This document shows, piece after piece, positions 1 through 64,000 of a DNA stretch of 64,000 nucleotides. Below the pieces are notes generated by a model. The model saw nothing but the letters and a program-made list of their open reading frames with translations. It ran no database searches and was not told the origin of the DNA. This DNA comes from an uncultured Dehalococcoidia bacterium. Its GTDB lineage: Bacteria > Chloroflexota > Dehalococcoidia > GIF9 > UBA5629. The stretch is from positions 17,292 through 81,291 of the forward strand of contig CAIMUM010000194.1 in the NCBI GenBank assembly GCA_903844685.1, in the 5' to 3' direction. Position numbers and translations under genes: made by a program. The first letter of the stretch is position 1. Each line of letters opens with the position of its first letter.

Positions 1-942
1 CGCGGGCTCTCCGGGGCTAACGGCGGCATCGGCATCATCACAAAGGCCGCAGTCAAGATGACCCCCTGGTATGGACCTCCATCCATCAAGCCGCAAGGCA
101 AACCCAATATTTATCAATACAACGTCCCCGAGAATTTCATCGTGCACCAACTTGTTTTTCCCGGACGGGAACAGATGAACGACTTCTACCGCGCCGTCGT
201 TGAGGAAGGCATCGCGCACGGGCTGCAGCGCAATGGTGTGGCCGTGGCCCTGATGCTGGTAACGTCGTCCAACGACGATTTCTGGGATGCCATCAAGGAC
301 TCTCCCCCCGAGATGGCGGAAGTTTACAAATTCGCCGGCAGCATATTGGTGGACTCCGCTTCGCCTCGGGAACTGGCCTACCGTACCAAGCTGCTTGACT
401 CCATGCTGGATAAATGGGAGATAATGAGCTTTCCGCTCGATGACACGCTGAAGGCAAACCTGTTCTACAACCTCGTGACCGGCCAGGGTACGCAACGCGC
501 CTTCCGGCTGTCAGGCTCCTTCCTTTCCGGTTTCGGCAACCAGGAGGCCTGGGACGCCATGAGTAATGCGTCACGCCGCGCCGCCGAGGACATCTGGGCC
601 AAGTACGAAGCAGGGGGCAAGGTGGCAGCGGCGGGTGAGGCGCCCTGGGGCGCCGCCTTGGGCGACACCTGCTCCCACGTGGAAAGCGTCGTTGTCTACG
701 ATCAGCTCGATCCCGAGTCCGTTCAGGCCGCACGTGATATCATCCTGGAATGCGACGAAAAAATGCCCAAATGGCACCTGGGCATGGGCTCGTTCGAAGG
801 CTGCCTCAGCGTCGGCGCGCGAGCGCAGAAGTTGGCCGCACCCTACTGCCTGGACTTTATGAAATACGAAAAACAGGTGAAGAAGCTATTAGACCCCAAC
901 CTGGCCGCCGAGGCCAGCTGGTATGTGATGCCGGATGATTAA
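1..942 (+). CDS. FAD-linked oxidase (VAO/PCMH-type), 5'-truncated at the window edge; C-terminal domain
   Basis: The frame is open from base 1 (RGLSGANGGIGIITKAAVKM...), which resembles the FAD-linked oxidase motif that joins the FAD and C-terminal domains. The stop is at 942. The track start at 58 is an internal Met. Confidence 0.5.
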   Translation, partial: RGLSGANGGIGIITKAAVKMTPWYGPPSIKPQGKPNIYQYNVPENFIVHQLVFPGREQMNDFYRAVVEEGIAHGLQRNGVAVALMLVTSSNDDFWDAIKDSPPEMAEVYKFAGSILVDSASPRELAYRTKLLDSMLDKWEIMSFPLDDTLKANLFYNLVTGQGTQRAFRLSGSFLSGFGNQEAWDAMSNASRRAAEDIWAKYEAGGKVAAAGEAPWGAALGDTCSHVESVVVYDQLDPESVQAARDIILECDEKMPKWHLGMGSFEGCLSVGARAQKLAAPYCLDFMKYEKQVKKLLDPNLAAEASWYVMPDD

Positions 943-1030
943 GACCATACGATATTATTGCGAGCCACGCAGTGGCCCGGCAATCTTATGATTGCAGTGT
1001 TATCGCCCTAAGGGGGAGGTAGAACAAATC

Positions 1031-3007
1031 ATGATCGAATTTAAACTGTTGTTCAGCCCCTTCAATATTAAGGACCTGGAGCTCAGAAACCGCATCGTTA
1101 TGCCGCCCATGACCACCAATTTTGCCGCAGAGGACGGGGCCGTCACCGATAAGATGGTGGACTACTACGCGGCACGTGCGAAGGGCGGCGTGGGTTACGT
1201 CGTCGTAGAGGCCGCCTGCATCGAGCCTGCCGGCAAGCTTATGGCCTTCAGCCCGGGCATCTGGAATGATGCCATGGTGCCGGGCTGGAAGAGGCTGGCC
1301 GAAGCCTGCCACAAATATGGCGCCAAGATAGCATTACAGATCGCGCATGCCGGGCGCCAGACCACTCCCATGTTCACGGGTGAACCAACAAAGGGGGTAT
1401 CACCGCTGGCCGATCCGCTCACGGGAGAACTGCCGGTCGAGCTTACACTCGACGATATTAAAGACCTGCTGATCAAATATAAAGAAGCGGCGCGGAGGGC
1501 CGTGGAGGCCGGCTATGATGCAGTCGAGATCCACATGGCACACGGATACCTACTGGCGCAGTTCCTATCACCACATTTCAACCGGCGCACCGACCTGTAT
1601 GGTATCGGAATAGCTGGCCGGCTCAAATTCCCGCTTGAGGTCATAGCTGCCATGCGTGGGGTGGTCGGGAAGAATTACCCTCTGCAGTGCCGGCTCAATT
1701 TAGAGGAGGCCGTGCCGGGTGGCCGCAAGCTGCCCGAAACGCTGCTGCTCCTGCCGGTTTTGCAGGATGCGGGGATAGACTGTTTCCACTTCACCACATC
1801 GGTTTTCAGTGACCTCATTTACGCGCCGAAATTGCCTCAGTGGGCTTCCAATATCGCCAATATGGGCACACCGCTGGCCTGCTATACACACCTGGCTAAA
1901 CAGGCCAAAAGTGTGCTAAAAGTTCCTGTCATCGCCGCCAACCGTATCAAGGACCCGCTGACAGCGGAGATGGTATTGAGGGAGGGCCGCTGCGACCTGG
2001 TCTCTATGGGCCGAGCGCTCATCGCCGACCCCGAACTGCCCAACAAGGCCAGAGCCGGCGACATTGATGATATTAACCCCTGCATAGGCTGCAACGAGGG
2101 CTGCGTGCAGCGGCTCAACTTCGCTTCACCCATCACCTGCACTGTTAACCCGTCAGCAGGTAGAGAAAAGGAGTTTGAGATCAAGCCTGCCACTGTGAAG
2201 AAGAAGGTCTTCGTGGCCGGAGGCGGCCCAGGGGGCATGGAGGCTGCGCGAATAGCTGCCCTGAGAGGTCACAGAGTTACCCTTTATGAGAAATCTGACC
2301 GACTGGGGGGTCAGCTTAACCTGGCCTGTATGCCGCCTACCAAGCAGGAGCTGGCCGAGACGGTCTTCTGGCTCTCGCGCCAGGTTCACAAAACCGGGGT
2401 GAACGTAAAGCTCAATATTGAGCTGACGTCTGACGAGATCAGCAAAGGTAAGCCCGACGTTGTGATCATAGCCACGGGCGCCGGGCCGACGCAGGTGGAT
2501 ATCAAGGGTGCCGGCGGCAGTAACGTGGTAACCGCCTGGGATATTTTAAGCGGTAAGACCTGGGTCCCCTTCCGATTGGACCTCTCGCCTGCGAAAATAG
2601 TTGTGGTCGGCGGTGGCGAATTGGGCGCGGAGGTGGCAGACCTTTTGGCCGAGGGCAACAAGGCGGTCACAATCGTGGCTTCAAGCGAGGATATCGCCCT
2701 TGAGATCAACACGATGCTGCGCCCTGCGCTTTTATCGCGCCTGGCCTTCAATGGCGTCAAGATTATTACCGAAGCCCGGGTTAACGAGATCACCGAAGAT
2801 AGTGTCATCTATGAAAAAGACGGCTGTGAGGAAACCGTTACCGGCCTCGATGCAGTTGTACTGGCCATTGGAGTGAAACCTTCGGCTAAACTGGCGGAGG
2901 AGGCAAAGGGTAAGGTCGCGGAGCTATATATTATCGGTGATGCCAAGGAGCAGCGCAAGGCCCTGGATGCGATCGCAGAGGGCGCGGATGTGGGACGGAC
3001 GATATGA
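1031..3007 (+). CDS. Old Yellow Enzyme-family NADH:flavin oxidoreductase with C-terminal FAD/NAD(P) domain (2,4-dienoyl-CoA reductase / enoate reductase-like)
   Basis: The N-terminal TIM-barrel OYE motifs are present (PPMTTNFA, HMAHGYLLAQFLSP). CIGCNEGC is the 4Fe-4S Cys cluster. GGGPGGMEAA and VVGGGELGAEVA are dinucleotide folds. The start was moved to the ATG at 1031, which lies behind AGGGGGAGG. Confidence 0.8.
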   Translation: MIEFKLLFSPFNIKDLELRNRIVMPPMTTNFAAEDGAVTDKMVDYYAARAKGGVGYVVVEAACIEPAGKLMAFSPGIWNDAMVPGWKRLAEACHKYGAKIALQIAHAGRQTTPMFTGEPTKGVSPLADPLTGELPVELTLDDIKDLLIKYKEAARRAVEAGYDAVEIHMAHGYLLAQFLSPHFNRRTDLYGIGIAGRLKFPLEVIAAMRGVVGKNYPLQCRLNLEEAVPGGRKLPETLLLLPVLQDAGIDCFHFTTSVFSDLIYAPKLPQWASNIANMGTPLACYTHLAKQAKSVLKVPVIAANRIKDPLTAEMVLREGRCDLVSMGRALIADPELPNKARAGDIDDINPCIGCNEGCVQRLNFASPITCTVNPSAGREKEFEIKPATVKKKVFVAGGGPGGMEAARIAALRGHRVTLYEKSDRLGGQLNLACMPPTKQELAETVFWLSRQVHKTGVNVKLNIELTSDEISKGKPDVVIIATGAGPTQVDIKGAGGSNVVTAWDILSGKTWVPFRLDLSPAKIVVVGGGELGAEVADLLAEGNKAVTIVASSEDIALEINTMLRPALLSRLAFNGVKIITEARVNEITEDSVIYEKDGCEETVTGLDAVVLAIGVKPSAKLAEEAKGKVAELYIIGDAKEQRKALDAIAEGADVGRTI

Positions 3008-3017
3008 TATGGTGATT

Positions 3018-4334
3018 TTAGACACCGGACCCTTTGACGAAATCCGTCATCGCTCTGACGTTTTCCACCTTGGCCTCATCAGGGATACCTATATCGCCAT
3101 CCACAATCAGGCCCCCGTTCCTGCCGACGACATCGATCAGCTTTTTGCAGTATTGCCTGACTTGTTCGGGCGTGCCAGTGCACATGAGCGATGCGGGTAT
3201 GTTGCCCTTGATACAGACGCGGTCGCCCAATACCTTTTTGGCCTTGAAAATGTCGGTCCTCTCAAACCAGTAGATGGCTTTCCCGGCAGGGATATCCTTG
3301 ATTATCTCCAGCCGGTCGGTATAATCCGCCTCGAAACACGGCATGGGCACCAAACCCTGCTCGATCAAAGCCAGCATCAGCTTATGGAGTGTAGGCCAGT
3401 AAAAGGTCTTGAATTGCTCTTGTGACATGAAGCCCATCTGGCCCTTGTGGAGCGGTATGAATACCACGGGACTCAGCGATGTCATGCTGGAAGAGATCCC
3501 CATTTGAATGGCGGTCGGCAGCAGTTTATCCAGCGCCTTGAGCAGCTTGTCGGGTTGACGGTACATATCCAGCATTATCCCATGTGTACCCCTCAAGGAA
3601 TCGCCGATGGTATCGAACGGCGCCTGTGAAGCCCCGCCCATCATAATCGGGAATCCCATCGCCTGCATCTCGGCATTGAAGGTACCGACGCTGATAGCGA
3701 GCTTCATAAATTCCGCCTGTGCCTTGATTATAGACTCGAGGGCAGAAACCGCCCCGGTGAATGCCACCCCGGCCATCATCATGGTGATACCCAGGTGATA
3801 AGGCACTATCATGGTCAGCGGCGGCAGCAACTGGAGCGGCGCCAACGTACCGCAAATGCGGGGTAGATAAGCCCTGACCAAGAAATCGGAGGGATCATCA
3901 AGGAAAGCGTCATATTCGTTGGCCTTCATGTATTCGCCTTCCACAAACTGGTAGGTGCGGTTGGCGGCCACTCCGTGCCCAGGCCATTTAAGCTGCTTGT
4001 AGTCCAGCGCTTCCAACATGTTCCCACACAGGGTGTTTATGTGGTTCATTGCTGTGTCCCATTGAAAGTCCACCGCCACTTTCTTGAAGGCAGCGTAGGC
4101 TTTATCGGGATCATACATTACATCTTGCATCGTCATACCTGTATATTGAGCGGGAAAGAAAGTCACCAGGGGCGCTATGGGCACCCGGTCCGGTATTTTA
4201 AGCTGGATGACATCCGAGATTCTGCGGGATCTTTGCCTATAATCCTGCTCTGCCTGCGGGCTGGCGAACGCTATACCGGGAGCCGAGCACCATAGATCCA
4301 GTTTTTCTTTTGTCGTATCAACGTTGGTTTCCAT
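3018..4334 (-). CDS. Uroporphyrinogen decarboxylase (URO-D) family methyltransferase (MtaA/CmuA/MT-I-like)
   Basis: URO-D fold similarity over the whole 438 aa. A GGGGGAGG RBS precedes the start. A corrinoid protein gene lies immediately upstream in the same orientation. Confidence 0.65.
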   Translation of the reverse strand: METNVDTTKEKLDLWCSAPGIAFASPQAEQDYRQRSRRISDVIQLKIPDRVPIAPLVTFFPAQYTGMTMQDVMYDPDKAYAAFKKVAVDFQWDTAMNHINTLCGNMLEALDYKQLKWPGHGVAANRTYQFVEGEYMKANEYDAFLDDPSDFLVRAYLPRICGTLAPLQLLPPLTMIVPYHLGITMMMAGVAFTGAVSALESIIKAQAEFMKLAISVGTFNAEMQAMGFPIMMGGASQAPFDTIGDSLRGTHGIMLDMYRQPDKLLKALDKLLPTAIQMGISSSMTSLSPVVFIPLHKGQMGFMSQEQFKTFYWPTLHKLMLALIEQGLVPMPCFEADYTDRLEIIKDIPAGKAIYWFERTDIFKAKKVLGDRVCIKGNIPASLMCTGTPEQVRQYCKKLIDVVGRNGGLIVDGDIGIPDEAKVENVRAMTDFVKGSGV

Positions 4335-4362
4335 CGTTATCGCCTCCCCCGATATTACGCTT

Positions 4363-4995
4363 TCATTTAGTCCCCACCCACTTTTTGGCCAGGGCTACAC
4401 CTGCCATGGCATCCATCCCATATGCATCAGCACCAGTATACTTCCTGATATCATCGTTCATCTGCCCACCGCCGATCATGATCTTCACCTTGTCACGTAG
4501 CCCGGCAGCTTTTACAGCCTCTACAGTCTCTCTCATGGCATCGAAAGCAAACGTCAGGAAGCCGCTTAACCCCACAACTCTACTACCGGTCTGCTTTATT
4601 TTATCGACAAAATTTTGAGGCACCTGGTCGACTCCGATATCGTATACTTCAAAACCATTGACGTCCAGCATGAAGGAGACAATATTCTTGCCAATATCAT
4701 GTATATCACCGGACACTGTGCCTATGATGACCTTGCCCAACCGATTGATGTCCTGCACTTTGGCCAATTTTGGTTTCACAAGTTCCGCTATTTCCTTCGC
4801 AATCTCGCCTGAATATATCAGTTCAGGGATAAAATACTCATTTTTCGCAAACCGCTTGCCCACAATTTCCATGGCTTTCCGGCTGTCATCGAGAATTAAT
4901 AACGGGTCTTCACCGGCATCCAGCCTCCTCCTAACAATTGTCAGAGTTTCCTGTTCCTTCAGATTCGCCATTAAGTTAATCAATTCGTTTGACAT
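4363..4995 (-). CDS. Cobalamin-binding corrinoid protein (MtaC/MtbC-like)
   Basis: The DxHxxG B12-binding motif (GDIHDIGKNIV) and the Rossmann-type B12 domain follow an N-terminal helical cap. The start was set to the second Met (MSNELI). Confidence 0.8.
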   Translation of the reverse strand: MSNELINLMANLKEQETLTIVRRRLDAGEDPLLILDDSRKAMEIVGKRFAKNEYFIPELIYSGEIAKEIAELVKPKLAKVQDINRLGKVIIGTVSGDIHDIGKNIVSFMLDVNGFEVYDIGVDQVPQNFVDKIKQTGSRVVGLSGFLTFAFDAMRETVEAVKAAGLRDKVKIMIGGGQMNDDIRKYTGADAYGMDAMAGVALAKKWVGTK

Positions 4996-5300
4996 CAACT
5001 AAATAACCCCCTTTGGAAACAGTGTTACATTCTACTATCATTGGCAGAACCACCTCCAAATCAATGGTAGTATTGTACGGCAAAAGCGTAACATAAATAT
5101 GCAAAGCGAGCATCTATTTGCTACATGTATGATGGTTGCTAATAAGTCTACCACGCTGTGCGCCGCCGTTATACTCATCACACACGATGCTCATTAATTC
5201 CAAATTTAGGATTTTGTTTATGCGATACCAACGCATAATGTAATTTATATAACTTGTTCACCGCCTATATGAAGTTAGACATATAATTATCAACCTCAGT

Positions 5301-6710
5301 TTACAAACCTTTCTCAAACTCAATAGCAATGACAGTCGCGTGAGGTTCGATGACTGATTCAGGCACCATGATTACAATATCACCCACGGGGTCATTGAAT
5401 TTGACCAGCTCTTTGCGGATTTGGTCAAACAGCGTGATGCGTTTGGTGTATTGCAGCTCAGTCCCTGATCCCAGCACATACACTGCCTTAACCTTGTTAA
5501 CATGCACGCTGCGCACCGTGACTGACTCGTAAGGCTTTGAAAGCAGGTGAAGGTAGACGGTGTTTCCTTTCTGCGTGGACGGACCGTAGAATTGCCATGC
5601 CTCCAGTCCCGGTTTGGTGCCGATGATACTGTCATGATTGCGTGCCATCCAGGCAGCCATATCGTTTAAACGCTGCATTTGTTCGGGCGGAAGCTGGCCA
5701 TTCCCCATAGGACTGACATTCAGCAGCAGGTGACCTCCCTTGCCGGCAATCTCGCAGAGCGTCTGGATAAGCACGGTAGAAGATTTATACGATGGATCGT
5801 CTTTATTGTAGCCCCAGGAATCGTTCATGGTCAGGCACGTTTCCCAGGGGCGTGAAGGTGGTACGGCCGGCAAGAACTTTTCTGGCGTGTCGAAATCTCC
5901 CTGGCCGGGCAGGCGGTCATTGATCTTTATGCCTGGTTGCAGCGAACGTATCATGGCTGCAAGCTCCTGAGCCTTCCAATCAGTGGGCTTATGCTCCCAT
6001 TGGCCATCAAACCAGATTTCATCGATTTTACCGTAGTTGGTAAGTATTTCCCGCACCTGGCCAAACATAAAAGCCAGGTAATTTTCCCACCTCTCTGGGG
6101 AAGGCAAGGGTGCGCCGGTATAATAGTGATAAGGCTTATCAGCATCAGTTATAGCCGGGTAGTCTGGGTGGTGCCAGTCTGCCAGGGAATAATACAGCCC
6201 GACGCCCATACCCTCAGACCGTACGGCGTCAACGTACTCACGTATCAGGTCCCTGCCGACAGGTGAACGCATAACCGAGAAATCCGAGAGTTTAGTATCA
6301 TACATCGCGTAACCGTCGCAGTGCTTGGTGATCATGACAGCATACTGTGCACCGGCTTTCTTGAAAAGCCGGGCTAAGGCAACCGGGTCCCATTTGCTTG
6401 GGTTGAAGCTAGCCGCGCTGCTCTGATACTGCTCGACAGTCATGCTCTGGCAATAAGGCATAGTGGAAGTCCCTCCCACAAGGGGCCAGGAAAGTTCCAC
6501 GCCCTGCTGTGAAGAGTGCGACCAGTGTATAAAGATGCCGAGCCGAGCATCTTCCCAGGTGGTGAAGTTATCCCCGGTATATGCCGCCGCAGATGGCGCC
6601 TGCACGGGGGCTGAAGTACAACCCGACGTAGCGAGGAATAATGCACAAAACAGAATCGAAACAGGCAAAATACAGTAATTCCACCAGGTAACACGTATTA
6701 ACTTCGCCAT
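5301..6710 (-). CDS. Alpha-L-fucosidase, GH29 family, with N-terminal signal peptide (possible lipoprotein)
   Basis: GH29 signatures are present (HWSHSS, MITKHCDGYAMYDT, EIWFDGQWE). The N-terminus is hydrophobic and ends ...LATSGC. Confidence 0.8.
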   Translation of the reverse strand: MAKLIRVTWWNYCILPVSILFCALFLATSGCTSAPVQAPSAAAYTGDNFTTWEDARLGIFIHWSHSSQQGVELSWPLVGGTSTMPYCQSMTVEQYQSSAASFNPSKWDPVALARLFKKAGAQYAVMITKHCDGYAMYDTKLSDFSVMRSPVGRDLIREYVDAVRSEGMGVGLYYSLADWHHPDYPAITDADKPYHYYTGAPLPSPERWENYLAFMFGQVREILTNYGKIDEIWFDGQWEHKPTDWKAQELAAMIRSLQPGIKINDRLPGQGDFDTPEKFLPAVPPSRPWETCLTMNDSWGYNKDDPSYKSSTVLIQTLCEIAGKGGHLLLNVSPMGNGQLPPEQMQRLNDMAAWMARNHDSIIGTKPGLEAWQFYGPSTQKGNTVYLHLLSKPYESVTVRSVHVNKVKAVYVLGSGTELQYTKRITLFDQIRKELVKFNDPVGDIVIMVPESVIEPHATVIAIEFEKGL

Positions 6711-6737
6711 CCTACCTCCAATGCTTGCTAATTCGGA

Positions 6738-6920
6738 TTACTTCGGCAGCGGCATCGTAACGCCGCCCACCGGGTGGTCCACGTCCCACAGCGGGTTATC
6801 ATTCAGATAAACCATTTCGGACCCTCTCACTATGCCCATACCACAGAGATAACCTACCACCACAGGTGAGCTGTAGGTCTTCTCTCCAGGTGCCCCCCCG
6901 TTAAATATTATCTCAGACGC
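6738..6920 (-). pseudogene. C-terminal remnant (~60 aa) of a LivK-family substrate-binding protein
   Basis: ...YSSPVVVGYLCGMGIVRGSEMVYLNDNPLWDVDHPVGG aligns with the C-terminus of the intact SBP at 10313..11587 (...YGSPVVFGFPCAMSIIKGNESVYLNEEPLWDVDHPLVN). The upstream part of the frame overlaps livF and has no homology. Confidence 0.55.
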
Positions 6921-7629
6921 CGAGGTAAGCCCTCTTGACTTCGTCATCATTGAGCAGTTGTGCGCTCGTGCCTTCCTTGCGCAGTTCGCCGTTTTCCAGT
7001 ACGTAACCGTAGTTGGCCAGGCTGAGACCCATACGGGCGTTCTGCTCCACCAGCAGCAGTGTCTTGCCCTCATTGTGCAACGCCTTCAACTGCCTGGAAA
7101 GCTGCTGGCAGAAGATAGGGCTAAGACCCAGCGAAGGCTCATCAAGCAAAATCATCTTCGGATTAGCCATCATAGCCCGCCCGATGGCCAGCATCTGCTG
7201 CTGTCCCCCGCTCAAGCGGATTCCCTTGGCTGTGGGACGCTCCTTCAGCGCCGGGAAGAGTCGGTAAACGTTTTCAAAGTTCTCGGCAATCTTCTTCTTG
7301 TCACGCTGCATGAAGGCCCCCACCATCAGGTTCTCTTTCACTGTGAGCAGCGGGAATATCTTTCTGCCCTCAGGGACCTGTATCACTCCCCTGCCGGCTA
7401 TCTGGGGTGGTGTGAGCCGGTCAATGCGCTCGCCGTTGAACCAGATCTCACCTTTTGCCGGTTTGACCAGCCCGCTGATAGCGTTGAATACGGACGATTT
7501 GCCGGCCCCGTTGGCCCCGATCACGGTGACGAAGTCACGCTCGGTTACCCTGAGCGATACCCCTCTAACCGCCTCCACACCCAAATAGCTTATGTAAACA
7601 TCTTTCAGCTCAAGCAGTGCTTCAGTCAT
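6913..7629 (-). CDS. livF: Branched-chain amino acid-type ABC transporter ATP-binding protein LivF
   Basis: Walker A (GANGAGKS), the ABC signature (LSGGQQQML) and Walker B (LLDEP) are present. It is the last gene of the liv-like operon. Confidence 0.85.
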   Translation of the reverse strand: MTEALLELKDVYISYLGVEAVRGVSLRVTERDFVTVIGANGAGKSSVFNAISGLVKPAKGEIWFNGERIDRLTPPQIAGRGVIQVPEGRKIFPLLTVKENLMVGAFMQRDKKKIAENFENVYRLFPALKERPTAKGIRLSGGQQQMLAIGRAMMANPKMILLDEPSLGLSPIFCQQLSRQLKALHNEGKTLLLVEQNARMGLSLANYGYVLENGELRKEGTSAQLLNDDEVKRAYLGV

Positions 7630-7631
7630 TG

Positions 7632-8390
7632 TTACTCCACCCCCAGGTAGGCCTCGATCACGTCCTGCCGTTTCAGCACCTCTTGGCCTGATCCGTCAGC
7701 TATCTTGTGCCCGAAGTTGAGCACAATGATACGTGGGCACAGACTGAGGACGGTCTTGATATTATGTTCCACCAGTATGATGGTCACACCACGTTCAATA
7801 ATCTTCTTGATATTCGCCAGCACGATCTCCATTTCGTAGGCATCCATCCCCGCCAGCGGCTCGTCCAGCAGCAGCACGTCCGGGTCGGCCGCCAGTGCCA
7901 TGGCCATGCCCAGTGATCTCTGCTTGCCGTGTGGCAGTCCCTGCGCCAGCGAGAAGCTGAAATCGCCCAGTCCGAATAGTTGCACGATCTCCGACGCTTT
8001 GGCCCACAGTTCCTTATTCTCTTTGACCCAGGCCGGCGTGTTGAAGAATGATTGCCAATAATTTGTTTTCGCGGTGAGGTAGCAGGTGCGGTATACATTT
8101 TCCAGCGTCACGGTGTCCCAGTAGACTATGTTCTGCTGGAAGGTACGTATGATGCCCATCCGGGCTATCTGGTCAGGCCGCATCCCGCTAATCTTGCGCC
8201 CTTTATAAAGGACCTCTCCACCCGACGAGTGGTAGTAGCCGCTGATGACATTGAGCAGCGTGGTCTTGCCCGACCCGTTGGGCCCCACGATACCCAACAC
8301 CTCACCCTTATTTACGCTGAGTTCGATATCGTCCAGCGCGAGCAGGCTGCCAAAGGCCTTCTTAACGTGATCTAATTTAAGCAGGGGCAT
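7632..8390 (-). CDS. livG: ABC transporter ATP-binding protein LivG
   Basis: Walker A is GPNGSGKTT. The LivG-type extended C-terminus is present. It overlaps the livM stop. Confidence 0.85.
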   Translation of the reverse strand: MPLLKLDHVKKAFGSLLALDDIELSVNKGEVLGIVGPNGSGKTTLLNVISGYYHSSGGEVLYKGRKISGMRPDQIARMGIIRTFQQNIVYWDTVTLENVYRTCYLTAKTNYWQSFFNTPAWVKENKELWAKASEIVQLFGLGDFSFSLAQGLPHGKQRSLGMAMALAADPDVLLLDEPLAGMDAYEMEIVLANIKKIIERGVTIILVEHNIKTVLSLCPRIIVLNFGHKIADGSGQEVLKRQDVIEAYLGVE

Positions 8391-9387
8391 CCGGCACCTT
8401 TCCCTTCTTTTTAAACAGGCTCTTGACCCACGCAGGGAACCTGTACTGCAATTCGACCAGCCCGTTGGGCATGAACCAGATCAACACGATGACAAGTACC
8501 CCGAAGACCAGCGGCCGCAGGCCTTCCAAATGTATCTGCATCATTGTGCCAAAATAGCTGACGATAATCGCGCCGATGATTGGGCCGGATACCGCCGACC
8601 ACAACCCGCCGATCACACACATGATCAGGGCCACCGTGGACTGCGCCCCGGAAAACAGCGGCGGCCCCACCCAGGACAGGTAATAAACGTAAAACGCGCC
8701 GGCTACGCCCGTCACAAAGGCGGCCAGCGTGAACATGATGACGCGGTATTTCATCAAATGTATGCCGGCATGCTCCGACATGACCGGCGCCACCGCCACG
8801 CTCCTGACAACGGTGCCCAGGCGGCTGCGGTCGATACGCCAGAACATTAATGCGGCCATTATCACCAGCAACACTATAATGTAGTAATAAGGCAGCTTGG
8901 TGGTGGCAAAGTTGATGGTAAGCTCGCCTATCTTAACTATGGGTGCGTCGACGGCGATTCCCGTCATACCCGAGGTCACGGAATCCCAGTTCTTGGCGAT
9001 GATGATGGCTATCTCGCCCAGCGCCAGCGTGGCGATGGAGAAGTACAGCCCACCCATGCGCAATATCACGATGCCCAGCAGGAAGGCGACGATGGCCGAG
9101 CTTAACCCCCCACCCAACAGGGACAACCAGAATGGCAGCCCGGCCTTGCTGGCAAGGAGAGCGCCTGCATAGCCACCGACCGCCAGGAAGGCAGCCTGGC
9201 CCAGGCTGAACTGGCCGCTGCGGAACACCGCGGCGAACCCCAGGGCGAACAGGCACATCACCCCCGCCTCGATCAGGATCGAGAGAAGAAAGCGGTCCTT
9301 TACAATCAGCGGGAAGATAATTGTAAAAATGATAAAAGCCAGCAATAATATCAGCGGTAGCTTTGCTTTAAGTTTCGCTTTGTCCAT
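8377..9387 (-). CDS. livM: ABC transporter permease LivM
   Basis: Polytopic membrane protein of the LivM type. Confidence 0.8.
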   Translation of the reverse strand: MDKAKLKAKLPLILLLAFIIFTIIFPLIVKDRFLLSILIEAGVMCLFALGFAAVFRSGQFSLGQAAFLAVGGYAGALLASKAGLPFWLSLLGGGLSSAIVAFLLGIVILRMGGLYFSIATLALGEIAIIIAKNWDSVTSGMTGIAVDAPIVKIGELTINFATTKLPYYYIIVLLVIMAALMFWRIDRSRLGTVVRSVAVAPVMSEHAGIHLMKYRVIMFTLAAFVTGVAGAFYVYYLSWVGPPLFSGAQSTVALIMCVIGGLWSAVSGPIIGAIIVSYFGTMMQIHLEGLRPLVFGVLVIVLIWFMPNGLVELQYRFPAWVKSLFKKKGKVPDAPA

Positions 9388-9393
9388 CTTCCC

Positions 9394-10242
9394 TTATTTC
9401 TCCGATTGACCGAATAGCCCCTGAGGGCGAAATAGCAGTATTACAATTACAATACCGAATGAGATGAGCTGCGACCAGAAACCGATATAATAGGCCAGCA
9501 TGCTGCCGATCATACCCAGCACGATGCCGCCAACCACGGCGCCACCCAGGCTGCCCATACCCCCGATCACTATGGCCAGCAACGCCATTACCAGCGGCTG
9601 GCCGCCGATCCACGGGTCGACGTAAAACATGGGTGCCATGATACCACCCGCCAGCGCTGCCAACCCGCAGCCGATCCCCATCACCAGTGTTGAAACACGC
9701 GCCACCTGTATGCCGAATAACCCGGCCGCCACCGGCTGCTGCGCCGCCGCCCTCAGCGCCAGTCCCAGCCTTGTCCGCTGGATGAATAAGTAAAGAGCTA
9801 TAATCAAAATCACGGCGATGACCACAGTAGCCAGCCTCTCGCTGCTCAGGCTGACGCCGAAGATGTCGACATTGCCCGGGAAGGCAGATGTCACCGAATG
9901 TGGCGCCGGTCCGGCGATTAGCGTAATCAGGCCTTCAAATACCGATATCAACGCAATGGTGACCACCACCGCCTGGATAGGCTGCCCGATGGGGCGCATG
10001 ATGTACCTTTCGATTAGTATGCCCACGAATCCTACAATGGCAGCAGATAGCGCCAGGCTGATAAAAAAGTTGATGCCGGCCTGTTGGAACAGGTAGAAGA
10101 TGGCATAGGCGCCCAGCATATAGAACTGGCCGTGGGCAAAATTGAGTATGCCCATGATGCTGAACACCAGCACCAGGCCGGAGGCCATCAATATATACAT
10201 GGAGGACAGCACCAGGCTATCTATAAATATTGCTGGCGGCAT
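9394..10242 (-). CDS. livH: ABC transporter permease LivH
   Basis: Polytopic membrane protein of the LivH type. Confidence 0.8.
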   Translation of the reverse strand: MPPAIFIDSLVLSSMYILMASGLVLVFSIMGILNFAHGQFYMLGAYAIFYLFQQAGINFFISLALSAAIVGFVGILIERYIMRPIGQPIQAVVVTIALISVFEGLITLIAGPAPHSVTSAFPGNVDIFGVSLSSERLATVVIAVILIIALYLFIQRTRLGLALRAAAQQPVAAGLFGIQVARVSTLVMGIGCGLAALAGGIMAPMFYVDPWIGGQPLVMALLAIVIGGMGSLGGAVVGGIVLGMIGSMLAYYIGFWSQLISFGIVIVILLFRPQGLFGQSEK

Positions 10243-10312
10243 GGATAATCCTTAGCTATCAGTATCATTGACCTTGTTCTTATGCAACGCGTTTTTCCGG
10301 TCAAATGCAATC

Positions 10313-11587
10313 TCATTCTTTAATCAGGTCGGTTACGTTAACCAGCGGGTGGTCCACATCCCACAGCGGCTCCTCATTGAGGTAAACGCTCTCGTTGCCT
10401 TTTATGATGCTCATGGCACAGGGGAAACCGAATACCACGGGTGAGCCGTAGGTCTCATTTCCCGACAGCGTGTATTTACCTAAAAATGTCTCTACGGTCC
10501 CACCGCGCAGCACCTTCATCACCTGGTCCGGATCTGTGCTGCCGGCCATGCGCACGCCCTCGAGGTACTGTCCCATCATGGTAACACCTACCCCAAAAGC
10601 ACCGGCATAGGGCTCTTTCCCTTCGTATTTCTGCTTATATGCCTCACGGATACGGTTGGCCATATCCAGGTAACGCGGCGCTATTTGTACCTTCTTCAGC
10701 AGCCAGGGGTAGCAGAAATCACCGCAGATGTTCTGCATTGCTTCCTCGCTGCCGGCCAGGCCTTTTACGATTTTGGTATCCAGGATCGCCCCGTTAGCCG
10801 CTACCGGCCACTTATAGCCAAGCTGGTAACGCTGCCTGGCCATCAAACCTATCTCCAACGGTGTCCCGAAGCTGAACAGCACCTCGGCCCCCATCTCGGC
10901 CATCTTGATCAGATAGGGTGTGAAATTGGTGGTGCCCTCTGGGTAGTACAGCCTGATGCTCCTCACGCCGTACTTCTTCTGTATCTCTTCATCAACCGGA
11001 GCGTAGATCTTCTCGATGTCCACATTGCCGCCCTTGGTAGCGGTCCAGCATAGCGTCTTGTACTGCGGGAAGGCCTGCATCACCGCCATGGCCTGGTTTA
11101 TGCTCATCTCTATCGCCGGGAATCCGAAGATTGAATAAGGTTCCCGGGATGCGCTATAGGCACCCATACTGATGGTGCTGGTATTAAAAACCACTTTTTC
11201 CGCGTTGCAAATAGGGGCCACGGCTGAGTAACCAACGCCGAAATAGCTGACGATGGCAGATACCTGTTTATCGTAAATGAGTGTTCGCGCCGCCGCCGCG
11301 TCGGCCTGAACACTGAAAATGGGGCCGTCGGCGAAATACAGCTCAATAATGTATTTATCATCACCCACCTGCCATCCGCCGTCGGCGTTAATAAGGTCGC
11401 GGTATATCTCCATCACCGGTTTGATCGATTCACCCCACATACTGGCAGGGCCGGAGAATGGCATGATACTGCCGATTTTGAGGATTTTAGGCGGCGCCGG
11501 CGCTTTGGCCGCCGGTGCGGCGCAGGACGTAATTATAGATAGTACCAGGACAACCACCAGAGCTATATAAATAAATTTCCTTTTCAA
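10313..11587 (-). CDS. LivK-family periplasmic substrate-binding protein (lipoprotein signal); ligand not inferable
   Basis: A signal peptide with a Cys follows a TTG start behind an AGGAGAGG RBS. The type I periplasmic binding fold is present. It is the first gene of the K-H-M-G-F operon. Confidence 0.75.
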   Translation of the reverse strand: MKRKFIYIALVVVLVLSIITSCAAPAAKAPAPPKILKIGSIMPFSGPASMWGESIKPVMEIYRDLINADGGWQVGDDKYIIELYFADGPIFSVQADAAAARTLIYDKQVSAIVSYFGVGYSAVAPICNAEKVVFNTSTISMGAYSASREPYSIFGFPAIEMSINQAMAVMQAFPQYKTLCWTATKGGNVDIEKIYAPVDEEIQKKYGVRSIRLYYPEGTTNFTPYLIKMAEMGAEVLFSFGTPLEIGLMARQRYQLGYKWPVAANGAILDTKIVKGLAGSEEAMQNICGDFCYPWLLKKVQIAPRYLDMANRIREAYKQKYEGKEPYAGAFGVGVTMMGQYLEGVRMAGSTDPDQVMKVLRGGTVETFLGKYTLSGNETYGSPVVFGFPCAMSIIKGNESVYLNEEPLWDVDHPLVNVTDLIKE

Positions 11588-11778
11588 TTCTGCCTCTCCT
11601 ATTTAATGGGTCCGGAATCGCTGTGCCGAGCAGTTATCATAACTTATTAATTTTCTTTTGTATAGTGGTGGTGCTTCCGACATTTTACCGCGTCATTGCG
11701 AGCGAAGCGTGGCAATCTGCCCATTTCCTTGCTGCAGCACTTAGATCGCCACGTCGCTATGCTCCTCGCGATGACGTG

Positions 11779-13458
11779 TTAGTTCTTACCCTCCTGCTTC
11801 GCGATCTCTTCATCGCGGAGCTGGCGCTTGAGTATCTTGCCAACCGGGCTGACTGGCAACTCTTCCCTGAACTCGACAAATTTTGGTACCGAGTAGGAGG
11901 CCAGCTTCTCCTTGCATAAAGCAAGTATATCCTCTTCCTTCACCTTGTTTTTATAAGCTTCCCTGAGCACTATGAAAGCCTTGACTCGATCGCTGCCCGG
12001 CCTGTCCTTATCTGGCACGGCCACAGCCGCAGCCAGTTCCACACCCGGATGCTCGTAGAGCACCTTTTCCACCAGTATAGTATAGACCTTCATGCCTGAT
12101 ACGTTGGCCATATCTTTTACGCGGTCGGTAATATAGAAGTAGCCATCGTCGTCCATCCTGACCACGTCGCCCATGGGTAGCCAGCCATCTTCCACTAGGC
12201 CGCTGCCCGGCGTGGGCCAGTAACCCTGCATGATCTGCGGGCCGCGTACCCACAGCTCACCCTCCTTGCCGGGCTCGGCATCCTTGCCGGTCTCGAGATC
12301 GATGATCCTGGCTTCAACGTCCGGCATGGGAACCCCTATTGCGCCAAACTTCTTGACCGCGCACAGATCCGAGATGGATAAATTGGCATGGGTGCCCCCA
12401 CCCATCTCTGAAGCGCCGTAGCTATCGCCGATACTTGCCCCAGTCTCCTCTTTGAATTTGTCTATCATGTCCTTGCGCAGCGGCGCGGTTGAGGATACAA
12501 AGCCCGTTTTCACCTGCCCCAGTCCCATTTCCAGCAGCTTGGCATACTGGGTGGGTACACAGGATGCGCCGGTAGGCTCATTCTCCTTGATCACCTTCAT
12601 CAACGTTTTCAAATCGCGCGGGTCGGCGACCAGGTAGACTTCAAATGCCCAGAAGATACAGAATTGTGTATAAGTCATACCGAACTGGTGATATAGCGGT
12701 ACACCGATCAGCCAGGATATCTTCCCTTTTAACAGCGATTCCATGGGGCTGAAAGCCCAAGCCATGTGGCTAAGGTTGGCCATGCGACTGTTGTGCGTCA
12801 GCATCACTCCCTTGGGTATTCCCGTGGTACCGCCGGTGAAGATAAGCTCGGCCAGGTCCTTGCCCGGGTCGATGTCCACCTTCGGTGGCTCGGGCGCAGA
12901 CTTATCTATCAGGTCGCGGAACTGGTGTGCTCCGGGCACATGCTTCAATGATTCAGGTTGTATAGAATAATCTGCTACCGAGGTCACAATAATGCGAGTT
13001 ACCTTCGTATAATCTTGCATCTTGGTGACCACTTCGAGCATTGTGTCCATGCAGATGACGGTCTCCGCGCCAGACTCGCTAATTTCAGAAATTAGCTCGT
13101 TTTCCTTGTGCAGCGGGCTGCAGGGCACATGCGCGGCCCCGGCTTTGAGTATGCCAAAGTCACTGATGATGAACTGCGGGCAGTTGGCCAGTATGGTCGC
13201 TACCCGGTCACCTTTCTTTATGCCCAGCTTCACCAGTGCAGTGGCAAACCTGTCGGCCAGTTCCTTCAGTTCCTTGTAGGAGATAACCTTATCCATGTAA
13301 TGCACAGCCGGCCTATCGGCATAGTCACGCGCGCTATTGTCCAGCACGCTGTAAAGGGGCACATTGGGATAAGGTTTAATCGACTCGGGTAACTTAACAA
13401 GTCCCTGCTGTCCCAGGTCGTATTGTTTGAGCCAGGGTTTGGCTGCCGGTGATACCAT
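11779..13458 (-). CDS. AMP-dependent acyl-CoA synthetase/ligase
   Basis: AMP-binding motifs are present (TGGTTGIPKGV, YGASE, GDVVRMDDDGYFYITDRVKD). The start was moved to MVSPAA behind an AAGGAGGA RBS. Confidence 0.85.
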   Translation of the reverse strand: MVSPAAKPWLKQYDLGQQGLVKLPESIKPYPNVPLYSVLDNSARDYADRPAVHYMDKVISYKELKELADRFATALVKLGIKKGDRVATILANCPQFIISDFGILKAGAAHVPCSPLHKENELISEISESGAETVICMDTMLEVVTKMQDYTKVTRIIVTSVADYSIQPESLKHVPGAHQFRDLIDKSAPEPPKVDIDPGKDLAELIFTGGTTGIPKGVMLTHNSRMANLSHMAWAFSPMESLLKGKISWLIGVPLYHQFGMTYTQFCIFWAFEVYLVADPRDLKTLMKVIKENEPTGASCVPTQYAKLLEMGLGQVKTGFVSSTAPLRKDMIDKFKEETGASIGDSYGASEMGGGTHANLSISDLCAVKKFGAIGVPMPDVEARIIDLETGKDAEPGKEGELWVRGPQIMQGYWPTPGSGLVEDGWLPMGDVVRMDDDGYFYITDRVKDMANVSGMKVYTILVEKVLYEHPGVELAAAVAVPDKDRPGSDRVKAFIVLREAYKNKVKEEDILALCKEKLASYSVPKFVEFREELPVSPVGKILKRQLRDEEIAKQEGKN

Positions 13459-13617
13459 GACATCCTCCTTTTTCAACCTCAATTTGTTAGCGTAACATCA
13501 CTGTTTGAACTTGATCTCTACGATAGAATTGCTGCTCTGCCTTTGTGGTTAGTTCCGCAAAGACAATGATTATTGTAACACAGACATCAAAATTGGAAAA
13601 TACATAGAAAAAAATCA

Positions 13618-13646
13618 TTGACAGGGCAGGATATTAAACCTAAAAT
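13618..13646 (+). promoter_or_regulatory. Sigma70-like promoter (TTGACA-17 nt-TAAAAT) for the SCP2-led operon
   Basis: Consensus -35 at 13618-13623, an exact 17-nt spacer and the -10 at 13641-13646 lie ~30 nt upstream of the SCP2 RBS and ATG. Confidence 0.5.
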
Positions 13647-13678
13647 GTGGTAAATTTATCCATAACGGGAGGTAGAAA

Positions 13679-14086
13679 ATGGCCGTATTTGCTACACAGG
13701 AATGGCTCGACGAGATTGCCAAGCTATTGAATGAAGATCCCGCTTATGCAGAGGGCGCCAAGGGCTGGGAAGGGGATTTCCTGTATATCATCGAACCTGA
13801 CGAGCTTCAACCGAACCCCAGCTACTATTATATGGACCTGTACCACGGGAAATGCCGCAAGGCAGTAGTGCTCAAGGACCCCTCTAAAGTGAAGGCTGAA
13901 TTTGAGCTGTCAGCTACTTACTCGGTCTGGAAAAAGATACTGACTGGTGAACTCGACGGCATGAAGGCCATGATAACGCGCAAGATGAAGTTCAAGGGCG
14001 CTATCGCCAAGGTGATGAAGGACACCAAGTCCCAACAGGCCTATGCCAAGGCCCTTGCCCCACTTAAGACAGAATACGTTAAATAA
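13679..14086 (+). CDS. SCP2 sterol-carrier domain protein
   Basis: 135 aa SCP2-fold protein (…ITRKMKFKGAIAKVMKD…) behind a GGGAGGT RBS. Confidence 0.7.
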   Translation: MAVFATQEWLDEIAKLLNEDPAYAEGAKGWEGDFLYIIEPDELQPNPSYYYMDLYHGKCRKAVVLKDPSKVKAEFELSATYSVWKKILTGELDGMKAMITRKMKFKGAIAKVMKDTKSQQAYAKALAPLKTEYVK

Positions 14087-14161
14087 CTATCCAAATGCAT
14101 CCCAGTGCTGTGCACCATAGTATGCCTGTCCGCACTGATAATATTTCAGGAGGTAGCTCAT

Positions 14162-15325
14162 ATGTGGTATTTCCGTAATCCATTGATCGTGTTCGGTGAT
14201 GACGCGCTGGAACACCTCAGGGAGATTAAGGGTAAGCGCGCCCTAATTGTGACCGACGCAGTACTGGTCAAACTGGGTTTTGTAGATAAAGTCGCTAGAG
14301 AACTGAAGCACGCCGGTATCGAGCATCGCGTTTTCTCCGAGGTGGAACCGGACCCATCCGTTGATACTGTCAGAAAGGGCGCACAGGTTGCGCTTGAATA
14401 TGAACCTGACTGGCTGATCGGACTGGGTGGCGGTTCGGCTATGGACGCGGCCAAGATGATCTGGATGCTATATGCGCAACCCGACACGGAACCGTACGCC
14501 ATCGTACCCTTCCAGGATTACGACGCGCGCAGTAAAGCCCGCATGATATGCATACCGACCACGGCGGGCACAGGCTCAGAGGTGACCTGGTTCATGGTGG
14601 TTACGGACACAGTCGAGAGAAGGAAGATAGCCGTGGGCACTCCTGAGGCCTTACCGGATATCGCGATATTGGATTTCCGCTTGGTGGGAGATATGCCGAA
14701 GGGCCTGGTGGCCGATACCGGCATGGACGCGCTGACCCACTGTGTTGAGGGATTTGGCTCGACCTGGCGTACGGATTTCACCAATGGCCCTGCATTGATG
14801 GCAATGAAGTTGATCTTCAAATACCTTAAGCGCTCATACGACGACGCTTCGGATAAGGAGGCCAGGGAGCACATGCTCAACGCCTCAGCGCTGGCCAGCA
14901 TGGCCTGGAGCAACGGCATGGCCGGACTGGCGCATAATATGGGCCACGCGCTGGGCGGCTTCTTCCATGTTACACATGGCAAATCCGTCGGACTCTACCT
15001 GCCTTACAACATGCAGTACCTGACCGAGGCCGGGGCCGAAGTCTTCGCTGAGGCCGCCCGGTTCATTGGTCTGAAAGGGAAGACCGATCTTGAACTAACC
15101 CGGGGGTTAGTCAGCGGAATAAAGGATATGGCCCGCCATCTGGGACAGCCGTCATCAGTAAAAGAGCTTAACATTGACAAAGCCGCCTATGAGAAGGCGC
15201 TGCCGGAGATGGTTGCTCGGGCCATCGGTGAGGCCTCCACCCCCACTGTCCTGCGCGTACCGGATGAGAAGGACATGGAGCGCATGTTCCTCTATGCTTA
15301 TGAGGGCAAAACTATAGACTTTTAA
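14162..15325 (+). CDS. Iron-containing alcohol dehydrogenase
   Basis: The Fe-ADH family is indicated by GGGSAMDAAK and the His-rich metal site (HCVEG, HNMGHALGG). The start was set at MWYFRN behind AGGAGGT. Confidence 0.85.
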   Translation: MWYFRNPLIVFGDDALEHLREIKGKRALIVTDAVLVKLGFVDKVARELKHAGIEHRVFSEVEPDPSVDTVRKGAQVALEYEPDWLIGLGGGSAMDAAKMIWMLYAQPDTEPYAIVPFQDYDARSKARMICIPTTAGTGSEVTWFMVVTDTVERRKIAVGTPEALPDIAILDFRLVGDMPKGLVADTGMDALTHCVEGFGSTWRTDFTNGPALMAMKLIFKYLKRSYDDASDKEAREHMLNASALASMAWSNGMAGLAHNMGHALGGFFHVTHGKSVGLYLPYNMQYLTEAGAEVFAEAARFIGLKGKTDLELTRGLVSGIKDMARHLGQPSSVKELNIDKAAYEKALPEMVARAIGEASTPTVLRVPDEKDMERMFLYAYEGKTIDF

Positions 15326-15371
15326 GAGCCATGGATTATCGTTAAATTTTACATTACTTGGAGGTATATAC

Positions 15372-16556
15372 GTGGATTTCAGATTAACGCCTGAACAGGA
15401 AAAGCGCAGACAGGAATATCACGCGGTGTGCAGCGAGTTGGCCCTCAAGGCACCGCACCCTATCCTGGGGGAGAAGGGGATTTTCGGCACTGAGCATGGG
15501 TGGAAGTATTTTCGCTATTGTGCTAAAGAGTTTGCCAAAAGAGGCTGGCTGTCGCTGAGTTGGCCGGCGGAGTACGGCGGCAGGGGCGACCGTATGGACC
15601 AGGTCCTGCTGGCTGAGGCCATGGGTTATAACGGTGTCCCCGGCATCGACCCCTTCGGAGTAGGCATGCTGGCTCCCACCCTGCTGGCAGTTGGCAGCGA
15701 AGAGTTGAAAAAGGAGTTCCTACCACCTATAGCCAGATCTGATGTGATGTGGTGCGAACTCTGGAGCGAACCCAATGCTGGATCCGATCTTGCAGCTCTG
15801 ACAGCAACAGCCATCCGTAAAGGCGACGAATATGTCATCAACGGGCAAAAAACCTGGAACACCAATGCCCACAACGCCGACTGGGGATTTGGCATCTTCA
15901 AGAGTGACCCGGAGGGGAAGAAACACAGGAACCTCAGCTTTCTTCTGATGGATATGAAGACGCCCGGTATAACCGTGCGCCCGCTGTATTATATGAACGG
16001 CGGCCACATCCTGAACGAGGTATACTTCGACGACGCGCATGTGCCGGCCAGGAATCTGGTTGGAAAAGAACATGGGGGATGGGCGGTGGTCAACGTTCTG
16101 GCGGGGTTTGAGAGGTCCAACATGGGAGCGGTCGCGGGTATGCGCCGTGCGTTGGAAGAGATCGTCCACTACTGCAACGAAACAATTGTGAACGGGCAGC
16201 TTCGGTCACGGGATCCCATTATTCGCAACCGCCTGGCGCAATTAGCCTGCGAGATCGAGGCTATGTCTACACTGGGTTACCGCATCGCCGACCAGCAGAA
16301 CAGGGATGAAATGGGATTGATGGATGCCTCAGCTATGAAAGTGTTCTCGACCGAATTGGAAGAGCGTTTCGCGGCGCTGGCAGTAGACATTTTCGGGCCC
16401 TCCGGCCAGATTACGGAAGGCAGGTGGGCTCCCATGGGAGGGCATTGGATCAATGCCCTCCAGGAGAGCTTTGTGGGCACAATTTCCGCCGGTACCAATG
16501 AGATTCAGCGGAACATTATAGCCTGGTACGGGCTCGGCCTGCCCAGGATGAAATAA
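15372..16556 (+). CDS. Acyl-CoA dehydrogenase (ACAD) family
   Basis: GTG start behind GGAGGT. The ACAD N/M/C domains and the C-terminal GTNEIQRNII motif are present. It is a paralog of 62800..63984. Confidence 0.85.
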   Translation: MDFRLTPEQEKRRQEYHAVCSELALKAPHPILGEKGIFGTEHGWKYFRYCAKEFAKRGWLSLSWPAEYGGRGDRMDQVLLAEAMGYNGVPGIDPFGVGMLAPTLLAVGSEELKKEFLPPIARSDVMWCELWSEPNAGSDLAALTATAIRKGDEYVINGQKTWNTNAHNADWGFGIFKSDPEGKKHRNLSFLLMDMKTPGITVRPLYYMNGGHILNEVYFDDAHVPARNLVGKEHGGWAVVNVLAGFERSNMGAVAGMRRALEEIVHYCNETIVNGQLRSRDPIIRNRLAQLACEIEAMSTLGYRIADQQNRDEMGLMDASAMKVFSTELEERFAALAVDIFGPSGQITEGRWAPMGGHWINALQESFVGTISAGTNEIQRNIIAWYGLGLPRMK

Positions 16557-16739
16557 TTGGCAAGGTTGAGTTTGACACGCGCATGAAATCGCTGTGATTG
16601 CTTTTCGCGGTAATGATAAGGTAAGATTCAGAGGCCCGTTAAAGAGAGAGGCCACAATACCTCTGGAGATCGAGGTTTGAGCTAAAGGCATAGTCAACAC
16701 AGTATACACAAAATATTTTGAGGAGGAGGACGACCCAAT

Positions 16740-17702
16740 ATGCAAAGGCCGGTTTCGGCTTACACAGACCGTGATGACGCGTTGCATCCTTATGCTAATC
16801 CCGCGTATTACGAGTGGTGGTATTTAGATGCAAGGTTTGATAACGGGTATTCATGCGTCCTGTCCTGGCACTGGCTTAACGAGTTTTTAAAGCCTCACAT
16901 ACCCACCGTACAAATCTTCATTTATACGCCGGAAGGCAAGAGGTATGTAGGTATGGACGGGATAGATCCTAAAGACTGCTCCGCGAGCCAGGAGTATTGC
17001 AATGTCAAGATGGGGAGCAGCTACCTGCGGCAAGAGGGCAAGGTTTACAATATGTCAATGCACAGCCGTAATATTGGTTGCGATCTTACGTTCCAGGGCA
17101 CTATACCAGGTTGGAAAATCGGTGACGGCAAAATTCCTATTAATGGTGGAGAAATGGTTCAAGGTTGGGTAATTCCCTGCCCCAGGGCAAGGGTGGAAGG
17201 TAAACTATTTATCAAGGATAAAGAAATTCAGGTCAAAGGAGATGGATATCACGACCATAACTGGGGAAACGCCGATCTGTACGACATTTTCCATGGCTGG
17301 TACTGGGGGAGGTTAAACGATCCGAAATATACGATTATTTTCTCCAACACCCGGGCTTTAAACGGCCAGGTCCTGCCCTATCTCTACGTTGCCGATAATA
17401 AATCGACCCTGTTATCAACCGATAAATACGATTTTATCGTTGAGAAGGAGGAACCTGATACAGCTACCGGGCAGACGTATGCCAAAGCCCTTACACTAAA
17501 ATACAACGGCGACGATATGAAATTAAGGTGCAGGCTTGATACCAAGAGCGTGGTCGAACACACTCCACTCCCCAAGGTTAATGAATACAACATGTTCAAC
17601 TGGAGATTCCTGGCAGATTACGAAGGTGAGATCACGTTCGACGGTAATACCGATAAGATTAGAGGCGAAACAATTCACGAGAGGTTCCTTTTCAGGGGTT
17701 AA
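16740..17702 (+). CDS. Hypothetical protein, CrtC/AttH-like (carotenoid 1,2-hydratase family) lipocalin-fold hydratase candidate
   Basis: The N-terminal ...PAYYEWWYLDARFDNG... is reminiscent of the EWWY hallmark of the CrtC/AttH family. No cofactor motifs are present. The gene sits inside the beta-oxidation operon. Confidence 0.4.
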   Translation: MQRPVSAYTDRDDALHPYANPAYYEWWYLDARFDNGYSCVLSWHWLNEFLKPHIPTVQIFIYTPEGKRYVGMDGIDPKDCSASQEYCNVKMGSSYLRQEGKVYNMSMHSRNIGCDLTFQGTIPGWKIGDGKIPINGGEMVQGWVIPCPRARVEGKLFIKDKEIQVKGDGYHDHNWGNADLYDIFHGWYWGRLNDPKYTIIFSNTRALNGQVLPYLYVADNKSTLLSTDKYDFIVEKEEPDTATGQTYAKALTLKYNGDDMKLRCRLDTKSVVEHTPLPKVNEYNMFNWRFLADYEGEITFDGNTDKIRGETIHERFLFRG

Positions 17703-17789
17703 TTCACTGAATCTTCGTAGATCAAATTGAGTTTGCGGATTAATATTACGGTGTCCTGGAAAAATAATTAACGGAGGGTTTATACGGAT

Positions 17790-18935
17790 ATGCCTGACAG
17801 AGTTGGAATAGTGGCGGCCGCAATGACGAAATTTGAGGCGGCCAAACCCTGGCAACATCTCGCTGAACTGGTGCTGGAGGTGACGGACAAGGTTGTCGAA
17901 GCTGCCGGCATCTCACTTCAAAAAGATGTGGAAAGCATAGTCAGCTGTTCACAGGATCACTGGGACGGCAGGACGATTTCCTCGATGCCCATACCTGATG
18001 TTACCTGCGGCCACCTGAAGGATGAGTCAAAAGTAGCTGACGATGGCGCTTATGCCGTTCTCTATGGCGCCATGCATATTCTTTCGGGCGATCATAAATT
18101 AGTACTGGTTGTCAGTCACTGCGCTGAATCGCACACCGACGGCACTATTATTGAGAACTGGTCGATCGATCATATTTTCACGCGTATGCTTGGCCTTGAT
18201 TACACTTTGGCAGCAGCCATGCAGGCCAGAAGATATATGGACAAATACGGTATTACCCCCGAACAATTTGCCAAAGTGGTGGTTAAAAACAAGGGTAATG
18301 CCAAAAAGAATCCATACGCGCAGGATTCGGCAACATTGAGCGTAATTGACGTTCTGAAGTCGCAGATGCTGGCGGATCCTATTACGGTGATGGACAGGAA
18401 ACCTGTATCCGACGGCGCCTGTGCCATGATACTTGCCACGGAGGAGATCGCTAAAAAACTAACCGACAAACCGGTGTGGATAAAGGGAGCCGGCAACTGT
18501 TATGATCCACACTTTCTGGGGGACCGCGAACTGGCCGATTGCGACGCCCTAGAAACTGCATCCAAGAAAGCGTATAAGATGGCGGGCATCAAGAACCCGG
18601 TTAAAGAGATAGATGTTGTGGAACTATCTGAATATTATTCCTACCAGGAGCTTTTATGGACAGAGGGCCTTGGTTTATGCAAACGGGGAGAAGGCGGGAA
18701 GTTCATCGATAGCGGAAAGACACAATTAAATGGTGATATACCGGTTAACCCGTCGGGTGGCTTGCTATCTGGTATTCCCATTACCGTAGCAGGGATGTCA
18801 AGGGTTGCGGAGGCTGTCTGGCAATTGCAGGGCCGGTCGGGAGAGAGACAGATCCCTGGCGCTAAGCTGGCAGTAGCCCACGGCTGCGGTGGAATCTGCG
18901 GCCAGATGCATTGCGTCCTGGTATTGGGAAATTAG
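17790..18935 (+). CDS. SCP-x/Ltp-type thiolase-fold protein (catalytic His replaced: ...SGIPITVAG...)
   Basis: The thiolase superfamily fold resembles the paralogs at 20099, 21350 and 50052. The GHP motif is absent. A DUF35 pair follows. Confidence 0.7.
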   Translation: MPDRVGIVAAAMTKFEAAKPWQHLAELVLEVTDKVVEAAGISLQKDVESIVSCSQDHWDGRTISSMPIPDVTCGHLKDESKVADDGAYAVLYGAMHILSGDHKLVLVVSHCAESHTDGTIIENWSIDHIFTRMLGLDYTLAAAMQARRYMDKYGITPEQFAKVVVKNKGNAKKNPYAQDSATLSVIDVLKSQMLADPITVMDRKPVSDGACAMILATEEIAKKLTDKPVWIKGAGNCYDPHFLGDRELADCDALETASKKAYKMAGIKNPVKEIDVVELSEYYSYQELLWTEGLGLCKRGEGGKFIDSGKTQLNGDIPVNPSGGLLSGIPITVAGMSRVAEAVWQLQGRSGERQIPGAKLAVAHGCGGICGQMHCVLVLGN

Positions 18936-18968
18936 TAGAACTACGGATTAATTGGAGGTAATAGATAT

Positions 18969-19457
18969 ATGAAAGCTAAGCCGCAATTAGAACTGATTTA
19001 CCTGGATATGACCCTCAAAATGCCATTCAAGTGGAACACCGGTGAGCCACTGGGAGAATTTTTCAGGGAACTGAAGGCAAACGAAAAGATCTATGCAAAT
19101 CAATGCCCCACCTGCGGACGTAATTACTGCCCCCCGGCAAATATCTGTACCAGGGATCATTCGAGATGCAACGAAAAAGATAAATGGGTAGCCGTGGGGC
19201 CCAAGGGCACACTCTTAACCTTCTTCATCTGCGAGCAGTCATTTTTAATCCCAACCACAGGCGAGATGCTGGAGGTACCCTTTAGCGTGGGACTCGTTAT
19301 GCTTGACGGCGCGCCGGTTGTGCTTCAGCACTGTTTGCAGGAGACCGATGTGGAGAAAATTAAACCCGGCATGCGGGTAGAAGCCGTTTTCAAACCTAAA
19401 GAAGAGCGCAAGGGCAATATTTTCGACATTATACACTTCAAGACTATCAAGGAATAA
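18969..19457 (+). CDS. DUF35 protein (rubredoxin-like Zn ribbon + OB fold), thiolase/aldolase partner subunit
   Basis: A CPTCGRNYCPPANIC Zn-ribbon is followed by an OB-fold region. It is the ChsH2-DUF35 / BbsA type. Confidence 0.75.
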   Translation: MKAKPQLELIYLDMTLKMPFKWNTGEPLGEFFRELKANEKIYANQCPTCGRNYCPPANICTRDHSRCNEKDKWVAVGPKGTLLTFFICEQSFLIPTTGEMLEVPFSVGLVMLDGAPVVLQHCLQETDVEKIKPGMRVEAVFKPKEERKGNIFDIIHFKTIKE

Positions 19458-19481
19458 TAACTTTAAGAAGAGAGGCTAATA

Positions 19482-19952
19482 ATGGCTAACGAAGTTGTAA
19501 AGAAAGAACCTATGTTCACCGAAGGCTATGTGATCATGCCTTATAAGTACTCTGTGGGTACACTGGCAAGCAAGTTTTTCATCGAGATCAGAGACCATAA
19601 GAAAATAAACGGCGTGAAATGCCCTAAATGCAATATAGTAATAGTCCCTCCCCGGTCTGTATGCATAAAGTGTTTCAACAAAATCGAGGATCTGGTTGAA
19701 TTGAGCGGGAAAGGTACCCTGGTAACTTATACAGTGGCTCACTACGATTCGGCTGTTCAGGCGATGAAGCCACCGTATGCAATCGGAGTGATCAAGCTGG
19801 ACGGCGCTGATACAGCGATAACGCATTTTATCGGCGAAGTCGATTTCAAGGAGCTTAAGGCCGGCATGAAGCTGGAAGCTGTATTCAATGAGACCAGGAA
19901 TGCCAATATCCTTGATATCAAGTATTTCAAGCCGGTTAAAAATAAAGGATAA
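19482..19952 (+). CDS. DUF35 protein (Zn ribbon + OB fold), second copy
   Basis: The Zn ribbon is CPKCNIVIVPPRSVCIKC. Its architecture and size match the preceding gene. Confidence 0.75.
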   Translation: MANEVVKKEPMFTEGYVIMPYKYSVGTLASKFFIEIRDHKKINGVKCPKCNIVIVPPRSVCIKCFNKIEDLVELSGKGTLVTYTVAHYDSAVQAMKPPYAIGVIKLDGADTAITHFIGEVDFKELKAGMKLEAVFNETRNANILDIKYFKPVKNKG

Positions 19953-20098
19953 AAGCATTAAATTATCTCAGCTTTCAAATGAACCGGGATCATAATCATT
20001 AGGCATTTGCCCGGTGACCAAGAAATGCAATTGAGATGATTATACAGATTTGATCCGCTTTATATTACCCCTATTCTTTAATTGTTGAGAGGTGAATT

Positions 20099-21265
20099 AT
20101 GACACAACGTGTAGCTATAGTCGGCATCGGCCAGACCAACCATTCGGGAAGGCGTCCTTATCATAACGACGGTGAGGTAATCTACGATGCTATCAGCGCA
20201 GCCCTTGCAGATGCCCAGTTATCTATAAAAGACATTGATAACGTAATTATAGGTGATATGGAACTCTTCGAAGGCCATAGTCTGAATGACGCCATGTTGC
20301 TGGATTACACGGGCGCTGAGGGCAGATCCGGCTTCAAGATGAACACGGGTGGAACCGTGGGCTCTATGAATGTGATCTCAGGCTGGTATAACGTAGCATC
20401 CGAATTCAGCGATACTACCCTGGTTATCGGTTGGGAAAAGCACGACGAAGGACCGACCACTTCAGCTATAACCACTATCTGGGACCCCGCTATAAACCGG
20501 CCATTTGAAGTCGGCGCCATTTCCGGTCTGGCCATGATCTCCAATGCATACATGACGAGGAGCGGCTGTCCCCTCGAAGTCGGGGCGATTGTCCGTGCTC
20601 AGGCCTCGGACAATGCAGCGAGAAATCCCAAGGCTCATTTGAGGGAAAGGTATACTGTCCAGGACGTTATGAGCGCAAGAATGGTGCTATATCCGCTGAA
20701 TTTGCTGATGATCTGTCCCACAAGCCTGGGTGCATGCGCCCTGGTATTGGCCGGCGAGAAAAAAGCCAGGAAAATAAATAAAAAACCGGTATGGATCAGG
20801 GACCATGCTACTGCACACCAGGTAACCCGCGGCATGGATTTCATGGCCGAAGCGGGGAAAATAGACACGTCAATGACTGTAACGGGAAGGAAAATTTTCC
20901 AACGTAACCATATTACCAAGCCGATGGAAGAGATACAGGTCTTCGAGATGTACGATCCGTGCGCTTTTTGCCAGCCTGCCTGGCTGGAAGAATTTGGCCT
21001 CTGCGAGGCTGGTCAGGGTTGGCGCCTGATTGAAAAAGGTGTTACGGCCAGAGAAGGATCGTTTCCGGTTTCTCCCTCCGGCGGTACATTGTGTACTAAC
21101 GCTATAGGCGATACAGCCACCGTGCGTGTGGCCGAGGCGGCTTTACAATTGCGGGGCGATGCCGGAGAACACCAGGTGACCAGGGAAGTGAAAATGGCTC
21201 TGGCCAGCGGTTACGGTGGTATGTACTGGACCGACCTGCTGCTGCTCAGCAATACGCTGGATTAG
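20099..21265 (+). CDS. SCP-x-type thiolase-fold protein lacking all thiolase catalytic residues (aldolase/scaffold candidate)
   Basis: It aligns with the bona fide thiolase at 50052. NFCATGS becomes NTGGTVGS, so the nucleophilic Cys is absent. CFGHPIGASG becomes CTNAIGDTAT, so the His is absent. The C-terminal Cys is also absent. Confidence 0.75.
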   Translation: MTQRVAIVGIGQTNHSGRRPYHNDGEVIYDAISAALADAQLSIKDIDNVIIGDMELFEGHSLNDAMLLDYTGAEGRSGFKMNTGGTVGSMNVISGWYNVASEFSDTTLVIGWEKHDEGPTTSAITTIWDPAINRPFEVGAISGLAMISNAYMTRSGCPLEVGAIVRAQASDNAARNPKAHLRERYTVQDVMSARMVLYPLNLLMICPTSLGACALVLAGEKKARKINKKPVWIRDHATAHQVTRGMDFMAEAGKIDTSMTVTGRKIFQRNHITKPMEEIQVFEMYDPCAFCQPAWLEEFGLCEAGQGWRLIEKGVTAREGSFPVSPSGGTLCTNAIGDTATVRVAEAALQLRGDAGEHQVTREVKMALASGYGGMYWTDLLLLSNTLD

Positions 21266-21349
21266 CCTGCGGGGCTGGTTAGATTTTGGATGGCAGGAAT
21301 CTCATTAAAAGGGATTGGCAATACTAAAAATAGATTTTAGGAGGCCGGT

Positions 21350-22519
21350 ATGTCACATAGAGTTGCTATTACAGGAATAGGGCAGACACGTCACTCAGGC
21401 CGCCGGCCTTACCATAACGACGGTGAGATGATCCATGAAGCGGTGAGCCTGGCCCTGGCCGATGCCGATATCAGCATTAAGGACATTGACACTGTCATCA
21501 TCGGCAATATGGACTTGTTCGAAGGACATTATCTTAACGATGCTATGCTAGCGGACTATTCCGGTTCCATAGGTAAATCAGGCTTTAAAATGAACACGGG
21601 CGGCACGGTAGGCACCATGGAAGTCATTACAGCCTGGTACAATATCGCTTCAGGACAAAGCGATACAGTTCTGGTAATCGGCTGGGAGAAGCACGACGAA
21701 GGCCCGGTTACCTCGGCCATCACCACAATTTACGAACCTGCCTACACGAGGTGGTTTTCCGTGGGTGCGCTATCAGGGTTGGCACTATTATCGGACGACT
21801 ATTTACGGCGTGCAAACTGTCCGATGGAAATCGGCGGGATTGTCCGGTCATACATGTCGGAAAATGCCTCCCGCAATCCCAATGCCCATTTAAGGGAAAA
21901 GTATACAGTTCAGGACGTAATGAACGCCCGCATGGTACTCTACCCCCTCACTCTGCTCATGATCTGTCCAACCAGCCTGGGCGCCTGTGCCATGGTGCTG
22001 GCCAAAGAAAGCAAGGCCAAAAAGATGACTAAAAAGCCGGTCTGGATAAAAGATCACGTCACAGTCCATGCCGAGGAGGGTGGCGGGCTCTTTGATGCCC
22101 TGAGCGGAGGACCCCGCCGCACTACAGAGACGGAAGCAGGCAAGACTATATTGAAGCGGAACCACATCACCAAGCCCCTGGAAGAAATACAGCTCTTCGA
22201 AATGTACGATCCCTGCCCATTCTTCCACCCCTTCTTCCTTGAGGATTTCCAGCTCTGTCCTGAGGGTGAAGCGTGGAAACTCATTGAGAAGGGGTTAACG
22301 AGCAGGGAGGGCTCATTCCCTATCTCTCCATCTGGTGGGGTCATGTGCACCAATGCCATCGGCGATTCCGGCACCTTGCGTGTGGCCGAAGCTGCCCTTC
22401 AACTGCGCGAAGACGCCGGCGAACATCAGGTGACCCGCAAGGTAACGCAGGCCCTGGCCAGCGGGTTCGGCGGCTCGAACTGGACCGATCTCTTCCTGCT
22501 CACCAATTCGCTGGACTGA
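21350..22519 (+). CDS. SCP-x-type thiolase-fold protein lacking catalytic residues, tandem paralog of 20099..21265
   Basis: The N-terminal ~130 aa are roughly 70 % identical to the previous gene. The same Cys and His substitutions are present. Confidence 0.75.
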   Translation: MSHRVAITGIGQTRHSGRRPYHNDGEMIHEAVSLALADADISIKDIDTVIIGNMDLFEGHYLNDAMLADYSGSIGKSGFKMNTGGTVGTMEVITAWYNIASGQSDTVLVIGWEKHDEGPVTSAITTIYEPAYTRWFSVGALSGLALLSDDYLRRANCPMEIGGIVRSYMSENASRNPNAHLREKYTVQDVMNARMVLYPLTLLMICPTSLGACAMVLAKESKAKKMTKKPVWIKDHVTVHAEEGGGLFDALSGGPRRTTETEAGKTILKRNHITKPLEEIQLFEMYDPCPFFHPFFLEDFQLCPEGEAWKLIEKGLTSREGSFPISPSGGVMCTNAIGDSGTLRVAEAALQLREDAGEHQVTRKVTQALASGFGGSNWTDLFLLTNSLD

Positions 22520-22585
22520 TCGCAGCTATTATCCTAATTTTCCGCAGTCAATCAGTGGTTGACTGTGTATGTCGTAAGCGCCGGC

Positions 22586-22855
22586 CTATTCAGCCTTGAT
22601 AACAGCAGCGATGCCCTGTCCGCCGCCGACACACATGGAAGCATTGCCATACTTGGCGCCTTTCTCTTTAAGGATCCTGGCCAGCGTGCCGACAATCCTG
22701 ACACCTGTAACGCCAAGCGGGTGGCCGATAGCCAGACCGCTGCCGTGGATATTGATTTTCTCCACGGGGATATTAAATTCTTTCATAGCGCACAAAGGCA
22801 CAAGGCAAAGTGCCCGGTAAGGAGCATCGTGAATGGCATTATGGTCACACTGCCA
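22586..22855 (-). pseudogene. Remnant of a thiolase C-terminus (~75-90 aa)
   Basis: ...NIHGSGLAIGHPLGVTGVRIVGTLARILKEKGAKYGNASMCVGGGQGIAAVIKAE is a canonical thiolase C-terminus with GHP and CxGGGQG motifs. An in-frame stop lies 18 codons upstream. It sits directly downstream of the intact thiolase gene. Confidence 0.6.
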
Positions 22856-22950
22856 TCACGCTTTCCTATCCCAGGCACATGCGTTACAGTTTCATTGCTA
22901 TACCGCGTGCTGTATGCACTTCGGCGGGTTTGGTTTTATTTCGCTCAAGG

Positions 22951-24159
22951 CTATCTTTGCAGGTTCTCTATGATCGCGCAGATTCCAAGTCCGCCGCCGA
23001 CACAGGTGCTGAACATACCATATTTCCCGCCGGTGCGGATCAATTGACGCATAGTGAACATGCCGATCCTGGCACCGGAAGCGCCGTTGGGATGTCCGTA
23101 GGCAATAGCGCCGCCCAGCGGGTTCCATTTTTTGCGGTCTACTTTTTCACCTGTTTGCTTTTCAAGTTCCTTTATAACCGCCAGTTGTTGCACAGCAAAG
23201 GCCTCATTGCATTCCATGTGATCGAAATCAGCAATCTTCAGTCCAGACCGTTTCATGGCTATAGGTATAGCGTAGGCAGGGCCAATACCCATGATCTTCG
23301 GGTCGCAGCCGTAATCTGCACCCGTAATCCATCTGGCCATCGGTTTGTACCCCAGTTCCTTGGCTTTGTCAGCGCTCATCATCAGGACGAAAGATGCACC
23401 ATCATTCATACCGGAGGAATTACCCGCGGTTACCGTACCGTCCTTTTTAAACGTGGGCGGAAGCTTGGCCAAACCTTCCAAGGTGGTGTCAGGACGAGGA
23501 TGCTCATCTTTATTGAATACAATATCGGGGGCCTTTTTGCCGCCCGGGATGATCACCGGGACTATCTCATCTTTGAAATAATCGTTGTCCATGGCCATTT
23601 TTGCTCTCATCTGGCTCTGGTAAGCGAACTCGTCGGAAGCTTCCCGCGGAATGCTATACATAACCTGCAGGTTCTCGGCCGTTGTTCCCATACCAACGTT
23701 ATCTTCCGGATTCGGGGACAAAGTAGGCATGACGGGCATTGGGGGGATTTGTTTATATGGCGCCGTAGTCGTCGGGAACTTGTGGTAAAAATTGCTGTGG
23801 GAATCCATGCCGCCTGCTATGATAATATCCGCCTGGTTGGCAAGGATTTTCCATGCAGCATGGTTGATAGTGTCAATAGATGAACCGCACTGCATCTCGA
23901 GAAAGTGCGATGATGTTTCTATGGGTAGCCCGGCCGCCAGAGTAACCCAGCGCCCCATGTTCAGGGTGTTTACACTACCAAATGCAGACCCGGCCATAAC
24001 ACAGTCCACCTTGCCACGCTCTGTAATCTTTGTTTTCTCAATCAGGCCTTTCATAACAATGGCCCCCAACTGATTAGGCAAGATATCGCGGATCGTACCG
24101 CCCATTTTCCCAAAAGCTGACCTCATACCGTCAACGAAAACTACTTCTCTCTGTGCCAT
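22951..24159 (-). CDS. Acetyl-CoA C-acyltransferase (canonical degradative/biosynthetic thiolase)
   Basis: The Cys nucleophile is in EMQCGSS. YGHPNGASG and CVGGGLG motifs are present. The start was set at MAQREV behind GGAGG. Confidence 0.85.
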   Translation of the reverse strand: MAQREVVFVDGMRSAFGKMGGTIRDILPNQLGAIVMKGLIEKTKITERGKVDCVMAGSAFGSVNTLNMGRWVTLAAGLPIETSSHFLEMQCGSSIDTINHAAWKILANQADIIIAGGMDSHSNFYHKFPTTTAPYKQIPPMPVMPTLSPNPEDNVGMGTTAENLQVMYSIPREASDEFAYQSQMRAKMAMDNDYFKDEIVPVIIPGGKKAPDIVFNKDEHPRPDTTLEGLAKLPPTFKKDGTVTAGNSSGMNDGASFVLMMSADKAKELGYKPMARWITGADYGCDPKIMGIGPAYAIPIAMKRSGLKIADFDHMECNEAFAVQQLAVIKELEKQTGEKVDRKKWNPLGGAIAYGHPNGASGARIGMFTMRQLIRTGGKYGMFSTCVGGGLGICAIIENLQR

Positions 24160-24569
24160 TTGTTCCTCCAATAATATAAAACTTATTTGGCGTTTTGATG
24201 TCTGCCATAGTGCGACATCCGCACAATAATTGTATATGATTACGCCCCAAAATCACCAGCGAACGTGTGGCGCCTCTGTCCCCGGCGCTCCTTATATAAT
24301 TAAGCTTGGATTTTACATTATTAGCATGGAAATCACAATTTTCGAAGTCGAAATCCAGCTTTACTAATCATTATCCCTGGGGCGGATAGCACGGCTAAGT
24401 CTAGCTCCGATCTAAGCAGGCGCCCGGACAGCCTGGGTAGCCAGGGTGACAAGGTGGAAGTATTGGCTCTTCAAGGATCAGGAGCGCGCTGAAGTGGCTA
24501 TAGAGAGGATTTGGGTAATAGCTCCGGATAAGGGAGGGTCCAGCAGGCCAGGAGGGCCTGGAGGGGTCA

Positions 24570-24598
24570 TTGACAGTCGTTGGGTTCAGGCATATTAT
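24570..24598 (+). promoter_or_regulatory. Sigma70-like promoter (TTGACA-17-TATTAT) upstream of CoA-transferase gene, with direct repeat TGACAGTCGTT x2
   Basis: The -35 is at 24570-24575 and the -10 at 24593-24598. The 11-mer TGACAGTCGTT occurs at 24571-24581 (overlapping the -35) and again at 24621-24631. Confidence 0.45.
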
Positions 24599-24763
24599 GC
24601 TAACCAAGGGCAAGTAGGGATGACAGTCGTTTTGTTGCGAATCAATATGGGAAATCCCGGATTATATCTTTTTCACATATTAACGCTATGCGGGTTGTAG
24701 ATTAAGCAGCGGTCATAGCATTGTCCGCTGGTTTTATCGAAAAATACTTTTTGGAGGTTTTTT

Positions 24764-25957
24764 ATGCCGGGTTTGATGCTGGAGGGTGTCAAGATCATTG
24801 ATTTCACCACTACCGTCGCGGGACCTGCCTGCTCCCAATTCCTATCACAGTTAGGGGCCGAGGTAATCAAAATCGAGTCGCCAGTCAAGATGGATGATGC
24901 CCGCTATTATCCACCGTACAAAGGTTCTTTCTCTATTTCGTTTGCCGCTGCTAACATAGGAAAAAGATGTGTGACCATCGATCTTAAGAAGCTGGAAGGT
25001 GTGGCACTGTTCAAAGAAATGGCCAAAGCCTGTGATGTCTTCTTGGAGAATTATACACCTGGCACCGTCAAGCGACTGGGTATTGACTACGATGCACTGA
25101 AGGACCTCAACCCCAGGCTCATCATGTGCTCTATCTCTGCCTACGGTCAGACCGGGCCGCTTTCCAGCCTGCCCGGTTACGACGCAACCATCCAGGCTAT
25201 GACTGGACTGATGAGCGTTACCGGCTACCCGGACCGTCCGCCTCTCCGGTCGGGGACATTGGTCGTTGATGTCAGTACGGCATTCTGCGCGGCCCTCTCC
25301 ATCTGCGCAGCGCTCTATGCACGGCAGATATCAGGAATTGGGACTCACCTCGATATCGCTATGTACGATGTAGGTATTAATCTGCTCGAGTCCAAATTTG
25401 TGGATTATGCCAATACGGGCAACGTTCCCACCCGCACGGGCAACCGCTTCCCCTTCATCTCACCCTTTGACACCTACCAGACGAAAGACTCCTACGTAAT
25501 GATTATCTGTGCCGGCGACGGTCCTTTCATCGACCTGTGCAATGGTATGGGAATGCCCGACCTGCCCACAGACGAGCGTTTCAAGGACATCTTCACCCGC
25601 AATGCCCACGAACCAGAACTAAAAAGAATAATTGAAGACTGGTCCACTCAATATACTACGGCAGAGGTAGTTGAGAAGCTCATAGCTGCCGGGGCCCCTG
25701 TAGCCGCTGTACATGATATCAAGCAGGCCATAGACCACCCGCATACACAGGCACGCGGTATGCTCAATGCTGTTGAACAGCCAGGGGTTGGCAACCTGGT
25801 GTTGATGGGCCCGCCGGTAAAGGCCTCCAATTACCAGGTCGGCAAGCCCGGACACACCCATAGTCCAGGGGAGGATAATATATGGCTACTCAAAGAAATT
25901 CTGGGCAAGAGCGAAGCTGAGATACAGAAGATCAGCGAGTCAAAGGTGATGGGTTAA
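24764..25957 (+). CDS. Family III CoA-transferase (CaiB/BaiF; alpha-methylacyl-CoA racemase / succinyl-CoA:acid CoA-transferase type)
   Basis: The CaiB/BaiF fold is present with the conserved Asp region. The RBS is GGAGG. Confidence 0.8.
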   Translation: MPGLMLEGVKIIDFTTTVAGPACSQFLSQLGAEVIKIESPVKMDDARYYPPYKGSFSISFAAANIGKRCVTIDLKKLEGVALFKEMAKACDVFLENYTPGTVKRLGIDYDALKDLNPRLIMCSISAYGQTGPLSSLPGYDATIQAMTGLMSVTGYPDRPPLRSGTLVVDVSTAFCAALSICAALYARQISGIGTHLDIAMYDVGINLLESKFVDYANTGNVPTRTGNRFPFISPFDTYQTKDSYVMIICAGDGPFIDLCNGMGMPDLPTDERFKDIFTRNAHEPELKRIIEDWSTQYTTAEVVEKLIAAGAPVAAVHDIKQAIDHPHTQARGMLNAVEQPGVGNLVLMGPPVKASNYQVGKPGHTHSPGEDNIWLLKEILGKSEAEIQKISESKVMG

Positions 25958-26041
25958 AACACAGCCTGCACAATTGATGTACAATATGCAGGGTTTGCGT
26001 TCCGGAAAGCAAAATTTTAAAAACAAAGGAGTGCGTTCAAT

Positions 26042-26986
26042 ATGGGTGACAGGCTAAAGGGTAAAGTAGCAGTCGTAACCGGTGCCGGCCGCGGCATTGG
26101 CAGGGCAGAGGCATTGGCCCTGGCAGCGGAGGGCGCCAAGGTTGTGGTCAACGACCTAGGTGGCGGCTCAGATGGAGCTGGCGCTTCAGCTTCGCCAGCG
26201 GAAGAGGTAGTCGCTGAAATCAAGAAGATAGGCGGTGATGCAGCAGCCAACTTCGATTCTGTGGCGACCTGGGCCGGTGGTGAGGGCATCATCAAGACTG
26301 CCCTCGATAAATTCGGCAGGATCGACATCGTGGTCAACAACGCGGGTATCCTGCGCGACAAAATGGTTTTCAATATGACTGAGGAAGAGTGGGACATCAT
26401 CATCAAGGTCCACCTTTACGGACACTTCTATGTGACCAGGGCGGCCGCCCCGCACCTGAGGCAGCAGCGCTGGGGACGCATCATCAACACCTCATCCATC
26501 GCCGGCCTGGGCAACATGGGACAGGCCAACTATGGAGCGGCCAAAGAAGGCATCGTGGGCTTTACACGCGTAGTAGCGAAGGACATGGGCAAATACGGCG
26601 TGACCTGCAACGCCATACGCCCCAATGCGGCCACCAGGATGACCGTGACCGATGAGCTTATGGCCGCCTGGAAAAAGCAGTTCGTGGACGCTGGCGGCAC
26701 CGATGAGGCTCAGTTCAAGGCTATGATAGAGAAGATGGTGCTTTCCTCCAAACCGGAGCACATCGCCCCAGTGGTAACCTGGCTGGCCACAGAGGACGCG
26801 GCCAATGTCAATGGCGCTACCTTCTTCATCAGTGGCAACGATATCGGTATCTATTCCGAACCGGCAGTGACGCAGAAGATCACCAAGGCTGAGGGCTTCT
26901 GGACTATTGATGAACTAGTAAAGATTACTCCCAAAGAGCTTACCAACAATTGGGTAAACCCGATGCCGGCAAAGCCAGCAAAATAA
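26042..26986 (+). CDS. SDR-family oxidoreductase resembling the (R)-3-hydroxyacyl-CoA dehydrogenase domain of MFE-2/HSD17B4
   Basis: TGAGRGIGRA is the NAD motif. The NDLGGG...G.G.S insertion is typical of MFE-2-type SDRs. YxxxK is present. 314 aa. Confidence 0.75.
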   Translation: MGDRLKGKVAVVTGAGRGIGRAEALALAAEGAKVVVNDLGGGSDGAGASASPAEEVVAEIKKIGGDAAANFDSVATWAGGEGIIKTALDKFGRIDIVVNNAGILRDKMVFNMTEEEWDIIIKVHLYGHFYVTRAAAPHLRQQRWGRIINTSSIAGLGNMGQANYGAAKEGIVGFTRVVAKDMGKYGVTCNAIRPNAATRMTVTDELMAAWKKQFVDAGGTDEAQFKAMIEKMVLSSKPEHIAPVVTWLATEDAANVNGATFFISGNDIGIYSEPAVTQKITKAEGFWTIDELVKITPKELTNNWVNPMPAKPAK

Positions 26987-27012
26987 GAATCTTAATTAGT
27001 TACTAATCTTGT

Positions 27013-27034
27013 GGGCGGGTCTTTAGACCCGCCC
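27013..27034. terminator. Bidirectional hairpin between convergent genes (GGGCGGGTC-TTTA-GACCCGCCC)
   Basis: A perfect 9-bp GC-rich stem with a 4-nt loop lies between the SDR stop (26986) and the oxidoreductase stop (27050). T/A-rich flanks are present. Confidence 0.55.
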
Positions 27035-27049
27035 CTACATTTATTTATG

Positions 27050-28390
27050 TTAAGAATAATCGGCCTTAATGTGATCAGCGCAGATCATAGCAGAATTGGC
27101 CGCCGCGTTCATGCCTACACCCCTGCCTGTATAGCAGTCGCCCGCAAAATACAATCCCTTCATGCCGGGCATAGCTACTGGCATACGATAATTTCCGGTC
27201 AATCCGGGTGACCTGCCCAGCCCATCAATACCTACATAGTGGCCGTCCACTTTCCAGACTACGTTTTCTTCTACATCAGGGAACATCTGCTTAACAGTCT
27301 CCCAGAACTTGCCCAATGTATCTTTGCGGAACGCCTCATCCCGGGCCTGTTGTGGTGTACAACAAGCGCCGATAAAAGCAATCATATGCCCAGGCGGTGC
27401 AATTGTTTCATCAAAGTTAGTATGCCCGAGAATCTGCAGTGGCAAGCCAACCCCTGGTATCCTCCAGGCCGAAAGATAAACCGGTTCAGTAAACAGCGGC
27501 TTCCTTATTCCCATGGTAAAGCCCATGGATGCGCTTGTCTCATCTTTCAGTCGTACTAATCTGGAGTACCATTCACGCTGCAACGGGTCATCTGCAACCT
27601 CGATTATGCCAACTAATTGCCAGATGGGAATAGCAATAACCACGACGTTAGCATGATAAGATTCAGTTTCTGTAAATAATTCGGTTGTACCATTTTTATT
27701 TACAACCACTTTTATGACCGGTGCACCATATTTTATTTCGCAACCTTTTTGTATAGCGGCTTTGGCCATTGCTCCTGTCATCACTCCGATGCCACCTACT
27801 GGCATGCGGATATTGCCGAAACCGCCGTACCTCGCCCCGAATTTCATGCCCTCACGATAAATGGACACGAATTCTCCTGCTGAGATTATCTCAGCCCGTG
27901 TCAGCGTAGTTTGCACCATGCCGATAGTCTTCAGGTATTCCGCCACAGGTTCGGATTTTACCCGCTGTGAGATAAATTCAGCCAGAGAGGTTTTATCCAG
28001 CACATCTATCTCGGCATCAGTCATAGGTACAAAGCTGTCTTCCAACTCAGCTAATTGCTTGACCTCCGCATCCGTTAAGTTGAAATACTGCCCTGCGTCC
28101 TTCCACTTATCACCATCGAAGATACCCATTCCCTGCATCGGGCGTGTCCAGGCTATGTCCACTCCAATCTTTTTCAGGAGGTCCGCGCAAGCTGATTTAT
28201 CGCCGTTATCCACGCAATGCGTCCCAGTATCAATTCTCCACCCGCCGGGCATCTCCTTGGTTTTAGCCCTGCCACCTGGTGTCCGCGTTTTTTCCAGCAA
28301 CAGTATCCTCATCCCACGCCCTTGTAGCAATCCTGCCACACCTAACCCGGCAATTCCCGCACCAATTACTATTGCATCATAAGCATTCAT
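27050..28390 (-). CDS. FAD-dependent oxidoreductase, CrtI/CrtD/amine-oxidase (phytoene desaturase-like) family
   Basis: The N-terminal dinucleotide fold DAIVIGAGIAGL...LLLEK is followed by GGR. Length 446 aa. Confidence 0.7.
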   Translation of the reverse strand: MNAYDAIVIGAGIAGLGVAGLLQGRGMRILLLEKTRTPGGRAKTKEMPGGWRIDTGTHCVDNGDKSACADLLKKIGVDIAWTRPMQGMGIFDGDKWKDAGQYFNLTDAEVKQLAELEDSFVPMTDAEIDVLDKTSLAEFISQRVKSEPVAEYLKTIGMVQTTLTRAEIISAGEFVSIYREGMKFGARYGGFGNIRMPVGGIGVMTGAMAKAAIQKGCEIKYGAPVIKVVVNKNGTTELFTETESYHANVVVIAIPIWQLVGIIEVADDPLQREWYSRLVRLKDETSASMGFTMGIRKPLFTEPVYLSAWRIPGVGLPLQILGHTNFDETIAPPGHMIAFIGACCTPQQARDEAFRKDTLGKFWETVKQMFPDVEENVVWKVDGHYVGIDGLGRSPGLTGNYRMPVAMPGMKGLYFAGDCYTGRGVGMNAAANSAMICADHIKADYS

Positions 28391-28403
28391 TAGCTAATCC
28401 TTA

Positions 28404-29993
28404 CTATTTTTTTGCGAACTCCTTCTCTATTTCCTTATACAGGTCAAGCTTCTTTACCTTACCGAGTAAAGTGAGCGGTAATTGTTCCCTGAATGATATA
28501 TCCTCAGGTATTTTGAATCTGGCCAACCGGTCTTTCAGAAACCCTTTGATTGCCTCAGCCGTCGGTTGAGTACCCGGCTTCGGAATTACATATGCCCGGC
28601 CTACTTCACCGTACACAGGGTGCGGCCTGCCCACTACAGCTACCATGAAGACATCCGGATGCTGCGCAATCGCCTCTTCCACTTCTGGCGGGTAGACGTT
28701 CTCGCCACCGCGGATATACATCTCCTTTTTTCTGCCCACGATGGTCAGGTACCCGTCTTTATCCAGTACACCCATATCGCCGGTATGAAAGAAACCCTTT
28801 TTATCAAATACCCGCTTATCTTCATCCGGCCGCTTCCAGTAACCCTTCATGACCGCATCGCCCTTGATAGCGATCTCACCTACCTTTCCTTCAGGCAGCA
28901 TATTGTCATCCATGTCCATTATGACCAGTTCAATACCATTAATGGGAACACCCACAGTATATTTGAGTTTTTCTTCACCATGCTCTATCTGCGTGAAAGT
29001 GATCGCACCGCTCACCTCGGTCAAGCCGTAGGCGTTCTGTGGCATTACGCCAAACTTATTTTTAATAGCCATGATCAATTCCGAAGGGCAGGGCTGGCTG
29101 GATACGATAGCAGCTTTGATTGAACTTAGATCATATTTGTCTATATTAGGACTCAGCAGCTCCATGGCCCATTGCGCCGGCACCTGTCCCATCACAGTGA
29201 CCTTTTCATCCTGAATTAATTGCAGTGTTTTCTCAGGATCGAACATGTCCATCATCACCAGTTTATTGCCTGCATTGAGACAGGCGATCACCGCCATCAC
29301 CACACCACCCACGTGATTTAAAGGTATATTTAATAGCAAAGTTTCGTCCGTGCCCTCGAACTTGGAAGCGATCAACTGGCCGTCGGTGTAGGCGATCAAG
29401 TTCTTATGCGTCAGCACCGAAGCCTTGGGTATACCGGTTGTGCCGGATGTAAAAAGGAAAAGCGCAGGGTCATCCGGTTTAACTTTTGCCTTGTATTTTG
29501 CCAGTTCCGAACCTGGTTCGGTCAGGAAAGCTCCCCAGGATATCATACCGCCCGTGGCCTTTTCTTTATTTAGAATAACCACGTGTTTGAGTGTTGGCAG
29601 TTCTCCGCGTATAGTTTCCAGGTTTTTAACAAAGTCCATACCAAAGAAGCCATCTGCCATCACCAGTACGGATATCTCTGCATTATTGATAACGAACTTG
29701 ATTTCCTGAGGAGTGAACCTCCAGCTTATCGGGACGGTTATAGCCCCGATCTTGGCCGCACCTAGGTAAGTGAAGATGAATTCGGGCCAGTTGGGGATAT
29801 ATACTCCAACCCTGTCACCGCGTTGTACACCCAGCTTTATCAGTCCCATGGCAGCCAGGTCCGCTTGCCTGTTGTATTCCGCCCAGGTTACACGCCTGTC
29901 TTTGTATACCAGCGCATCCTTCCCCGCTTTCTCCGCCGCATGTTTATTAAAGAAATCGCCCAGCACCCTGACTGATTTATCTAACTCGCTCAT
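28404..29993 (-). CDS. AMP-dependent acyl-CoA synthetase/ligase
   Basis: AMP-binding motifs are present (TSGTTGIPKA, YGLTE, TGDMGVLDKDGYLTIVGRKKE). The RBS is GGGGAGG. Confidence 0.85.
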   Translation of the reverse strand: MSELDKSVRVLGDFFNKHAAEKAGKDALVYKDRRVTWAEYNRQADLAAMGLIKLGVQRGDRVGVYIPNWPEFIFTYLGAAKIGAITVPISWRFTPQEIKFVINNAEISVLVMADGFFGMDFVKNLETIRGELPTLKHVVILNKEKATGGMISWGAFLTEPGSELAKYKAKVKPDDPALFLFTSGTTGIPKASVLTHKNLIAYTDGQLIASKFEGTDETLLLNIPLNHVGGVVMAVIACLNAGNKLVMMDMFDPEKTLQLIQDEKVTVMGQVPAQWAMELLSPNIDKYDLSSIKAAIVSSQPCPSELIMAIKNKFGVMPQNAYGLTEVSGAITFTQIEHGEEKLKYTVGVPINGIELVIMDMDDNMLPEGKVGEIAIKGDAVMKGYWKRPDEDKRVFDKKGFFHTGDMGVLDKDGYLTIVGRKKEMYIRGGENVYPPEVEEAIAQHPDVFMVAVVGRPHPVYGEVGRAYVIPKPGTQPTAEAIKGFLKDRLARFKIPEDISFREQLPLTLLGKVKKLDLYKEIEKEFAKK

Positions 29994-30385
29994 GTTCTGC
30001 CTCCCCTTAAATATTTGTTTATGGATTGCCTGAACCGTACCTTGCCCTATGCAACTACCTCACAATAAATATATGTACCAGTATTTCCCATTTCAACTCG
30101 CAACTAAGCAATTATCATCCTTCACTAACTTTGATTACGATAGTATCCCTCTGCCGCGCGTATGTCAATGCCTCTTCCGGGCTCTCCCGGCCTGACCCAT
30201 CACACTATGGTTTTAGCACAATATAGACCTGAAGCACGAGGAAGGAATAATATTACAGGACTGGTGAGCACAAAGATACTATTCCACCAGACTTACACCC
30301 GCTTTCCCGATAAGGTTATACACATCATTGATAGTGCAAACAAGTTAGTCCTTGCAAACTAGAATGAGTACTCGCTGACAATGGG

Positions 30386-31519
30386 CTAAAGACCAATCTG
30401 CCGGGCAACTATGTCTCTATGGAAGTCTGCATCTCCATAGGCAAGCTCACCAGCCTTGGCACGGCGGAAGTAGAGATGCATGTCATGATCCATGGTAAAG
30501 CCGATCGCGCCAAAAATCTGGTGGGCAAGTACGGCCACACGCTTGAATGCCTCGCTGGTCCAGGCTTTAGCTATGGATACCTCCTTGTCAGCGGGTAATC
30601 CCTCACTGACCGCCCAGGCTGCTTTATAGGTTATAAACCGTGAGCCATCCACATCCGTAACCATATTGGCGCAGTAGTGCTGGATTGCCTGGAAACTGCC
30701 GATGGGACGGTTAAACTGCACCCTTTCCTTGGCATAATTTACCGCCATATCCAGCGAGGCCTGAGCGCCTCCTACCATCTCCGCACACTTGGCCACGGCT
30801 GCCTTCTTTAACAAGGATTGGATTACACTCCAGCCTTTATCCAGATTACCTATAATATGCGCTTTGGGAACACGGACGTTTTCAAGTATAACCTCGCACA
30901 ACTTATCGCGTGCCAGCGTCTTCAGCAGGGTGTATTTAACGCCGGCACTTTTTGCATCGACAATGAAAATAGTGATCCCATCATCCGGATTTGCACTCTT
31001 TTTGGTCCTTGCGACAACTAAAATATAATCGGCAACATTGGCATCGGGCACGAAAAGCTTGGTACCATTCAACACATAGCCATCCCCTTTGGCTTTCGCA
31101 GTGGTATTTATCGATGCGGCATCATAGGTGCCATCCAGTTCCGTAAGCGCGACGGTTATTATCAGCTCCCCCGTGCATATCTTACCCAGATATTCCTTTT
31201 TCTGCTCCTCATTGCCGGCTTCAAGGAGAGTATAACCGGCTAAAACAACTGTTGAAAAGAAAGGACCTGGTACAATGTTATAGCCCATCTCATCGAGGAG
31301 CACCGTCAAATCAAGAAAACTACCCCCGTTGCCCCCGTATTTCTCCGGGAAGGATAGCCCCATCCAGCCCAACTGCGCCATCTTATTCCAAAGGTCCCTG
31401 GAATAACCCGTGTCGCTCTCATCCAGTTCCCGGACCAGCTTCTTGGGGCACTCCTTAGCCAGGAACTCTTGCGCCGATTTCTTTAACATCTCCTGCTCTT
31501 CAGTTAAACCCAGATCCAT
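30386..31519 (-). CDS. Acyl-CoA dehydrogenase family protein (short, 377 aa; possible subunit of heteromeric ACAD)
   Basis: ACAD fold. It starts MDLGLTEEQ and is a paralog of 52886..54019. Confidence 0.8.
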   Translation of the reverse strand: MDLGLTEEQEMLKKSAQEFLAKECPKKLVRELDESDTGYSRDLWNKMAQLGWMGLSFPEKYGGNGGSFLDLTVLLDEMGYNIVPGPFFSTVVLAGYTLLEAGNEEQKKEYLGKICTGELIITVALTELDGTYDAASINTTAKAKGDGYVLNGTKLFVPDANVADYILVVARTKKSANPDDGITIFIVDAKSAGVKYTLLKTLARDKLCEVILENVRVPKAHIIGNLDKGWSVIQSLLKKAAVAKCAEMVGGAQASLDMAVNYAKERVQFNRPIGSFQAIQHYCANMVTDVDGSRFITYKAAWAVSEGLPADKEVSIAKAWTSEAFKRVAVLAHQIFGAIGFTMDHDMHLYFRRAKAGELAYGDADFHRDIVARQIGL

Positions 31520-31572
31520 TTTAACCTCCCTGATTTGTGTATTTAAAAATACCGCTAATGCGTGTGAATAAT

Positions 31573-32769
31573 CTATTTGCGAGGAAGCCCTAACCCTCTC
31601 TGCGCAATGATATTACGCTGGATCTCGGACGTGCCGGCGCCGATAACTGCCGAGATAGAATCAAGGTATCCTACGCTGTACTGCCCACGCATGGGCGCAT
31701 ACTTGGAATCATGTTCCAGCTGTCCATAAATTCCTAATATCTCGGTCCCAACACTGGCCAGCTTCCTGCTTAATTGAGTTGCAAAAAGCTTTAGTACAGA
31801 AGCTTCAATATTGGGCATCTGGTTATTATCCATCATCCAGGCAGTCTTAAAGAAGAAGTTATAGGCAACCTCGATATCAATTGCCAGGTCAGCCAGCTTC
31901 CGGCGCACTGACGGGTTGGCTGACAGCGGTTCCCCGTTCCGGGTAGTCCCCTTGACGTATTTAACCAGTTCATCGAATTGGCGGCGGAAACCGCCAATGG
32001 CAATAGCAAGACGCTCGTAATCCAATGCGACCATGAGATAAAGAAAGCCAAGATTCTTCTCGCCAACTATATTTTTCTTGGGCACACGGACATTGTCGAA
32101 AAACACCTCGTTGAAGGAATGAAAGCCAACAATATTTATTAATGGACGTATCGTTATGCCCGGTGTTTTATTATCTACGATAAATAATGTCGTGCCTTTA
32201 TGAGATGGCACTTTCATGTCCGTCCTGGCCACCATCCAGGCATAATCGGCTATATGCGCTCCACTGCTCCATATCTTTTGCCCGTTAACAATCAGGTCAT
32301 CCCCGTCTTCTACCGCAGTCGTCTGGATAGCCGCCAGGTCTGACCCGGCATTGGGCTCACTGTAGGCCAGCCAGAACCTGAGATTGCCCTTGATAATCCT
32401 GGGTATCCACTCCTTCTTTTGCTCTTCGCTGCCAAAGCGCATGATGGTAGGCGCGGCAATCAATGTGGAGATGTCCGTTCCCGGCGCCCTGTGATAGCTC
32501 AGGCGCTCGGCGAAAATCGCCTGCTCTATGAACGAGTGTCCGCCACCGCCGAGCTCCTTCGGCCAGGCCATAGTCAGCCAGCCCTCCTCACCCATCCTTT
32601 CACGAAAACGGTCTATAGCGGGATCACGCTCTTCGAACTCCAGTATTGCCCCGTATGCCCCCGGCCAGTAGAGGCACCTGTCGGTATACCCGGGAGGCAT
32701 CGCTGACAGGACAAATTGCTCTGCTTTTTGTTGAAAGGCCTTTTCAGTTTCACTTAATTGGAAATCCAT
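31573..32769 (-). CDS. Acyl-CoA dehydrogenase family protein
   Basis: ACAD fold with the C-terminal GTSEIQRNIIAQRGLGLPRK motif. Confidence 0.8.
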   Translation of the reverse strand: MDFQLSETEKAFQQKAEQFVLSAMPPGYTDRCLYWPGAYGAILEFEERDPAIDRFRERMGEEGWLTMAWPKELGGGGHSFIEQAIFAERLSYHRAPGTDISTLIAAPTIMRFGSEEQKKEWIPRIIKGNLRFWLAYSEPNAGSDLAAIQTTAVEDGDDLIVNGQKIWSSGAHIADYAWMVARTDMKVPSHKGTTLFIVDNKTPGITIRPLINIVGFHSFNEVFFDNVRVPKKNIVGEKNLGFLYLMVALDYERLAIAIGGFRRQFDELVKYVKGTTRNGEPLSANPSVRRKLADLAIDIEVAYNFFFKTAWMMDNNQMPNIEASVLKLFATQLSRKLASVGTEILGIYGQLEHDSKYAPMRGQYSVGYLDSISAVIGAGTSEIQRNIIAQRGLGLPRK

Positions 32770-32808
32770 TATATTCCCTCGTTCTACCGTATTAAGAAAT
32801 CAATATGC

Positions 32809-33999
32809 TTATTTCCTTGGCAATCCCAGTCCCCGCATGGCGATGATATTTTTCTGTATCTCGTTGGTCCCTCCTCCAACGCCAATGGACAAAGATGCCA
32901 AATAGCTTCGCGCTATCTCAGCCTGGCCAATTGCCCACTTGGAGCCATTCATCAATTGGCCGTACTTGCCGAGCACTCGCATGCCGACGTCTGTCATACG
33001 CCTCAGCAGCTCGCTGCCAAACAGCATAGCCATCGAAGACTCATAGTTTGAATGGCCGCCCGTTTTGTAAATCCAGGCGATGCGGTAACACAGCATCCTC
33101 GCCACCTCAATTTCAATTGCCATTTCAGCTAATTCATTTCTTAGCGCAGGATCCTCGGATAAAAACCTGCCATTGCGTTTGGTGGACTTTGCATATCCCA
33201 CTAAGAAATCGAGAAGCAACTGATTACCTGCTGCCGTCTGCACACCGGAGCGTTCAAAATCGAGAGCGACAGCCAGCTGGAACCATCCGTTATTTTTTTC
33301 TCCGACAAGGTTCTCCTTAGGGATGCGCACATCATCAAAAAACACTTCGTTGAATGAGTGGCAACCCAAGATATTAATCAAGGGGCGAACCGTGATTCCG
33401 GGGGTTTTCATATCAACAACGAACATGCTCATATTTCTATGCTTGGGAACATCGGGATCGGTTACGGCGGCCAGCCAGCAGTAATCCGCATAATGAGCGT
33501 AGCTGCACCATATTTTTTGGCCGTTGATAATGTACTCATCCCCTTTCTCCGTAGCCCTGGTTTGAAGTGAGGCAAGATCGGAACCCGCGTTAGGTTCGCT
33601 GTAACCGAGACAGAATACGATATCGCCTTTCGCAACCCTGGAGACGTAGTCCTTTTTTTGCTGTTCATTACCGAAATGTTGCAAAGCCATGCCTACCCAG
33701 TTAACCGTTATCTCGGTCTCAACGCCTACTGGTGCATTGTGATAGGTGAGTTCTTCAGCGAGTATCAGCCTTTTGATATGTCCCAGGTCGGCCCCACCAT
33801 ATTCTCTGGGATAAGCGGGAGCAAGCCATCCCTTAACGCCAAGTTTTTTTTGGAATGCCCTGGCAATCTTCCAGGATTCGTCAGTTTCCTGCCAGTAGCC
33901 CGTGGTAAGCTCAAACCAGCGGGGAGGTATATTTGCCTTCAACCAATCCTTGACTTCCTGCCGGAATGCTTCTTCCTCCGCTGTGAATTTGAAATCCAT
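32809..33999 (-). CDS. Acyl-CoA dehydrogenase family protein
   Basis: ACAD fold. The start was set at MDFKFTAEEE behind GGAGGAGG. The track ORF extends 38 codons further upstream without an RBS. Confidence 0.8.
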   Translation of the reverse strand: MDFKFTAEEEAFRQEVKDWLKANIPPRWFELTTGYWQETDESWKIARAFQKKLGVKGWLAPAYPREYGGADLGHIKRLILAEELTYHNAPVGVETEITVNWVGMALQHFGNEQQKKDYVSRVAKGDIVFCLGYSEPNAGSDLASLQTRATEKGDEYIINGQKIWCSYAHYADYCWLAAVTDPDVPKHRNMSMFVVDMKTPGITVRPLINILGCHSFNEVFFDDVRIPKENLVGEKNNGWFQLAVALDFERSGVQTAAGNQLLLDFLVGYAKSTKRNGRFLSEDPALRNELAEMAIEIEVARMLCYRIAWIYKTGGHSNYESSMAMLFGSELLRRMTDVGMRVLGKYGQLMNGSKWAIGQAEIARSYLASLSIGVGGGTNEIQKNIIAMRGLGLPRK

Positions 34000-34122
34000 C
34001 TGGAACCTCCTCCCTGTTATATTACTGATAAATTGGTCTGAATGATGGGATTGTTCAAATAACGGCTGTATCGCATAAAATTCCACACTATATACTGGGT
34101 GCACTGAATTCAAAGAGGAATA

Positions 34123-34580
34123 TTACAGCATTATCAACGTTAATTCAATAATTAATTGAACCTGACCTTGTATATTAAACAAGGTGGCAGAATATCTTCC
34201 GGAGTCAGGGTGTGGCAGGCCTATTTGGCCTGCCACCAATAACGCTACCGCTGATTTCTTCGTTGTCCCGGTTAAAATGGTCTCCGAGGCCGGTGGCTGG
34301 TAATTCCAGGCGCTGTGTGGTCGGATCTGATCATATTCCCTCCGCCACTGGTTAACCAATACCTTCGCCTCTGTCATAGTAGTGAATATTCCCGGTCCAG
34401 TAATTCATCTCGCATCTTCCCATTGAAGGATTCGATGTACCCGTTCTCCCAGGGACTCGCCGGCTCAATAAATAACGTCTTGACTCCCAATGCAGTCAGC
34501 CATTTCCTCACCACCCGCGCCGTAAACTCCGGCCCATTGTCGGAACGGATATGCTCCGGAATACTTCTGAAACCAAACAA
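34123..34580 (-). mobile_element. IS3-family transposase OrfB remnant (C-terminal DDE integrase core, frameshifted, N-terminus and OrfA missing)
   Basis: Two adjacent frames carry IS3-type integrase-core signatures: ...SDNGPEFTARVVRKWL...PASPWENGYIESFNGKMRDELL... and ...WRREYDQIRPHSAWNYQPP.... No inverted repeats or intact orfA were seen. Confidence 0.7.
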
Positions 34581-35406
34581 ATTGATAAACAGGAACTACC
34601 ACAGGCGCCCGCCCTCTCCCAGACCCAAACGCAACACCACACAGCCCGGACACCCGGAGGTCGGTCGCCTATCATCAGCATATCTGCTGGTGAAAACGCT
34701 GAGCCGGTCCTCCCGTACCGCCTTTTTTCCCATGGCGGACCACAATTAGGCAAGCTGACTACTCGCATACCAGCTTCATTTTAAAAAATTTTGTCTAGCT
34801 TTAATTGTTGCCGGAATCTTTATACAATTAACAAATAAGACTGTGACCTGCCCACGATAGTTGTCCCACCTGTTGAGTTAGAGTCATTGCCACTGGAGCT
34901 GCCTTCATGTTTCTATCCATTTTATCTACCTCTCAAGAACCACCACTTCTGAAAAATATAACAAGCTAACTTCGAGGGCAACGGTTCATTGTTGCTATTT
35001 TATGGTTATTCGGTGAACCACAGCGCTAATCTGGTACCACACTCTATCAATAATAGTGAGACGCGATCTGTCGAATAGACCTATTGACGCCTTGGCTATA
35101 TCAAACCAATGCTTTTATCTGGAGTATCTTCCGATCAACATCAGCTCTTCAAATTATCCATGGGCGAGAACTTGTGGTGCTGGGACTCACCGATGCAAAT
35201 TTCATATACTATTGGTTAAAACTAAATGAAAATCCCGGACTTAGATAATAAGAAAGGCAATCCGTTCTCTATATTTGTAATCGATATCTCTTCGAGCTTC
35301 GTTTTTTCCATATAAACTGCTATTTGACCTGAGAACCAGTTTATGTGTCTCCGAAGTGGGCAGTGTAAGATCAAGTTAGCTCTTTATATTTTCAGGAAGA
35401 AATATG

Positions 35407-35745
35407 CTATAAAACTACTTTGCCGAGTTCTTTCAGGCCGGCATCCAGGCCGCGCCCGAACAACTTCAATTTAATCGGCTCACCGTTGCCATATTTTCTA
35501 TATACCTGGCAAACCTGGCAGACGCTGGTATCCCTGCCGGTGGATCCGCGGTTATCGAGCTTGCAATAAGTCCCCTCAATCTCCCAGCAGGGCAAGAACT
35601 GGTACCTGGCAGCAGGGCACTCAGCCTTTATCATTGGCGGGCAATGGCACTTGTCCCAACAAGATTCTTTGCCATACCAGAAGTTGACTTTCGCGGTATC
35701 CTCAACTCCATCAATTGTTCTCGTTTTTACTATTGTTTCTGCCAT
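35407..35745 (-). CDS. Small Cys-rich protein with two CW motifs (two-CW-like domain), co-oriented downstream of the CI-like repressor
   Basis: An AGGAGG RBS lies 8 nt before MAETIVK. Ten Cys residues sit in motifs such as SCWDKCHCPP...ECP...PCWEIEGTYC...CQVCQ. The longer track ORF upstream lacks an RBS. Confidence 0.5.
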   Translation of the reverse strand: MAETIVKTRTIDGVEDTAKVNFWYGKESCWDKCHCPPMIKAECPAARYQFLPCWEIEGTYCKLDNRGSTGRDTSVCQVCQVYRKYGNGEPIKLKLFGRGLDAGLKELGKVVL

Positions 35746-35962
35746 TGTCTTTGCCTCCTGTACTGAATTAGTCCGGCGTTTACTTTTATGCCCTAAATAT
35801 AACATCCGGCTAATTGTGCGCCATCGGCCTGAACGCTTAAATGCATTTGCGCATTTACGCACAGACGGCCGGTAACAGGTCAGCAAAAATGCTTATGTGG
35901 TACTGAATTGGAATTGGGTAGAGCGATGTATCAGGTTAAGGCACTATCTGCCTGTAGTAATG

Positions 35963-36544
35963 CTAATTCAGATGCTTAACAACCCTGACTACCTGGATGA
36001 TGAGGGCGAAGATATCCTCTTTTTTATTGTACGGGGCTATGATCATTTGTTCGCCTTCCATTTTCAGACAAAGATCCCCGGGGGACGGTTGCATATCTTT
36101 TCCGCAGATAATGATATCGCCCTTATGCACGATGTTACCGTACTCCAGATCGCTGGATTTTATGCCTATTAGTTTCATCTCTCTACCTCCATCAACAGCC
36201 AATTCCCTTGGTACAAAGGCATATTCAATTATTTGCTTGCTATCAATATCGGCATATACCGGCACAATTGCCGGCAACGATAATGATAACTCATTAATTA
36301 TTTCATAAGGCGTTTTCTTTAGCAAATCATCTTTCGGCCCTTTTTCCAAAACAAGATTGCTCATTTCATGGACAGAAACTTTTAACGCCCTGGATAACTT
36401 GCTAAGCGATGCTAAGGTTACGGATTTATAATCGCCTTTCTCGATGCGGCAAATAAACGACGGCGAGAGATCAGCCAATTTGGCTAACTCAGCTTGCGAT
36501 AAGCCCCTCTTGGAGCGAGTTTCTTTTACATAGTCACCTAACAT
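35963..36544 (-). CDS. CI/LexA-like repressor: XRE-family HTH + S24 peptidase-like C-terminal domain
   Basis: The HTH is LSQAELAKLADLSPSFICRIEKG. The C-terminal ...KSSDLEYGNIVHKGDIIIC...GEQMIIAPYNKKED resembles the S24 Ser/Lys fold. The start is either the ATG at 36544 (GGAGG 11 nt upstream) or the GTG at 36562. Confidence 0.65.
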   Translation of the reverse strand: MLGDYVKETRSKRGLSQAELAKLADLSPSFICRIEKGDYKSVTLASLSKLSRALKVSVHEMSNLVLEKGPKDDLLKKTPYEIINELSLSLPAIVPVYADIDSKQIIEYAFVPRELAVDGGREMKLIGIKSSDLEYGNIVHKGDIIICGKDMQPSPGDLCLKMEGEQMIIAPYNKKEDIFALIIQVVRVVKHLN

Positions 36545-36572
36545 ATCTTTACCATCCTCCACTAAGCTATTA

Positions 36573-36660
36573 ATTTACCATAGTAAATGTTTTCTGCAAT
36601 TATTGAAAAGGGCTCTAAAACCTATTGATTTTAGTAAATTATTTGTTTAATATAGTAAAC
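36573..36660. promoter_or_regulatory. Divergent control region with three TAGTAAA(T/C) operator-like repeats, one a perfect palindrome (ATTTAC-CATA-GTAAAT)
   Basis: TAGTAAAT occurs at 36581-36588 and 36632-36639, and TAGTAAAC at 36653-36660. The palindrome is at 36573-36588, between the divergent cI-like and cro-like genes. Confidence 0.5.
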
Positions 36661-36882
36661 ATGATACTACAGGCTGAGCTTTACAGGATAATGCAGCAGG
36701 AAAAACTGACCAACGCCAGGCTGGCATCCAAGCTGGGCATTTCCCCTTCGATGCTGTGCCTGGTGCTGATTGGCGATAAAAAGCCAGGCCGGCGTTTCCT
36801 TCAGGGATTAGCCATGCATTATCCCGATATTTGCTTGAAATATTTACGGGATCGAACACCGGCCCAGCCGCAAGGCGGTTAG
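36661..36882 (+). CDS. Small Cro/XRE-like HTH protein (divergent from the CI-like repressor)
   Basis: ...LTNARLASKLGISPSMLCLVLIGDKKPG... is HTH-like. Start alternatives are the TTG at 36625 and the ATG at 36661. Confidence 0.45.
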   Translation: MILQAELYRIMQQEKLTNARLASKLGISPSMLCLVLIGDKKPGRRFLQGLAMHYPDICLKYLRDRTPAQPQGG

Positions 36883-37076
36883 GAAATATGAACCTGAAAC
36901 AATCTTTAACAAGACACCATGCCGCTTTACCCGGATGTGTCTTTACTAAAGTGAATGCCCGTGTTACACGGGGAAGAAACCCGGCGAGCTTATAAAGGTG
37001 TGATCCAACGGTTCCGGGCCTGCGACCTGGCGGGGGCGACCCGGGGACCGTGGAAATAAATAATAGGAGGTTCTTC

Positions 37077-37187
37077 ATGGACGGTAATGAATATATGGTG
37101 GGACTGGTATCTTCTCTGATTGGCGCTTTCATAATTTCTGCCTTCATTGCTGCCTTTTCAATAGTGGTATGGGTGTTGTCATTATGA
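37077..37187 (+). CDS. 36-aa hydrophobic peptide (MDGNEYMVGLVSSLIGAFIISAFIAAFSIVVWVLSL), translationally coupled to the next gene
   Basis: An AGGAGG RBS lies 7 nt upstream. There is a single predicted TM helix. Its TGA stop overlaps the ATG of the downstream ORF (ATGA). Confidence 0.4.
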   Translation: MDGNEYMVGLVSSLIGAFIISAFIAAFSIVVWVLSL

Positions 37188-37564
37188 TAAAGAAATTAGC
37201 TTCCGTAAAAATCGGCGTCCTGGAATTCGTGTACAAGTTCCTCATTGTACTTTTCGTTATCATGCCGGTATGCATGGGCGTATGCTTCTGGATAGGGGTG
37301 CAGGCTGACGCCGCGCTCAATATCCACTTACTGAAGTTCATCATGCCATTCGTCGGTTCAGCAGTGGGCTTTTTCTTCACCGCTCTGCTCATCTTGGCCG
37401 GGCACAAGCAGGAAGCCCCCACCACCACGGAGGAATCAGCCCAACCGTATTCAGACAGACTGGTCAGCAGGCATGTCGAAGCGGCGGAAGCGGCATCACT
37501 GCCGAAGCCATCGATACCGCGCGCCGGCTTCGCCGCGCCATATTCTGTGCAGGGAGGTAAATAG
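37184..37564 (+). CDS. Hypothetical membrane protein (2-3 TM helices, acidic/Ala-rich tail)
   Basis: A hydrophobic N-terminal half is followed by a polar tail. The ATG at 37184 overlaps the upstream peptide's stop. No homology was recognised. Confidence 0.4.
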   Translation: MIKKLASVKIGVLEFVYKFLIVLFVIMPVCMGVCFWIGVQADAALNIHLLKFIMPFVGSAVGFFFTALLILAGHKQEAPTTTEESAQPYSDRLVSRHVEAAEAASLPKPSIPRAGFAAPYSVQGGK

Positions 37565-37570
37565 TACATC

Positions 37571-37981
37571 TTATTTTTCTACCGGGTAACCCGAGTCCAA
37601 CCAGGCGTCGAAATTGCCCTTGAGGGCATACACATTCTTAAAACCTGCATCTTTAAGCAGTTGGGCGCTGTTCAGGGGTGCTCCCGTCCAGTGGCTGTAG
37701 ACTAAATATGTCGCATCCTTGTCCCAACCTGATATTGCCGCTGGAATCTCATCCTTCGGATAATTGACTGCGCCGGGCAAGTGGCCCTTTTCGTAAAAAC
37801 GGGACGACAGATCTATAATGACCACGTCAGTGGTCTTGTCGAGCAGTTGTTTGGCTTCCTGGGGAGTTAGCCACAGCGGTGAGACATCTGACGTGGTATG
37901 CTTGTATGTAAATCCTGCTACCACTACCGCCGCAATCGTGAAAAATATCGCGTAGAATACCATTGCATGTGATGCTTTCAC
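37571..37981 (-). CDS. Membrane-anchored rhodanese-like domain protein (active-site Cys apparently absent)
   Basis: An N-terminal TM helix is followed by the rhodanese fold (…VIIDLSSRFYEKGHLPGAVNYP…). The CX4R loop position reads SHWTGAPLNS. Confidence 0.6.
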   Translation of the reverse strand: MKASHAMVFYAIFFTIAAVVVAGFTYKHTTSDVSPLWLTPQEAKQLLDKTTDVVIIDLSSRFYEKGHLPGAVNYPKDEIPAAISGWDKDATYLVYSHWTGAPLNSAQLLKDAGFKNVYALKGNFDAWLDSGYPVEK

Positions 37982-38556
37982 TGGTTTACTCCTTTTAATT
38001 TAATTCCAGTGTTTCGACCTTTAATAAACCTGGCAGCAACAATCTCCGGAAACCCTTCTCCCATGAAGACCGCTCATATCACCATGCGGTCATTGAATCG
38101 TGTACCTCTGCTTATTGGCATCTGTTCAAGCCGGATATTCACTGGCACCGGCTCAATTCATCTTTATTAAAGTAAACCACATCCCTGAACGATGTACATC
38201 GATTAGTAAGTTTATTATTTTCGGAAATCAGTAAGTTAAAGGCGTACCCCGAAATGCTTAGTTGAATTGCCTACTTACACAATTTACTTTAATAAATCCG
38301 GTTTCTATTACTTGATTAAGAGTTGTACGGTACTGGCATTTGCCGCGGTAATCAAAAATACGACTACAGGAATGAGGCTGAATTATTTCAATTTTGATTA
38401 AGAGATTCCATATTGTAAATCTAACCACCTGCAATGCTGGCACTTCAGGCCATTTCATAATTGAAAACTCCCGGGGCCAAATGACGCTGTTTATTGACCA
38501 GATTATTAACCTCTCCTTATGGATTTGATATAATCGTGTATCTAAAGGAGGTAGCA

Positions 38557-39168
38557 ATGGATCTCTCAGTTTTCGGCATACTTTGGGCTCTAATCGAACG
38601 CGCTTGCCTTGTGCTGGTAGTATTCCTGCTGCTGTTCCATCTGAAGTTCTTTAAGCGTATGGTTGAGCAAAAATTAAATACCCTCGACCAACTGATCCTC
38701 TCAGTATTGTTCGGTTGCTTCGCACTATATGGCACGTATAGCGGGATACAAACTTCAGGAGCAATTGCTAATATCCGCAATGTCGGACCCGTTATGGGAG
38801 GCCTGCTGGGCGGCCCCCTGGTCGGCCTGGGCGCCGGGCTGATCGGCGGTATTCACCGCTATCTGATGGGCGGGTTCACAGCTCTGCCCTGCGCCATCGG
38901 AAGCATTTTGAGCGGGTTGATCGCAGGGGTGTTGTTTATTTTCTGGAAGGGGAAAATCGGCGTCTGGAAACCAACTTTATTCGCCTTTTTAATGGAAATC
39001 GCCGATATGCTGCTGCTGTTATTAATTGCCCAACCATTCGACAATGCATTAAAACTGGTTAGCATAATAGCGGCTCCGATGATACTTGCCAATACTTTCG
39101 CGATAGCGGTATTCGCTTTCCTGCTCAGAGATATGAAATCAGAGCAAACTCAAGGCAATAAAATCTAA
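38557..39168 (+). CDS. Hypothetical polytopic membrane protein (5-6 TM; ECF-S-component/5TM-receptor-like size)
   Basis: An AAGGAGG RBS precedes MDLSVFGILW. It has a Gly-rich TM core. Confidence 0.45.
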   Translation: MDLSVFGILWALIERACLVLVVFLLLFHLKFFKRMVEQKLNTLDQLILSVLFGCFALYGTYSGIQTSGAIANIRNVGPVMGGLLGGPLVGLGAGLIGGIHRYLMGGFTALPCAIGSILSGLIAGVLFIFWKGKIGVWKPTLFAFLMEIADMLLLLLIAQPFDNALKLVSIIAAPMILANTFAIAVFAFLLRDMKSEQTQGNKI

Positions 39169-39218
39169 ACAAAGCTGATTACTGGTTGCTACGGGATTGC
39201 CGTGAGAATGGCTTAAGG

Positions 39219-40526
39219 TCAGAGCAGGTACATATCTTCCGCTTCCCTGAGCAGGGAATCGCGAAAACGGGGATCGGCCAATGATATTATGTCTAATGCT
39301 CTTTCACGGGTCGATTTGCCCTTTAAATTGATCGCGCCATGCTCGGTCACCAGGTAGTGCACATCCATCCTGGGCGTAGTTATAACAGCACCGCTATCCA
39401 GCCTCGGCACTACCCTGGAGACCTGCCCTTTCCTGGCCGTTGAATAGAAGGCCAATATCGACTTCCCGCCACGGGAATTATAAGCTCCGCGTACGTAGTC
39501 GAGTTGACCGCCGGTTCCACTGTATTCAGACCCTGACAGAAACTCGGCATTGCATTGACCCAACAGGTCAACCTGAATGATGGAATTGATGGAAACCATA
39601 TTATCATTACGCGCAATAATATCCGGGTTATTGGTGTAGGAAACGGGGTAGCTCTCCATACTGGGGTTATCGTGCATGAAGCGGTACATCTCCTCTGTGC
39701 CCTCGGCCACGGTAAAAACATTTTTCATGGGATGCAGGTTCTTCCTGCGGCCGGTCACTACACCTTTCTTGATCAGTTCTACCATGGCCGGACCGAATAC
39801 CTCGGTATGTATACCCAAATCCCTGTGATTCATCAGCTTCATGGCAATAACATTGGGCAGGCCACCAAAGCCTAATTGCAGCGTCGCACCGTCGGGAACG
39901 AGATCAGCCACCAGTTTACCGATGGCGTCGTCCTCCACCCTGGCACCCGGCCACTTGAACTCGATCAGCGGTGTTGTGCTCTCAACAACTGCATGTACCT
40001 CAGAGATATGCAGGAGTGCATCCCCAAATACGCGGGGCATGTTTTTATTGACCTCCACGATAAGCCGTTTACAGCACCTGGCTACAGTGGACGTATAATC
40101 GTTGGACGTGCCGAAGCTGAAAAAACCCGCCCTGTCCATAGGCGAAACCATAGTAACGGTTACATCAATATCCAGGTTCTCTCGCATCAGCCTGGGTACC
40201 TGGTGAAAATGATTGGGCACGTAATAGTTAAGCCCCACCCTGACGGCCGAGCGCGATGCCTTGCTGACAAACCATGAAAAAGCCTGCACGCAATCGGCCA
40301 AATCCGGGGAAAGCAATGTTTTGGAAACATTCTCCATGGGCAGCAGAGAATGAACGTTCAGATTCTTGAGTGCGCCAGCCCGGACACGGTCCGCAATCGC
40401 CTTCAGCAGCGCGGGCGGCTCAGCAGCAGCCAGGCCGTGTACTAATGTGCTGCCGTTTTTAATCCCGCTTACGGCCTTTTCAGGCGAGGTAAGCTTGCGC
40501 CTATACTGTGCACGGTATGTTTGCAT
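39219..40526 (-). CDS. Acetyl-CoA hydrolase/transferase family protein (4-hydroxybutyrate CoA-transferase/Cat-like)
   Basis: Two-domain CoA-transferase family I architecture, 435 aa. Confidence 0.75.
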   Translation of the reverse strand: MQTYRAQYRRKLTSPEKAVSGIKNGSTLVHGLAAAEPPALLKAIADRVRAGALKNLNVHSLLPMENVSKTLLSPDLADCVQAFSWFVSKASRSAVRVGLNYYVPNHFHQVPRLMRENLDIDVTVTMVSPMDRAGFFSFGTSNDYTSTVARCCKRLIVEVNKNMPRVFGDALLHISEVHAVVESTTPLIEFKWPGARVEDDAIGKLVADLVPDGATLQLGFGGLPNVIAMKLMNHRDLGIHTEVFGPAMVELIKKGVVTGRRKNLHPMKNVFTVAEGTEEMYRFMHDNPSMESYPVSYTNNPDIIARNDNMVSINSIIQVDLLGQCNAEFLSGSEYSGTGGQLDYVRGAYNSRGGKSILAFYSTARKGQVSRVVPRLDSGAVITTPRMDVHYLVTEHGAINLKGKSTRERALDIISLADPRFRDSLLREAEDMYLL

Positions 40527-40528
40527 AA

Positions 40529-40867
40529 TCAGCCGGTGAAGCTATTGTTAGCCGCATCCTCGTTTTCGAAGATGTTGAATAGCTGTGTGAACCCGGCAAT
40601 ATCGAATACTTCTCTGATATTGGGCTTCATGCAGGCGAGCTTAATATCGCCTTGCTGCTTGCGCACCTTTTTCAATTGTGATAGAAAGACCCGCAGGCCG
40701 GAGCTGCTGATATACTCGAGCCCCTCCAGGTTCAACACTATTTTTACACAGCCGCTCTCGATGACAGCATCAAGTTTTTTCTCAACTTCAGCGGCACTGT
40801 ACGCATCAAGCCTACCAGTCAAACCCAGAATATTAACATCACCCGATTTCTTCCCGGTTAAATCCAA
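40529..40867 (-). CDS. STAS-domain protein (anti-sigma-factor antagonist, SpoIIAA-like)
   Basis: 112 aa STAS fold with the conserved Ser in ...YISSSGLRVF.... Confidence 0.7.
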   Translation of the reverse strand: MDLTGKKSGDVNILGLTGRLDAYSAAEVEKKLDAVIESGCVKIVLNLEGLEYISSSGLRVFLSQLKKVRKQQGDIKLACMKPNIREVFDIAGFTQLFNIFENEDAANNSFTG

Positions 40868-40982
40868 TGTGGTCTCCTTTATATCTCCAAATTTCTACAG
40901 CATATCATCATGCATCGATTTTAACATTTATATAGTTTAGCCACGTTAACTTAACATATTTTTAGGAAACCCGTTAAGGCAC

Positions 40983-42437
40983 CTATACTCCTTCCACGCT
41001 GGAAAGCACGTTGTCAAACCTTTTCAGAGCATCATCAATCACAGCATCCGTATCAGCCATGCTGGTATACATGCGCGAGCCTGCCAGTGTAATCAGACCA
41101 TTTGCCATAAAGGCCGCACCCATTTCTTCCATCATGTGCTTACGTGGTTTGACCTCATTCAATAGCCGCTCGATATTATTGAAATCCAGAAATGTTACTC
41201 CGGAAGTTTCCAGATGAACGATTGAGCCCTGGTTATAAACCACAAACGGCAGCTTAAGGCGTTCAATTGTATTTTGCAAGCCTTTTGTAAGTCTGTCGCC
41301 TGCCTTTCCTGCAATTACAGGGGCGTTGGTGCGCTCCATTTCAAGCAACGCGTAGTAACCGGCAACGCAGGAGAGTGGGTTGGCCGAAAGCGTCCCGCCT
41401 ACGTAGGCGCGTTCGCCCGTTCCCTCGACGCCGGCAGCAAAACATTGGATTATCTCGGCCCGGCCACCCACACCACCTGCCATTGGGTAGCCTCCGGTGA
41501 TACACTTGCCAAAAATCGTCAGGTCGGGTTTTACGCCGAAATAGCCCTGTGCCCCACCCATTCCCAGCCTGAAACCTGTCACGACTTCATCGAAGATGAG
41601 CAGTGCGCCAAACTCATCGCATAGTTTGCGGACCTTACTATTAAAATCAAAAGGTACCGGGCGAGTGCCGCTTTCAGGCCCGACCGGCTCCACGATGACG
41701 GCTGCCGTTCCGCCGATACGGCGGTTGGCTACCAGTCTGCGTTTCAGCGCCTCCAGGTCATTCGGGTAGAACTCCTGTGTATTGGAGGTCGCACCATTCG
41801 GGATGCCGACGGCTTCCATTCGTCCTGTGCCGGGGATATGCATCCCATAAACCATTGAATCGCTCCAGCCGTGGTAGGCGCCACCAACCTTGATGATCTT
41901 CTTCTTTTTGGTAAATACTCGCGCGCCCCGGATGGCCGCCATCACGCTCTCGGTCCCGGAGCCCAGCATGCGGAACATCTCAACAGCCGGCATGAAACGG
42001 TTAATCAGTTGCGCCAGTTTAAGTTCGTATTCATGGAATAGGCCGGTGACAGGTCCGCAGGAATTCAGCATTTCCACGACCTTTTCACGTACCGGTGCAT
42101 AATTGTTGCCCAGCATGATCGGCGCGCCGGCCTGTAAAAAATCAATGTATCTATTATTATCCACGTCCCAGAGGTAAGCTCCTTCGGCTTTCCCGATGGC
42201 AATCGGGAACGGGTAGTTGAAGGCCAGGTTATGCTGGACGCCGCCCGGGATATACTTCTTGGCTTCGTCGGTCAACGCCCGGGACTGCGTACATTTTGTA
42301 TCGAAATAAGCAAGATATTCCTTCATCTTTTCCGATCGCACCCGTCGCATCGGCTGGCTGACAAGAGCGTCCAGCCGCCGGTAAACTAGGTCAACGTCGG
42401 GATACTGAGAAATTGCATATTTCTGCGTATCACTCAT
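40983..42437 (-). CDS. Class III (PLP) aminotransferase / aminomutase family protein
   Basis: AT-III motifs are present (FDEVVTGFRLG, GKCITGGYPM). The start was set at MSDTQ behind GGAGGT. Confidence 0.8.
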   Translation of the reverse strand: MSDTQKYAISQYPDVDLVYRRLDALVSQPMRRVRSEKMKEYLAYFDTKCTQSRALTDEAKKYIPGGVQHNLAFNYPFPIAIGKAEGAYLWDVDNNRYIDFLQAGAPIMLGNNYAPVREKVVEMLNSCGPVTGLFHEYELKLAQLINRFMPAVEMFRMLGSGTESVMAAIRGARVFTKKKKIIKVGGAYHGWSDSMVYGMHIPGTGRMEAVGIPNGATSNTQEFYPNDLEALKRRLVANRRIGGTAAVIVEPVGPESGTRPVPFDFNSKVRKLCDEFGALLIFDEVVTGFRLGMGGAQGYFGVKPDLTIFGKCITGGYPMAGGVGGRAEIIQCFAAGVEGTGERAYVGGTLSANPLSCVAGYYALLEMERTNAPVIAGKAGDRLTKGLQNTIERLKLPFVVYNQGSIVHLETSGVTFLDFNNIERLLNEVKPRKHMMEEMGAAFMANGLITLAGSRMYTSMADTDAVIDDALKRFDNVLSSVEGV

Positions 42438-42599
42438 ATAAACCTCCACTAATAAATATCAATTGTACCAGCTTTCACCTTTCGTTTATATCCCTCGTCT
42501 GATCCCGCATTGCCGCACCGGACCATCTTCATCCGGCGCGGCAATTTCTATCAGGACCAGGTTAACAGCATCCTGCCGATTGTTCATCCAGCATATAAA

Positions 42600-43913
42600 T
42601 TATGCTTCTTTCTTGAACGTCTTGAATGGATCGGCCCATTGTTTGACCGAAGCTGCAAGTTCTTTATGTGTCTTGGAGTATTCCTCAAGAGAAATACCCT
42701 TGAGCGTGGCGTCTATCGCCTGTCTGAAGGCCTTCCCTCCTGCTACAGGACCCAGTGGGTGAGCATGAATTCCCCCACCCGAGCCAATTACGATATCATT
42801 CCCCAGCTCCTGCATCACTTTGGGTACATGTGTCGGGGTAATACCACCGGATGCCATTGGCCACGTCGGTTTAAGCTGATATAAAGGATACGTTAGATTT
42901 CTGGCCATAGAATCGAACTTCTCGACAATGACCGAGGCCTTCCCGTAAGGAGCGGGAATAACGACTATGTCGGCGCCGGCCAGTCTTGCCAGTTTACCAA
43001 GTACCAGGTGAGAGCTCATACCGTGTTGAGGCGACATATACAGCGCCCCTGCCACATCCATATGTCCCAGAATGGGGACGCCTATTTTCGGGTCCTCTGC
43101 AAGCGCCTGCAAGACCGGAATCCCAACTGCAATATAATTGACCATGATAGCGTTGGCACCCAATTCTACCGCACGCCTGGCATTTTCGAATATTTTCGGC
43201 ACCGAATCGGTGACATTGACCGTGTAGAGTGTACGCTCTCCTGTCTCCTCAAAGACCTGCTTTTCAATTTCCATGTATCGCTTAACACGGCCTTTGATCG
43301 AGTTAAAGGAAGCATCCGCGATCAGTTCGTCATCCTTAACTATGTCGCAACCACCCAACGCGGCAAGCTTGAACAACTCGGCCCCCACCTCAAGTGGATA
43401 TCCTGTACATGGTTTAACCATGTTGTTCAATAACGGCCTCTTCTTAACTCCCAGGAGTTTCCTGATCCCATCAATTCCGAACTTGGGACCCTGGAACCCG
43501 GCGACGTATTTCTTAGGAAATCTTATGTCAACCAGTTTTATCGGGCCTGCCATGGATATATTGCCCACAACGGTGGTTAGCATCATAGGTATTTGCGATC
43601 CAACATTCACCAAGGGAAAGGCCATTTGCACGAACCAATTTCTGTCCTTAACGTCGGAAGGAATACTATACTCGTAATCAGGCATCTCATAACAGCCAAT
43701 TACCTTCGCCACATGGCGCCTGCGCACTTCCGGGGTCTCACCAGGAACTGGCACCCAGGTCCCTGTGCTTTGCTCAATGGCCAGCATCGGCGCCAGCTTG
43801 GGCATGGGAAACATGGCCGGATACGTGACAATGTAGGTACCGATGATGTAATCATCGTAGTCAATCCCATCTGGCAATGCTACAGGTTGGCTTAACATCT
43901 CATCATTCGTCAT
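42600..43913 (-). CDS. RuBisCO large-subunit-like protein (form IV RLP)
   Basis: GGCDIVKDDE matches the RuBisCO GG(L)DFTKDDE motif, so the carbamylated Lys and the Asp/Glu are kept. VLGKLARLAG, PMASGGI..THVP and GSGGGIHAHP match RuBisCO C-terminal motifs. KPKLG has become KPCTG. The RBS is AGGAGG. Confidence 0.8.
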   Translation of the reverse strand: MTNDEMLSQPVALPDGIDYDDYIIGTYIVTYPAMFPMPKLAPMLAIEQSTGTWVPVPGETPEVRRRHVAKVIGCYEMPDYEYSIPSDVKDRNWFVQMAFPLVNVGSQIPMMLTTVVGNISMAGPIKLVDIRFPKKYVAGFQGPKFGIDGIRKLLGVKKRPLLNNMVKPCTGYPLEVGAELFKLAALGGCDIVKDDELIADASFNSIKGRVKRYMEIEKQVFEETGERTLYTVNVTDSVPKIFENARRAVELGANAIMVNYIAVGIPVLQALAEDPKIGVPILGHMDVAGALYMSPQHGMSSHLVLGKLARLAGADIVVIPAPYGKASVIVEKFDSMARNLTYPLYQLKPTWPMASGGITPTHVPKVMQELGNDIVIGSGGGIHAHPLGPVAGGKAFRQAIDATLKGISLEEYSKTHKELAASVKQWADPFKTFKKEA

Positions 43914-44219
43914 TTATGTTCCTCCTATTTTATACTTGAGCTTAATCACACGTTAATTTGTTTGGCCTTGCGCAACATCGCTACAGACCCACCTACACTT
44001 CAACATATAAGCGATCAACGTAACCCTGGCAACCGGACATAGAAATGGCAAAAGCTTCATTTTCTCGAAATCCGTACTGTAAAGTTCCCGCTATTACCAC
44101 GAGATTACCTCTGGCAACAAGGTTTTGCGCAGTCTCAACGATTGGCCATCTATCAGGGCCAAATTGCCCCATACTTCACTTCCAAGTTTCAACTTTACAA
44201 TGTCAGGATTATAAATCGC

Positions 44220-44252
44220 AATCTTGACGCTGTCAAGATTAGACAGTAATAT
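44220..44252 (+). promoter_or_regulatory. TetR operator palindrome (AATCTTGAC-GCT-GTCAAGATT) overlapping -35 of a TTGACG-17-TAATAT promoter; near-leaderless TetR
   Basis: A perfect 9+9 inverted repeat lies at 44220-44240. The -35 is at 44224-44229 and the -10 at 44247-44252, 6 nt from the TetR ATG (44259). No SD is present. Confidence 0.55.
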
Positions 44253-44258
44253 TATCTC

Positions 44259-44933
44259 ATGCCTGTCAAAAAATATCATCACGGTGACCTAAAGAACGCA
44301 CTAATTAAGGCAGGGATTGAAATCCTCTCCAAAGAGGGCGTTCATGGCCTTAGCCTGCGTAAAGTGGCACAAAAAGCAGGCGTCAGTCACACGGCACCCT
44401 ACTCACACTTTGCCGACAAGCAGTCGCTTATAGCCGCCATCTCGATAGAAGGCTTCCGGACAATATATGAGCTGTTGGATGGCGTAATTCAGCGTTATCA
44501 GGGCAAACCTCTCAGGCAATTGGTGGAAGGCGCCTGGGCGTACGTTCAATTCGCACTCAGTGACCCGGCACATTTCAAGGTGACCTTATCCAGCGTACTG
44601 GAGAGGGAGAAAGACTATCCCGCGTTCGTTGAGATGTCTCACAAAGGCTTTGGGACGGTCGTCGGGATAGTCGAGACGTGCCAGGCAGCAGGTGTGCTAC
44701 GCCCCGGGCCAGCAGATGTGGAAGCCATAAGTGTTTGGAGCACTGTCCACGGGTTTGTATCTCTTCTTCTGGAAGGACAAATCTATCATTCGATTCTGGA
44801 GCGCTATACGGTGCGTGAATTGCTGATTTCTTGCCTGGCACATGTTACCCTGGTCGAACTGACTCCTGAAAGCTATTCGGAAATGGAGCCCTCCGGGATA
44901 TATATTTACCCTGCCATAAGTACACCAGCCTAA
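44259..44933 (+). CDS. TetR/AcrR-family transcriptional regulator
   Basis: The N-terminal TetR HTH is LSLRKVAQKAGVSHTAPYSHF. Confidence 0.85.
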   Translation: MPVKKYHHGDLKNALIKAGIEILSKEGVHGLSLRKVAQKAGVSHTAPYSHFADKQSLIAAISIEGFRTIYELLDGVIQRYQGKPLRQLVEGAWAYVQFALSDPAHFKVTLSSVLEREKDYPAFVEMSHKGFGTVVGIVETCQAAGVLRPGPADVEAISVWSTVHGFVSLLLEGQIYHSILERYTVRELLISCLAHVTLVELTPESYSEMEPSGIYIYPAISTPA

Positions 44934-44994
44934 GACGCATCACGTAATCAGGGATGTAACGAATGGTTGGCAACCTGGCCGAATCAGGATATCG

Positions 44995-46530
44995 CTATAT
45001 CTGACTACACCTCGCTTTATTTATCCTCTCGTAAAATCCCTTCAAATCAGGATACAACTCCTTATAGGAACGGTAAAGGAAATCATAAACCTCGCGGTTC
45101 TTGGCCTGAGGTTTAAAAGTATATGCGACGCCAACCACTTTTTTCAACGACTCAAAATCCTTGTATATACCAAGCCCCACTGCTGCTGCCATTGCCACTC
45201 CCACCGCCCCTGCCTCCTGGGCATTACGCACCGGTTCTATTATCTTGCCCGTAACATCGGCGATAATTTGCATCCAGGGATGGCCCAGAGCTCCGCCTCC
45301 AATTACCCTGAGCGAGGGTAAAGGAAATTTATATTCCTTTTCCACCCTTTCGATTATCCAGCGGATATTATAGGCCACACCCTCATATACGGCGCGCAGC
45401 AGGTGTTCGCGTGTATGCTCAGGTGTGAGATTCAAGAACCCGGACCGTATATAGCTATCCGCTACCGGCGATCTCTCTCCGTACATCCATGGCATAAATA
45501 TAAGGTAGTCAGAGCCCGCAGGCACTTCCATTACCTTGCCGTCCATATAACCATATATATTGGCAATAGTGGCATCGGCGTTCTCGGTCCTGCATACCTG
45601 TTCGCCCAACCATTTAAGGCAACCGCCGGCCGTTTCCATCTGTGCCAGGAGCAGGGCTTTGTCCGGATCAGCCGACTGAATGGCGGCGATACCATTTTTT
45701 CCGGTCGGGGTCTTCCGCGTAACAACCCCAACCCAGGCCGACGTCCCCATACTTATGTGGCCATCTCCCTCTCCCACCGCACCTGAACCAACGGCGGCAG
45801 AGGCCGTATCTCCGGCTCCACCCATCACAGGCGTGCCCTCAAGCAGTCCAAACTGTTCCGCAGCCTCTTTCGTCAGGCTACCAATTTTGTCAATAGAGCG
45901 TGTTAGCGGCGGCAATTTCGATGTGTCAAATCCGACGTACGCGAAAACAGCTTTCAGCCATTCCTTTTTCTTTAAGTCCAGGCCGAAACCCGAGGCATTG
46001 TTCCAGTCCATGGACATACTTCCGGTGCAACGGTATTTCAGGAAACCGTTTAGATCCAGAAAGAATTTCATTTTTCCATAGGTTTCCGGCTCGTTTTTTT
46101 TGAGCCAGAGCAGTTTGGGCATCGCATCCTTCCCGTTAATCTCTGCTCCCGCTATGGCAGCAAACACCGAAGGGCCCAGAAACTTGTTCATCATAAATTT
46201 GGCCTCTTCAGCCGCGCGGTTATCCATCCATATTATTCCCTGCCTTAAAGCCACCCCTTTTTCATCCATCGGCACAATGCCAAGCATCTGGGTGGAAAAC
46301 GTGAGGCATAAAATGTCCGCAGGCGACACTCCGGTTTCTGACAGAAGTTGCTTTGTGGTACTGGTGACGGCGCTCCACCAATCTTCAGGGTCTTGCTCCG
46401 CCCACCCTGGCCTGGGATATTTAATATCGTATGGATGAAGTACCTTGCCGTGGACTTCCCCCCCCACACCCACTAGAACCGCCTTGTTGTTAGTGGTCCC
46501 CACATCATGAGCAATTATGTATTTCGCCAT
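44995..46530 (-). CDS. FGGY-family carbohydrate kinase (xylulokinase/glycerol-kinase-like)
   Basis: The FGGY N- and C-terminal domains are present (HDVGTTNNKAVLV, GGGALGHPWMQIIADV). Confidence 0.8.
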   Translation of the reverse strand: MAKYIIAHDVGTTNNKAVLVGVGGEVHGKVLHPYDIKYPRPGWAEQDPEDWWSAVTSTTKQLLSETGVSPADILCLTFSTQMLGIVPMDEKGVALRQGIIWMDNRAAEEAKFMMNKFLGPSVFAAIAGAEINGKDAMPKLLWLKKNEPETYGKMKFFLDLNGFLKYRCTGSMSMDWNNASGFGLDLKKKEWLKAVFAYVGFDTSKLPPLTRSIDKIGSLTKEAAEQFGLLEGTPVMGGAGDTASAAVGSGAVGEGDGHISMGTSAWVGVVTRKTPTGKNGIAAIQSADPDKALLLAQMETAGGCLKWLGEQVCRTENADATIANIYGYMDGKVMEVPAGSDYLIFMPWMYGERSPVADSYIRSGFLNLTPEHTREHLLRAVYEGVAYNIRWIIERVEKEYKFPLPSLRVIGGGALGHPWMQIIADVTGKIIEPVRNAQEAGAVGVAMAAAVGLGIYKDFESLKKVVGVAYTFKPQAKNREVYDFLYRSYKELYPDLKGFYERINKARCSQI

Positions 46531-46700
46531 ATGACTACCCCCCTTTAAATCGCGTTAATATATGATATCACCGTTGTAAATTGTGCATTATCATACATAA
46601 CATCCCGTATTGAATCAATACCCACAATGCTATACATATATAGTATTTTGACGATAGCCTCGATTCACCCCTATACTTCCAGGTAAAATTGGGGTCAGGC

Positions 46701-47681
46701 ATGACAGAGCGCACATATATCACGTTATATAAATCCGGAGAATTAGCAGCAAGAGCTGTCGCACTCCAGGAGCAGCTATATGACTGTGATATCTGTCCGC
46801 GCGCATGCCACGTAAACAGGTTTGAGAATATGCGGGGATTTTGCGGGTCAGGACAACTTATCTCGGTCTCAAGCTACTGTGATCATCACGGAGAAGAACC
46901 TGCCCTATCGGGAACAAGAGGTTCCGGGACAATATTTTTCCATAACTGCAACCTGCGGTGCAAATACTGCCAGAATCACCAGATAAGCCAGGGTACTGAT
47001 AACCGGTCACAGACTTTAAGCAGCAAAGAACTGGCAGCAATAATGCTTCATTTACAGAATGATTTACGCTGCCACAACATTAACCTCGTATCACCCTCGC
47101 ATTATGTGCCGCAAATAGTGGAAGCCCTGTGCCACGCCATTCCCGGAGGACTGCATATACCTTTAATATATAATACCAATGGTTATGATTCCCTGGATAC
47201 CCTGAAAATGCTGGACGGGGTCATAGATATTTACCTGCCTGACCTTAAGTACGCTGATAACCGGTATGCGGATGAATTTTCTCATTGCAGCAATTACGTG
47301 GAATCAAGCAGGCCTGCGATAAAGGAAATGTACCGGCAGGCCGGCAATCTTGTCAGCGACGAATCCGGTATCGCACAAAGTGGACTGATTGTGCGTCATT
47401 TAATCCTGCCAAACGATATTGCAGGCAGCGCTGACTCCCTGCGCTGGTTGGCAAGGGATATCTCAAAGGATGTAACGGTCAGCGTTATGGCCCAGTATTA
47501 TCCCTGCTTTCTCGCCTGGCAGGAACCAATGCTTTCCAGGAAAATCACGTCTGCAGAATACGCCCGGGTCGTGGAAATACTGCAGTCACTGCATTTAGAC
47601 AATGGCTGGTTGCAGGAAATAGATTCATCCGAATTCTACCTGCCTGACTTCCAGCGTCAAGGACACCCGTTCTCACAGTAG
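46701..47681 (+). CDS. Radical SAM protein, AmmeMemoRadiSam-system / PflA-like activase type
   Basis: An N-terminal CDICPRAC (CxxCPxxC) precedes the radical SAM CNLRCKYCQNHQIS motif. A TTG at 46689 is an alternative start. Confidence 0.65.
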   Translation: MTERTYITLYKSGELAARAVALQEQLYDCDICPRACHVNRFENMRGFCGSGQLISVSSYCDHHGEEPALSGTRGSGTIFFHNCNLRCKYCQNHQISQGTDNRSQTLSSKELAAIMLHLQNDLRCHNINLVSPSHYVPQIVEALCHAIPGGLHIPLIYNTNGYDSLDTLKMLDGVIDIYLPDLKYADNRYADEFSHCSNYVESSRPAIKEMYRQAGNLVSDESGIAQSGLIVRHLILPNDIAGSADSLRWLARDISKDVTVSVMAQYYPCFLAWQEPMLSRKITSAEYARVVEILQSLHLDNGWLQEIDSSEFYLPDFQRQGHPFSQ

Positions 47682-47696
47682 TAAGAGGGCCGGCAA

Positions 47697-48401
47697 TTAC
47701 AACCTATCTTTCAGGTCGCGTCTAAAAAGACCTCTTATAAAGTTATGGCCTGATTTGGCCCAAATTTCCTTTATCCTTGGTATATACATCAAGACGGGCA
47801 CAGCAGTAAGAAAAATGGCGTATATAAACAAACCTGTATCTTTGTATACAAACCAGGCAATAAGCCAAAATGCGATAAAAGATATGGCATATGCCGCAGT
47901 TGGCCAGCGGGTAACCAATGTCAGAATAAGGAATGATCCAAGGAATATCAAATCGCCCAGAGGAATGGGCAGTTTAATGGACCCCATATCCACCCAGTTT
48001 ATCCACGCAAGCAGAAAGGCCAGAACACCGATAGCAGTGGCGCCGCCTTTTCCGCCTTTGAAATTGAGGAACACCGGGAAATTATGTCCGGCGATAACTG
48101 CTATTCCCGCAGCCATTTCAACAGGAACTACCATGTTGCCTGCAACCACAAATAAATATGTTGCTATCAGATATGATAGCAGTACGGCCAGGATACCTTT
48201 ACATACATCTGACGCTAATACCAGCATACCCGGCCAGAAACCTATGGTATAAAAGGTATTCATAGCCCCCATATTGTGACTGCCGACTTTCCTGATATCA
48301 ATCCCTTTGAAGGCCCGCCCAACCAGGTAGGCCGAGGGGATGGAACCTATCAGGTAACTAACGACCATTGATGTCATGAATGCTAATACTGTATTTATCA
48401 T
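47697..48401 (-). CDS. plsY: Glycerol-3-phosphate acyltransferase PlsY
   Basis: PlsY motifs GSHNMGAMN and HNFPVFLNFKGGKGGAT are present in a polytopic membrane protein. Confidence 0.85.
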   Translation of the reverse strand: MINTVLAFMTSMVVSYLIGSIPSAYLVGRAFKGIDIRKVGSHNMGAMNTFYTIGFWPGMLVLASDVCKGILAVLLSYLIATYLFVVAGNMVVPVEMAAGIAVIAGHNFPVFLNFKGGKGGATAIGVLAFLLAWINWVDMGSIKLPIPLGDLIFLGSFLILTLVTRWPTAAYAISFIAFWLIAWFVYKDTGLFIYAIFLTAVPVLMYIPRIKEIWAKSGHNFIRGLFRRDLKDRL

Positions 48402-48473
48402 ACTAATTACCCACCATGACCATATTATAGACCTAAATTACACTAAATGTGCGTACGCAGAACTACGTATTTC

Positions 48474-48944
48474 TCAAAAACTCAGGAACTGGTTTCTGGC
48501 GATCAGCGCCACCTGTCCACGCTGATTAGTATAGGTCGTTTCCACGGTAGTAACCATGGTGGGCCCCATCCTGGTTTCCTTGCCCTCGATATTGGCAATC
48601 TTGATAACGGCGACCAGCATATCACCGGCGCCGATGGGCGCCTTGAACTCATATTCAACGCTCCCGTCCAGGTTCCCCCGCGGCGCGCCGGCGGCAATGA
48701 GTTTCTCTACAAATTGAAACATATCAAAACCGCTGGTAACAGGCCAACCAATAAAGGAGGGCGGCGCTTTAAGCCTGCCAAATTCGCTCTGCGCTGCGAA
48801 TTCCACATCGTTATGCGTGGGGTTGGTGTCACCGACAGCCCGGGCGAATCGTTGGATAGCGCCTTCTTCAATCTTATAAAGCAAAGGCGGCTCAGCGGTC
48901 CCAATAAGTTTTTTTAATCCGTCTGTCAATACGAACACTGCCAT
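48474..48944 (-). CDS. MaoC-N-terminal-like hotdog protein (FAS1-DH-N/ChsH1-like hydratase subunit)
   Basis: Hotdog fold. It is a paralog of 49562..50032. The RBS is GGAGG. Confidence 0.65.
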   Translation of the reverse strand: MAVFVLTDGLKKLIGTAEPPLLYKIEEGAIQRFARAVGDTNPTHNDVEFAAQSEFGRLKAPPSFIGWPVTSGFDMFQFVEKLIAAGAPRGNLDGSVEYEFKAPIGAGDMLVAVIKIANIEGKETRMGPTMVTTVETTYTNQRGQVALIARNQFLSF

Positions 48945-49062
48945 TTCAGGTTTCCTCCATTTCAGGTTGTCAGGTAAGCCGTCAACAAAATATCGCTGGT
49001 TGGCATGTACGTCTCATACTCAACCAGCGATACCGGGTTACAACACTATTTTTTATTAATGA

Positions 49063-49530
49063 TTATTTGGCCCTGGATGGTAAAGCCGTGAGCGCACTGC
49101 CGGTGGTAGTTTTCTCTCCCTTCCCATTCTCCACCCAGATCTCGCACTCCACGAGCGATTCTTCACTCTCCACATATTTCTTAGTGACCTTGCCCTTGCA
49201 CAACCAGGTCTCGCCATCATGCGGGTCATCAAAGGTTTTCATCTTGCGCGGGTAATCCATACCACGATAGCGGCATGATAATTTCTTTAACCCGCCTTTT
49301 TCACCTATCCAGTCCGTCATCAGGTTAACCAGCCACGCCCTCTTCAGCAGGCCGTGGACGATCGGTTTGCCCACGCCCAGGCTTTTAGCGAAATCCTCTT
49401 CATAGTGCAACGGGTTGAAATCACCTGACGCGCCTGCATATTGCACCAGCATCCTGGTAGTGGCTATTTTTTTTAGTGGCGTGATCTCACTGCCAACTTC
49501 GACATCTTCGTAATAAAGCTGTTTAGCCAT
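49063..49530 (-). CDS. MaoC-like (R)-specific enoyl-CoA hydratase hotdog protein
   Basis: MaoC dehydratase motif ...GDFNPLHYEEDFA.... The RBS is GGGAGG. Confidence 0.7.
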   Translation of the reverse strand: MAKQLYYEDVEVGSEITPLKKIATTRMLVQYAGASGDFNPLHYEEDFAKSLGVGKPIVHGLLKRAWLVNLMTDWIGEKGGLKKLSCRYRGMDYPRKMKTFDDPHDGETWLCKGKVTKKYVESEESLVECEIWVENGKGEKTTTGSALTALPSRAK

Positions 49531-49561
49531 TGTTCCTCCCGCAAAATAATAAGTTGCCCGG

Positions 49562-50032
49562 TTAGAAATTAAGGAAGGTATTACGCGTAATCAGCGCAAC
49601 TGCTCCCCTTTGATTTGTGAACGTGCTCTCAATGGTCGTGACCATGGTAGGCCCCATCTTGGTTTCACGTCCTTCAATTCCCGCAATCTTTATCTCCATT
49701 ACCAGTATGTCTCCATCGCCTATGGGCGCAAGGAAATCATACTCAACTCCACCGTCGAGCAGTCCCATCGGGGCTCCGGCTTTAGCAAGCCTCTCGAAAA
49801 GCTTGAACATATCGAATCCGCTTGCTATTGGCCAACCGGTGAATCCCGGCGGGGCCATTACGCGGCCCCACTTGCTCTGCGCGGCATATTCAACGTCATT
49901 GAACAGCGGGTTGGAATCTCCCACTGCGCGGGCGTAACGCTGAATTGCCCCTTCCTCGATTTTCATTACAACCGGTTTTTCTTTTTGACCGATCAATTGC
50001 TTTAAACTATCTGTCACAACAAACGCAGCCAT
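49562..50032 (-). CDS. MaoC-N-terminal-like hotdog protein (ChsH1-like hydratase subunit)
   Basis: Paralog of 48474..48944 (…EGAIQRYARAVGDSNPLFNDVEYA…). Confidence 0.65.
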   Translation of the reverse strand: MAAFVVTDSLKQLIGQKEKPVVMKIEEGAIQRYARAVGDSNPLFNDVEYAAQSKWGRVMAPPGFTGWPIASGFDMFKLFERLAKAGAPMGLLDGGVEYDFLAPIGDGDILVMEIKIAGIEGRETKMGPTMVTTIESTFTNQRGAVALITRNTFLNF

Positions 50033-50051
50033 TTATTTCCGTCCTGATATC

Positions 50052-51245
50052 TTACTTGCCCACGATGCATACGCTTACAACGCACATAGAGGGGAAGCCA
50101 CCCATATTATGCGTAAGTCCAACCTTCGGGTCCTTGAGTTGCCTTTTATCAGCTTTGCCCTGCAGCTGTTTATACATTTCATACATCATGCGCAGGCCGC
50201 TGGCGCCGATCGGATGTCCAAAGCATTTCAAGCCGCCGTCGATTTGTATAGGCTGAGCACCGTCATAATTGAACCGCCCTGCATCTATATCGTCCTTTAC
50301 CTTGCCTCGGGCGCTGAACTGCAGGTCTTCCATGGTAACAGCTTCAGTAATGGAGAAGCAGTCATGTACTTCAGCCATGCTGACTTCCTCACGGGGGTTC
50401 TTGATACCGGCCTCTTTATAAGCCATAATACCGGCGCGGTATGAGGGCTCTACATGAGCGCCATCCCACTTGGTATAAAGCATCTCTTCACCCGAGGATA
50501 CTGAAATCTGAATAGACTTGACAAACACGGGGTCCGGCCTGAATTTTTTGACCATATCCGCCCCGCAGACTATGGCTGCGGCTGACCCGTCACTGACCCC
50601 ACAACAGTCAAAAAGCCCGAGCGGCCAGGCTATTACCGGAGCATTCATTACCTGTTCAACGGTAACCTCTTTGCGAAGGTGGGCTTTAGGATTCAGTGCG
50701 CCATTCCTGTGACTCTTGGCTGAAATCTTAGCCAGCATCATTTTTCCATCCTGGGGGTTAAGGTTGTATTTTGAGAAATACTTGGTGGCCATCATGGCGA
50801 ATCCGCCGGGAGCGGTTAAATTGAAAGAATTCAACGGCATTTTATATCCCATGCCGCCCGCCAGGGGCAACCCGCCATAACCGGTATCCTTCAATTTCTC
50901 CATGCCCAATGCCAGGCAGATATCATATGCTCCTGAAGCAACCCCGTACACTGCGCCACGCAGGGCTTCAGAACCGGTGGCACAGAAATTCTCCACCCTG
51001 GTTATGGGGATAAAAGGCAACTTTAATGTGGTCCCGAGGATTGTAGCGCCACGGCCGACACTGATATCGGGCATGTGGACGCCCCACCATGCTGCCTGGA
51101 TATCTTTTTTCTCCAACCCGGAATCCGCCAGGCACTCGACGAAAGCTTCCACCATGAGGTCTTGCGGACTCGCATCAAACCGTTCCCCGAACTTGGTGCA
51201 GCCCATCCCGATTATAGCTACTTTATCTTTAATACCTTCTGCCAT
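50052..51245 (-). CDS. SCP-x-type (nonspecific lipid-transfer-protein-like) 3-ketoacyl-CoA thiolase with intact catalytic residues
   Basis: The Cys nucleophile is in ENFCATGS. The His is in CFGHPIGASG. A C-terminal Cys is present. The RBS is AGGAGG. Confidence 0.8.
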   Translation of the reverse strand: MAEGIKDKVAIIGMGCTKFGERFDASPQDLMVEAFVECLADSGLEKKDIQAAWWGVHMPDISVGRGATILGTTLKLPFIPITRVENFCATGSEALRGAVYGVASGAYDICLALGMEKLKDTGYGGLPLAGGMGYKMPLNSFNLTAPGGFAMMATKYFSKYNLNPQDGKMMLAKISAKSHRNGALNPKAHLRKEVTVEQVMNAPVIAWPLGLFDCCGVSDGSAAAIVCGADMVKKFRPDPVFVKSIQISVSSGEEMLYTKWDGAHVEPSYRAGIMAYKEAGIKNPREEVSMAEVHDCFSITEAVTMEDLQFSARGKVKDDIDAGRFNYDGAQPIQIDGGLKCFGHPIGASGLRMMYEMYKQLQGKADKRQLKDPKVGLTHNMGGFPSMCVVSVCIVGK

Positions 51246-51279
51246 TTTAATTTCCTCCTTGCGTTATCCTTAATTACGA

Positions 51280-52722
51280 TCAGGCAACTATGGGCATGGC
51301 TTTCCAGCCGTAGTTAATAGCAGCGCGTTTTTCATCTGCGGCCTTAATCCTGAAAGCTAATTCGACCGGCATACCAACCTTTATAGTATTCGGATCACAG
51401 TCTGTGAAATCCAACCCGGCGCGTCCGCCACCCTTAAAATCGATAAAGCCGTACGATGCGGGCGGGTCGATGCTTGGAGCCAGGAAGTCGCTGGTATAGG
51501 TAAAGATATCACCCAGCTTATCAGAGAACTTGTAAGCCTCCATCTGGTCAACGGCTCCGCAGTCCGGGTTCGGGCATATCCTCTGGACCGGCCAGCTCGG
51601 CGTACCGCACTTCTTGCACTTGGTTCCAACCATGCCGTAGATCTCCCGGCTCTCGCGCGAAATGATGGAAAATGATGTAAATATCGTTTCCTCGCCGCGT
51701 ATTCCGATTTCGCAAGGCATGAGTTTGCGGAACGCGAGGTATTTTTCATAGCTGCCCAGGGCTACTTTATTGGCGAGATTACGCTTGATTGCTTTCTTAT
51801 CCTTTATCATGGCTATTTTATCGGTAACGGTAAGATACATGGCGTCGCACCCCTGTCCAAAGCTGATGACCATAATCTTGTCACCGGGTTTAGCATCTTC
51901 TAATGCGGCCACCAGCATCATCAAAGTCTGCGCTACACCCGTATCGCCAACCGTTGTGAGCATGGGTTCCTGCACCTGTTCCGGCGCCAGTCCCAGAGTC
52001 TTACCAAGGGCTGCATGCGCCCCTGTAAAAGCACAGGCGTAGATGACCTTACTGAAATCCTTGGCAGTTAAATTATATTTCTTAACCAACCCCGCTGCCG
52101 CCTCCGGTATAAACTTCATGTATCCGGCGTCCCTTATAAAGCGTTCCTCCCACATATGCTCGAGGCGCTCACCCTCAAGACGGCGCCGGTCAACAAAATC
52201 ATGAGTAGTGCAGTACGAGCCATCGATAGTAGCAACCACATCATCCTTCCCCAACAAAAAGGCAGCTCCACCATCACCATAGGTATAATCGCCATTGCTG
52301 CCAACCTTGCTCACGCGGCAATCAGCTGCCGATATCAGGCAATTATTCAAAGAACCCGATGAAACCGCATCCGCCGCCGCCAGTAGTGCTGCAGTACCGG
52401 ATTTGGTGGAATCTGTGAAATCGGCTGTCCTGCAATTAGTGTTAAGATCTAATGCAGCAGCTATGATACCCGCATTTTGCCTCAAGGAATATGTCTGAGA
52501 AGTTGTAGCGAAGTAGCATCCATCTACCTTGCCTGAGTCTTCACCCCTAAGACAGTCCTTGGCTGCCGCTACCGCCATTGTAATACTATCCTCGTCCCAG
52601 TTAGCGACCGCCTTTTCACCCCTCAATGGCGCAAAGCCCAAAAATAATAACGCCATCTGCATAATATTGCGATCCAACCGGAACCTGGGGATGTGCGCTC
52701 CATACGACTTGATACCTACCAT
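51280..52722 (-). CDS. HMG-CoA-synthase-like condensing enzyme fused to a C-terminal DUF35 (Zn ribbon + OB fold) domain
   Basis: The N-terminal ~340 aa resemble archaeal-type HMGCS (MVGIKSYGAHIPRFRL..., GCYFATTS active-site Cys region). The C-terminal CKKCGTPSWPVQRICPNPDCG Zn ribbon plus OB fold matches the stand-alone DUF35 genes. The RBS is AGGAGG. Confidence 0.65.
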   Translation of the reverse strand: MVGIKSYGAHIPRFRLDRNIMQMALLFLGFAPLRGEKAVANWDEDSITMAVAAAKDCLRGEDSGKVDGCYFATTSQTYSLRQNAGIIAAALDLNTNCRTADFTDSTKSGTAALLAAADAVSSGSLNNCLISAADCRVSKVGSNGDYTYGDGGAAFLLGKDDVVATIDGSYCTTHDFVDRRRLEGERLEHMWEERFIRDAGYMKFIPEAAAGLVKKYNLTAKDFSKVIYACAFTGAHAALGKTLGLAPEQVQEPMLTTVGDTGVAQTLMMLVAALEDAKPGDKIMVISFGQGCDAMYLTVTDKIAMIKDKKAIKRNLANKVALGSYEKYLAFRKLMPCEIGIRGEETIFTSFSIISRESREIYGMVGTKCKKCGTPSWPVQRICPNPDCGAVDQMEAYKFSDKLGDIFTYTSDFLAPSIDPPASYGFIDFKGGGRAGLDFTDCDPNTIKVGMPVELAFRIKAADEKRAAINYGWKAMPIVA

Positions 52723-52885
52723 TTTTCCTCCTTAAATCTGATTATTATTTATAATCTTGACCAACCCATTAGCCTGTGATTTTACACCATATGCCATTCA
52801 ATCTCAACAGCATTTGTGTATATTTGATTAATTAAATACCGCTGCTATTTAGTGAGCCTGATTTCAATTCTTATTGGCTATCCAA

Positions 52886-54019
52886 TTAAAGCCCGATACC
52901 TGCTGCTACTTTATCCAGGTGCATATCGGTATCTCCCAGCACGAACTCGGCGGCTTTCACCCTCCTGAAATAACAACCGATATCATGGTCCAGTGTGAAC
53001 CCGATGGCCCCGTGAATTTTAATGCCGTCTATGCATACCCTTTGATAAACATCATTAGCCTTGGCCTTGGCCATTGATACGTACATATCAGCCTTCGCTC
53101 CTGTGGATAACAACCATGCCGAATAGTAAACCATATACTGCAATCCTTCGACATCCGTAAGCATATCAACCAACTTGTGTTGAATTGCCATAAAAGCGCC
53201 GATCGGTTTATCAAATTGTTTCCTATCCTTGGCATAAGCCTGAGTCATGTCAAGGACAGCCTGGCAGGCGCCTGATACTTCCGCACATTTCAGTACCGTC
53301 GCCCGTTGCGCCAAATAATTAATGACCTTCCATCCTTTGCCAACCTTTCCCAGGACGTCCAGGCGGCCAGCCTTAACATTCTTGAAGCGCACCCTGCATA
53401 GCCCATCACCGGCAATTGAAGGTATTACATTTATGGTAACACCCCTTGATTTAGTTCTTACTATCAACAGCGTTATACCTTCATCGGCTGACTTTAATCT
53501 CCCGGTGCGGCAGGCGACGATCAAATAATCAGCTACGTGTGCAAAGGGAACAAACCATTTCTCACCGTTAATCACGTAATGCTTATCGTCAAAGCTGGCC
53601 ACAGTATTAATGTCAGATACCTCGAATTTTCCGGATTTCTCGCTTAAGGCCAGCGACCAGATATTTTTACCATCCGCTATCGGTACAAGATATTTTCTCC
53701 TTTGAGTTTCAGTCCCGAATTTGAGGATTGGCAATGCACAAAGGGCAACGGTTGAGAAAAAGGGGCCCGGCAGGATGTTTCTACCCATTTCCTCCATGAG
53801 CACAACAAGATCGAGAAAGTCCGCGCCTGTGCCATTATACTGCTCGGGAAATATCAGGCCCAGCCATCCCAGTTCTACCATCTTGGACCAGATGGAGGTA
53901 TCGTAGCCTTTCGCATCCTTTTCCAATTCCCTGACCCTTGTTTTCGGGCACTCGTTGATCAGAAAATCATGAGCCATGGTCTTCAACATATTCTGCTGCT
54001 CATTAAGATCAAAATCCAT
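52886..54019 (-). CDS. Acyl-CoA dehydrogenase family protein (377 aa; putative heteromeric-ACAD subunit)
   Basis: ACAD fold. Its N-terminus (MDFDLNEQQNMLK) parallels 30386..31519. Confidence 0.8.
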   Translation of the reverse strand: MDFDLNEQQNMLKTMAHDFLINECPKTRVRELEKDAKGYDTSIWSKMVELGWLGLIFPEQYNGTGADFLDLVVLMEEMGRNILPGPFFSTVALCALPILKFGTETQRRKYLVPIADGKNIWSLALSEKSGKFEVSDINTVASFDDKHYVINGEKWFVPFAHVADYLIVACRTGRLKSADEGITLLIVRTKSRGVTINVIPSIAGDGLCRVRFKNVKAGRLDVLGKVGKGWKVINYLAQRATVLKCAEVSGACQAVLDMTQAYAKDRKQFDKPIGAFMAIQHKLVDMLTDVEGLQYMVYYSAWLLSTGAKADMYVSMAKAKANDVYQRVCIDGIKIHGAIGFTLDHDIGCYFRRVKAAEFVLGDTDMHLDKVAAGIGL

Positions 54020-54037
54020 TTTTCGTTCTCTCCTCTA

Positions 54038-55243
54038 TTAATATGCCCTGGGCAAACCGAGCTTAAATTGTCCAACAATATTTTTCTGCACTTCACCCGT
54101 TCCGCCAGCAAGTGCAAGTCCGGGGAACATCATATACAAACGAGTGAAGTTAGCCATTAATTTCGACCATTTATAATTGATATCTACCTGTGAATACGCC
54201 CCGATAATTTCCGTGCCTGTAATCGCCAGGCGCTGCATGACAAAATCGCAATAGGCCTTGTTGCGCGCTGCCTCGTATACCGGTATCAACCCTTTGCTCA
54301 TTTTCCAGGTTATCTCGTAGCCAAACATCTTTAAGGTTTCAAGTTCTATAGCCCTTTCAGCTAATTTATGCCGCGTGACCGCATTAACTGCCAGCGGCTT
54401 ACCATTATAGCGTATTTCATTGCAGAATTTGACCATAAACTCTAATGCTCTCCTGCCTTTACCATAAAACTGCGGCGCGAAACTGTGCCTTTCAAAGGCC
54501 AGCGACTGCATTAAATGATACCACCCGCGGTTTTCTGTACCCACCAGATTCATTACCGGCACCTTCACATTATCAAAAAACAACTCATTAAAAATATGTA
54601 TACCCGCGTAATTTACTATCGGTTTAATTGTTATGCCCGGGCTTTTCATATCAAGGATTATAAGGCTGATGCCGTGCTGTTTTTTGGACGCATTGGGATC
54701 AGTCCTGGCAGCTAACCAGCACCATCGAGCCCTGTGGGCACAGCTTGTCCAAATTTTTTGCCCGTTCAATATATAGTGATCCCCTTCCCTTATCGCATTG
54801 GTTTGAATATTGGCGACATCCGAGCCTGCATTGGGTTCGCTGTAACCGGTACACCATACCCCATCCGGTTCACCGGCAGCAATGGAAGGTAAATATTTCT
54901 TACGCTGCTCCTCACTGCCAAAAATCATAAGGGACGGGCCGACCCATCCGATACCGCTCACCCCCATTGTAGTTCCGGGTATGCCCCAGTAACTCGCTTC
55001 ATCAATATAAACGTGCTGCTCGAAGAAAGAAGCGCCCTGGCCACCATACTCCTTTGGCCACGCCATTGTTAGCCAGCCCTTTTGAGCCAGTTTTTTCGAC
55101 ATGCTCATAGCGAATCCCCAGTCCTCATCACGGCTCTCTTCTTCCATTCCGCTGACGATTTCCCTGCCGGCCGTCTCTGCCCTGGCGAAATTCCTGACAT
55201 CTTCTCTTAACTTTTCTTCTTTTTGACTGAATCTAAATTCCAT
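54038..55243 (-). CDS. Acyl-CoA dehydrogenase family protein
   Basis: ACAD fold. The start was set at MEFRFSQKEE. It lies 18 nt upstream of the short ACAD gene. Confidence 0.75.
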   Translation of the reverse strand: MEFRFSQKEEKLREDVRNFARAETAGREIVSGMEEESRDEDWGFAMSMSKKLAQKGWLTMAWPKEYGGQGASFFEQHVYIDEASYWGIPGTTMGVSGIGWVGPSLMIFGSEEQRKKYLPSIAAGEPDGVWCTGYSEPNAGSDVANIQTNAIREGDHYILNGQKIWTSCAHRARWCWLAARTDPNASKKQHGISLIILDMKSPGITIKPIVNYAGIHIFNELFFDNVKVPVMNLVGTENRGWYHLMQSLAFERHSFAPQFYGKGRRALEFMVKFCNEIRYNGKPLAVNAVTRHKLAERAIELETLKMFGYEITWKMSKGLIPVYEAARNKAYCDFVMQRLAITGTEIIGAYSQVDINYKWSKLMANFTRLYMMFPGLALAGGTGEVQKNIVGQFKLGLPRAY

Positions 55244-55720
55244 CGGGTTCCCTGTTACCACTAAAACATAAAATTCAAAAAAATATTTGCACCAGTTGCC
55301 CTGGTACAAATCCCCGTGCCACAGCACTACATTTGCTGATCGCCGTGACTATTCATTAGCTGGTATTTTATTTGATATGGGAAATACTCTGGTAAACCCT
55401 GTCCTTCCAGACTACGCTGGCGCCAAGGGCACGCCATGCCAAACCATAAAAAAAGTGAGCATTAAGAATGCTGTGCCCAAGTGATGGAAAATAAAAGAGG
55501 GGTTGCCATCCCCATAACTACGTATATCTTTATGTAATCTCAGACTGCCTATCCAAAGTGAGAACGGATAGGATCCCAGCATGAATGCTGCTGTAATCAG
55601 CACTAAAACAATCACTATATCAGCCATATCAACTTCATCCGAAACTTATTTGACAATCCCAATTGCGATATGAAGCCTAAAGAGCTTGGCTGTCCAGTAA
55701 TCTCCTTAACAATAAAGATA

Positions 55721-55794
55721 CGACCCCGATGGGATTCGAACCCACGATCTCCACCGTGACAGGGTGGCATGTTAGACCGCTACACCACGGGGCC
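55721..55794 (-). tRNA. tRNA-Asp (anticodon GTC)
   Basis: The reverse complement folds as a cloverleaf. The acceptor stem is GGCCCCG/CGGGGTC with one G-U pair. The anticodon stem is CCACC/GGTGG with loop CTGTCAC. The T-loop is GGTTCGAATCC. CCA is not encoded. Confidence 0.85.
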
Positions 55795-56000
55795 AAAACG
55801 CACCGCAAAGGGTTTGCGGACTGCTGAAAAATACGGTGAAAGTCTATCAATAGACCCTTACCAGTGTCAAACTTGCCATATTATAAGCGCATCATTGATT
55901 TTTCATCCTGTTTGTTATAAGCTTACATTCGATTTAAACATTACGGTACTATTATGACACTTTATCAGGATAATCCAGGCAGGAGGATTTAGCGAATTCC

Positions 56001-57617
56001 ATGAGGATTCCATATATTTCACTGGCACTATTGATCATCGCCTCTGCAGTACTATCTTTTTTGCCGTCACGTGTTTATGCTACCAGCATAACGCTTGCTC
56101 CAAGTTCAGGTATCACAGGGTCCAAAATAGTGATGACCGGAGATGGCTTTATCGGCAAAGTAGCCACTATCTACTGGGATGATAAAAAAATAATACAGAG
56201 CGTTCCTGTTTCCAAGACCGGCCAAATAAATTATAGTTTTGAGATACCCTCCTCCGCTAAAGGCACTCATATTGTTAAGGTCACTGATGACAGCAACTGG
56301 TCAAATATAACTGCTACCGCAAATTTTTCGATTACGCCAAGCATTATGGCAGAACCACCCTTTGGCAAGATCAATACCCGCATCTATATTTTCGGATATG
56401 GTTTCGCGCCCAATGAAAGCGGCATTAAATACACCTGGGACGGAAAGCCACTTTCCAAATCGCCCATCCAGGCTGATAAAGCCGGGTCGTGGAATTCTCA
56501 ATTTGATGTCCCCCCAGATCCAAAAGGAGAATATACTATCGACGTTATGAGCGACTCGACCGGCAGCGGAGAAGTCCCCGGACTGGTTTTCACGGTTTCA
56601 CCTTTCTGCAAAGCAACACCCGTATCCGGTCCTGTCGGTACCAAAATAACACTTTCCGGTGTTGGATTCAGGCCGGGCGAAGATGGGCTTACGTTTACCT
56701 GGGATGGGCCCATCATCGATACAAACTTTGTTGCACAACCTAATGGATCTTTCAGCATTGTAATTACCGTTCCACCCTGTGTTAAAGGCCGGCATATACT
56801 GGGCATCTACGGCAGCAGTTTTACTCCTATCGGCATCGTACCTGATATTGAGTTTGAGGTGACACCCAGTATTCAACTGACCCCGAGCAATGTAATGAAC
56901 AGCAGGGACTTGAAAATCGACGGGACAGGTTATAACGAGGGTGAAATACTGGCTATTAATTACGACAAGTCCAATACAGGTGTCACCACGACGACGGACG
57001 CAAAGGGTAACTTCAGCGTTACAATCCAGGTTCCCGTAAAGCCAGGCAAAGAACACACCGTTGAAGCCACGGGCAATAAAGGCGGCCTGGCGCAGGCTAT
57101 ATATGTTTCAGGCACATTACCGCCACCGCTACCTCAGTTACTCTTTCCAGGACCAGGGGCAACTGTCCAATCAAATTATTCCGTTGTAGAGGTGATAATC
57201 AGTATATTTAAATCCACCGGCGGTTTATTTAGCGGGGGATCAATTTCCCAGTCAAACAAGCCTGCAGGGATTATAACGGCAATGAATTGGTCGGTCAGCG
57301 GCGACCAAACTGGAGTGACATATTCATTGCAAATATCCAGAACCCCTGATTTCGTTAACGTAGTTGTCAGTAAAGATGGCATCGTGGGGACCACCTATAA
57401 TCTGGATAGATCAAGCCTGGCCTCTGCCGGAACATATTACTGGAGGGTAAGAGCGTCAAACGAGACTGGCGATGTCAGTCCCTGGTCTAATTACTGGGTG
57501 TTTGAATTTGTGCCAACCTCGCCGCTGGTGATGGCCATAGCTGTTACCATTCTCATTCTGATTTTAGCCATGCTGATATTCGCCGTGCTGGCCATCATTA
57601 ACCGTAACAGGAACTAG
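56001..57617 (+). CDS. Secreted cell-surface protein with four tandem Ig-like (IPT/TIG-type) repeats, an FN3-like domain and a C-terminal TM anchor
   Basis: A signal peptide is followed by four ~88-aa repeats that each contain a G(D/Y/V)GF core. A WRVRASNETG FN3-like segment follows. The C-terminus is a hydrophobic helix plus the basic tail RNRN. Confidence 0.7.
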   Translation: MRIPYISLALLIIASAVLSFLPSRVYATSITLAPSSGITGSKIVMTGDGFIGKVATIYWDDKKIIQSVPVSKTGQINYSFEIPSSAKGTHIVKVTDDSNWSNITATANFSITPSIMAEPPFGKINTRIYIFGYGFAPNESGIKYTWDGKPLSKSPIQADKAGSWNSQFDVPPDPKGEYTIDVMSDSTGSGEVPGLVFTVSPFCKATPVSGPVGTKITLSGVGFRPGEDGLTFTWDGPIIDTNFVAQPNGSFSIVITVPPCVKGRHILGIYGSSFTPIGIVPDIEFEVTPSIQLTPSNVMNSRDLKIDGTGYNEGEILAINYDKSNTGVTTTTDAKGNFSVTIQVPVKPGKEHTVEATGNKGGLAQAIYVSGTLPPPLPQLLFPGPGATVQSNYSVVEVIISIFKSTGGLFSGGSISQSNKPAGIITAMNWSVSGDQTGVTYSLQISRTPDFVNVVVSKDGIVGTTYNLDRSSLASAGTYYWRVRASNETGDVSPWSNYWVFEFVPTSPLVMAIAVTILILILAMLIFAVLAIINRNRN

Positions 57618-57628
57618 GATTAATCGGA

Positions 57629-57649
57629 AAGTGGATTTCACTTGTTTTT
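57629..57649 (+). terminator. Weak intrinsic-terminator-like hairpin after the surface-protein gene
   Basis: AAGTG-GATTT-CACTT forms a 5-bp stem that is followed by GTTTTTCC. Confidence 0.3.
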
Positions 57650-57687
57650 CCAAGCGTGCATATGCTATAGTTACCGCGTAGCAGTTT

Positions 57688-57832
57688 AATTGGCCGCTAG
57701 GGGTGCTTAGATCAGTAGGCTGAGACTCCGCGCAGGCGGGGAACCCTCGAAACCTGCCCTTGGTAATACGAGCGTAGGGAAGCGGTAATGGCCAAGGGTT
57801 AAGTATAATATACTGTAACTCTTGGTTTTTTT
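57688..57832 (+). promoter_or_regulatory. TPP (THI-box) riboswitch with terminator-type expression platform upstream of thiC
   Basis: Aptamer elements are present: GGGGTGC (57700), CTGAGA (57720-57725), AACCTG and CGTAGGGAA (57773-57781). A hairpin CCAAGGG...CTCTTGG (57792-57825) is followed by T7 (57826-57832), directly before the thiC RBS-less ATG. Confidence 0.8.
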
Positions 57833-57842
57833 ATTAAAGAAC

Positions 57843-59138
57843 ATGACTCAGATAGAATTTGCAAAGAAAGGTGCAATTACAGCACAGATGAAACATGTTG
57901 CTCAGGTAGAGCAATTGGATGAAAGTATCATCTGCAAAAATATAGCTTCGGGGACAGTAGTCATCCCGGCAAATGCCGGTCACCCGGTAGAAGGGATATG
58001 CGGTATAGGGAAGAACCTGAGAATCAAGGTCAATTCCAATATCGGAACTTCCTCCGACGTGGGTACCCTTGAAGGCGAGCTTGAAAAGCTCAATGTCTCA
58101 ATTCGATATGGTGCGGATACTGTGATGGATTTAAGCACCGGAGGAGATATCAGGAAGATTAGGCGCTCGATATTGAAGAAGAGCAGTGTGCCGATCGGCA
58201 CAGTTCCCGTCTACCAGGCGATGATCGAAGCGGGCGAGAAATATGGCCCAATTGTCATGGCCACTGCGGATGATTTATTCAATGCTATCGAGGAACAGGC
58301 CAGGGAAGGCGTTGATTTCGTTACCGTCCATTGCGGCATTACACAGGCCGCAATCAGCTTACTGAAAAGTCAACGCAGGGTAACGGATATAGTTTCACGT
58401 GGGGGAGCATTCTTAATCGGATGGATGCTTCATCACGACAAAGAGAACCCTCTTTATGAGCACTACGACCGTCTTTTGGAGATCGCCCATAAGTACGATG
58501 TGACACTGAGCCTCGGTGATGGTATGAGACCCGGGAGCATAGCCGACGCTACGGACCGTCCCCAGATCCAGGAATTACTCACGTTGGGGGAACTGGTTGA
58601 ACGTGCATGGAGCGCAGGGGTACAGGTCATGGTCGAAGGCCCGGGACATCTGCCTCTGGACCATATCATGATGAATATGCAGCTTCAAAAAAGCCTATGC
58701 AGGGAAGCCCCATTCTACGTATTGGGACCGCTTGTCAGCGATGTTGGAGCGGGCTATGACCATATAACCGGCGCAATAGGTGGTGCGATAGCCGGGATCT
58801 ACGGCGCCGATTTCCTGTGTTACGTTACCCCTGCTGAACATCTCTCACTTCCGGACTCTGAAGATGTCAGGAACGGTGTAATCGCATCCCGCATCGCCGC
58901 TCACGCTGCGGATATAGTGAGAAGCCAGGGAAAAGCCGCTGAATGGGACCGGCGCATGTCGTTGGCAAGAAAGAATCTTGATTGGGAAACACAGACCACA
59001 CTCGCTATCGATCCGGAGAGGGTCAGGAAGGTTAGATCAAAATACACGGTTAAAGGCCGCGCATGCAGCATGTGTGGAGACTACTGTGCCATGGATCTTG
59101 TTGAAAAATACCTCGGGATAACAGCCAATAAATGTTAA
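57843..59138 (+). CDS. thiC: Phosphomethylpyrimidine synthase ThiC
   Basis: ThiC radical-SAM-like family with the C-terminal CSMCGDYC cluster. The start was set at the ATG at 57843. The track's TTG at 57822 lies inside the riboswitch terminator stem. Confidence 0.85.
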
Positions 59139-59158
59139 CAGGGACTTTATGTCATTAG

Positions 59159-60379
59159 ATGAAGGCAGAAGTAATTTCGATCGGCACTGAGCTCTTACTT
59201 GGCGAGATAACGGATTTAAACGCCGTTTATCTGGCCAGTCAGTTACCTTTACTCGGGTTAGATCTTCACTTCATTTCTACTGTGGGTGACAACAGGCAGC
59301 GGCTTATCGAGACACTTAATCACTCCTGGCAAAGATCCGATATTATCATAACGACGGGTGGACTGGGGCCAACGGAGGACGATATCACACGTGAAGCTAT
59401 CGCTGATTTCTTCCGGGAACCTATATCCATCGATCAATCACTGGTCAAACAATTCAGGGAATTATTCAGCCACTTTAACATGGACATGCCCGAAAGCAAC
59501 ATTAAGCAGGCTTCAGTTATTCCATCCTGCCAGGTGATCCCAAATCCCAGGGGCACAGCGCCGGGTTGGTGGGTGGAGAAGGACAAGCACGTTATCATCG
59601 CCATGCCGGGACCGCCCGGTGAGATGCAGCAGATGTGGTCTAATGTTGTCGCTCCCAAACTTCAAGATAAGTATTGCGATGCCATCATTTTCTCTCAAAC
59701 ACTGAAGACCTTCAGCCTGAGTGAGGCAAAACTCGGCGAAATAACGAAGTCATTTTTACTGGCAAAAAACCCTACTGTAGGAATCTACGCGAAACCCGAC
59801 GGCATTCATTTACGGATAGCCGCAAAAGCCAGTACGCTTGAGGCCGCCAGTCAGTTAGTCGCATCTACCACTAACCAGATCCGTCAATTAGTTGGGGATT
59901 ACATCTGGGGCACAGATACTGATACACTGGAAGGAATCGTGGCAAAGCAATTTAATGATAGAGAGTTAAGCCTCTCCACCATGGAGGCTGGCACCGGAGG
60001 GATATTATCCAACTGTATCACCAATATTCCGCTTAGCTCGGGATTCTACAAATATGGTATAGTGATAAACTTCAATGATCTTGGATCGCAATTCGGCGTT
60101 AATGAAAATGTTATCAAGCAATATGGGATAGTAAGCCAGGAAACGGCCAGGGAGATGGCGGCCGCTGTTCGCAGAGTCCATGAAACCTCGGTAGGAGTCG
60201 GACTGGTTGGAGTGCTGGAATCTGATGAGCAGGGCCACAAAATGGGCAACATAATGATTGGCATTGATAATGGTTCGCACAATTACGCGTTTTCAGCGAA
60301 TTACCCGGGAACGCGCATGCAGATAAAGCAGAGGGCCGCCATTTCTGCTCTTTTTGAATTAAGAAAAATCATGCTATAG
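59159..60379 (+). CDS. cinA: CinA-family competence/damage-inducible protein (MocF-like N-domain + PncC-like C-domain)
   Basis: MKAEVISIGTELLLGEI...TTGGLGPTEDD is the CinA N-terminal domain. 406 aa. Confidence 0.8.
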   Translation: MKAEVISIGTELLLGEITDLNAVYLASQLPLLGLDLHFISTVGDNRQRLIETLNHSWQRSDIIITTGGLGPTEDDITREAIADFFREPISIDQSLVKQFRELFSHFNMDMPESNIKQASVIPSCQVIPNPRGTAPGWWVEKDKHVIIAMPGPPGEMQQMWSNVVAPKLQDKYCDAIIFSQTLKTFSLSEAKLGEITKSFLLAKNPTVGIYAKPDGIHLRIAAKASTLEAASQLVASTTNQIRQLVGDYIWGTDTDTLEGIVAKQFNDRELSLSTMEAGTGGILSNCITNIPLSSGFYKYGIVINFNDLGSQFGVNENVIKQYGIVSQETAREMAAAVRRVHETSVGVGLVGVLESDEQGHKMGNIMIGIDNGSHNYAFSANYPGTRMQIKQRAAISALFELRKIML

Positions 60380-60387
60380 GAGATAAA

Positions 60388-60783
60388 ATGCACCTGATAA
60401 TTGACGGATTTGGAAAAAATAAAGATATATTGCAGGATGAAAATTTCATTTACGATTTGCTGTTTGCGTATCCTAGCAATATAGGCATGACAAAAATATC
60501 CGATCCTATTGTATTCCGATATTCGGGTTCAAAGCCGGAGGATTGGGGCATCTCAGGCCTGGTATTTATAGCTGAAAGCCATATCAGCGTGCACACTTTC
60601 GTGGAAAGAAAATTCATTAATATAGATGTCTTTTCCTGCAAGGATTTTGATGCTGAACGCATCATGCAGGATATGAGAGACAAATTCGGGTTAACCAGGA
60701 TGAGGAGTTGCCTGGTACGGCGTGAGTGGGAGCCTGGCGAACTGAAAGAATGCCAAGAAGCGCTTGAATTAAATTCGATATGA
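60388..60783 (+). CDS. speH: S-adenosylmethionine decarboxylase proenzyme (SpeH/class 1b, pyruvoyl-dependent)
   Basis: ...GLVFIAESHISVHTFVE... contains the E-S self-cleavage site. ~130 aa. The RBS is GGAG. Confidence 0.8.
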   Translation: MHLIIDGFGKNKDILQDENFIYDLLFAYPSNIGMTKISDPIVFRYSGSKPEDWGISGLVFIAESHISVHTFVERKFINIDVFSCKDFDAERIMQDMRDKFGLTRMRSCLVRREWEPGELKECQEALELNSI

Positions 60784-61667
60784 ACCAAGATCCCGGCCGG
60801 TTTTTACAGCAGAGAAATTTCGGCGGGCTACCACCCGCTTTCTCGGATTTTGATACAGCCCGGGTTACGGTGCTTCCTGTACCCTACGACAGTACCACGG
60901 AATGGCACAGCGGCACACGCAAAGGCCCTAAATCAATAATTGAAGCATCCTTTTACCTGGAATGGTTTGATATTGAACTGGGCGGAGAGACTATTAATAT
61001 CGGCATCCATACTCTTCCCGAACTTGAACCCGCGATGAGCAGTCCCAGAGATATGGCCGACCGCGTTGAAGCCGCTGTCAGAAACCTGCTGGATAAATCC
61101 AAATTCGTTGTTACCCTGGGTGGAGAGCATTCTATCAGTTACGGTGCGATACGGGCATATAATGCGAATTACAGGGATTTCTCTGTCCTTCAACTTGACG
61201 CCCACACAGATCTCAGGGACCAATATCTTGGAACAGAGTACAGCCATGCCTGCGTTATGCGCAGGGTGATAGAAATATGCCCGATTACCCAGGTTGGCAT
61301 ACGCAGCATGAGCCTTGAAGAAAATGAATTCGTTGCAACAAAAGGCCTGAAGCCTTTCATTTACAGTCAAGAAGATATTTCATCATCGACAGATAAAATA
61401 ATCCAAACGCTGGCGCCCAATGTTTATATCACAATTGACCTGGACGTATTTGATCCCTCCATTATGTCTTCGGTCGGTACACCTGAACCGGGAGGGATGC
61501 TCTGGCAGGACGTTCTCAACCTGTTATTTGCAGTATCTCATAAAAGAACGGTCGTGGGATTCGACATAGTAGAACTGTGTCCCGATCAGGGGAGCGATGC
61601 CTGCTCATTCCTGGCTGCTAAACTTGCATACAAATTAATAGGCTACTCATTAATGTTTAAAAAATAG
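60780..61667 (+). CDS. speB: Agmatinase / arginase-family ureohydrolase
   Basis: Arginase-family metal-binding motifs are present (GGEHSISYG, DAHTDL, DLDVFDPS). It overlaps the speH stop by 4 nt. Confidence 0.8.
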   Translation: MNQDPGRFLQQRNFGGLPPAFSDFDTARVTVLPVPYDSTTEWHSGTRKGPKSIIEASFYLEWFDIELGGETINIGIHTLPELEPAMSSPRDMADRVEAAVRNLLDKSKFVVTLGGEHSISYGAIRAYNANYRDFSVLQLDAHTDLRDQYLGTEYSHACVMRRVIEICPITQVGIRSMSLEENEFVATKGLKPFIYSQEDISSSTDKIIQTLAPNVYITIDLDVFDPSIMSSVGTPEPGGMLWQDVLNLLFAVSHKRTVVGFDIVELCPDQGSDACSFLAAKLAYKLIGYSLMFKK

Positions 61668-61792
61668 CCTCAGGCGACTGCTACAGCCCGGTATTATAAT
61701 ATGGCTTATTTTAAATATTTTGATATTATATATACGTTCACTTGGTTGACAACTAACCCGGTCTTATTTTAATATTCTTTGGTTTAGCGGAT

Positions 61793-62620
61793 ATGTCCTC
61801 AAAACAAAAGCCTTCTCCCATAAATAAGGGTTTCAGTCTGGGGGAAGCTGCTACCCACTACTTTTCGTCACTACCCTCAGATACAGCCGGGCATATACAG
61901 AAAGAGGTATTTAAATTTATCCGCTGGTATGGAGAGGAAAGGCCGATCATTAATCTCACCGGCCAGGAAGTTGCTAACTACTCGGAGCAATTCGGAGTTG
62001 CGAATACCAAATTCACAGAACATTTACATGAGGTAAAAACCTTCCTGGCCTTTGCATTCAAACAGGGGGTAACCGCAACCAATCTTTCAGTACACATCAG
62101 GATTAAAAAGCCGGCATCCAGGCGCCTGTCTTCAAGCTCCCTGAAAGCTGAAGAACCGATAATGTTGACAAAAAATGGTTATAATGAGATGAAAAGCAAA
62201 CTGACGTCTTTAAAGGAAGAGCGGCCCAGGGTCACGGAAGAGATTAAAAAGGCCGCTGCGGATAAAGATTTCAGGGAAAATGCCCCGCTTCAGGCAGCAC
62301 GCGAAAAGCAGGGGCATATAGAAGGGCAAATCCGCGACCTTGAGGAAACCTTAAAAAAGGCCCGTGTCTTCGAATCCGTTGATAAGACAGGCATTAGAAT
62401 CGCTATCGGTGATACTGTTGCTATAACTGACACAATGTCAGGCGAAAAAATAAATTACACTATCGTCAGTTCTCAGGAAGCGAATATTAAGCAGCATAAA
62501 ATCTCACTCGCGTCCCCGATGGGCCAGGCCATTTTTAACAAGGAAGCCGGGGATTTGCTGGAAGTTAACGCCCCATCCGGGGTGTTAACCTACAAAATCG
62601 TCGAAATCACAAGGCATTGA
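61793..62620 (+). CDS. GreA/GreB-family transcript cleavage factor with ~125-aa N-terminal extension
   Basis: The C-terminal ~150 aa match the GreA coiled-coil and FKBP-like domains (MLTKNGYNEMKSKL..., ...IGDTVAI...GEKINYTIVSSQEAN...ISLASPMGQA). The N-terminal 125 aa are unrelated. Confidence 0.6.
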   Translation: MSSKQKPSPINKGFSLGEAATHYFSSLPSDTAGHIQKEVFKFIRWYGEERPIINLTGQEVANYSEQFGVANTKFTEHLHEVKTFLAFAFKQGVTATNLSVHIRIKKPASRRLSSSSLKAEEPIMLTKNGYNEMKSKLTSLKEERPRVTEEIKKAAADKDFRENAPLQAAREKQGHIEGQIRDLEETLKKARVFESVDKTGIRIAIGDTVAITDTMSGEKINYTIVSSQEANIKQHKISLASPMGQAIFNKEAGDLLEVNAPSGVLTYKIVEITRH

Positions 62621-62799
62621 CCGGGCCGCTATCCGTTTTCCTGAACTGTGACTTTAATTATTCAGGCCGTTAAACTATAATAGAGCGGTTTTGGGATAAA
62701 AACACTGGAAAATTCACCAGATATTTGATGAGTCTAATTGCTTATTGCAACAGGGCAAGTAAAACAAAAATAATAGGAATTTAGTATTAAGGAGGTACT

Positions 62800-63984
62800 A
62801 TGGATTTTCGATTGACTGAAGAACAAATAGCCCGCAGAAAAGATATTTACAAAGTCTGCGAAGAACTGGAGAAGAAAAAACCTAAGAGTTACGTGGGTTT
62901 TGAAAGCCAGTTCGATAACGAGGAAGGCTGGGCATTCCATCGTTATTGTGCCAAGGAATTCGCCAAGAGAGGTTGGCTTGCCCTTGGTTGGCCCAAGGAA
63001 TACGGCGGCACCGGCACCATGATGGACAAGGTGCTCCTGGCAGAGGCACGCGGCTATTATGATCTGCCCGGTTCAGACATTTTCGGCGTATCTATGCTTG
63101 CCCCCACCCTGCTGGCAGCCGGTAGCGAGGAGATCAAAAGGGAATTCCTGCCGAAAATCGCCAGTGCTGAAGTTATGTTTTGCGAACTCTGGAGTGAACC
63201 GAATGCCGGTTCAGACCTCGCGGGGATGACATCCACCGCTGTCCGCAAGGGTGACGAATTCATCGTTAACGGCCAGAAAACCTGGAATACCGGCGCCCAT
63301 TTTGCGGACTGGGGATTCGGCGTATACAAATCCGATCCAAATGCTAAGAAGCATCACAACCTCACCTTCATCCTCAACAATATGAAAGACAAGGGAGTTA
63401 CCGTAAGGGGCATACCTTACATGAATGGTTCCCATGTTTACAACGAGGTTTACCTGGATGACGTCCATATGTCTGCCAAATATATCGTAGGCCAGGAAAA
63501 CGAAGGCTGGGCCGTGGTTAATGTGCTCGCCGGTTTTGAAAGATCAAATATGGATATGGTTTATGGCCTGGTAAAAGCACAGGAAGAGTTTGTGAATTTC
63601 TGCAACGAAACCAAGAGGCACGGGAAGCCGTTATCACAGGACCCCATGGTCCGCAACAAGATTGCCGAATTCGCATGTTCAATTGAGGCTGTGCGAACGC
63701 TGGCCTACCGTGTTGCCGACCAGCAGAACAGGAATGAAATGGGACTGATGGACGCGGCTTCAGTGAAAGTATTTGCCAGTGAGCTACTGGAGAAATTCGG
63801 ACAAATAGCCACAGATTTATTGGGACCATATGGCCAGGTCAAGCATTCCAAATGGGCCAAATTGAATGGATCTGCTGAGTATAACTACCAGGCATGCTTC
63901 GTGCCTATCGTATCAATGGGTACCAATGAAATTCAGCGCAATATCATCGCATGGTATGGCCTTGGCCTGCCCCGCATGAAATAA
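62800..63984 (+). CDS. Acyl-CoA dehydrogenase family protein (paralog of 15372..16556)
   Basis: It starts MDFRLTEEQ behind AGGAGGT. The C-terminal GTNEIQRNIIAWYGLGLPRMK is identical in the paralog. Confidence 0.85.
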   Translation: MDFRLTEEQIARRKDIYKVCEELEKKKPKSYVGFESQFDNEEGWAFHRYCAKEFAKRGWLALGWPKEYGGTGTMMDKVLLAEARGYYDLPGSDIFGVSMLAPTLLAAGSEEIKREFLPKIASAEVMFCELWSEPNAGSDLAGMTSTAVRKGDEFIVNGQKTWNTGAHFADWGFGVYKSDPNAKKHHNLTFILNNMKDKGVTVRGIPYMNGSHVYNEVYLDDVHMSAKYIVGQENEGWAVVNVLAGFERSNMDMVYGLVKAQEEFVNFCNETKRHGKPLSQDPMVRNKIAEFACSIEAVRTLAYRVADQQNRNEMGLMDAASVKVFASELLEKFGQIATDLLGPYGQVKHSKWAKLNGSAEYNYQACFVPIVSMGTNEIQRNIIAWYGLGLPRMK

Positions 63985-64000
63985 TTGAAGACGCATAATT

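Follow-up and report, generated by a model that had tools for sequence, protein, structure and literature searches.

The question raised by this locus is which acyl-CoA substrates are processed by a 22-kb region (11779-34113) of the 64-kb stretch of DNA analysed (the window), the host of which is an uncultured anaerobic Chloroflexota bacterium, probably of the Dehalococcoidia. An earlier note had described the region as an island encoding, on separate genes, a peroxisome-like toolkit for the beta-oxidation of methyl-branched acyl-CoAs. Most of its inventory was recovered by Pfam, NCBIfam, and PDB sequence searches, including the SCP2 gene, the iron-containing alcohol dehydrogenase, the four ACADs, the two acyl-CoA ligases, and the MFE-2-type SDR; the OYE/FadH-like reductase and the hydratase were located elsewhere. 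All 19 genes called across the 22 kb (coding fraction of 89%) were assigned an acyl-CoA or lipid function and sub-blocks are syntenic in MAGs of several phyla, indicating that the clustering of these genes is beyond chance. As the GC content is the same as that of the surroundings (0.504 inside versus 0.496 outside), the region represents a gene cluster and not a transferred island; it is flanked by neither mobility genes nor tRNA genes, and the term island is not supported as far as composition is concerned. The peroxisome analogy adds little, since bacteria that degrade steroid side chains also encode these domains separately (ChsB1/Hsd4A, ChsH, and Ltp2; PMC8204306, PMC12329534). The claim that the gene content does not fit plain straight-chain beta-oxidation was supported by several features: the thiolase-fold proteins are partnered by DUF35 proteins and lack the Cys, the ACADs are of a heteromeric kind, and the cluster also encodes a hydratase resembling AttH/CrtC and a flavoprotein resembling phytoene desaturases. 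With slightly better than even confidence, the cluster is read as encoding organic acid uptake, CoA activation, a modified beta-oxidation of a branched or beta-hindered chain, and retro-aldol C-C cleavage, the substrate probably being a branched acid. Gene content, missing catalytic residues, folds, and cross-phylum synteny were observed directly; the steps proposed below, and their order, were derived from protein families and gene order.

A first step may consist of import of the acid by a Liv-type ABC uptake system (6913-11587, minus strand; Pfam ABC_tran, BPD_transp_2, and Peripla_BP_6), composed of two ATPases (6913-7629 and 7632-8390), two permeases (8377-9387 and 9394-10242), and a solute-binding protein (10313-11587), all encoded in the same direction as acyl-CoA ligase 1. 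Similar transporters also flank the module in three related loci (L006, L008, and L090). The combination of a transporter, ligases, and, in the loci of relatives, a TetR regulator is typical of catabolic operons. Water-soluble acids would be more likely cargo for such an importer than sterols or carotenoids, which counts against the reading given above. In a second step, the thioester would be made or exchanged by two AMP-forming ligases and a family III CoA-transferase. Ligase 1 (11779-13482, minus strand; Pfam AMP-binding and AMP-binding_C), of 559 amino acids in the gene calls of other assemblies, had all its NCBIfam matches below their cut-offs; ligase 2 (28404-29993, minus strand) was identified by Pfam and NCBIfam. 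The CoA-transferase (24764-25957, plus strand; Pfam CoA_transf_3, 389 bits), bearing a GYD motif with Asp140, is of the YfdE/Frc/SUGCT type. Its family had been named correctly, but its equivalence to AMACR was not supported: in a PDB search, YfdE (265 bits) and Frc and SUGCT (227-247 bits) scored far higher than MCR/AMACR (95 bits, partial alignment). An AMACR-type racemase, usually required for a pristanate-like substrate with a 2-methyl branch, is not present, and this also counts against the reading given above.

Thirdly, non-activated double bonds may be modified by an AttH/CrtC-like hydratase and a phytoene-desaturase-like flavoprotein. The AttH/CrtC-like double beta-barrel protein (16740-17702, plus strand; Pfam CrtC, 23.8 bits) has no signal peptide. 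Its structure model (pLDDT of 95) matched AttH (2ICH; TM-score of 0.69), kievitone hydratase (7A0T), fungal pericyclases, and 25-phosphosteroid lyase (9G4C) in a Foldseek search. W143 and Y170-x-D172 are invariant and spaced as W241 and Y266-x-D268 of CrtC (PMC4717167), and the protein is predicted to be a hydratase or lyase that attacks a non-activated C=C bond by acid catalysis. Every hydratase characterised so far in this family adds water to isoprene-type double bonds, yielding tertiary alcohols (bioRxiv 10.1101/2025.10.20.683597). The flavoprotein (AmOx; 27050-28390, minus strand), belonging to the amine-oxidase/phytoene-desaturase family, resembling phytoene desaturases and CrtISO, and containing a His58 invariant throughout the family, is, according to its model (pLDDT of 93), closest in structure to the PDS/CrtI-like clade, the highest TM-scores being those of 3KA7, 3NRN, rice PDS (5MOG), and 4REP. 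It is paired with ligase 2, and this gene pair is kept in L006, L008, and L092. The OYE/FadH-like enoyl reductase claimed for the cluster turned out to lie outside it, the only such flavoenzyme (OYE plus pyridine-nucleotide-disulphide reductase, FadH/BaiCD-like; 992-3007, plus strand; Pfam) having NCBIfam scores of 519 bits for BaiCD, 516 bits for mycofactocin OYE_2, and 486 bits for bilirubin reductase, none of which reaches its cut-off; a 75% identical homologue is found beside AttH paralogues in L028. A hydrophobic alcohol or carbonyl intermediate would be handled in this step by the stand-alone SCP2 lipid-carrier protein (13679-14086, plus strand; Pfam SCP2, 42.9 bits), which matched Thermus SCP2 (2CX7/1WFR; E-value of 2.5e-13), and the iron-containing alcohol dehydrogenase (14105-15325, plus strand; Pfam Fe-ADH and ADH_Fe_C), of 387 amino acids in the calls of other assemblies, its start then being near 14162. 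The trio of SCP2, Fe-ADH, and AttH genes was found again in L017.

Fourthly, the thioester may be desaturated by heteromeric ACADs, formed by a catalytic large and a Glu-less small subunit. The cluster contained a large PimC-like ACAD1 (15372-16556, plus strand), in which the catalytic Glu is of the IVD type (FER) and the position of MCAD E376 is not occupied by Glu, and an ACAD triplet (30386-34113, minus strand; Pfam and NCBIfam), comprising a small PimD-like ACAD2 (30386-31519) and two large subunits with the IVD-type Glu, namely ACAD3 (31573-32769) and ACAD4 (32809-34113, the true start probably being near 33999). This triplet adjoins AttH in two syntenic loci (L009 and L010). The IVD-type Glu is kept in ACAD1, 3, 4, 6, and 7 and no Glu occurs at either possible catalytic position of ACAD2 and ACAD5, implying that the ACADs are heteromeric. 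The best NCBIfam matches were PimC for the large subunits (262, 222, and 188 bits) and PimD for the small one (221 bits), PimA was among the matches of ligase 1, and YfdE, Frc, and SUGCT all act on dicarboxylates. Together with the adjoining Liv-type ABC system, this is consistent with a beta-oxidation resembling that of the pim system of Rhodopseudomonas palustris, in which fatty or dicarboxylic acids with straight chains of medium or greater length are degraded, the Cys-less thiolase-fold proteins then being accessory or inactive. The fit of PimCD-like ACADs and a dicarboxylate-type CoA-transferase to unbranched dicarboxylic acids counts against the branched-acid reading. This explanation is nevertheless considered unlikely, as every Pim score is far below the equivalog cut-offs (624-706 bits) and as it explains neither why Thl1 and Thl2, both without the Cys, are conserved across phyla along with a pair of DUF35 proteins, nor the AttH-like hydratase and the PDS-like flavoprotein.

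Returning to the branched-acid reading, a fifth step, where a secondary alcohol is formed, would involve R-specific MaoC hydratases, whose genes lie at a distance of 15 kb, together with the SDR. The latter, a stand-alone MFE-2-type (3R)-hydroxyacyl-CoA dehydrogenase-like protein (26042-26986, plus strand), has MFE-2 dehydrogenase domains as its closest solved structures (2ET6, 1ZBQ, and 1GZ6; E-values of 1e-94 to 1e-65), its best NCBIfam match being PRK07791 (284 bits, below the cut-off of 373). Within 11779-34113, neither a MaoC nor a crotonase hydratase was found; the MFE-2-type hydratase postulated there is represented in the window by three MaoC-like genes (48474-48944, 49063-49530, and 49562-50032) of a second module (48474-55327, minus strand), which further encodes an SCP2-type thiolase with all its catalytic residues (50052-51245), a protein in which an HMG-CoA-synthase-like part is fused to DUF35 (51280-52722), and two ACADs, one small (52886-54019) and one large (54038-55327). 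In other phyla, an S-specific 3HCDH and a crotonase accompany the same module, indicating that an R-specific, peroxisome-like flavour is not conserved.

Sixthly, in chains whose beta-carbon does not permit oxidation to a ketone, retro-aldol C-C cleavage may be performed by a complex of Thl1 as scaffold, Thl2 or Thl3 as the subunit providing a catalytic Tyr, and both DUF35 proteins as staples, a proposal modelled on Ltp2 and Sal in steroid side-chain degradation. Thl1 (17790-18935), Thl2 (20099-21265), and Thl3 (21350-22519), all on the plus strand and with Thiolase_C_1, are of the SCP2-thiolase type according to PDB searches, as had been claimed; all three lack the Cys nucleophile and the active-site His of thiolases, so that they cannot work as SCPx does. 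In the same window, Thl4 retains Cys88, HDCF, and His344. Thl1, lacking the HDCF motif as well and with active-site positions that vary among orthologues, is probably a non-catalytic partner subunit. Thl2 has a Gly at the nucleophile site, YDPC with Tyr285 instead of HDCF, and an Asn instead of the His. The same Gly, Tyr, and Asn occur in its orthologues from Dehalococcoidia, Desulfobacterota, Spirochaetota, and Leptospirales, and the substitutions are shared by its 70% identical paralogue Thl3 (Tyr286). This Tyr is the substitution that marks the characterised steroid side-chain retro-aldolases Ltp2 and Sal, with YDHF in TcLtp2 and YDCY in CtSal (PMC12329534), and Thl2 is predicted to be the catalytic subunit of a retro-aldolase. 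However, neither Tyr344 of Ltp2 nor Cys304 of Sal, the other catalytic residue of these aldolases, has a counterpart in Thl2, and its sequence scores no better with Ltp2 (55 bits) and 9MYR (75 bits) than with true thiolases, for which 89-115 bits were obtained; this counts against such a function. Thiolase-fold aldolases have stand-alone DUF35 proteins as partners (PMC10398937). Here, these are DUF35 protein a (18969-19457, plus strand; Pfam OB_ChsH2_C and zf-ChsH2), a Zn-ribbon and OB-fold protein with four Cys in its ribbon, and DUF35 protein b (19482-19952, plus strand; Pfam). The block of Thl1, Thl2, two DUF35 proteins, and AttH was found at 11 loci in four phyla, in MAGs of Dehalococcoidia, Desulfobacterota, Spirochaetota, and Leptospirales, often together with the flavoprotein; AttH homologues below 35% identity showed no linkage to the module. 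The flavoprotein gene adjoins AttH in L020 and L023 and occurs elsewhere in the locus in L025, its product being only 23-26% identical to that of the window in these loci. Lastly, ordinary 3-oxoacyl-CoAs would go to a classical FadA/BktB-type thiolase (22951-24171, minus strand; Pfam Thiolase_N and Thiolase_C; TIGR01930, 396 bits, above the cut-off of 240).

As BbsB was the top PDB match of Thl1 (148 bits), BbsF-like and BbsD-like matches were present, and DUF35 protein b matched a BbsA-like family weakly, the family III CoA-transferase, ACAD, SDR, and thiolase/DUF35 proteins might act as in benzylsuccinate degradation, on alkyl- or arylsuccinates formed by fumarate addition or on comparable intermediates of anaerobic hydrocarbon or aromatic metabolism. 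This is quite improbable, since the NCBIfam equivalogs were widely missed (BbsB, 152, 90, and 84 bits versus 750; BbsA, 35.8 bits versus 250), BbsB is a true Cys thiolase, which Thl1-3 are not, and both a glycyl-radical synthase and a BbsH-type crotonase are absent from the 64-kb window. Similarly, the toolkit parallels that of steroid side chains in its heteromeric ACADs, ChsB1-like MFE-2-type SDR, MaoC proteins, Tyr-bearing thiolase-fold proteins with DUF35, and SCP2 (PMC8204306). An anaerobic Chloroflexota counterpart of ChsE/ChsH/ChsB1/Ltp2 for sterol or bile-acid side chains, in which the AttH-like protein, sharing its fold with 25-phosphosteroid lyase, would act like that enzyme and the OYE protein like BaiCD, its best family, is very improbable, however. 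Equivalog cut-offs were not reached (CasG, 321 versus 750 bits; IpdE2, 166 versus 450 bits; BaiCD, 519 versus 825 bits), the nearest solved relatives of ACAD2 are generic ACADs and not ChsE or IpdE, ring-degradation and Mo-hydroxylase genes are absent from the window, the match to 25-phosphosteroid lyase (TM-scores of 0.55-0.60) is weaker than those to AttH or kievitone hydratase, and a Liv-type importer would be odd for sterols. That the thiolase-fold/DUF35 proteins are condensing or acyl-transfer enzymes (as PhlABC or archaeal thiolase/HMGCS/DUF35) of a partly biosynthetic locus, as PDB matches to PhlC and archaeal thiolase and the pairing of a real thiolase with an HMGCS-DUF35 fusion in the second module could suggest, is the least probable explanation, given that PhlC and archaeal thiolase use the Cys that Thl1-3 lack and that the neighbours (importer, ligases, and ACADs, joined in relatives by TetR repressors) have a catabolic character.

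Both DUF35 genes, the AttH/CrtC-like gene, and the classical thiolase gene had not been mentioned in the earlier note, nor had a thiolase remnant (22586-22801, minus strand). The latter encodes the 71 C-terminal residues of a classical thiolase, with in-frame stop codons upstream, and shares 73% identity with the C-terminal end of the L009 thiolase.

The gene cluster at 11779-34113 is most economically read as a locus for the breakdown of an imported organic acid with a chain that ordinary beta-oxidation could not process on its own. It is a beta-oxidation-type cluster with aldolase-like thiolase-fold proteins, and its core is a conserved, uncharacterised module found across phyla. Open reading frame listing combined with Pfam, NCBIfam and PDB sequence searches placed an AMP-forming acyl-CoA ligase (ligase 1; 11779-13482, minus strand) at one end, followed on the plus strand by the genes coding for SCP2 (13679-14086), an Fe-ADH (14105-15325), an acyl-CoA dehydrogenase (ACAD1; 15372-16556), an AttH/CrtC-like protein (16740-17702), a protein with the SCP2-thiolase fold (Thl1; 17790-18935), two DUF35 proteins (18969-19457 and 19482-19952), and two further SCP2-thiolase-fold proteins that are 70% identical to each other (Thl2, 20099-21265; Thl3, 21350-22519). 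Next come a thiolase remnant of 71 residues (22586-22801, minus strand) and a classical thiolase (22951-24171, minus strand), a family III CoA-transferase (24764-25957) and a short-chain dehydrogenase (SDR; 26042-26986), both on the plus strand, and, on the minus strand, an amine-oxidase/phytoene-desaturase-family flavoprotein (27050-28390), a second ligase (ligase 2; 28404-29993) and a triplet of acyl-CoA dehydrogenases (ACAD2, ACAD3 and ACAD4; 30386-34113). The small intergenic gaps suggest four operons, namely SCP2 through Thl3, CoA-transferase-SDR, ligase 2-flavoprotein, and ACAD4-ACAD3-ACAD2. Ligase 1 continues into the five genes of a Liv-type ABC importer (6913-11587), and these are part of the cluster as well.

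Most of the genes that an earlier note had listed for this region were confirmed by these searches; the AttH/CrtC-like protein and the two DUF35 genes were missing from that list. The OYE/FadH-like reductase, assigned there to the cluster, is actually located at 992-3007, and a corrinoid methyltransferase pair, a fucosidase and the transporter lie in between. Similarly, no hydratase of any kind was present in the cluster, the three MaoC genes being found at 48474-50032 in a second module. Nor is the region an island in composition, as its GC fraction (0.504) is close to that of the rest of the window (0.496); with this composition, and with borders devoid of integrase, transposase and tRNA genes, a horizontally transferred island was ruled out. 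The closest species-level genome was that of an uncultured Dehalococcoidia bacterium from lake sediment (locus L009), with 75% identity for the AttH-like protein and 70-81% for the ACADs, and the same cluster was present on metagenome contigs of JGI sample 3300023311 and ENA assembly ERZ1426844. Proteins that share 90%-identity clusters with those of the window carry Chloroflexi/Chloroflexota labels, and the host presumably has an anaerobic lifestyle. The remnant at 22586-22801 corresponds to the C-terminal piece of a classical thiolase, preceded by in-frame stop codons and sharing 73% identity with the terminal part of the thiolase encoded in L009; it is probably a pseudogene remnant marking a local rearrangement. 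The gene order in relatives is Thl1-Thl2-DUF35-DUF35, whereas it is Thl1-DUF35-DUF35-Thl2-Thl3 in the window.

Thl1, Thl2 and Thl3 had been regarded as SCPx-type thiolases. Their fold agrees with this (Thiolase_C_1 in all three proteins), but the chemistry does not, since the Cys nucleophile, the HDCF motif and the active-site His are all absent. Indeed, alignment with Thl4, a fourth SCP2-type thiolase of the window (50052-51245), revealed Gly at the nucleophile position, SEYY (Thl1) or YDPC (Thl2 and Thl3) at the HDCF site, and Ile or Asn instead of the active-site His. Thl4, which lies outside the cluster and has the archaeal thiolase 6ESQ as its best match, has kept Cys88, HDCF and His344. 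To judge from these positions, Thl1-3 cannot act as SCPx-type thiolases. Across the loci compared, the nucleophile site of Thl2-type orthologues always reads T-T-G-G-T, the HDCF His is replaced by a conserved Tyr (E-[ILV]-Y-x-P; Tyr285 in Thl2 and Tyr286 in Thl3), and Asn takes the place of the active-site His. Thl1-type orthologues contain no Cys and are variable at the active-site positions, which is what a non-catalytic partner would show. In the steroid side-chain retro-aldolases TcLtp2 (YDHF) and CtSal (YDCY), the Tyr found at the same position acts as the catalytic base (PMC12329534), and DUF35 proteins, including stand-alone ones, serve as 'staples' for such aldolases (PMC10398937). Two DUF35 genes were adjacent in every locus examined. 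Thus, the Ltp2/Sal/Atf1 aldolases share with these proteins a thiolase fold without nucleophilic Cys, a Tyr in place of the HDCF His, and DUF35 neighbours (PMC12329534, PMC10398937). By analogy, Thl1, Thl2 (or Thl3) and both DUF35 proteins probably form a heteromeric, non-thiolytic C-C lyase working like Ltp2/Sal. The predicted complex is not placed in the Ltp2/Sal family itself, because it lacks a second catalytic residue and Thl2 resembles Ltp2 no more than it does true thiolases. In particular, Tyr344 of TcLtp2 corresponds to a conserved Asn in Thl2, Cys304 of CtSal is absent, the residue two positions after the Tyr being a conserved Pro, and Thl2 scored 55 bits with Ltp2 (6OK1) and 75 bits with 9MYR, compared with 89-115 bits with thiolases and acyltransferases. 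The architecture differs as well, as Ltp2 is one aldolase with a MaoC-DUF35 fusion, whereas the window encodes two thiolase-fold subunits and two free DUF35 proteins. More generally, the steroid side-chain system (ChsE, ChsH, and ChsB1/Hsd4A) draws on the same families, each encoded by a separate gene (PMC8204306), and, as in ChsE and ChsB1, the ACAD pairs combine a catalytic with a non-catalytic member and the dehydrogenase is of the R-specific type. However, the two systems are not orthologous, as the scores are well under the NCBIfam cut-offs, and the window lacks steroid ring genes and comes from an anaerobic member of the Chloroflexota.

Synteny was assessed by tblastn of the window proteins against all loci fetched (given L numbers, L001 being the window's own cluster) and by means of contig gene tables. 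The four-gene block Thl1-Thl2-DUF35-DUF35 is very widespread, with 1810 Thl2 homologues at E <= 1e-30, and is often accompanied by BKACE, an AMP ligase, a Liv-type transporter and an ACAD pair. One AttH subclade, whose members share at least 37% identity with the protein of the window, adjoins this block in 11 loci, belonging to Dehalococcoidia (L001 and L006-L009), Thermodesulfobacteriota/Desulfobacterota (L019, L021 and L025), Spirochaetota (L022 and L023) and Leptospirales (L020); among the loci compared, more distant AttH homologues showed no linkage to it. The spirochaete and Leptospirales operons read 3HCDH-crotonase-thiolase-Thl1-Thl2-DUF35-DUF35-AttH-flavoprotein, followed by a second thiolase/Thl/DUF35 set, their flavoprotein being assigned by Pfam Amino_oxidase and 23-26% identical to that of the window. 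Furthermore, the ligase 2-flavoprotein pair was retrieved in Dehalococcoidia and Syntrophales (L006, L008 and L092), the ACAD triplet adjoins AttH in L009 and L010, SCP2-FeADH-AttH occurs in L017 too, and L009 harbours a MaoC gene within the cluster. This recurrence indicates that the association of these families is conserved and not accidental. A search of the available literature found neither a described function for the Thl1-Thl2-DUF35-DUF35 module nor a paper joining BKACE with DUF35. The gene for BKACE, a beta-keto acid cleavage enzyme, lies beside the four-gene block in L006-L009, L025 and L089-L091, and is absent from the window. The Leptospirales operon ends with PEP-mutase/isocitrate-lyase-family and aconitase-family genes (L020, 18398-20579), a methylcitrate-cycle-like pair that gives a weak hint of propionyl-CoA as a product of the pathway.

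The predicted structure of the AttH-like protein (pLDDT 95) matched the AttH protein 2ICH (Foldseek E 2e-12, TM 0.69) and 7A0T (TM 0.64), and its solved neighbours comprise 2ICH, kievitone hydratase, fungal pericyclases and the 25-phosphosteroid lyase that acts in the anaerobic degradation of cholesterol. W143 and Y170-H-D172 were invariant among 38 aligned homologues. The essential residues of carotenoid 1,2-hydratase (CrtC) are Trp241 and Tyr266-x-Asp268 (PMC4717167); W143 and Y170-x-D172 match this spacing, the correspondence being one of spacing plus a weak NCBIfam alignment, and CrtC His239 has Gln141 as its equivalent. The double beta-barrel fold is shared with CrtC, kievitone hydratase, hydroxy-GDGT synthase and the 25-phosphosteroid lyase, and the Trp and Tyr-x-Asp stand at the CrtC spacing, although identity with solved members is just 10-15% and the context is a catabolic acyl-CoA operon instead of pigment or lipid biosynthesis. 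In all characterised hydratases of this family, water is added to an isoprene-type double bond at its tertiary carbon (bioRxiv 10.1101/2025.10.20.683597). The AttH-like protein was rejected as a generic pathway marker, since unrelated contexts surround its homologues of 42-68% identity (L002-L005) as well as every homologue below 35%. For the flavoprotein, the predicted structure (pLDDT 93) was nearest to the uncharacterised archaeal proteins 3KA7 and 3NRN, rice phytoene desaturase (PDS) and a carotenoid desaturase, amine oxidases matching less well, and the annotation of its JGI cluster is prolycopene isomerase or phytoene-dehydrogenase-like. Its His58 is invariant in the family. A kinship with the covalent-flavin limonene dehydrogenase/delta-24 desaturase enzymes (CtmAB) was considered; at the level of the motif, their G-F-[LR]-x-[NS]-[TL]-H-A (PMC11061730) is out of register with GWRIDTGTH58C. 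The adjacency of AttH and a desaturase-like flavoprotein in L020 and L023 recalls the desaturase and hydratase pair Ted and Hgs (bioRxiv 10.1101/2025.10.20.683597). A peat Dehalococcoidia genome (SPRUCE 159; L028, 193-12943) contains three AttH paralogues interleaved with three Liv-type solute-binding proteins and adjoining an OYE/FadH enzyme with 75% identity to the one at 992-3007. The OYE reductase may therefore have a functional link to AttH proteins despite its location outside the cluster in the window.

The earlier note had interpreted the cluster as a peroxisome-like set of AMACR, MFE-2 and SCPx functions encoded by separate genes. For MFE-2, this was borne out by the SDR, whose top three PDB matches (2ET6, 1ZBQ and 1GZ6) correspond to MFE-2 dehydrogenase domains from yeast, human and rat. 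It is a single-domain protein of 314 amino acids without fusion to hydratase-2 or SCP2 domains, SCP2 and MaoC being encoded by genes of their own, and it is predicted to be (3R)-hydroxyacyl-CoA dehydrogenase-like and R-specific in type. The separate SCP2 gene likewise codes for a stand-alone protein, like that of Thermus. For AMACR, the family III CoA-transferase fold was recovered (Pfam CoA_transf_3, 389 bits), but the likeness to a racemase was not. PDB scores were 265 bits with YfdE, 247 with Frc-like proteins and 227 with SUGCT, compared with 95 bits in a partial alignment (residues 6-265) with MCR/AMACR, and JGI names its 90%-identity cluster formyl-CoA or oxalate CoA-transferase. It carries a GYD motif with Asp140, seemingly in place of the GHD of racemases, a motif considered in view of the catalytic His/Asp base pair of MCR. 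On the ranking of the scores, the protein is of the transferase type and not of the racemase type. Peroxisomal pristanic and bile-acid beta-oxidation thus shares an MFE-2-type SDR, MaoC, SCP2 and the SCP2-thiolase fold with the window. It differs in that the window's domains are unfused, its family III member is a transferase instead of a racemase, the SCP2-thiolase-fold proteins of the cluster lack the catalytic Cys and His, and the hydratases lie outside the cluster. The R-specific, peroxisome-like flavour is peculiar to the Chloroflexota version. The observation made in the earlier note was therefore largely correct, and its interpretation partly right.

Alignment of the seven ACADs of the window revealed two classes. 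ACAD1, 3, 4, 6 and 7 are large and PimC-like, lacking the MCAD-type Glu and keeping the isovaleryl-CoA-dehydrogenase-type Glu ([FY]ER), and ACAD2 and ACAD5 are small and PimD-like, lacking both. Large catalytic and small non-catalytic members are encoded together (ACAD4/ACAD3/ACAD2, and ACAD6/ACAD5 at 52886-55327), and given this Glu pattern the products of adjacent genes probably assemble into heteromeric enzymes in which one subunit is catalytic. The steroid ChsE enzymes have the same one-catalytic-subunit arrangement as PimCD. The idea of ACAD2 as a ChsE/IpdE-type steroid subunit was not supported, as generic ACADs ranked higher in the PDB search. The pim cluster of Rhodopseudomonas palustris resembles the window in its large and small ACAD pair with an adjoining ligase and, presumably, in an associated Liv-type transporter. 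However, the equivalog scores (262 versus a cut-off of 624 bits for PimC, 221 versus 653 for PimD) are about one third of the cut-offs, and pim contains an ordinary thiolase and no AttH, PDS-like flavoprotein or Cys-less thiolase-fold proteins. The seventh ACAD gene (62800-63984, plus strand), whose product is 62% identical to ACAD1, brings the number to seven per 64 kb.

Concerning the substrate, retro-aldol cleavage would be needed for a beta-hydroxyl carbon that is tertiary or lies within a ring, AttH-type enzymes would form or eliminate tertiary alcohols where a double bond is trisubstituted, and PDS-like flavoproteins would desaturate or isomerise isoprenoid chains. Taken together, these three considerations favour a methyl-branched (isoprenoid-like) or alicyclic substrate, in agreement with the spirit of the earlier note but on different evidence. 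Against this, the PimCD-like ACADs and the dicarboxylate-type CoA-transferase would fit unbranched dicarboxylates too, and no racemase is present. In addition, the Liv-type importer suggests a water-soluble acid instead of a sterol or carotenoid. No NCBIfam equivalog threshold was reached for the Bbs, Pim, or steroid CasG, IpdE2 and BaiCD models (BbsB, 152, 90 and 84 bits versus a cut-off of 750; BbsA, 36 versus 250), and no fumarate-adding glycyl radical enzyme was found in the 64-kb window. A more specific and rather improbable version of the branched-substrate reading is that Thl1-Thl2-DUF35-DUF35, AttH and the PDS-like flavoprotein together constitute a carboxylase-independent way for anaerobes to bypass the block that a beta-methyl group poses in isoprenoid-derived acids. 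The flavoprotein or an ACAD would set the position of the trisubstituted double bond, the AttH-like enzyme would add water to yield a tertiary 3-hydroxy-3-methyl intermediate, and the heteromeric Cys-less retro-aldolase would release acetyl-CoA and a ketone. If true, such a pathway would take the place of the biotin-dependent Atu-type route and make terpenoid carbon available to subsurface Dehalococcoidia, Desulfobacterota and spirochaetes.

Peat, lake and marine sediments abound in non-dehalogenating Dehalococcoidia and their relatives, whose food sources have mostly been guessed from long lists of beta-oxidation genes. The present cluster shows that some annotated thiolases cannot be thiolases, that the Cys-less Thl proteins belong to a widespread and presumably heteromeric family accompanied by two DUF35 proteins, and that part of this family is tied across phyla to an AttH-type hydratase and a phytoene-desaturase-like flavoprotein. 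With a terpenoid, alicyclic or otherwise branched substrate, it would represent a new anaerobic route for recalcitrant lipid-derived carbon and a new retro-aldolase and hydratase subclass of possible biocatalytic use; with ordinary fatty or dicarboxylic acids, the locus would be routine.

The second module (48474-55327, minus strand), whose MaoC genes are 15 kb away, supplies the hydratases missing from the cluster, a role in the same pathway being putative. It contains three MaoC genes of R-hydratase types in a HadABC-like arrangement, of which MaoC2 is HadB-like with a D-x-N-P-x-H motif, as well as small and large ACADs. As in the archaeal thiolase/HMGCS/DUF35 complex (6ESQ/6ET9), whose thiolase is the best match of Thl4 (209 bits, catalytic residues complete), the neighbour of Thl4 is an HMGCS-like protein (223 bits, just below the cut-off of 244) carrying a DUF35 domain. 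Unlike in the archaeal complex, DUF35 is fused to the HMGCS-like protein and the genes are set between MaoC hydratases and ACADs. A tRNA-Asp(GTC) gene (55720-55795, minus strand) is located upstream of this module. Elsewhere in the window, a URO-D-family methyltransferase beside a corrinoid (B12-binding) protein (3018-4998, minus strand) looks like a corrinoid-dependent methyl-transfer or demethylation pair, and a GH29 alpha-L-fucosidase is encoded at 5301-6710. A RuBisCO large-subunit-like protein (42600-43913) adjoins a class III aminotransferase (40983-42449), with genes for an acetyl-CoA hydrolase/transferase-family protein (39219-40526), a TetR regulator (44259-44933) and an FGGY kinase (44995-46530) nearby; the region 39219-46530 may represent a RuBisCO-like-protein pathway unrelated to the cluster. 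Lastly, a TPP riboswitch (57689-57797, plus strand) was found directly upstream of thiC (57822-59138).

Follow-up and report, generated by a model that had tools for sequence, protein, structure and literature searches.

Why would a protein with the hallmark of carotenoid hydratases be encoded in an operon for acyl-CoA catabolism? The question is raised by the gene at 16740..17702 of a 64,000-nucleotide stretch of DNA from an uncultured Dehalococcoidia bacterium, referred to here as the window. A preliminary description had recognised in the encoded protein a YYEWWYLD motif resembling that of CrtC (carotenoid 1,2-hydratase) and AttH, and had suggested that a CrtC/CrtD-like pair, formed with a flavoprotein encoded nearby, could hydrate or desaturate the terminus of an isoprenoid or alkene and so provide its oxygen-independent activation.

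Fold and catalytic face of the protein

The open reading frame is preceded by a Shine-Dalgarno-like run, GGAGGAGGA, ~10 nt upstream of its start, and inspection of the N-terminal sequence of the product reveals neither a signal peptide nor a membrane anchor. The YYEWWYLD motif occupies residues 23-30 of the 320-residue protein and falls where the Pfam CrtC profile (PF07143) begins; further motifs are QGW (141-143), GDGYHDHNWG (167-176) and GWYWGR (186-191). The protein matches PF07143 with 23.8 bits (cutoff 22.5), such that residues 25-177 cover positions 2-168 of the 168 in the profile, and the same profile is matched by 41 of 47 family members with a best E of 5.5e-9. When the PDB was searched with the single protein sequence only chance matches were returned, so that a family profile was required. 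With this profile AttH (2ich) ranked first among the PDB matches (E 2e-7), and kievitone hydratase (7a0q) was matched with E 2e-6, while hhalign against a genuine CrtC (Roseobacter litoralis, gene beside crtD) gave a probability of 89% and E 2e-6. The AF2 model is all-beta with a pLDDT of 95.4, and its best structural match in Foldseek is 2ich (E 3e-13, TM 0.69, probability 1.00), with kievitone hydratase and 25-phosphosteroid lyase also at probability 1.00. Matches to the Svf1 lipocalin are weak (19.5 bits for the window protein; 17 of the 47 family members), and the DA_N domain (PF24137) is not matched by the window protein, although 24 of 47 relatives match it at E<=0.01 and two archaeal relatives, scored singly, stay below the 27-bit cutoff. 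Close homologues number 114, and a further search level, E<=1e-3, gives 1252 representatives. The similarity to the AttH/CrtC superfamily is not due to chance, and the hallmark motif is borne out together with the profile match and the lipocalin-like fold on which the preliminary description had made its reading depend.

The alignment with the R. litoralis CrtC places GEGYFDANFG of the latter on GDGYHDHNWG of the window protein and FSYWTWGR on FHGWYWGR. Thereby CrtC Tyr266, Asp268, Trp241 and Trp283/285 correspond to Y170, D172, W143 and W187/189, the CrtC numbers being mapped by motif from the published descriptions (PMC4717167; PMC12402844) and not from the RgCrtC sequence. CrtC is inactivated by mutation of Y266, D268 or W241 (PMC4717167), as well as of W283 or W285 (PMC12402844), and the columns of Y170, D172, W143, W187 and W189 are invariant or nearly so in the family alignment. 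E25, W26, W27, Y28 and D30 of the hallmark motif are invariant in the alignment of 47 family sequences, and Y170, H171, D172, N174, E25, D30 and R289 are invariant in sequences down to 24% identity with the window protein. His239 of CrtC (HIW), which is essential there, is changed to Gln141 (QGW), the family consensus at this position. The protein is thus a member of the AttH/CrtC double-barrel superfamily that has kept the acid/aromatic catalytic face, and is an uncharacterised relative of enzymes that add water to isoprenoid double bonds without a cofactor. All characterised hydratases of this fold yield tertiary alcohols on isoprenoid units (bioRxiv 10.1101/2025.10.20.683597). The additional invariant polar residues (H171, N174, R191, R289, E25 and D30) suggest a more polar substrate, possibly one bearing CoA or a carboxylate, or a different chemistry.

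Operon and conserved gene neighbourhood

The gene lies between that of an acyl-CoA dehydrogenase (ACAD) and the thiolase-fold/DUF35 genes (17790..22519; Table 1), just as had been described, and the surrounding genes confirm the catabolic setting, since they form a CoA-dependent catabolic operon. A scan for promoters and terminators returned as many sites as in shuffled sequence; the one site worth noting, at 13618-13646 upstream of the SCP2 gene, matches 11 of 12 consensus positions. Between the ACAD gene and the gene of interest the window holds a remnant that matches residues 71-102 of an intact, 143-residue MaoC encoded at the same place in an 89%-identical locus (L004), and the MaoC gene is deleted in the window. 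A second cluster in the window carries an HMGS-like::DUF35 fusion. The PDB homologues of the ABC binding protein and of the CoA ligase were generic matches only and gave no clue to the substrate.

Table 1. Genes and gene remnants of the operon and its surroundings (positions in the window)
Feature	Position	Strand	Remarks
Liv-type ABC importer (two ATPases, two permeases, Peripla_BP_6 binding protein)	6913..11587	-	
AMP-forming acyl-CoA ligase	11779..13482	-	divergent from operon
SCP2 lipid-carrier-like protein	13679..14086	+	first gene of + strand operon
Iron-containing alcohol dehydrogenase (Fe-ADH)	14105..15325	+	
Acyl-CoA dehydrogenase (ACAD)	15372..16556	+	best NCBIfam match PimC large subunit, below cutoff
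MaoC-type hydratase gene remnant	16582..16677	+	tblastn 66% identity, 32 aa, E 5e-8
AttH/CrtC-superfamily protein	16740..17702	+	ORF, ATG to stop, 320 aa
ThlA, thiolase-fold (SCP-x type)	17790..18935	+	without thiolase catalytic residues
DUF35 protein a (zinc ribbon + OB fold)	18969..19457	+	
DUF35 protein b	19482..19952	+	weak similarity to BbsA
ThlB, thiolase-fold protein	20099..21265	+	
ThlC, tandem paralogue of ThlB	21350..22519	+	~68% nt identity, same substitutions as ThlB
Canonical thiolase	22951..24171	-	Thiolase_N 218 bits, Thiolase_C 124 bits
Family III CoA-transferase	24764..25957	+	
Short-chain dehydrogenase/reductase (SDR)	26042..26986	+	
FAD oxidoreductase, amine-oxidase/phytoene-desaturase (COG1233-type) superfamily	27050..28390	-	446 aa
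AMP-forming acyl-CoA ligase	28404..29993	-	

Close relatives of the protein form a clade in uncultured Dehalococcoidia, Desulfobacterota and Spirochaetota, of which a literature search found no description. Genes for ThlA, ThlB and two DUF35 proteins adjoin the AttH-like gene in 12 loci, which fall into two separated subclades, one of Dehalococcoidia and one of Desulfobacterota plus Spirochaetota; such a neighbour is found at just 1 of the 63 loci whose AttH-like protein is a more distant relative (<35% identity). Often found near the AttH-like gene are also a phytoene-desaturase-family flavoprotein, ACADs, MaoC/ECH, BKACE and CoA ligases. At several of the ThlA/ThlB/DUF35 loci MaoC is missing or decayed, while the AttH-like gene is retained. 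The SCP2 and Fe-ADH genes found upstream in the window also precede a 41% paralogue in L016, and the operon in L019 ends with genes resembling methylisocitrate lyase and aconitase. Some close relatives stand alone (L001-3, L089) or are accompanied only by a CoA ligase and a TetR regulator (L090). The ThlA/ThlB and DUF35 complex, rather than the flavoprotein, is the strongest and most conserved partner of the AttH-like gene; the preliminary description had missed this Cys-less complex, directly downstream, as the main partner.

In ThlA the nucleophilic Cys is replaced by Asp, HDCF by SEYY and GHP by SGIP, and ThlB has Gly for the nucleophilic Cys, YDPC for HDCF and Asn for His (compared with SCP2-thiolase 6hsj and archaeal thiolase 6esq). 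Neither the nucleophilic Cys nor the His survives in any lineage of the three phyla, and the position of the aldolase base is taken by Tyr. ThlB and ThlC combine the features by which Ltp2/Sal-type aldolases are recognised (taken from PMC12329534), namely the lack of a nucleophilic Cys, Tyr in place of the His of HDCF and a DUF35 partner. Judged by these residues, the ThlA/ThlB/DUF35 complex would be devoid of thiolase chemistry and resembles the Ltp2 and Sal aldolases, whose motifs are YDHF and YDCY, respectively (PMC12329534). The second catalytic residue of these reference enzymes is Tyr344 in Ltp2 and Cys304, in the YDCY, in Sal. In the ThlB/ThlC type the motif reads Y-D/E/L-P, the Cys/His position being occupied by Pro; the Cys that follows in the window (YDPC) is not conserved.

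The FAD protein of the phytoene-desaturase family that had been noted nearby is indeed present. It belongs to the amine-oxidase/phytoene-desaturase FAD superfamily, with a Rossmann FAD domain and a substrate domain (Pfam Amino_oxidase, 81 bits; AF2 model, pLDDT 92.7), and is matched in Foldseek by 3ka7 (E 1e-27), gamma-carotenoid desaturase 4rep (E 2e-25) and rice PDS (TM 0.79-0.81), its nearest characterised structural neighbours being carotenoid desaturases (4rep, 5mog). It was rejected as a CrtD/CrtI orthologue, since it scores far below all family and equivalog cutoffs (crtI_fam 58.6 vs 238, CrtD 46.4 vs 580, carotenoid isomerase 68.5 vs 587); in BLASTP, the match to R. litoralis CrtD is confined to residues 6-228, with E 2e-4. 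A flavoprotein of the same Pfam family is encoded directly downstream of the AttH-like gene in two Spirochaetota loci, at a distance of up to 7 kb in two Desulfobacterota loci and ~10 kb away in the Dehalococcoidia loci. Of the CrtC/CrtD-like pair, the link between the two genes stands as more than coincidence, as it recurs in three phyla, but the identities of the partners do not: the flavoprotein is not CrtD/CrtI, and the window protein, which reaches 25.2 bits against the 400-bit cutoff of the NCBIfam equivalog NF045922 and only over residues 143-210, is not CrtC.

Proposed role and competing explanations

We lean towards the view that the window protein is a soluble, cofactor-independent hydro-lyase that acts mid-pathway in the anaerobic catabolism of branched acids, as a partner of ThlA/ThlB/DUF35. 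The substrate, a lipophilic carboxylic acid with methyl branches and most plausibly of isoprenoid origin, would be imported by the Liv-type ABC transporter and converted to its CoA ester, and the flavoprotein would probably make or move the double bond. Asp172, on the strand face formed by Tyr170-x-Asp172-x-Asn174, would protonate a non-activated, probably trisubstituted C=C, Trp26/27, Trp143 and Trp187/189 would stabilise the carbocation formed, and a tertiary alcohol would arise when water adds to the latter; the reverse dehydration could also take place at this site. The immediate functional partner would be the complex of ThlA/ThlB with two DUF35 proteins, which resembles the Ltp2/Sal retro-aldolases, enzymes that cleave at fully substituted carbons. 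The fold, the superfamily membership, the conserved catalytic columns and the synteny in three phyla are established; the hydratase activity and its direction, the link to the aldolase-like complex and an isoprenoid substrate are inferred. Because the cluster encodes a Liv-type importer and CoA ligases, the substrate probably enters as a carboxylic acid, which points to a mid-pathway role rather than to the first activation of a hydrocarbon; the oxygen-independent activation of a terminus that had been proposed is not suggested by this context. Hints of a branched or lipophilic substrate come from the SCP2 and Fe-ADH genes, the genes at the end of the L019 operon and the cluster with the HMGS-like::DUF35 fusion, and anaerobic terpene pathways offer precedents (PMC4109377; PMC12583861).

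Several observations count against a hydro-lyase. The ordinary MaoC/ECH enzymes of many clusters could perform every hydration step, the fold is also used by enzymes other than hydratases (Diels-Alderases, a phosphate lyase), His239 of CrtC is replaced by Gln141, and close relatives occur outside the cluster. In a less probable alternative, the same fold and acid/aromatic site work without net hydration. As a double-bond isomerase, the protein would protonate one carbon and deprotonate another, shifting an isolated C=C so that it becomes conjugated to the thioester and can be handed on to MaoC/ECH; as a lyase, it would expel a leaving group from a tertiary carbon, as does 25-phosphosteroid lyase in the anaerobic degradation of the cholesterol side chain. 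The MaoC and ECH genes, which leave no obvious need for another hydratase, and the Gln at the His239 position are in line with this, as are the Foldseek match to 25-phosphosteroid lyase, an isoprenoid side-chain enzyme of an anaerobe (PMC11061730; PMC8449060), and the PHP-type phosphoesterase genes that terminate the operons in L019 and L088. By contrast, the 25-phosphosteroid lyase has no sequence-level similarity to the window protein, the conserved cluster is without a kinase gene, AttH and hydratase members are the best matches in both sequence and structure, and the Tyr-x-Asp-x-Asn face is common to the window protein and CrtC, all of which counts against this alternative.

It is improbable that the protein has no catalytic activity and, in the lipocalin-like manner proposed for Svf1, binds lipid or acts as a scaffold to feed a hydrophobic substrate to ThlA/ThlB/DUF35: the weak Svf1 matches and the SCP2 carrier gene, which implies a need for lipid handling, would fit such a role, but SCP2 itself is already encoded in the operon, and invariant polar residues at the catalytic positions of CrtC are typical of an enzyme, not of a carrier. 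Finally, a true carotenoid 1,2-hydratase that works with a CrtD-type desaturase in pigment biosynthesis is effectively refuted by context and scores and extremely unlikely, since, against a Pfam CrtC match just above threshold, a flavoprotein 10 kb away and the automatic NCBI name 'carotenoid 1,2-hydratase' on one homologue, there stand the equivalog score, the 22.7% tblastn identity to R. litoralis crtC, a flavoprotein below the CrtD/CrtI cutoffs, the lack of phytoene synthase, CrtE, CrtI and polyprenyl synthase among the annotated large ORFs (at least 140 aa) across the window, and an operon in which the gene is surrounded by ACAD, thiolase-fold, DUF35 and CoA-transferase genes and which is conserved among anaerobes that are not phototrophic.

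The presence of the cluster in anaerobes of three phyla suggests an oxygen-free route for the degradation of branched lipids. To our knowledge, the characterised AttH-type hydratases are all biosynthetic or detoxifying, and the known biology of the family would be widened by a clade that serves catabolism together with a retro-aldolase-like complex. Uncultured Dehalococcoidia and Desulfobacterota are abundant in sediments, where anaerobic breakdown of branched (isoprenoid) lipids is poorly understood, and the cluster would supply a concrete gene set for it. More speculatively, and with considerable doubt, a cofactor-free hydratase of the AttH fold may have replaced MaoC as the dedicated partner of a heteromeric, Cys-less thiolase-fold/DUF35 aldolase and, together with the flavoprotein, constitute an undescribed oxygen-independent module. 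If so, this module would cut methyl-branched (isoprenoid) chains at tertiary carbons, would occur widely among the Dehalococcoidia, Desulfobacterota and Spirochaetota of sediments, and would be a candidate route for the degradation without oxygen of acids derived from phytol, pristane or archaeal lipids. Cofactor-free hydration of non-activated double bonds is rare and sought after in biocatalysis (PMC12402844; PMC6013536), and heterologous expression is feasible because the cluster is compact and conserved.

Comparison with known systems

With CrtC (PF07143; Rubrivivax gelatinosus, Thiocapsa roseopersicina, R. litoralis) the window protein shares the two-barrel fold family, the Pfam domain from end to end, the motifs G-x-G-Y-x-D-x-N-x-G and W-x-W-G-R, and a gene position near a phytoene-desaturase-family flavoprotein. 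Besides the low identity, it differs from CrtC in that its sequence shows no N-terminal hydrophobic stretch, whereas RgCrtC has been described with a membrane anchor (PMC12402844), and in its catabolic context in non-phototrophic anaerobes with no crt or photosynthesis cluster; in L091, unlike the window, crtC overlaps crtD beside phytoene synthase. AttH (NE1406) is, as noted, the best structural match. A lipocalin-like protein on an Agrobacterium plasmid, 30% identical, has YEWWY.DA, GYHDHNWGN and GW.WGR in common with the window protein; such 'GYHDHNWG' relatives on Agrobacterium and Rhizobium plasmids, annotated as lipocalin-like proteins, have no thiolase-fold/DUF35 neighbours; instead, their neighbourhoods in Agrobacterium hold a TetR regulator and an epimerase, and those in Rhizobium a GNAT protein.

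Kievitone hydratase (Nectria haematococca, 7a0q/7a0t) adds water to a prenyl double bond and, needing no cofactor, forms a tertiary alcohol (PMC5805349), and its Asp and Trp columns align with those of the window protein (Foldseek E ~2e-11, identity 15%), but it is fungal, acts on a phytoalexin (PMC5805349) and has no CoA-pathway context. The 25-phosphosteroid lyase of Sterolibacterium denitrificans (9fzn, 9g2i, 9g4c; TM 0.57-0.60, E ~1e-8) has the same fold and is the one precedent for it in anaerobic catabolism, where it attacks an isoprenoid chain at a tertiary carbon (PMC11061730; PMC8449060), but it eliminates phosphate rather than adding water and requires a 25-hydroxysteroid kinase, its further partners being Mo-dependent C25/C26 dehydrogenases; an analogous steroid pathway was discarded, as there is no sequence match and neither a kinase nor a molybdoenzyme in the conserved cluster. 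Likewise, the fungal, lipocalin-like Diels-Alderases CghA, Fsa2 and Phm7 are similar in fold (7dmn, 7e5t, 6kbc), but the window protein has no DA_N match and there are no PKS/NRPS genes. The AttH-like hydroxy-GDGT synthase Hgs and the desaturase Ted carry out oxygen-free isoprenoid hydroxylation with the same family and the same logic (bioRxiv 10.1101/2025.10.20.683597); Hgs, compared by its published description, differs in being biosynthetic and archaeal and in having a B12-radical-SAM partner. The archaeal relatives in L031 and L034 (~30% identity) were dropped as Hgs candidates, their neighbours being FAD_binding_4 and CCG/Fer4_8 genes, not a Ted radical-SAM protein.

A fumarate-adduct (bbs-like) pathway was prompted by the family III CoA-transferase, SDR, ACAD and BbsAB-like genes. 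It was rejected, since the window encodes no glycyl-radical enzyme, the CoA-transferase and SDR are not kept with the AttH-like gene at other loci, and BbsB-type thiolysis needs the catalytic Cys that the thiolase-fold proteins lack. In the hydratase-aldolase pairs for steroid side chains, ChsH1-ChsH2/Ltp2 and Shy/Sal, the operon logic is that of the window: a hydratase or hydratase-like gene lies beside that of a Cys-less thiolase-fold protein with Tyr at the HDCF position, working with DUF35 (PMC12329534). In contrast to these systems, the hosts of the AttH-like clade are strict anaerobes in which no other steroid genes were seen, the thiolase-fold motif is Y-D/E-P and not YDHF or YDCY, two distinct thiolase-fold subunits occur with two free-standing DUF35 proteins, and the hydratase-like partner has the AttH fold and not that of MaoC.

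Family membership and catalytic face of the AttH-like protein

The AttH-like gene of the window is an intact open reading frame with a GGAGGAGGA run about 10 nt upstream and stops throughout its reverse strand. Its product, in which residues 23-30 read YYEWWYLD, is almost certainly a member of the AttH/CrtC superfamily, and the CrtC/AttH family assignment of the preliminary description is upheld at this level, not as orthology. The CrtC N-terminal lipocalin domain (PF07143) matches residues 25-177 over profile positions 2-168 of 168 (23.8 bits, gathering score 22.5) and is found in 41 of the 47 aligned family members, while the related Svf1 and AsqO_C domains give weaker, sub-threshold matches (Pfam). 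In the PDB the family profile matches AttH (2ich, E 2e-7) and kievitone hydratase (7a0q, E 2e-6). By hhalign it aligns, with 89% probability (E 2e-6), with a genuine CrtC from Roseobacter litoralis plasmid pRLO149_94, whose gene overlaps crtD. An AlphaFold2 model built from the alignment is all-beta (pLDDT 95.4, pTM 0.92), and Foldseek against the PDB returns at E<=1e-8 no fold family but that of AttH/CrtC: the best match is AttH (E 3e-13, TM 0.69), and the others are fungal Diels-Alderases (CghA/Fsa2/Phm7), kievitone hydratase and the 25-phosphosteroid lyase that takes part in anaerobic cholesterol degradation, a structure released in 2026. CrtC orthology was rejected, since the protein reaches 25 bits for the CrtC equivalog (NCBIfam), where the cutoff is 400, and shares 22.7% identity with the real crtC of R. 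litoralis (tblastn). An exhaustive HMMER search of cluster representatives yielded 1252 relatives at E<=1e-3, and a search of 5.8 billion proteins yielded 114 that are full-length, with identities of 68-89% in 17 cases. Most of these 114 are unnamed or automatically named "predicted secreted hydrolase," a name that is unlikely to apply because no signal peptide or hydrophobic anchor is visible at the N-terminus of the window protein.

In Rubrivivax CrtC, His239, Trp241, Tyr266 and Asp268 are essential, with Asp268 as the proposed proton donor (PMC4717167), and the carbocation is stabilised by Trp283 and Trp285 (PMC12402844). In the hhalign alignment the CrtC motifs HIW...P, GEGYFDANFG and FSYWTWGR face QGW(143)...P148, GDGY170-H-D172-H-N174-WG and FHGW187-Y-W189-GR of the window protein, respectively. 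By motif, five of the six CrtC residues thus correspond to W143, Y170, D172, W187 and W189, all invariant or nearly so across the family alignment, while the sixth, His239, is a Gln; the EWWY motif may correspond to CrtC Trp110. The same columns of the family profile alignment read WLDREW ... GWDW in AttH and WYDRQWG ... NWTW in kievitone hydratase. Furthermore, the family has invariant polar residues of its own (E25, D30, H171, N174 and R289, with R191 nearly invariant). The acid/aromatic catalytic face is kept.

Gene neighbourhood and its conservation

The neighbours are those of the preliminary description. SCP2, iron alcohol dehydrogenase and ACAD genes lie upstream of the AttH-like gene, and three thiolase-fold and two DUF35 genes downstream, followed by a canonical thiolase, a family III CoA-transferase and an SDR; a phytoene-desaturase-family flavoprotein of Amino_oxidase type and a CoA ligase are on the other strand, and a divergent CoA ligase and a Liv-type ABC importer occupy the other side of the operon. 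ACAD paralogues are unusually many, with seven in 64 kb.

Coordinates of features in the window and in loci of other genomes and plasmids that carry AttH-like relatives
Sequence	Position (strand)	Feature	Remark
Window	992-3007(+)	OYE-type flavoenzyme fused to pyridine-nucleotide-disulphide reductase domain	like 2,4-dienoyl-CoA or enoate reductase
Window	3018-4998(-)	URO-D/MtaA-like methyltransferase adjoining B12-binding corrinoid protein	possibly anaerobic O-demethylase or methyltransferase system
Window	5301-6710	alpha-L-fucosidase	after the 3018-4998 pair
Window	15372-16556	ACAD	
Window	16582-16677(+)	MaoC remnant	32 codons, between ACAD and AttH-like gene
Window	16740-17702(+)	AttH-like gene	320 codons
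Window	17790-18935(+)	ThlA	
Window	20099-21265(+)	ThlB	
Window	21350-22519(+)	ThlC	
Window	27050-28390(-)	flavoprotein	
Window	30386-34113(-)	three consecutive ACAD genes	
Window	42600-43913(-)	RuBisCO large-subunit-like protein, 437 aa	adjoins class III aminotransferase; probably RuBisCO-like protein rather than carboxylase
Window	44259-44933	TetR-family regulator	between RuBisCO-like gene and FGGY kinase
Window	44995-46530	FGGY kinase	
Window	48474-55327(-)	second branched-chain-type cluster: two ACADs, thiolase-fold protein, three MaoC-type genes, 480-aa fusion of HMG-CoA-synthase/KAS-III-like domain and DUF35	resembles steroid igr-type or LrcC-type systems
Window	62800-63984(+)	ACAD	DNA 66% identical to ACAD 15372-16556
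L001-L003 (Deltaproteobacteria HGW-12)	about 10300-12640	solitary AttH-like copy	68% identical; flanked by IS21 (IstB) and rve transposase genes
L007 (Dehalococcoidia)	10001-11980	AttH-like tandem duplicate	
L019	17579-20579	PHP-type phosphoesterase, PEP-mutase/isocitrate-lyase-family and aconitase-family genes	operon end
L088	17997-20259	PHP-type phosphoesterase genes, Lactamase_B, Metallophos_2	operon end
L031 (Bathyarchaeota)	5345-10951	~30% relative beside FAD_binding_4 and CCG/Fer4_8 genes	FAD_binding_4 arrangement: two separate genes; resemble GlcD/GlcF or HdrD-type dehydrogenases
L034 (Heimdallarchaeota)	9911-15466	~30% relative beside FAD_binding_4 and CCG/Fer4_8 genes	FAD_binding_4 arrangement: one 1071-aa gene; same resemblance
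L092 (Agrobacterium tumefaciens pAtLMG292b)	5893-6969	~30% relative	beside TetR regulator and NAD-dependent epimerase
L093 (Rhizobium pMK-3)	5884-6945	~30% relative	beside GNAT

The nearest genome is that of an uncultured Dehalococcoidia MAG (75% identity). Further relatives above 37% belong to Chloroflexota, Desulfobacterota (Desulfatitalea, Desulfocicer and others) and Spirochaetota/Leptospirales, while those near 30% are widespread (Actinomycetota, Asgard archaea, Bathyarchaeota, Agrobacterium and Rhizobium plasmids). The two plasmid proteins share YEWWY.DA, GYHDHNWGN and GW.WGR with the window protein, and the GenBank name "carotenoid 1,2-hydratase" of the Rhizobium one is probably wrong. 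In Chloroflexota the family is expanded by paralogy: L007 has a tandem duplicate, L017 three copies, and MAG LacPavin_0920_SED4_MAG_48_8 at least four on separate contigs (L010, L011, L014, L016), with SCP2 and Fe-ADH homologues again preceding that of L016. Dehalococcoidia locus L027 gives three tblastn matches resolving into two distinct copies, one of them 1.6 kb from a 75%-identical homologue of the OYE-type fusion.

Synteny was assessed by comparing the window's neighbour proteins with all fetched loci and, for several contigs, by inspecting their precomputed annotation. The pattern that stands out most is that of ThlA, ThlB and two DUF35 genes directly adjoining the AttH-like gene, at 12 loci that fall into two separated subclades of a neighbour-joining tree, namely the window's own Dehalococcoidia group (L004-L008) and a 37-44% group of Desulfobacterota and Spirochaetota (L018-L022, L024, L088); a thiolase-fold gene lies within 8 kb in only one of 63 loci with relatives below 35% identity. 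The L088 cluster reads TetR, 3HCDH, BKACE, flavoprotein, ECH, thiolase, ThlA, ThlB, DUF35-DUF35 fusion, AttH-like, MaoC, three ACADs and an acetyl-CoA-synthetase-like ligase. That of L019 reads TetR, 3HCDH, ECH, thiolase, ThlA, ThlB, DUF35, DUF35, AttH-like, flavoprotein, thiolase, DUF35, a second ThlA/ThlB pair, DUF35, PHP and PEP-mutase/isocitrate-lyase-family and aconitase-family genes, the last two perhaps for methylcitrate-type propionyl-CoA handling. The association is not universal: the HGW-12 copy is solitary and flanked by transposase genes, which suggests recent mobility, and of two further exceptions one is solitary and the other has just a TetR regulator and a CoA ligase before it.

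These clusters can do without the MaoC hydratase. It is absent from the contig annotation of L005-L007 and was not detected in L019-L022 when the window's neighbouring proteins were compared with the fetched loci. Since the window retains a remnant where the 89-92% identical contig L004 has an intact gene (143 aa), the loss in the window's genome is recent. The AttH-like gene persists wherever MaoC is absent, undetected or decayed.

All three thiolase-fold proteins of the window operon lack the nucleophilic Cys and the catalytic His. In alignments to SCP2-thiolase 6hsj and archaeal thiolase 6esq, ThlB has Gly for the Cys, YDPC for HDCF and Asn for the His, and its tandem paralogue ThlC (about 68% nucleotide identity) shares YDPC; ThlA has Asp for Cys, SEYY for HDCF and SGIP for GHP. 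The ThlA/ThlB substitutions are kept in every lineage examined, including the Desulfobacterota and Spirochaetota orthologues, and the complex is predicted to be devoid of thiolase chemistry. The steroid side-chain retro-aldolases Ltp2 (YDHF) and Sal (YDCY) likewise lack the nucleophile, carry a Tyr where the HDCF motif begins and pair with a DUF35 protein; they cleave beta-hydroxyacyl-CoAs, always with a hydratase (PMC12329534). However, the second catalytic residue differs in the window's complex, so that it is only a putative aldolase.

A protein of the flavoprotein's Pfam family lies directly downstream of the AttH-like gene in L019 and L022, within 7 kb in L024 and L088, and at about 10 kb in L004, L005 and L007, as does the flavoprotein itself in the window. 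The best NCBIfam matches of the window flavoprotein (an unnamed family, carotenoid isomerase, HpnE, CrtI family) are all far below cutoffs, and BLASTP aligns it with real CrtD over residues 6-228 (E 2e-4). Relatives occur in uncultured Dehalococcoidia, Syntrophales and other Deltaproteobacteria, automatically named "prolycopene isomerase" or "phytoene dehydrogenase-like." The structures nearest to its AlphaFold2 model (pLDDT 92.7) are the uncharacterised Methanosarcina oxidoreductase 3ka7, gamma-carotenoid desaturase 4rep (E 2e-25), PF1083 and rice phytoene desaturase (TM 0.79-0.81), with amine oxidases close after. The label "CrtI/CrtD-like" is valid at superfamily level only. The earlier idea of a CrtC/CrtD pair activating a hydrocarbon is supported only in part: the pairing was well seen, as the flavoprotein recurs near the AttH-like gene, but neither protein is orthologous to CrtC or CrtD.

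Proposed function

All characterised hydratases of this fold, CrtC, kievitone hydratase and archaeal Hgs, protonate an isoprenoid-type double bond to give a tertiary alcohol (PMC4717167, PMC5805349, bioRxiv 10.1101/2025.10.20.683597), and 25-phosphosteroid lyase runs in the opposite direction at a carbon of that kind (PMC11061730). The gene context points to an imported lipophilic branched acid processed as its CoA ester, given the SCP2, alcohol dehydrogenase, several ACADs, CoA ligases and Liv-type importer of the window, its second cluster (48474-55327) and the methylcitrate-like genes of L019. Moreover, the AttH-like gene is firmly tied to a complex that resembles the retro-aldolases acting at fully substituted carbons. 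In view of these precedents, the retained catalytic face, the partner and the branched-acid context, we propose an Asp172-driven hydro-lyase, which would form or eliminate a tertiary alcohol or trisubstituted alkene on an acyl chain with methyl branches and so supply the ThlA/ThlB/DUF35 complex. Introducing or shifting the double bond would fall to the flavoprotein. That the protein is a catalytic hydro-lyase is, on balance, the prediction; an isoprenoid-like substrate is a tentative assignment, and a dedicated hydratase-aldolase partnership a doubtful one. A phytenic-acid-type route, in which hydration would give a 3-hydroxy-3-methyl acid, retro-aldol cleavage a methyl ketone, and a beta-keto acid would then pass to BKACE, would fit the genes present, BKACE and the acetoacetyl-CoA-synthetase-like ligase among them, but serves as illustration only, because those genes include no ketone carboxylase.

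An isomerase or leaving-group lyase using the same site is unlikely, though the known diversity of the fold, the His-to-Gln change relative to CrtC and the ordinary hydratases already present in many clusters speak for it. A non-catalytic lipid carrier is improbable in the face of the invariant polar residues, and a true CrtC, excluded by scores and gene context, hardly merits consideration.

Comparison with known systems

For the proposed hydro-lyase, tertiary-alcohol formation followed by aldol-type cleavage has already been suggested for the isopropenyl branch of limonene when it is degraded under methanogenic conditions (PMC12583861), and for the flavoprotein there is a catabolic precedent in the oxygen-free oxidation of an allylic methyl group (PMC4109377). 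The FAD_binding_4/CCG neighbours of the archaeal relatives represent a second conserved association for the family, which differs from the published Ted-Hgs pair. We found no literature describing the AttH-like clade or its link with thiolase-fold/DUF35 genes. The fold and the probable chemistry are already known, and one member of the fold has been described from the anaerobic catabolism of isoprenoid side chains. The novelty lies in a catabolic clade, conserved in three phyla of anaerobes, that is associated both with a thiolase-fold/DUF35 complex lacking the nucleophilic Cys and with a flavoprotein of the phytoene-desaturase family.

Follow-up and report, generated by a model that had tools for sequence, protein, structure and literature searches.

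Thiolase-fold aldolases that lack the nucleophilic cysteine and work with a DUF35 partner are known from several systems. Ltp2-ChsH2, a steroid C3 side-chain aldolase (PDB 6OK1), is a homodimer, with the preceding hydratase contributing the DUF35 as one of its domains; Sal-Shy, a bile-acid C5 side-chain aldolase (PDB 9MYR), is also homodimeric and is partnered by a MaoC hydratase–DUF35 fusion. The catalytic tyrosine of both enzymes lies in a motif aligned with the thiolase HDCF loop (Tyr294 of TcLtp2 in YDHF, Tyr302 of CtSal in YDCY); TbSLP carries its tyrosine in YDCF. Mycolicibacterium Atf1/Thl (MSMEG_6561) is a single aldolase subunit encoded with a single stand-alone DUF35, ChsH4, at a locus that includes a reductase for the aldehyde product. 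DUF35 also staples archaeal thiolases and Phl complexes, which combine two different thiolase-superfamily subunits and all use a nucleophilic cysteine. According to the passage of PMC12329534 that cites Harijan et al., the second catalytic cysteine of SCP2-type thiolases is that of the HDCF loop, not a C-terminal one.

The literature describes Ltp3-Ltp4, which is required in the breakdown of plant sterol side chains, as a heteromeric aldol-lyase for sterols branched at C24 (Wilbrink et al. 2012, cited through PMC6678751, PMC6593523 and PMC8708139). As summarized in these citing articles, its role is genetically defined, with knockouts of ltp3 and ltp4 losing a specific cleavage step; the literature searched contained no biochemical characterization of the pair. 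The actinobacterial operon comprises a double-DUF35 fusion gene followed by genes for a PRK07937 and then a PRK08313 protein, as seen 3′ of the fusion in Streptomyces, Tsukamurella and Rhodococcus. The Rhodococcus order (F420 oxidoreductase on the minus strand, DUF35, 349 aa, 389 aa) matches Rv3520c-Rv3521-ltp4-ltp3. From synteny and gene sizes, we provisionally take PRK08313 to be Ltp3 (Rv3523) and PRK07937 to be Ltp4 (Rv3522).

Results

The locus studied here lies in a window of 64,000 nucleotides from an uncultured Dehalococcoidia bacterium. Five plus-strand open reading frames, at the coordinates given in an earlier sequence-only reading, encode T1 (17790..18935, 381 aa), D1 (18969..19457, 162 aa), D2 (19482..19952, 156 aa), T2 (20099..21265, 388 aa) and T3 (21350..22519, 389 aa). 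T1, T2 and T3 match Thiolase_C_1 (PF22691; 7.8e-36, 9.9e-26 and 7.3e-23, respectively) and, more weakly, Thiolase_N, while D1 and D2 are stand-alone DUF35 proteins with a zinc ribbon and an OB fold. That reading had placed the DUF35 genes between the thiolase-fold genes; they separate T1 from T2, but not the tandem pair T2/T3. The T1–T3 gene order is reproduced on an independent JGI contig (99.4% identity) and on an ENA contig.

Upstream, the same apparent operon includes genes assigned by Pfam and NCBIfam matches to an SCP2 carrier (13679-14086), an Fe-dependent alcohol dehydrogenase (14105-15325) and an acyl-CoA dehydrogenase (ACAD; 15372-16556). Every gene is on the plus strand, intergenic gaps are 18-183 nt, and a promoter-like site (11/12) lies at 13618-13646, upstream of the SCP2 carrier gene. 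Directly upstream of T1 is a CrtC/AttH-fold protein (16740..17702, plus strand) with a weak CrtC_N match (7.9e-5). Its AF2 model (pLDDT 95.6) retrieved AttH (2ich), kievitone hydratase (7a0q/7a0t), 25-phosphosteroid lyase (9g4c/9g2i/9fzn) and fungal Diels-Alderases in Foldseek, each with probability 1.0, and its gene adjoins T-type genes in 8 of 44 related loci. This protein is possibly a hydratase or lyase feeding the module, an association that we infer. The T1–T3 operon contains no hot-dog or crotonase hydratase gene.

Residues were compared by MAFFT alignment with a thiolase encoded elsewhere in the window, at 50052-51245 on the minus strand (Cys88, H294-D-C296-F, G-H344-P) and by HMMER alignment to the solved thiolases 7yvy, 7pxp_C (BbsB), 6esq and 4yzo. 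The alignments and Pfam matches agree with the original description of thiolase folds stripped of their triad and clustered with two stand-alone DUF35 genes: none of the three proteins retains the Cys nucleophile, the His of GHP or the Cys of HDCF. In T2 and T3, the nucleophile is replaced by Gly85, HDCF by Y285-D-P-C, and the GHP His by Asn334 (T2) or Asn335 (T3). The corresponding motifs are NTGGTVGS (nt 20342-20365), YDPC (20951-20962) and CTNAIG (21092-21109) in T2, and NTGGTVGT (21593-21616), YDPC (22205-22216) and CTNAIG (22346-22363) in T3. T1 had been described as lacking at least the His. That residue is indeed gone, replaced by Ile (S-GIP, nt 18765-18785), and so is the nucleophile, whose region reads SKVADD with neither Cys nor Ser (SKVADDGAY, nt 18027-18053); HDCF becomes SEYY (nt 18624-18641). 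The C-terminal Cys noted as lost is likewise absent, but the second catalytic cysteine in this family is the HDCF-loop residue, which is missing as well.

Among 112 homologues, the T2-family signature is nearly invariant, with Gly for the nucleophile in 112, Tyr-x-Pro for His-Asp-Cys (Tyr in 112, Pro in 111) and Asn for the GHP His in 112. No Cys is invariant or nearly so at any position of this family, and the register-shifted Cys/His/Cys triad that would have contradicted the first description was not found. Both genes analyzed are under purifying selection, with dN/dS against the nearest MAG orthologues of 0.06 for T2 and 0.10 for T1. Because the replacement residues are invariant and dN/dS is low, the losses are, on this comparative evidence, not decay. 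The prediction that these proteins do not perform thiolysis is strongly supported, since the replacements are conserved and no nucleophile is present in or close to the active site of any of the three.

T2 and T3 are 69.7% identical. Their best NCBIfam match is PRK08313 (306 and 304 bits, below the cutoff of 514), and they form one clade with PRK08313 proteins (100% bootstrap), sharing Thr-x-Gly, Tyr-x-Pro and Asn-Pro/Ala-Ile-Gly. The clade spans several phyla. T3 branches within a separate sub-clade; in other MAGs, the genes of this sub-clade stand alone. The invariant Tyr is the opening residue of the HDCF loop, where it aligns with the catalytic Tyr of Ltp2 and Sal. A search for both Ltp2 catalytic tyrosines, proposed earlier as a check, thus finds one conserved in T2/T3 and the other, Tyr344, replaced by Asn. 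The AF2 model of T2 (pLDDT 87.6) adopts a thiolase fold, and all its solved structural neighbors are DUF35-partnered thiolase folds (TM 0.8-0.88). We propose that T2 is a putative catalytic retro-aldolase subunit resembling Ltp3, with T3 as a candidate alternative catalytic subunit.

T1 is sister to PRK07937 proteins (74% bootstrap), with which it shares a 3-residue deletion, but its match to PRK07937 (157 bits) is far below the cutoff of 419. Its active-site-equivalent positions vary across 29 family members. From these comparisons, T1 is proposed to be a non-catalytic partner subunit with an Ltp4-like role. T1 may also have a role of its own, because it is well conserved overall. Its catalytic partner is uncertain, as the window contains no canonical T2 gene adjoining T1. 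What had been counted as three copies is better described as one presumptive partner subunit (T1) and two putative catalytic paralogues (T2 and T3).

D1 and D2 match OB_ChsH2_C (4.1e-13 and 4.1e-16) and zf-ChsH2 (6.3e-4 and 4.6e-5), respectively. They belong to separate orthologous groups, D1 orthologues scoring ~280 bits against D1 and ~72 against D2. D1 has an atypical conserved ribbon, CxxC-x4-C-x5-C-x3-H (nt 19104-19160); D2 has the canonical CxxC-x10-CxxC (nt 19620-19673) and matches SSO2064 (3irb), an archaeal DUF35 (6esq_E), ChsH2-DUF35 (6ok1_B) and Shy-DUF35 (9myr_B) in the PDB.

A T1-type gene, a T2-type gene and two distinct DUF35 genes recur together in more than 30 loci, in Dehalococcoidia MAGs, MAGs of other phyla and Cupriavidus necator. 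The order is T1-T2-D1-D2 in Dehalococcoidia and D-T1-T2-D in Thermodesulfobacteriota, Proteobacteria and unclassified MAGs. In Dehalococcoidia the module is flanked by ACADs; C. necator and Tsukamurella have acyl-CoA synthetases and enoyl-CoA hydratases in flanking positions. The module is not restricted to the anaerobic setting first suggested, as it also occurs in aerobes, Cupriavidus and actinobacteria among them.

Discussion

The initial interpretation named Ltp2-ChsH2 as the only precedent, overlooking Sal-Shy, Atf1-ChsH4 and Ltp3-Ltp4. As judged from sequence and gene content, the nearest precedent is Ltp3-Ltp4 rather than Ltp2. Both modules have two different, adjacent Cys-less thiolase-fold subunits and two DUF35 domains, with an acyl-CoA synthetase and an enoyl-CoA hydratase close by; the PRK08313 subunit clades with T2/T3 and carries the same Gly, Tyr-x-Pro and Asn, and the PRK07937 subunit is sister to T1. 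However, identity to the actinobacterial proteins is 34-37% for T2 and 28% for T1, with scores under both NCBIfam cutoffs. The DUF35 proteins are encoded by two separate genes, in contrast to the single Rv3521-type fusion, and the zinc ribbon is kept in both D1 and D2, whereas it is gone from the N-terminal half of the fusion. This locus also has an additional paralogue, T3, and a different gene order.

Other systems share individual features. Ltp2 resembles T2/T3 in its missing nucleophile, its DUF35 partner and the Tyr opening the HDCF-equivalent loop, but it is homodimeric and its sequence match is much weaker (6.7e-14). In Sal and TbSLP the nucleophile is replaced by Gly, the loop starts with Tyr-Asp and a DUF35 partner is present; Sal also has an amide residue for the GHP His (Gln, compared with Asn in T2/T3). 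Unlike this block, Sal is a homodimer with a fused DUF35. The Shy ribbon (Cys3His1) and that of D1, with four conserved Cys and a conserved His, are alike in the latter residue. Atf1-ChsH4, compared by description rather than sequence, has a free-standing DUF35 as here, and the operon's Fe-alcohol dehydrogenase parallels its reductase, but it has only one subunit of each kind. The archaeal and Phl complexes share the SCP2-type fold (TM 0.8-0.88) and the pairing of different subunits, but not the loss of the nucleophile. ST0096 of Sulfolobus tokodaii (PDB 4YZO), the best PDB sequence match of T2 (6.5e-32), has no cysteine either as nucleophile (NTSGSGG) or in the HDCF motif (HDMA), but retains the HDxx and GHP His, and hence does not share the Tyr/Asn signature.

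We consider that the product of T1-D1-D2-T2-T3 is probably a retro-aldolase built from different thiolase-fold subunits rather than a thiolase. T1 would pair with T2, or alternatively with T3, via the usual thiolase dimer interface, and D1 and D2 would each clamp one outer face, like DUF35 on Ltp2, Sal and BbsB, giving a D1-T1-T2-D2 heterotetramer. The active site would come from T2/T3, where Tyr285, equivalent to the His of HDCF in SCP2 thiolases, may deprotonate the 3-hydroxyl of a 3-hydroxyacyl-CoA. The C2–C3 bond would then be cleaved without an acyl-enzyme intermediate, releasing an aldehyde or ketone and an acyl-CoA enolate, which could be stabilized by Asn334 and backbone amides before taking a proton from a putative donor. 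This mechanism is incomplete, because the second catalytic residue of both characterized aldolases is absent in T2/T3 (Sal Cys304 is Pro, Ltp2 Tyr344 is Asn). T1 may adapt the pocket to a substrate that is bulky or branched; the acyl-CoA synthetase, acyl-CoA dehydrogenase and hydratase encoded nearby would supply this substrate, and the Fe-alcohol dehydrogenase could handle the carbonyl product. The suggestion of a C–C lyase or aldolase is thus retained for T2/T3, by inference from the Tyr position, the PRK08313 clade and Ltp3 synteny.

T2/T3 lack the proton donors typical of Ltp2 and Sal, which also fits enolate reactions of another kind that need no covalent intermediate, such as the decarboxylation of an acyl-CoA that is carboxylated or of malonyl type, synthetic aldol or Claisen-type condensation of acetyl-CoA with a ketone or aldehyde, or isomerization. 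A thioester could still be polarized by the Asn that stands for the GHP His, the only measured activity of TbSLP, which has the same Tyr motif, is weak malonyl-CoA decarboxylation, and the proposed sterol C24-branch route places carboxylation before cleavage. CtSal, however, does not act as a decarboxylase, and its authors make the case for SLPs being aldolases; no carboxylase gene was found within the window, and the neighbors are catabolic (acyl-CoA synthetases, ACADs, hydratases, a thiolase). We regard a physiological reaction other than retro-aldol cleavage as unlikely.

It is quite improbable that all three proteins are catalytically dead, serving as scaffolds or substrate carriers that organize real enzymes (the true thiolase at 22951-24171 on the minus strand, ACADs or a hydratase) via DUF35. 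DUF35 does staple enzymes together in the archaeal thiolase/HMG-CoA synthase complex and in ChsH1-ChsH2-Ltp2, and PhlA was formerly seen as an inactive thiolase-family partner. The scaffold suggestion fits T1, with its variable active-site positions. It does not fit T2/T3, whose invariant polar residues sit exactly at active-site positions across several phyla, the aligned Tyr being essential in homologous aldolases; the cleavage step lost in the ltp3 and ltp4 knockouts, as summarized by the citing articles, argues in the same direction. Genuine thiolases with a displaced or unconventional nucleophile are barely credible: T2/T3 have a Cys one residue past the HDCF Cys position and cysteines lie close to the C-terminal end of T1, but the YDPC position varies (Ser in 57, Cys in 28 and Ala in 13 of the 112), no Cys approaches invariance in the T2 family, and a fixed Gly and a missing GHP His mark that family.

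For the favored retro-aldolase, the substrate probably differs from that of Ltp3-Ltp4, because the host is a Dehalococcoidia bacterium and the window holds no sterol-ring genes. The comparisons demonstrate, at the level of sequence, that the T1/T2-type and DUF35 module shares ancestry with the actinobacterial PRK07937/PRK08313/double-DUF35 operon.

Active-site residues of T1, T2 and T3

The three thiolase-fold genes T1 (17790-18935, +), T2 (20099-21265, +) and T3 (21350-22519, +) encode proteins of the SCP2 subtype, as indicated by their Pfam Thiolase_C_1 (PF22691) matches (7.8e-36, 9.9e-26 and 7.3e-23, respectively) and by the AF2 model of T2, which superposes on 7yvy, 6esq and 6hsp with TM 0.85-0.88. 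Their residues were compared with those of solved thiolases (HMMER) and of the window's own SCP2/archaeal-type thiolase (50052-51245, −), which retains Cys88, H294-D-C296-F and G-H344-P and has an archaeal acetoacetyl-CoA thiolase as its best solved relative (8e-61). In T2 and T3, the nucleophilic Cys is replaced by Gly85 (NTGGTVGS; T2 numbering), the HDCF loop reads Y285-D-P-C (Y286-D-P-C in T3), with Pro287 at the acid/base Cys, and the GHP His is Asn334. T1 carries Val/Ala at the nucleophile position (SKVADDG), S-E-Y-Y at the HDCF loop, with Tyr at the acid/base Cys, and Ile at the GHP His. None of the three proteins therefore has the nucleophilic Cys, GHP His or HDCF Cys of thiolytic thiolases.

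These comparisons bear out the sequence-only reading that T2 and T3 have lost the thiolase triad. For T1 it had claimed loss of at least the His; that loss is real, and T1 is stripped further, the nucleophile being absent as well. The C-terminal Cys that it listed as a lost catalytic residue is indeed missing, but the second catalytic Cys of SCP2-type thiolases is that of the HDCF loop (PMC12329534), which is also gone.

Among 112 T2 homologues (identity ≥45%), the Gly, Tyr and Asn are invariant and the Pro is present in 111. The Cys that follows it in YDPC is not conserved, and a scan of this family found no Cys that is invariant or nearly so, which removes the alternative of a Cys/His/Cys triad shifted in register. 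Comparison with orthologues in the nearest metagenome-assembled genome (MAG) gives dN/dS values of 0.06 for T2 and 0.10 for T1; these are not genes in decay. Active-site residues are not fixed in the T1 family: 29 members show A/E/D, S/H, Y/N/T and V/N/I/A at the four positions, and the rest of the protein is well conserved.

Cys-less relatives are abundant. A T2-family profile retrieved 973 cluster representatives at E≤1e-30 among 1.84 billion, and the nucleophile position in 119 full-length top representatives is Gly in 85 and Cys in 15. A G-Y-[P/A]-N signature predominates among the closest ~25; other combinations at the catalytic positions of top representatives include GQPN, GSFN, GCFN and GHAH. 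The diversity of Cys-less thiolase folds is thus large and unexplored, and their frequency in metagenomes makes the bare observation of such folds less surprising.

Organization and conservation of the gene module

T1, T2 and T3 belong to a run of nine plus-strand genes (13679-22519) with intergenic gaps of 18-183 nt and an 11/12 promoter-like site just 5′ of it (13618-13646). The order is SCP2 carrier, Fe-dependent alcohol dehydrogenase, acyl-CoA dehydrogenase, CrtC-like protein, T1, D1, D2, T2 and T3. An ENA contig has the identical gene order and a JGI contig matches a portion of the run with 99.4% identity, so the arrangement is not an assembly accident. The closest genomes are uncultured Dehalococcoidales/Dehalococcoidia MAGs, with 93% identity for the T2 protein. 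T2 and T3 are 70% identical and T1 is 28-29% identical to either, a pattern that points to one partner-type subunit and two catalytic-type paralogues. Three further ORFs, at 19476-19958 (−), 22559-23047 (+) and 22810-23883 (+), lie antisense to D2 and to a true thiolase gene (22951-24171, −); they lack family matches and overlap well-supported genes, and hence are probably not genes.

D1 (18969-19457, +) and D2 (19482-19952, +) each match both the OB and zinc-ribbon halves of DUF35 and form two separate orthologous groups. D1 orthologues share an atypical conserved ribbon with four Cys and a His, CxxC-x4-C-x5-C-x3-H (nucleotides 19104-19160 in D1), and D2 orthologues a canonical CxxC-x10-CxxC ribbon. 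In the DUF35 domain of Shy, partner of the aldolase Sal, a Cys3His1 ribbon is reported to shape the substrate cleft.

The unit recurs in other genomes, as assessed in 44 related loci from GTDB species genomes whose ORFs were classified against the window proteins. The order T1-T2-D1-D2 is found in more than 20 Dehalococcoidia/Chloroflexota loci, often with three acyl-CoA dehydrogenase genes divergent and upstream (window orthologues at 30386-34113); MAGs that are unclassified or belong to Thermodesulfobacteriota or Proteobacteria have D-T1-T2-D. The unit is also present in a cultured aerobe, Cupriavidus necator N-1/C39, where it lies on a megaplasmid next to a LuxR/MalT-type regulator in the order crotonase, acyl-CoA synthetase, T1, T2, D1, D2, acyl-CoA synthetase, SCP2-type thiolase, crotonase and SDR. 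The window order T1-D1-D2-T2-T3 is a variant of the recurring one. A different T2-type gene stands after the T1 orthologue in the closest MAG, and the window T2 and T3 fall in sub-clades whose members are solitary genes elsewhere.

Several Dehalococcoidia/Chloroflexota MAGs have at least five or six separate loci with T2-type genes. Five such loci each occur in one LacPavin MAG (L003, L010, L011, L024, L033) and in the SPRUCE 159 MAG (L014, L022, L027, L034, L040). Some loci in these multi-locus MAGs are full T1-T2-D1-D2 modules; others are solitary T2/T3-type genes that adjoin solute-binding proteins or acyl-CoA synthetases.

Relationship to the actinobacterial Ltp3-Ltp4/Rv3521 system

T2 relatives (34-37% identity) are encoded by the third and final gene of an operon on Streptomyces clavuligerus and Tsukamurella plasmids and on a Rhodococcus contig. 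The first gene of this operon encodes a protein of 309-347 aa with two DUF35 OB domains. The second encodes a PRK07937 protein (NCBIfam; 349-359 aa; 550-593 bits against a cutoff of 419 in the two scanned, from Streptomyces and Tsukamurella) and the third a PRK08313 protein (388-390 aa; 713-734 bits, cutoff 514). On the basis of synteny and gene sizes, PRK08313 is putatively Ltp3 and PRK07937 putatively Ltp4. An AMP-ligase and a crotonase are also present at the Tsukamurella locus, which we liken to fadD19 and echA19. A search for homologues of the Tsukamurella PRK08313 protein returned only the generic name 'thiolase domain-containing protein', none labelled Ltp3. In Rhodococcus, an opposite-strand F420-type luciferase-like oxidoreductase gene precedes the three-gene operon, reproducing the published gene order Rv3520c, Rv3521, ltp4 (Rv3522) and ltp3 (Rv3523). 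Ltp3-Ltp4 is described in the literature (Wilbrink et al. 2012, as cited in PMC6678751, PMC6593523 and PMC8708139) as a heteromeric aldol-lyase needed for C24-branched sterol side chains, an assignment based on knockouts.

In a neighbour-joining tree (41 sequences, 50 bootstraps), T2/T3-type and PRK08313 proteins form one clade with 100% bootstrap; T1-type proteins form a single clade, also with 100% bootstrap, that groups with PRK07937 proteins at 74%. T2 and T3 score 306 and 304 bits against the PRK08313 cutoff of 514, yet they share this fully supported clade and a residue signature with true members: Thr83-x-Gly85, Tyr285-x-Pro, Asn334, Ser327 and Arg343 are common to Dehalococcoidia, actinobacterial and distant T2-type proteins. 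T1 is not a PRK07937 member (157 bits against 419) and its best NCBIfam match is PRK06066; T1 and PRK07937 proteins both lack three residues after the position of the former nucleophile.

The two systems are alike in that two dissimilar thiolase-fold genes adjoin two DUF35 domains, which are separate genes (D1, D2) in the window and one double-DUF35 fusion in actinobacteria. A one-to-one pairing of D1 and D2 with the halves of this fusion was rejected, as each half matches D1 and D2 with about the same strength. By synteny, clade and signature, the closest known system is Ltp3-Ltp4/Rv3521 and not Ltp2, which the sequence-only reading had named as the one described precedent. Sterol-ring catabolic genes were not seen in the 64-kb window.

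Neighbouring genes and candidate substrates

The CrtC-like protein (16740-17702, +) is modelled with high confidence (AF2 pLDDT 95.6) in a CrtC/AttH fold. A sequence search against the PDB gave no match; a fold search was informative and identified the AttH double-barrel fold of kievitone hydratase, 25-phosphosteroid lyase and fungal Diels-Alderases. These three kinds of enzyme, like carotenoid 1,2-hydratase, work on isoprenoid alkene or tertiary-alcohol positions. The 25-phosphosteroid lyase, recently solved, derives from anaerobic cholesterol degradation. At 8 of the 44 loci, the CrtC-like gene is found together with T-type genes. Its product, a cytoplasmic protein, has EWWY.D and YHD.NW as family invariants and has homologues in uncultured Chloroflexota and Deltaproteobacteria only.

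The locus also encodes the SCP2 carrier, PimC/PimD-like heteromeric-type acyl-CoA dehydrogenases, an SDR (best NCBIfam match PRK07791), a phytoene-desaturase-family flavoprotein and a YfdE/SUGCT-like CoA-transferase. These neighbours would be compatible with an acyl-CoA substrate that is bulky, branched or dicarboxylic. The family-III CoA-transferase (24764-25957) was considered as an alpha-methylacyl-CoA racemase and is instead closest to YfdE and SUGCT-type transferases. The flavoprotein (27050-28390, −; phytoene-desaturase/amine-oxidase family) has weak matches to HpnE, CrtI and CrtD. Limonene dehydrogenase belongs to the same family, and a similarity between that enzyme and the sterol delta-24 desaturase of Sterolibacterium has been reported.

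Elsewhere in the window, a second acyl-CoA cluster (48474-55327, −) encodes two acyl-CoA dehydrogenases, three MaoC/hot-dog hydratase subunits, the bona fide thiolase used here as reference, and an archaeal-type HMG-CoA synthase (51280-52722, −; PRK04262, 223 bits against a cutoff of 244) with a C-terminal DUF35 zinc-ribbon/OB fusion. This cluster resembles the archaeal thiolase/HMGCS/DUF35 complex, except that the staple is here fused to the synthase. A RuBisCO large-subunit-like protein (42600-43913, −) is encoded near a TetR regulator, a class-III aminotransferase (40983-42449) and an FGGY sugar kinase (44995-46530); the cluster at 42600-46530 (−) may serve a pathway based on a RuBisCO-like protein and not carbon fixation. 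A URO-D-like methyltransferase lies beside a B12-binding corrinoid protein (3018-4998, −), a pairing typical of anaerobic methyl-transfer or demethylation systems, and an OYE/2,4-dienoyl-CoA-reductase-like flavoprotein is encoded at 992-3007.

Discussion

Thiolase-fold aldolases give bacteria a means of cutting side chains whose tertiary or hindered 3-hydroxyl stands in the way of normal β-oxidation. The only characterised members, to our knowledge, are the homodimers Ltp2 and Sal. Their catalytic bases are Tyr294 of YDHF in TcLtp2 and Tyr302 of YDCY in CtSal; these motifs, and YDCF of TbSLP, correspond in alignments to the HDCF loop of SCP2 thiolases, and mutation of the Tyr abolishes activity (PMC12329534). 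The invariant Tyr of T2 and T3 occupies exactly this position, an equivalence drawn through the published motif alignment; T1, with SEYY, lacks it. The second catalytic residue is not retained. Tyr344 of Ltp2, which would correspond to the GHP-His position judging from matching numbering and from Gln352 of Sal, is Asn in T2 and T3. The Ltp2 catalytic tyrosines, proposed for comparison in the sequence-only reading, are thus conserved at one position and replaced at the other. Sal resembles T2 in that Gly replaces the nucleophile and an amide residue the GHP His, but its essential Cys304 is Pro in T2 and T3. With these two replacements the T2/T3 active site is a third variant, in which the usual proton donors of Ltp2 and Sal are absent; K114, H180, E283, S327 and R343 are candidates for this role.

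Fold comparison cannot separate thiolases from aldolases, since the T2 model matches all DUF35-partnered thiolase folds in the PDB about equally (TM 0.8-0.88). Among PDB sequence matches, Ltp2 ranks 9th to 16th. The literature searched yielded no enzyme assay for the T2 clade or Ltp3-Ltp4, and searches on Dehalococcoidia with DUF35 and on thiolase-like proteins with DUF35 in anaerobes found nothing specific. The flanking genes, acyl-CoA synthetases and dehydrogenases, fit an aldolase step, and enoyl-CoA hydratases flank the module in C. necator and actinobacteria. The window Fe-dependent alcohol dehydrogenase could process the carbonyl product of the putative aldolase, and Atf1-ChsH4, in which a stand-alone DUF35 lies beside aldolase and reductase, is a precedent for this arrangement.

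The proposal of a C-C lyase or non-catalytic scaffold instead of a thiolase remains reasonable and can be sharpened: T2 and T3 are likely the catalytic subunits and T1 is likely a degenerate partner. The T-type and DUF35 genes are adjacent and co-occur in a conserved manner; the complex itself is predicted, with D1 and D2 likely serving as the clamps of a heterotetramer. More tentatively, and as a possibility we consider less likely than not, T1-T2-D1-D2 would be the type of a class of C-C lyases so far overlooked but widespread, built as thiolase-fold heterotetramers around a Tyr+Asn active site that dispenses with both the Cys of Sal and the second Tyr of Ltp2. The module is multiplied in anaerobic Dehalococcoidia, at times coupled to a CrtC/25-phosphosteroid-lyase-fold enzyme, and T2, T3 and the solitary paralogues might be interchangeable catalytic subunits on one T1/D1/D2 scaffold. 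Such enzymes would permit O2-free removal of β-oxidation blocks at branched carbons (tertiary 3-hydroxyacyl-CoAs), giving sediment bacteria access to isoprenoid-, steroid- and hopanoid-like as well as alicyclic organic matter.

The window locus links the uncharacterised Ltp3-Ltp4 system with a large, mostly Cys-less clade of metagenomic proteins, defines their common signature (Gly, Tyr-x-Pro, Asn) and suggests a four-subunit architecture, for which C. necator offers a tractable host with a T1-T2-D1-D2 module. If the lyase reading is true, these proteins would represent a new catalytic solution for the thiolase superfamily and new biocatalysts for C-C bond formation or breaking, and would account for part of the expanded acyl-CoA metabolism in sediment Dehalococcoidia.
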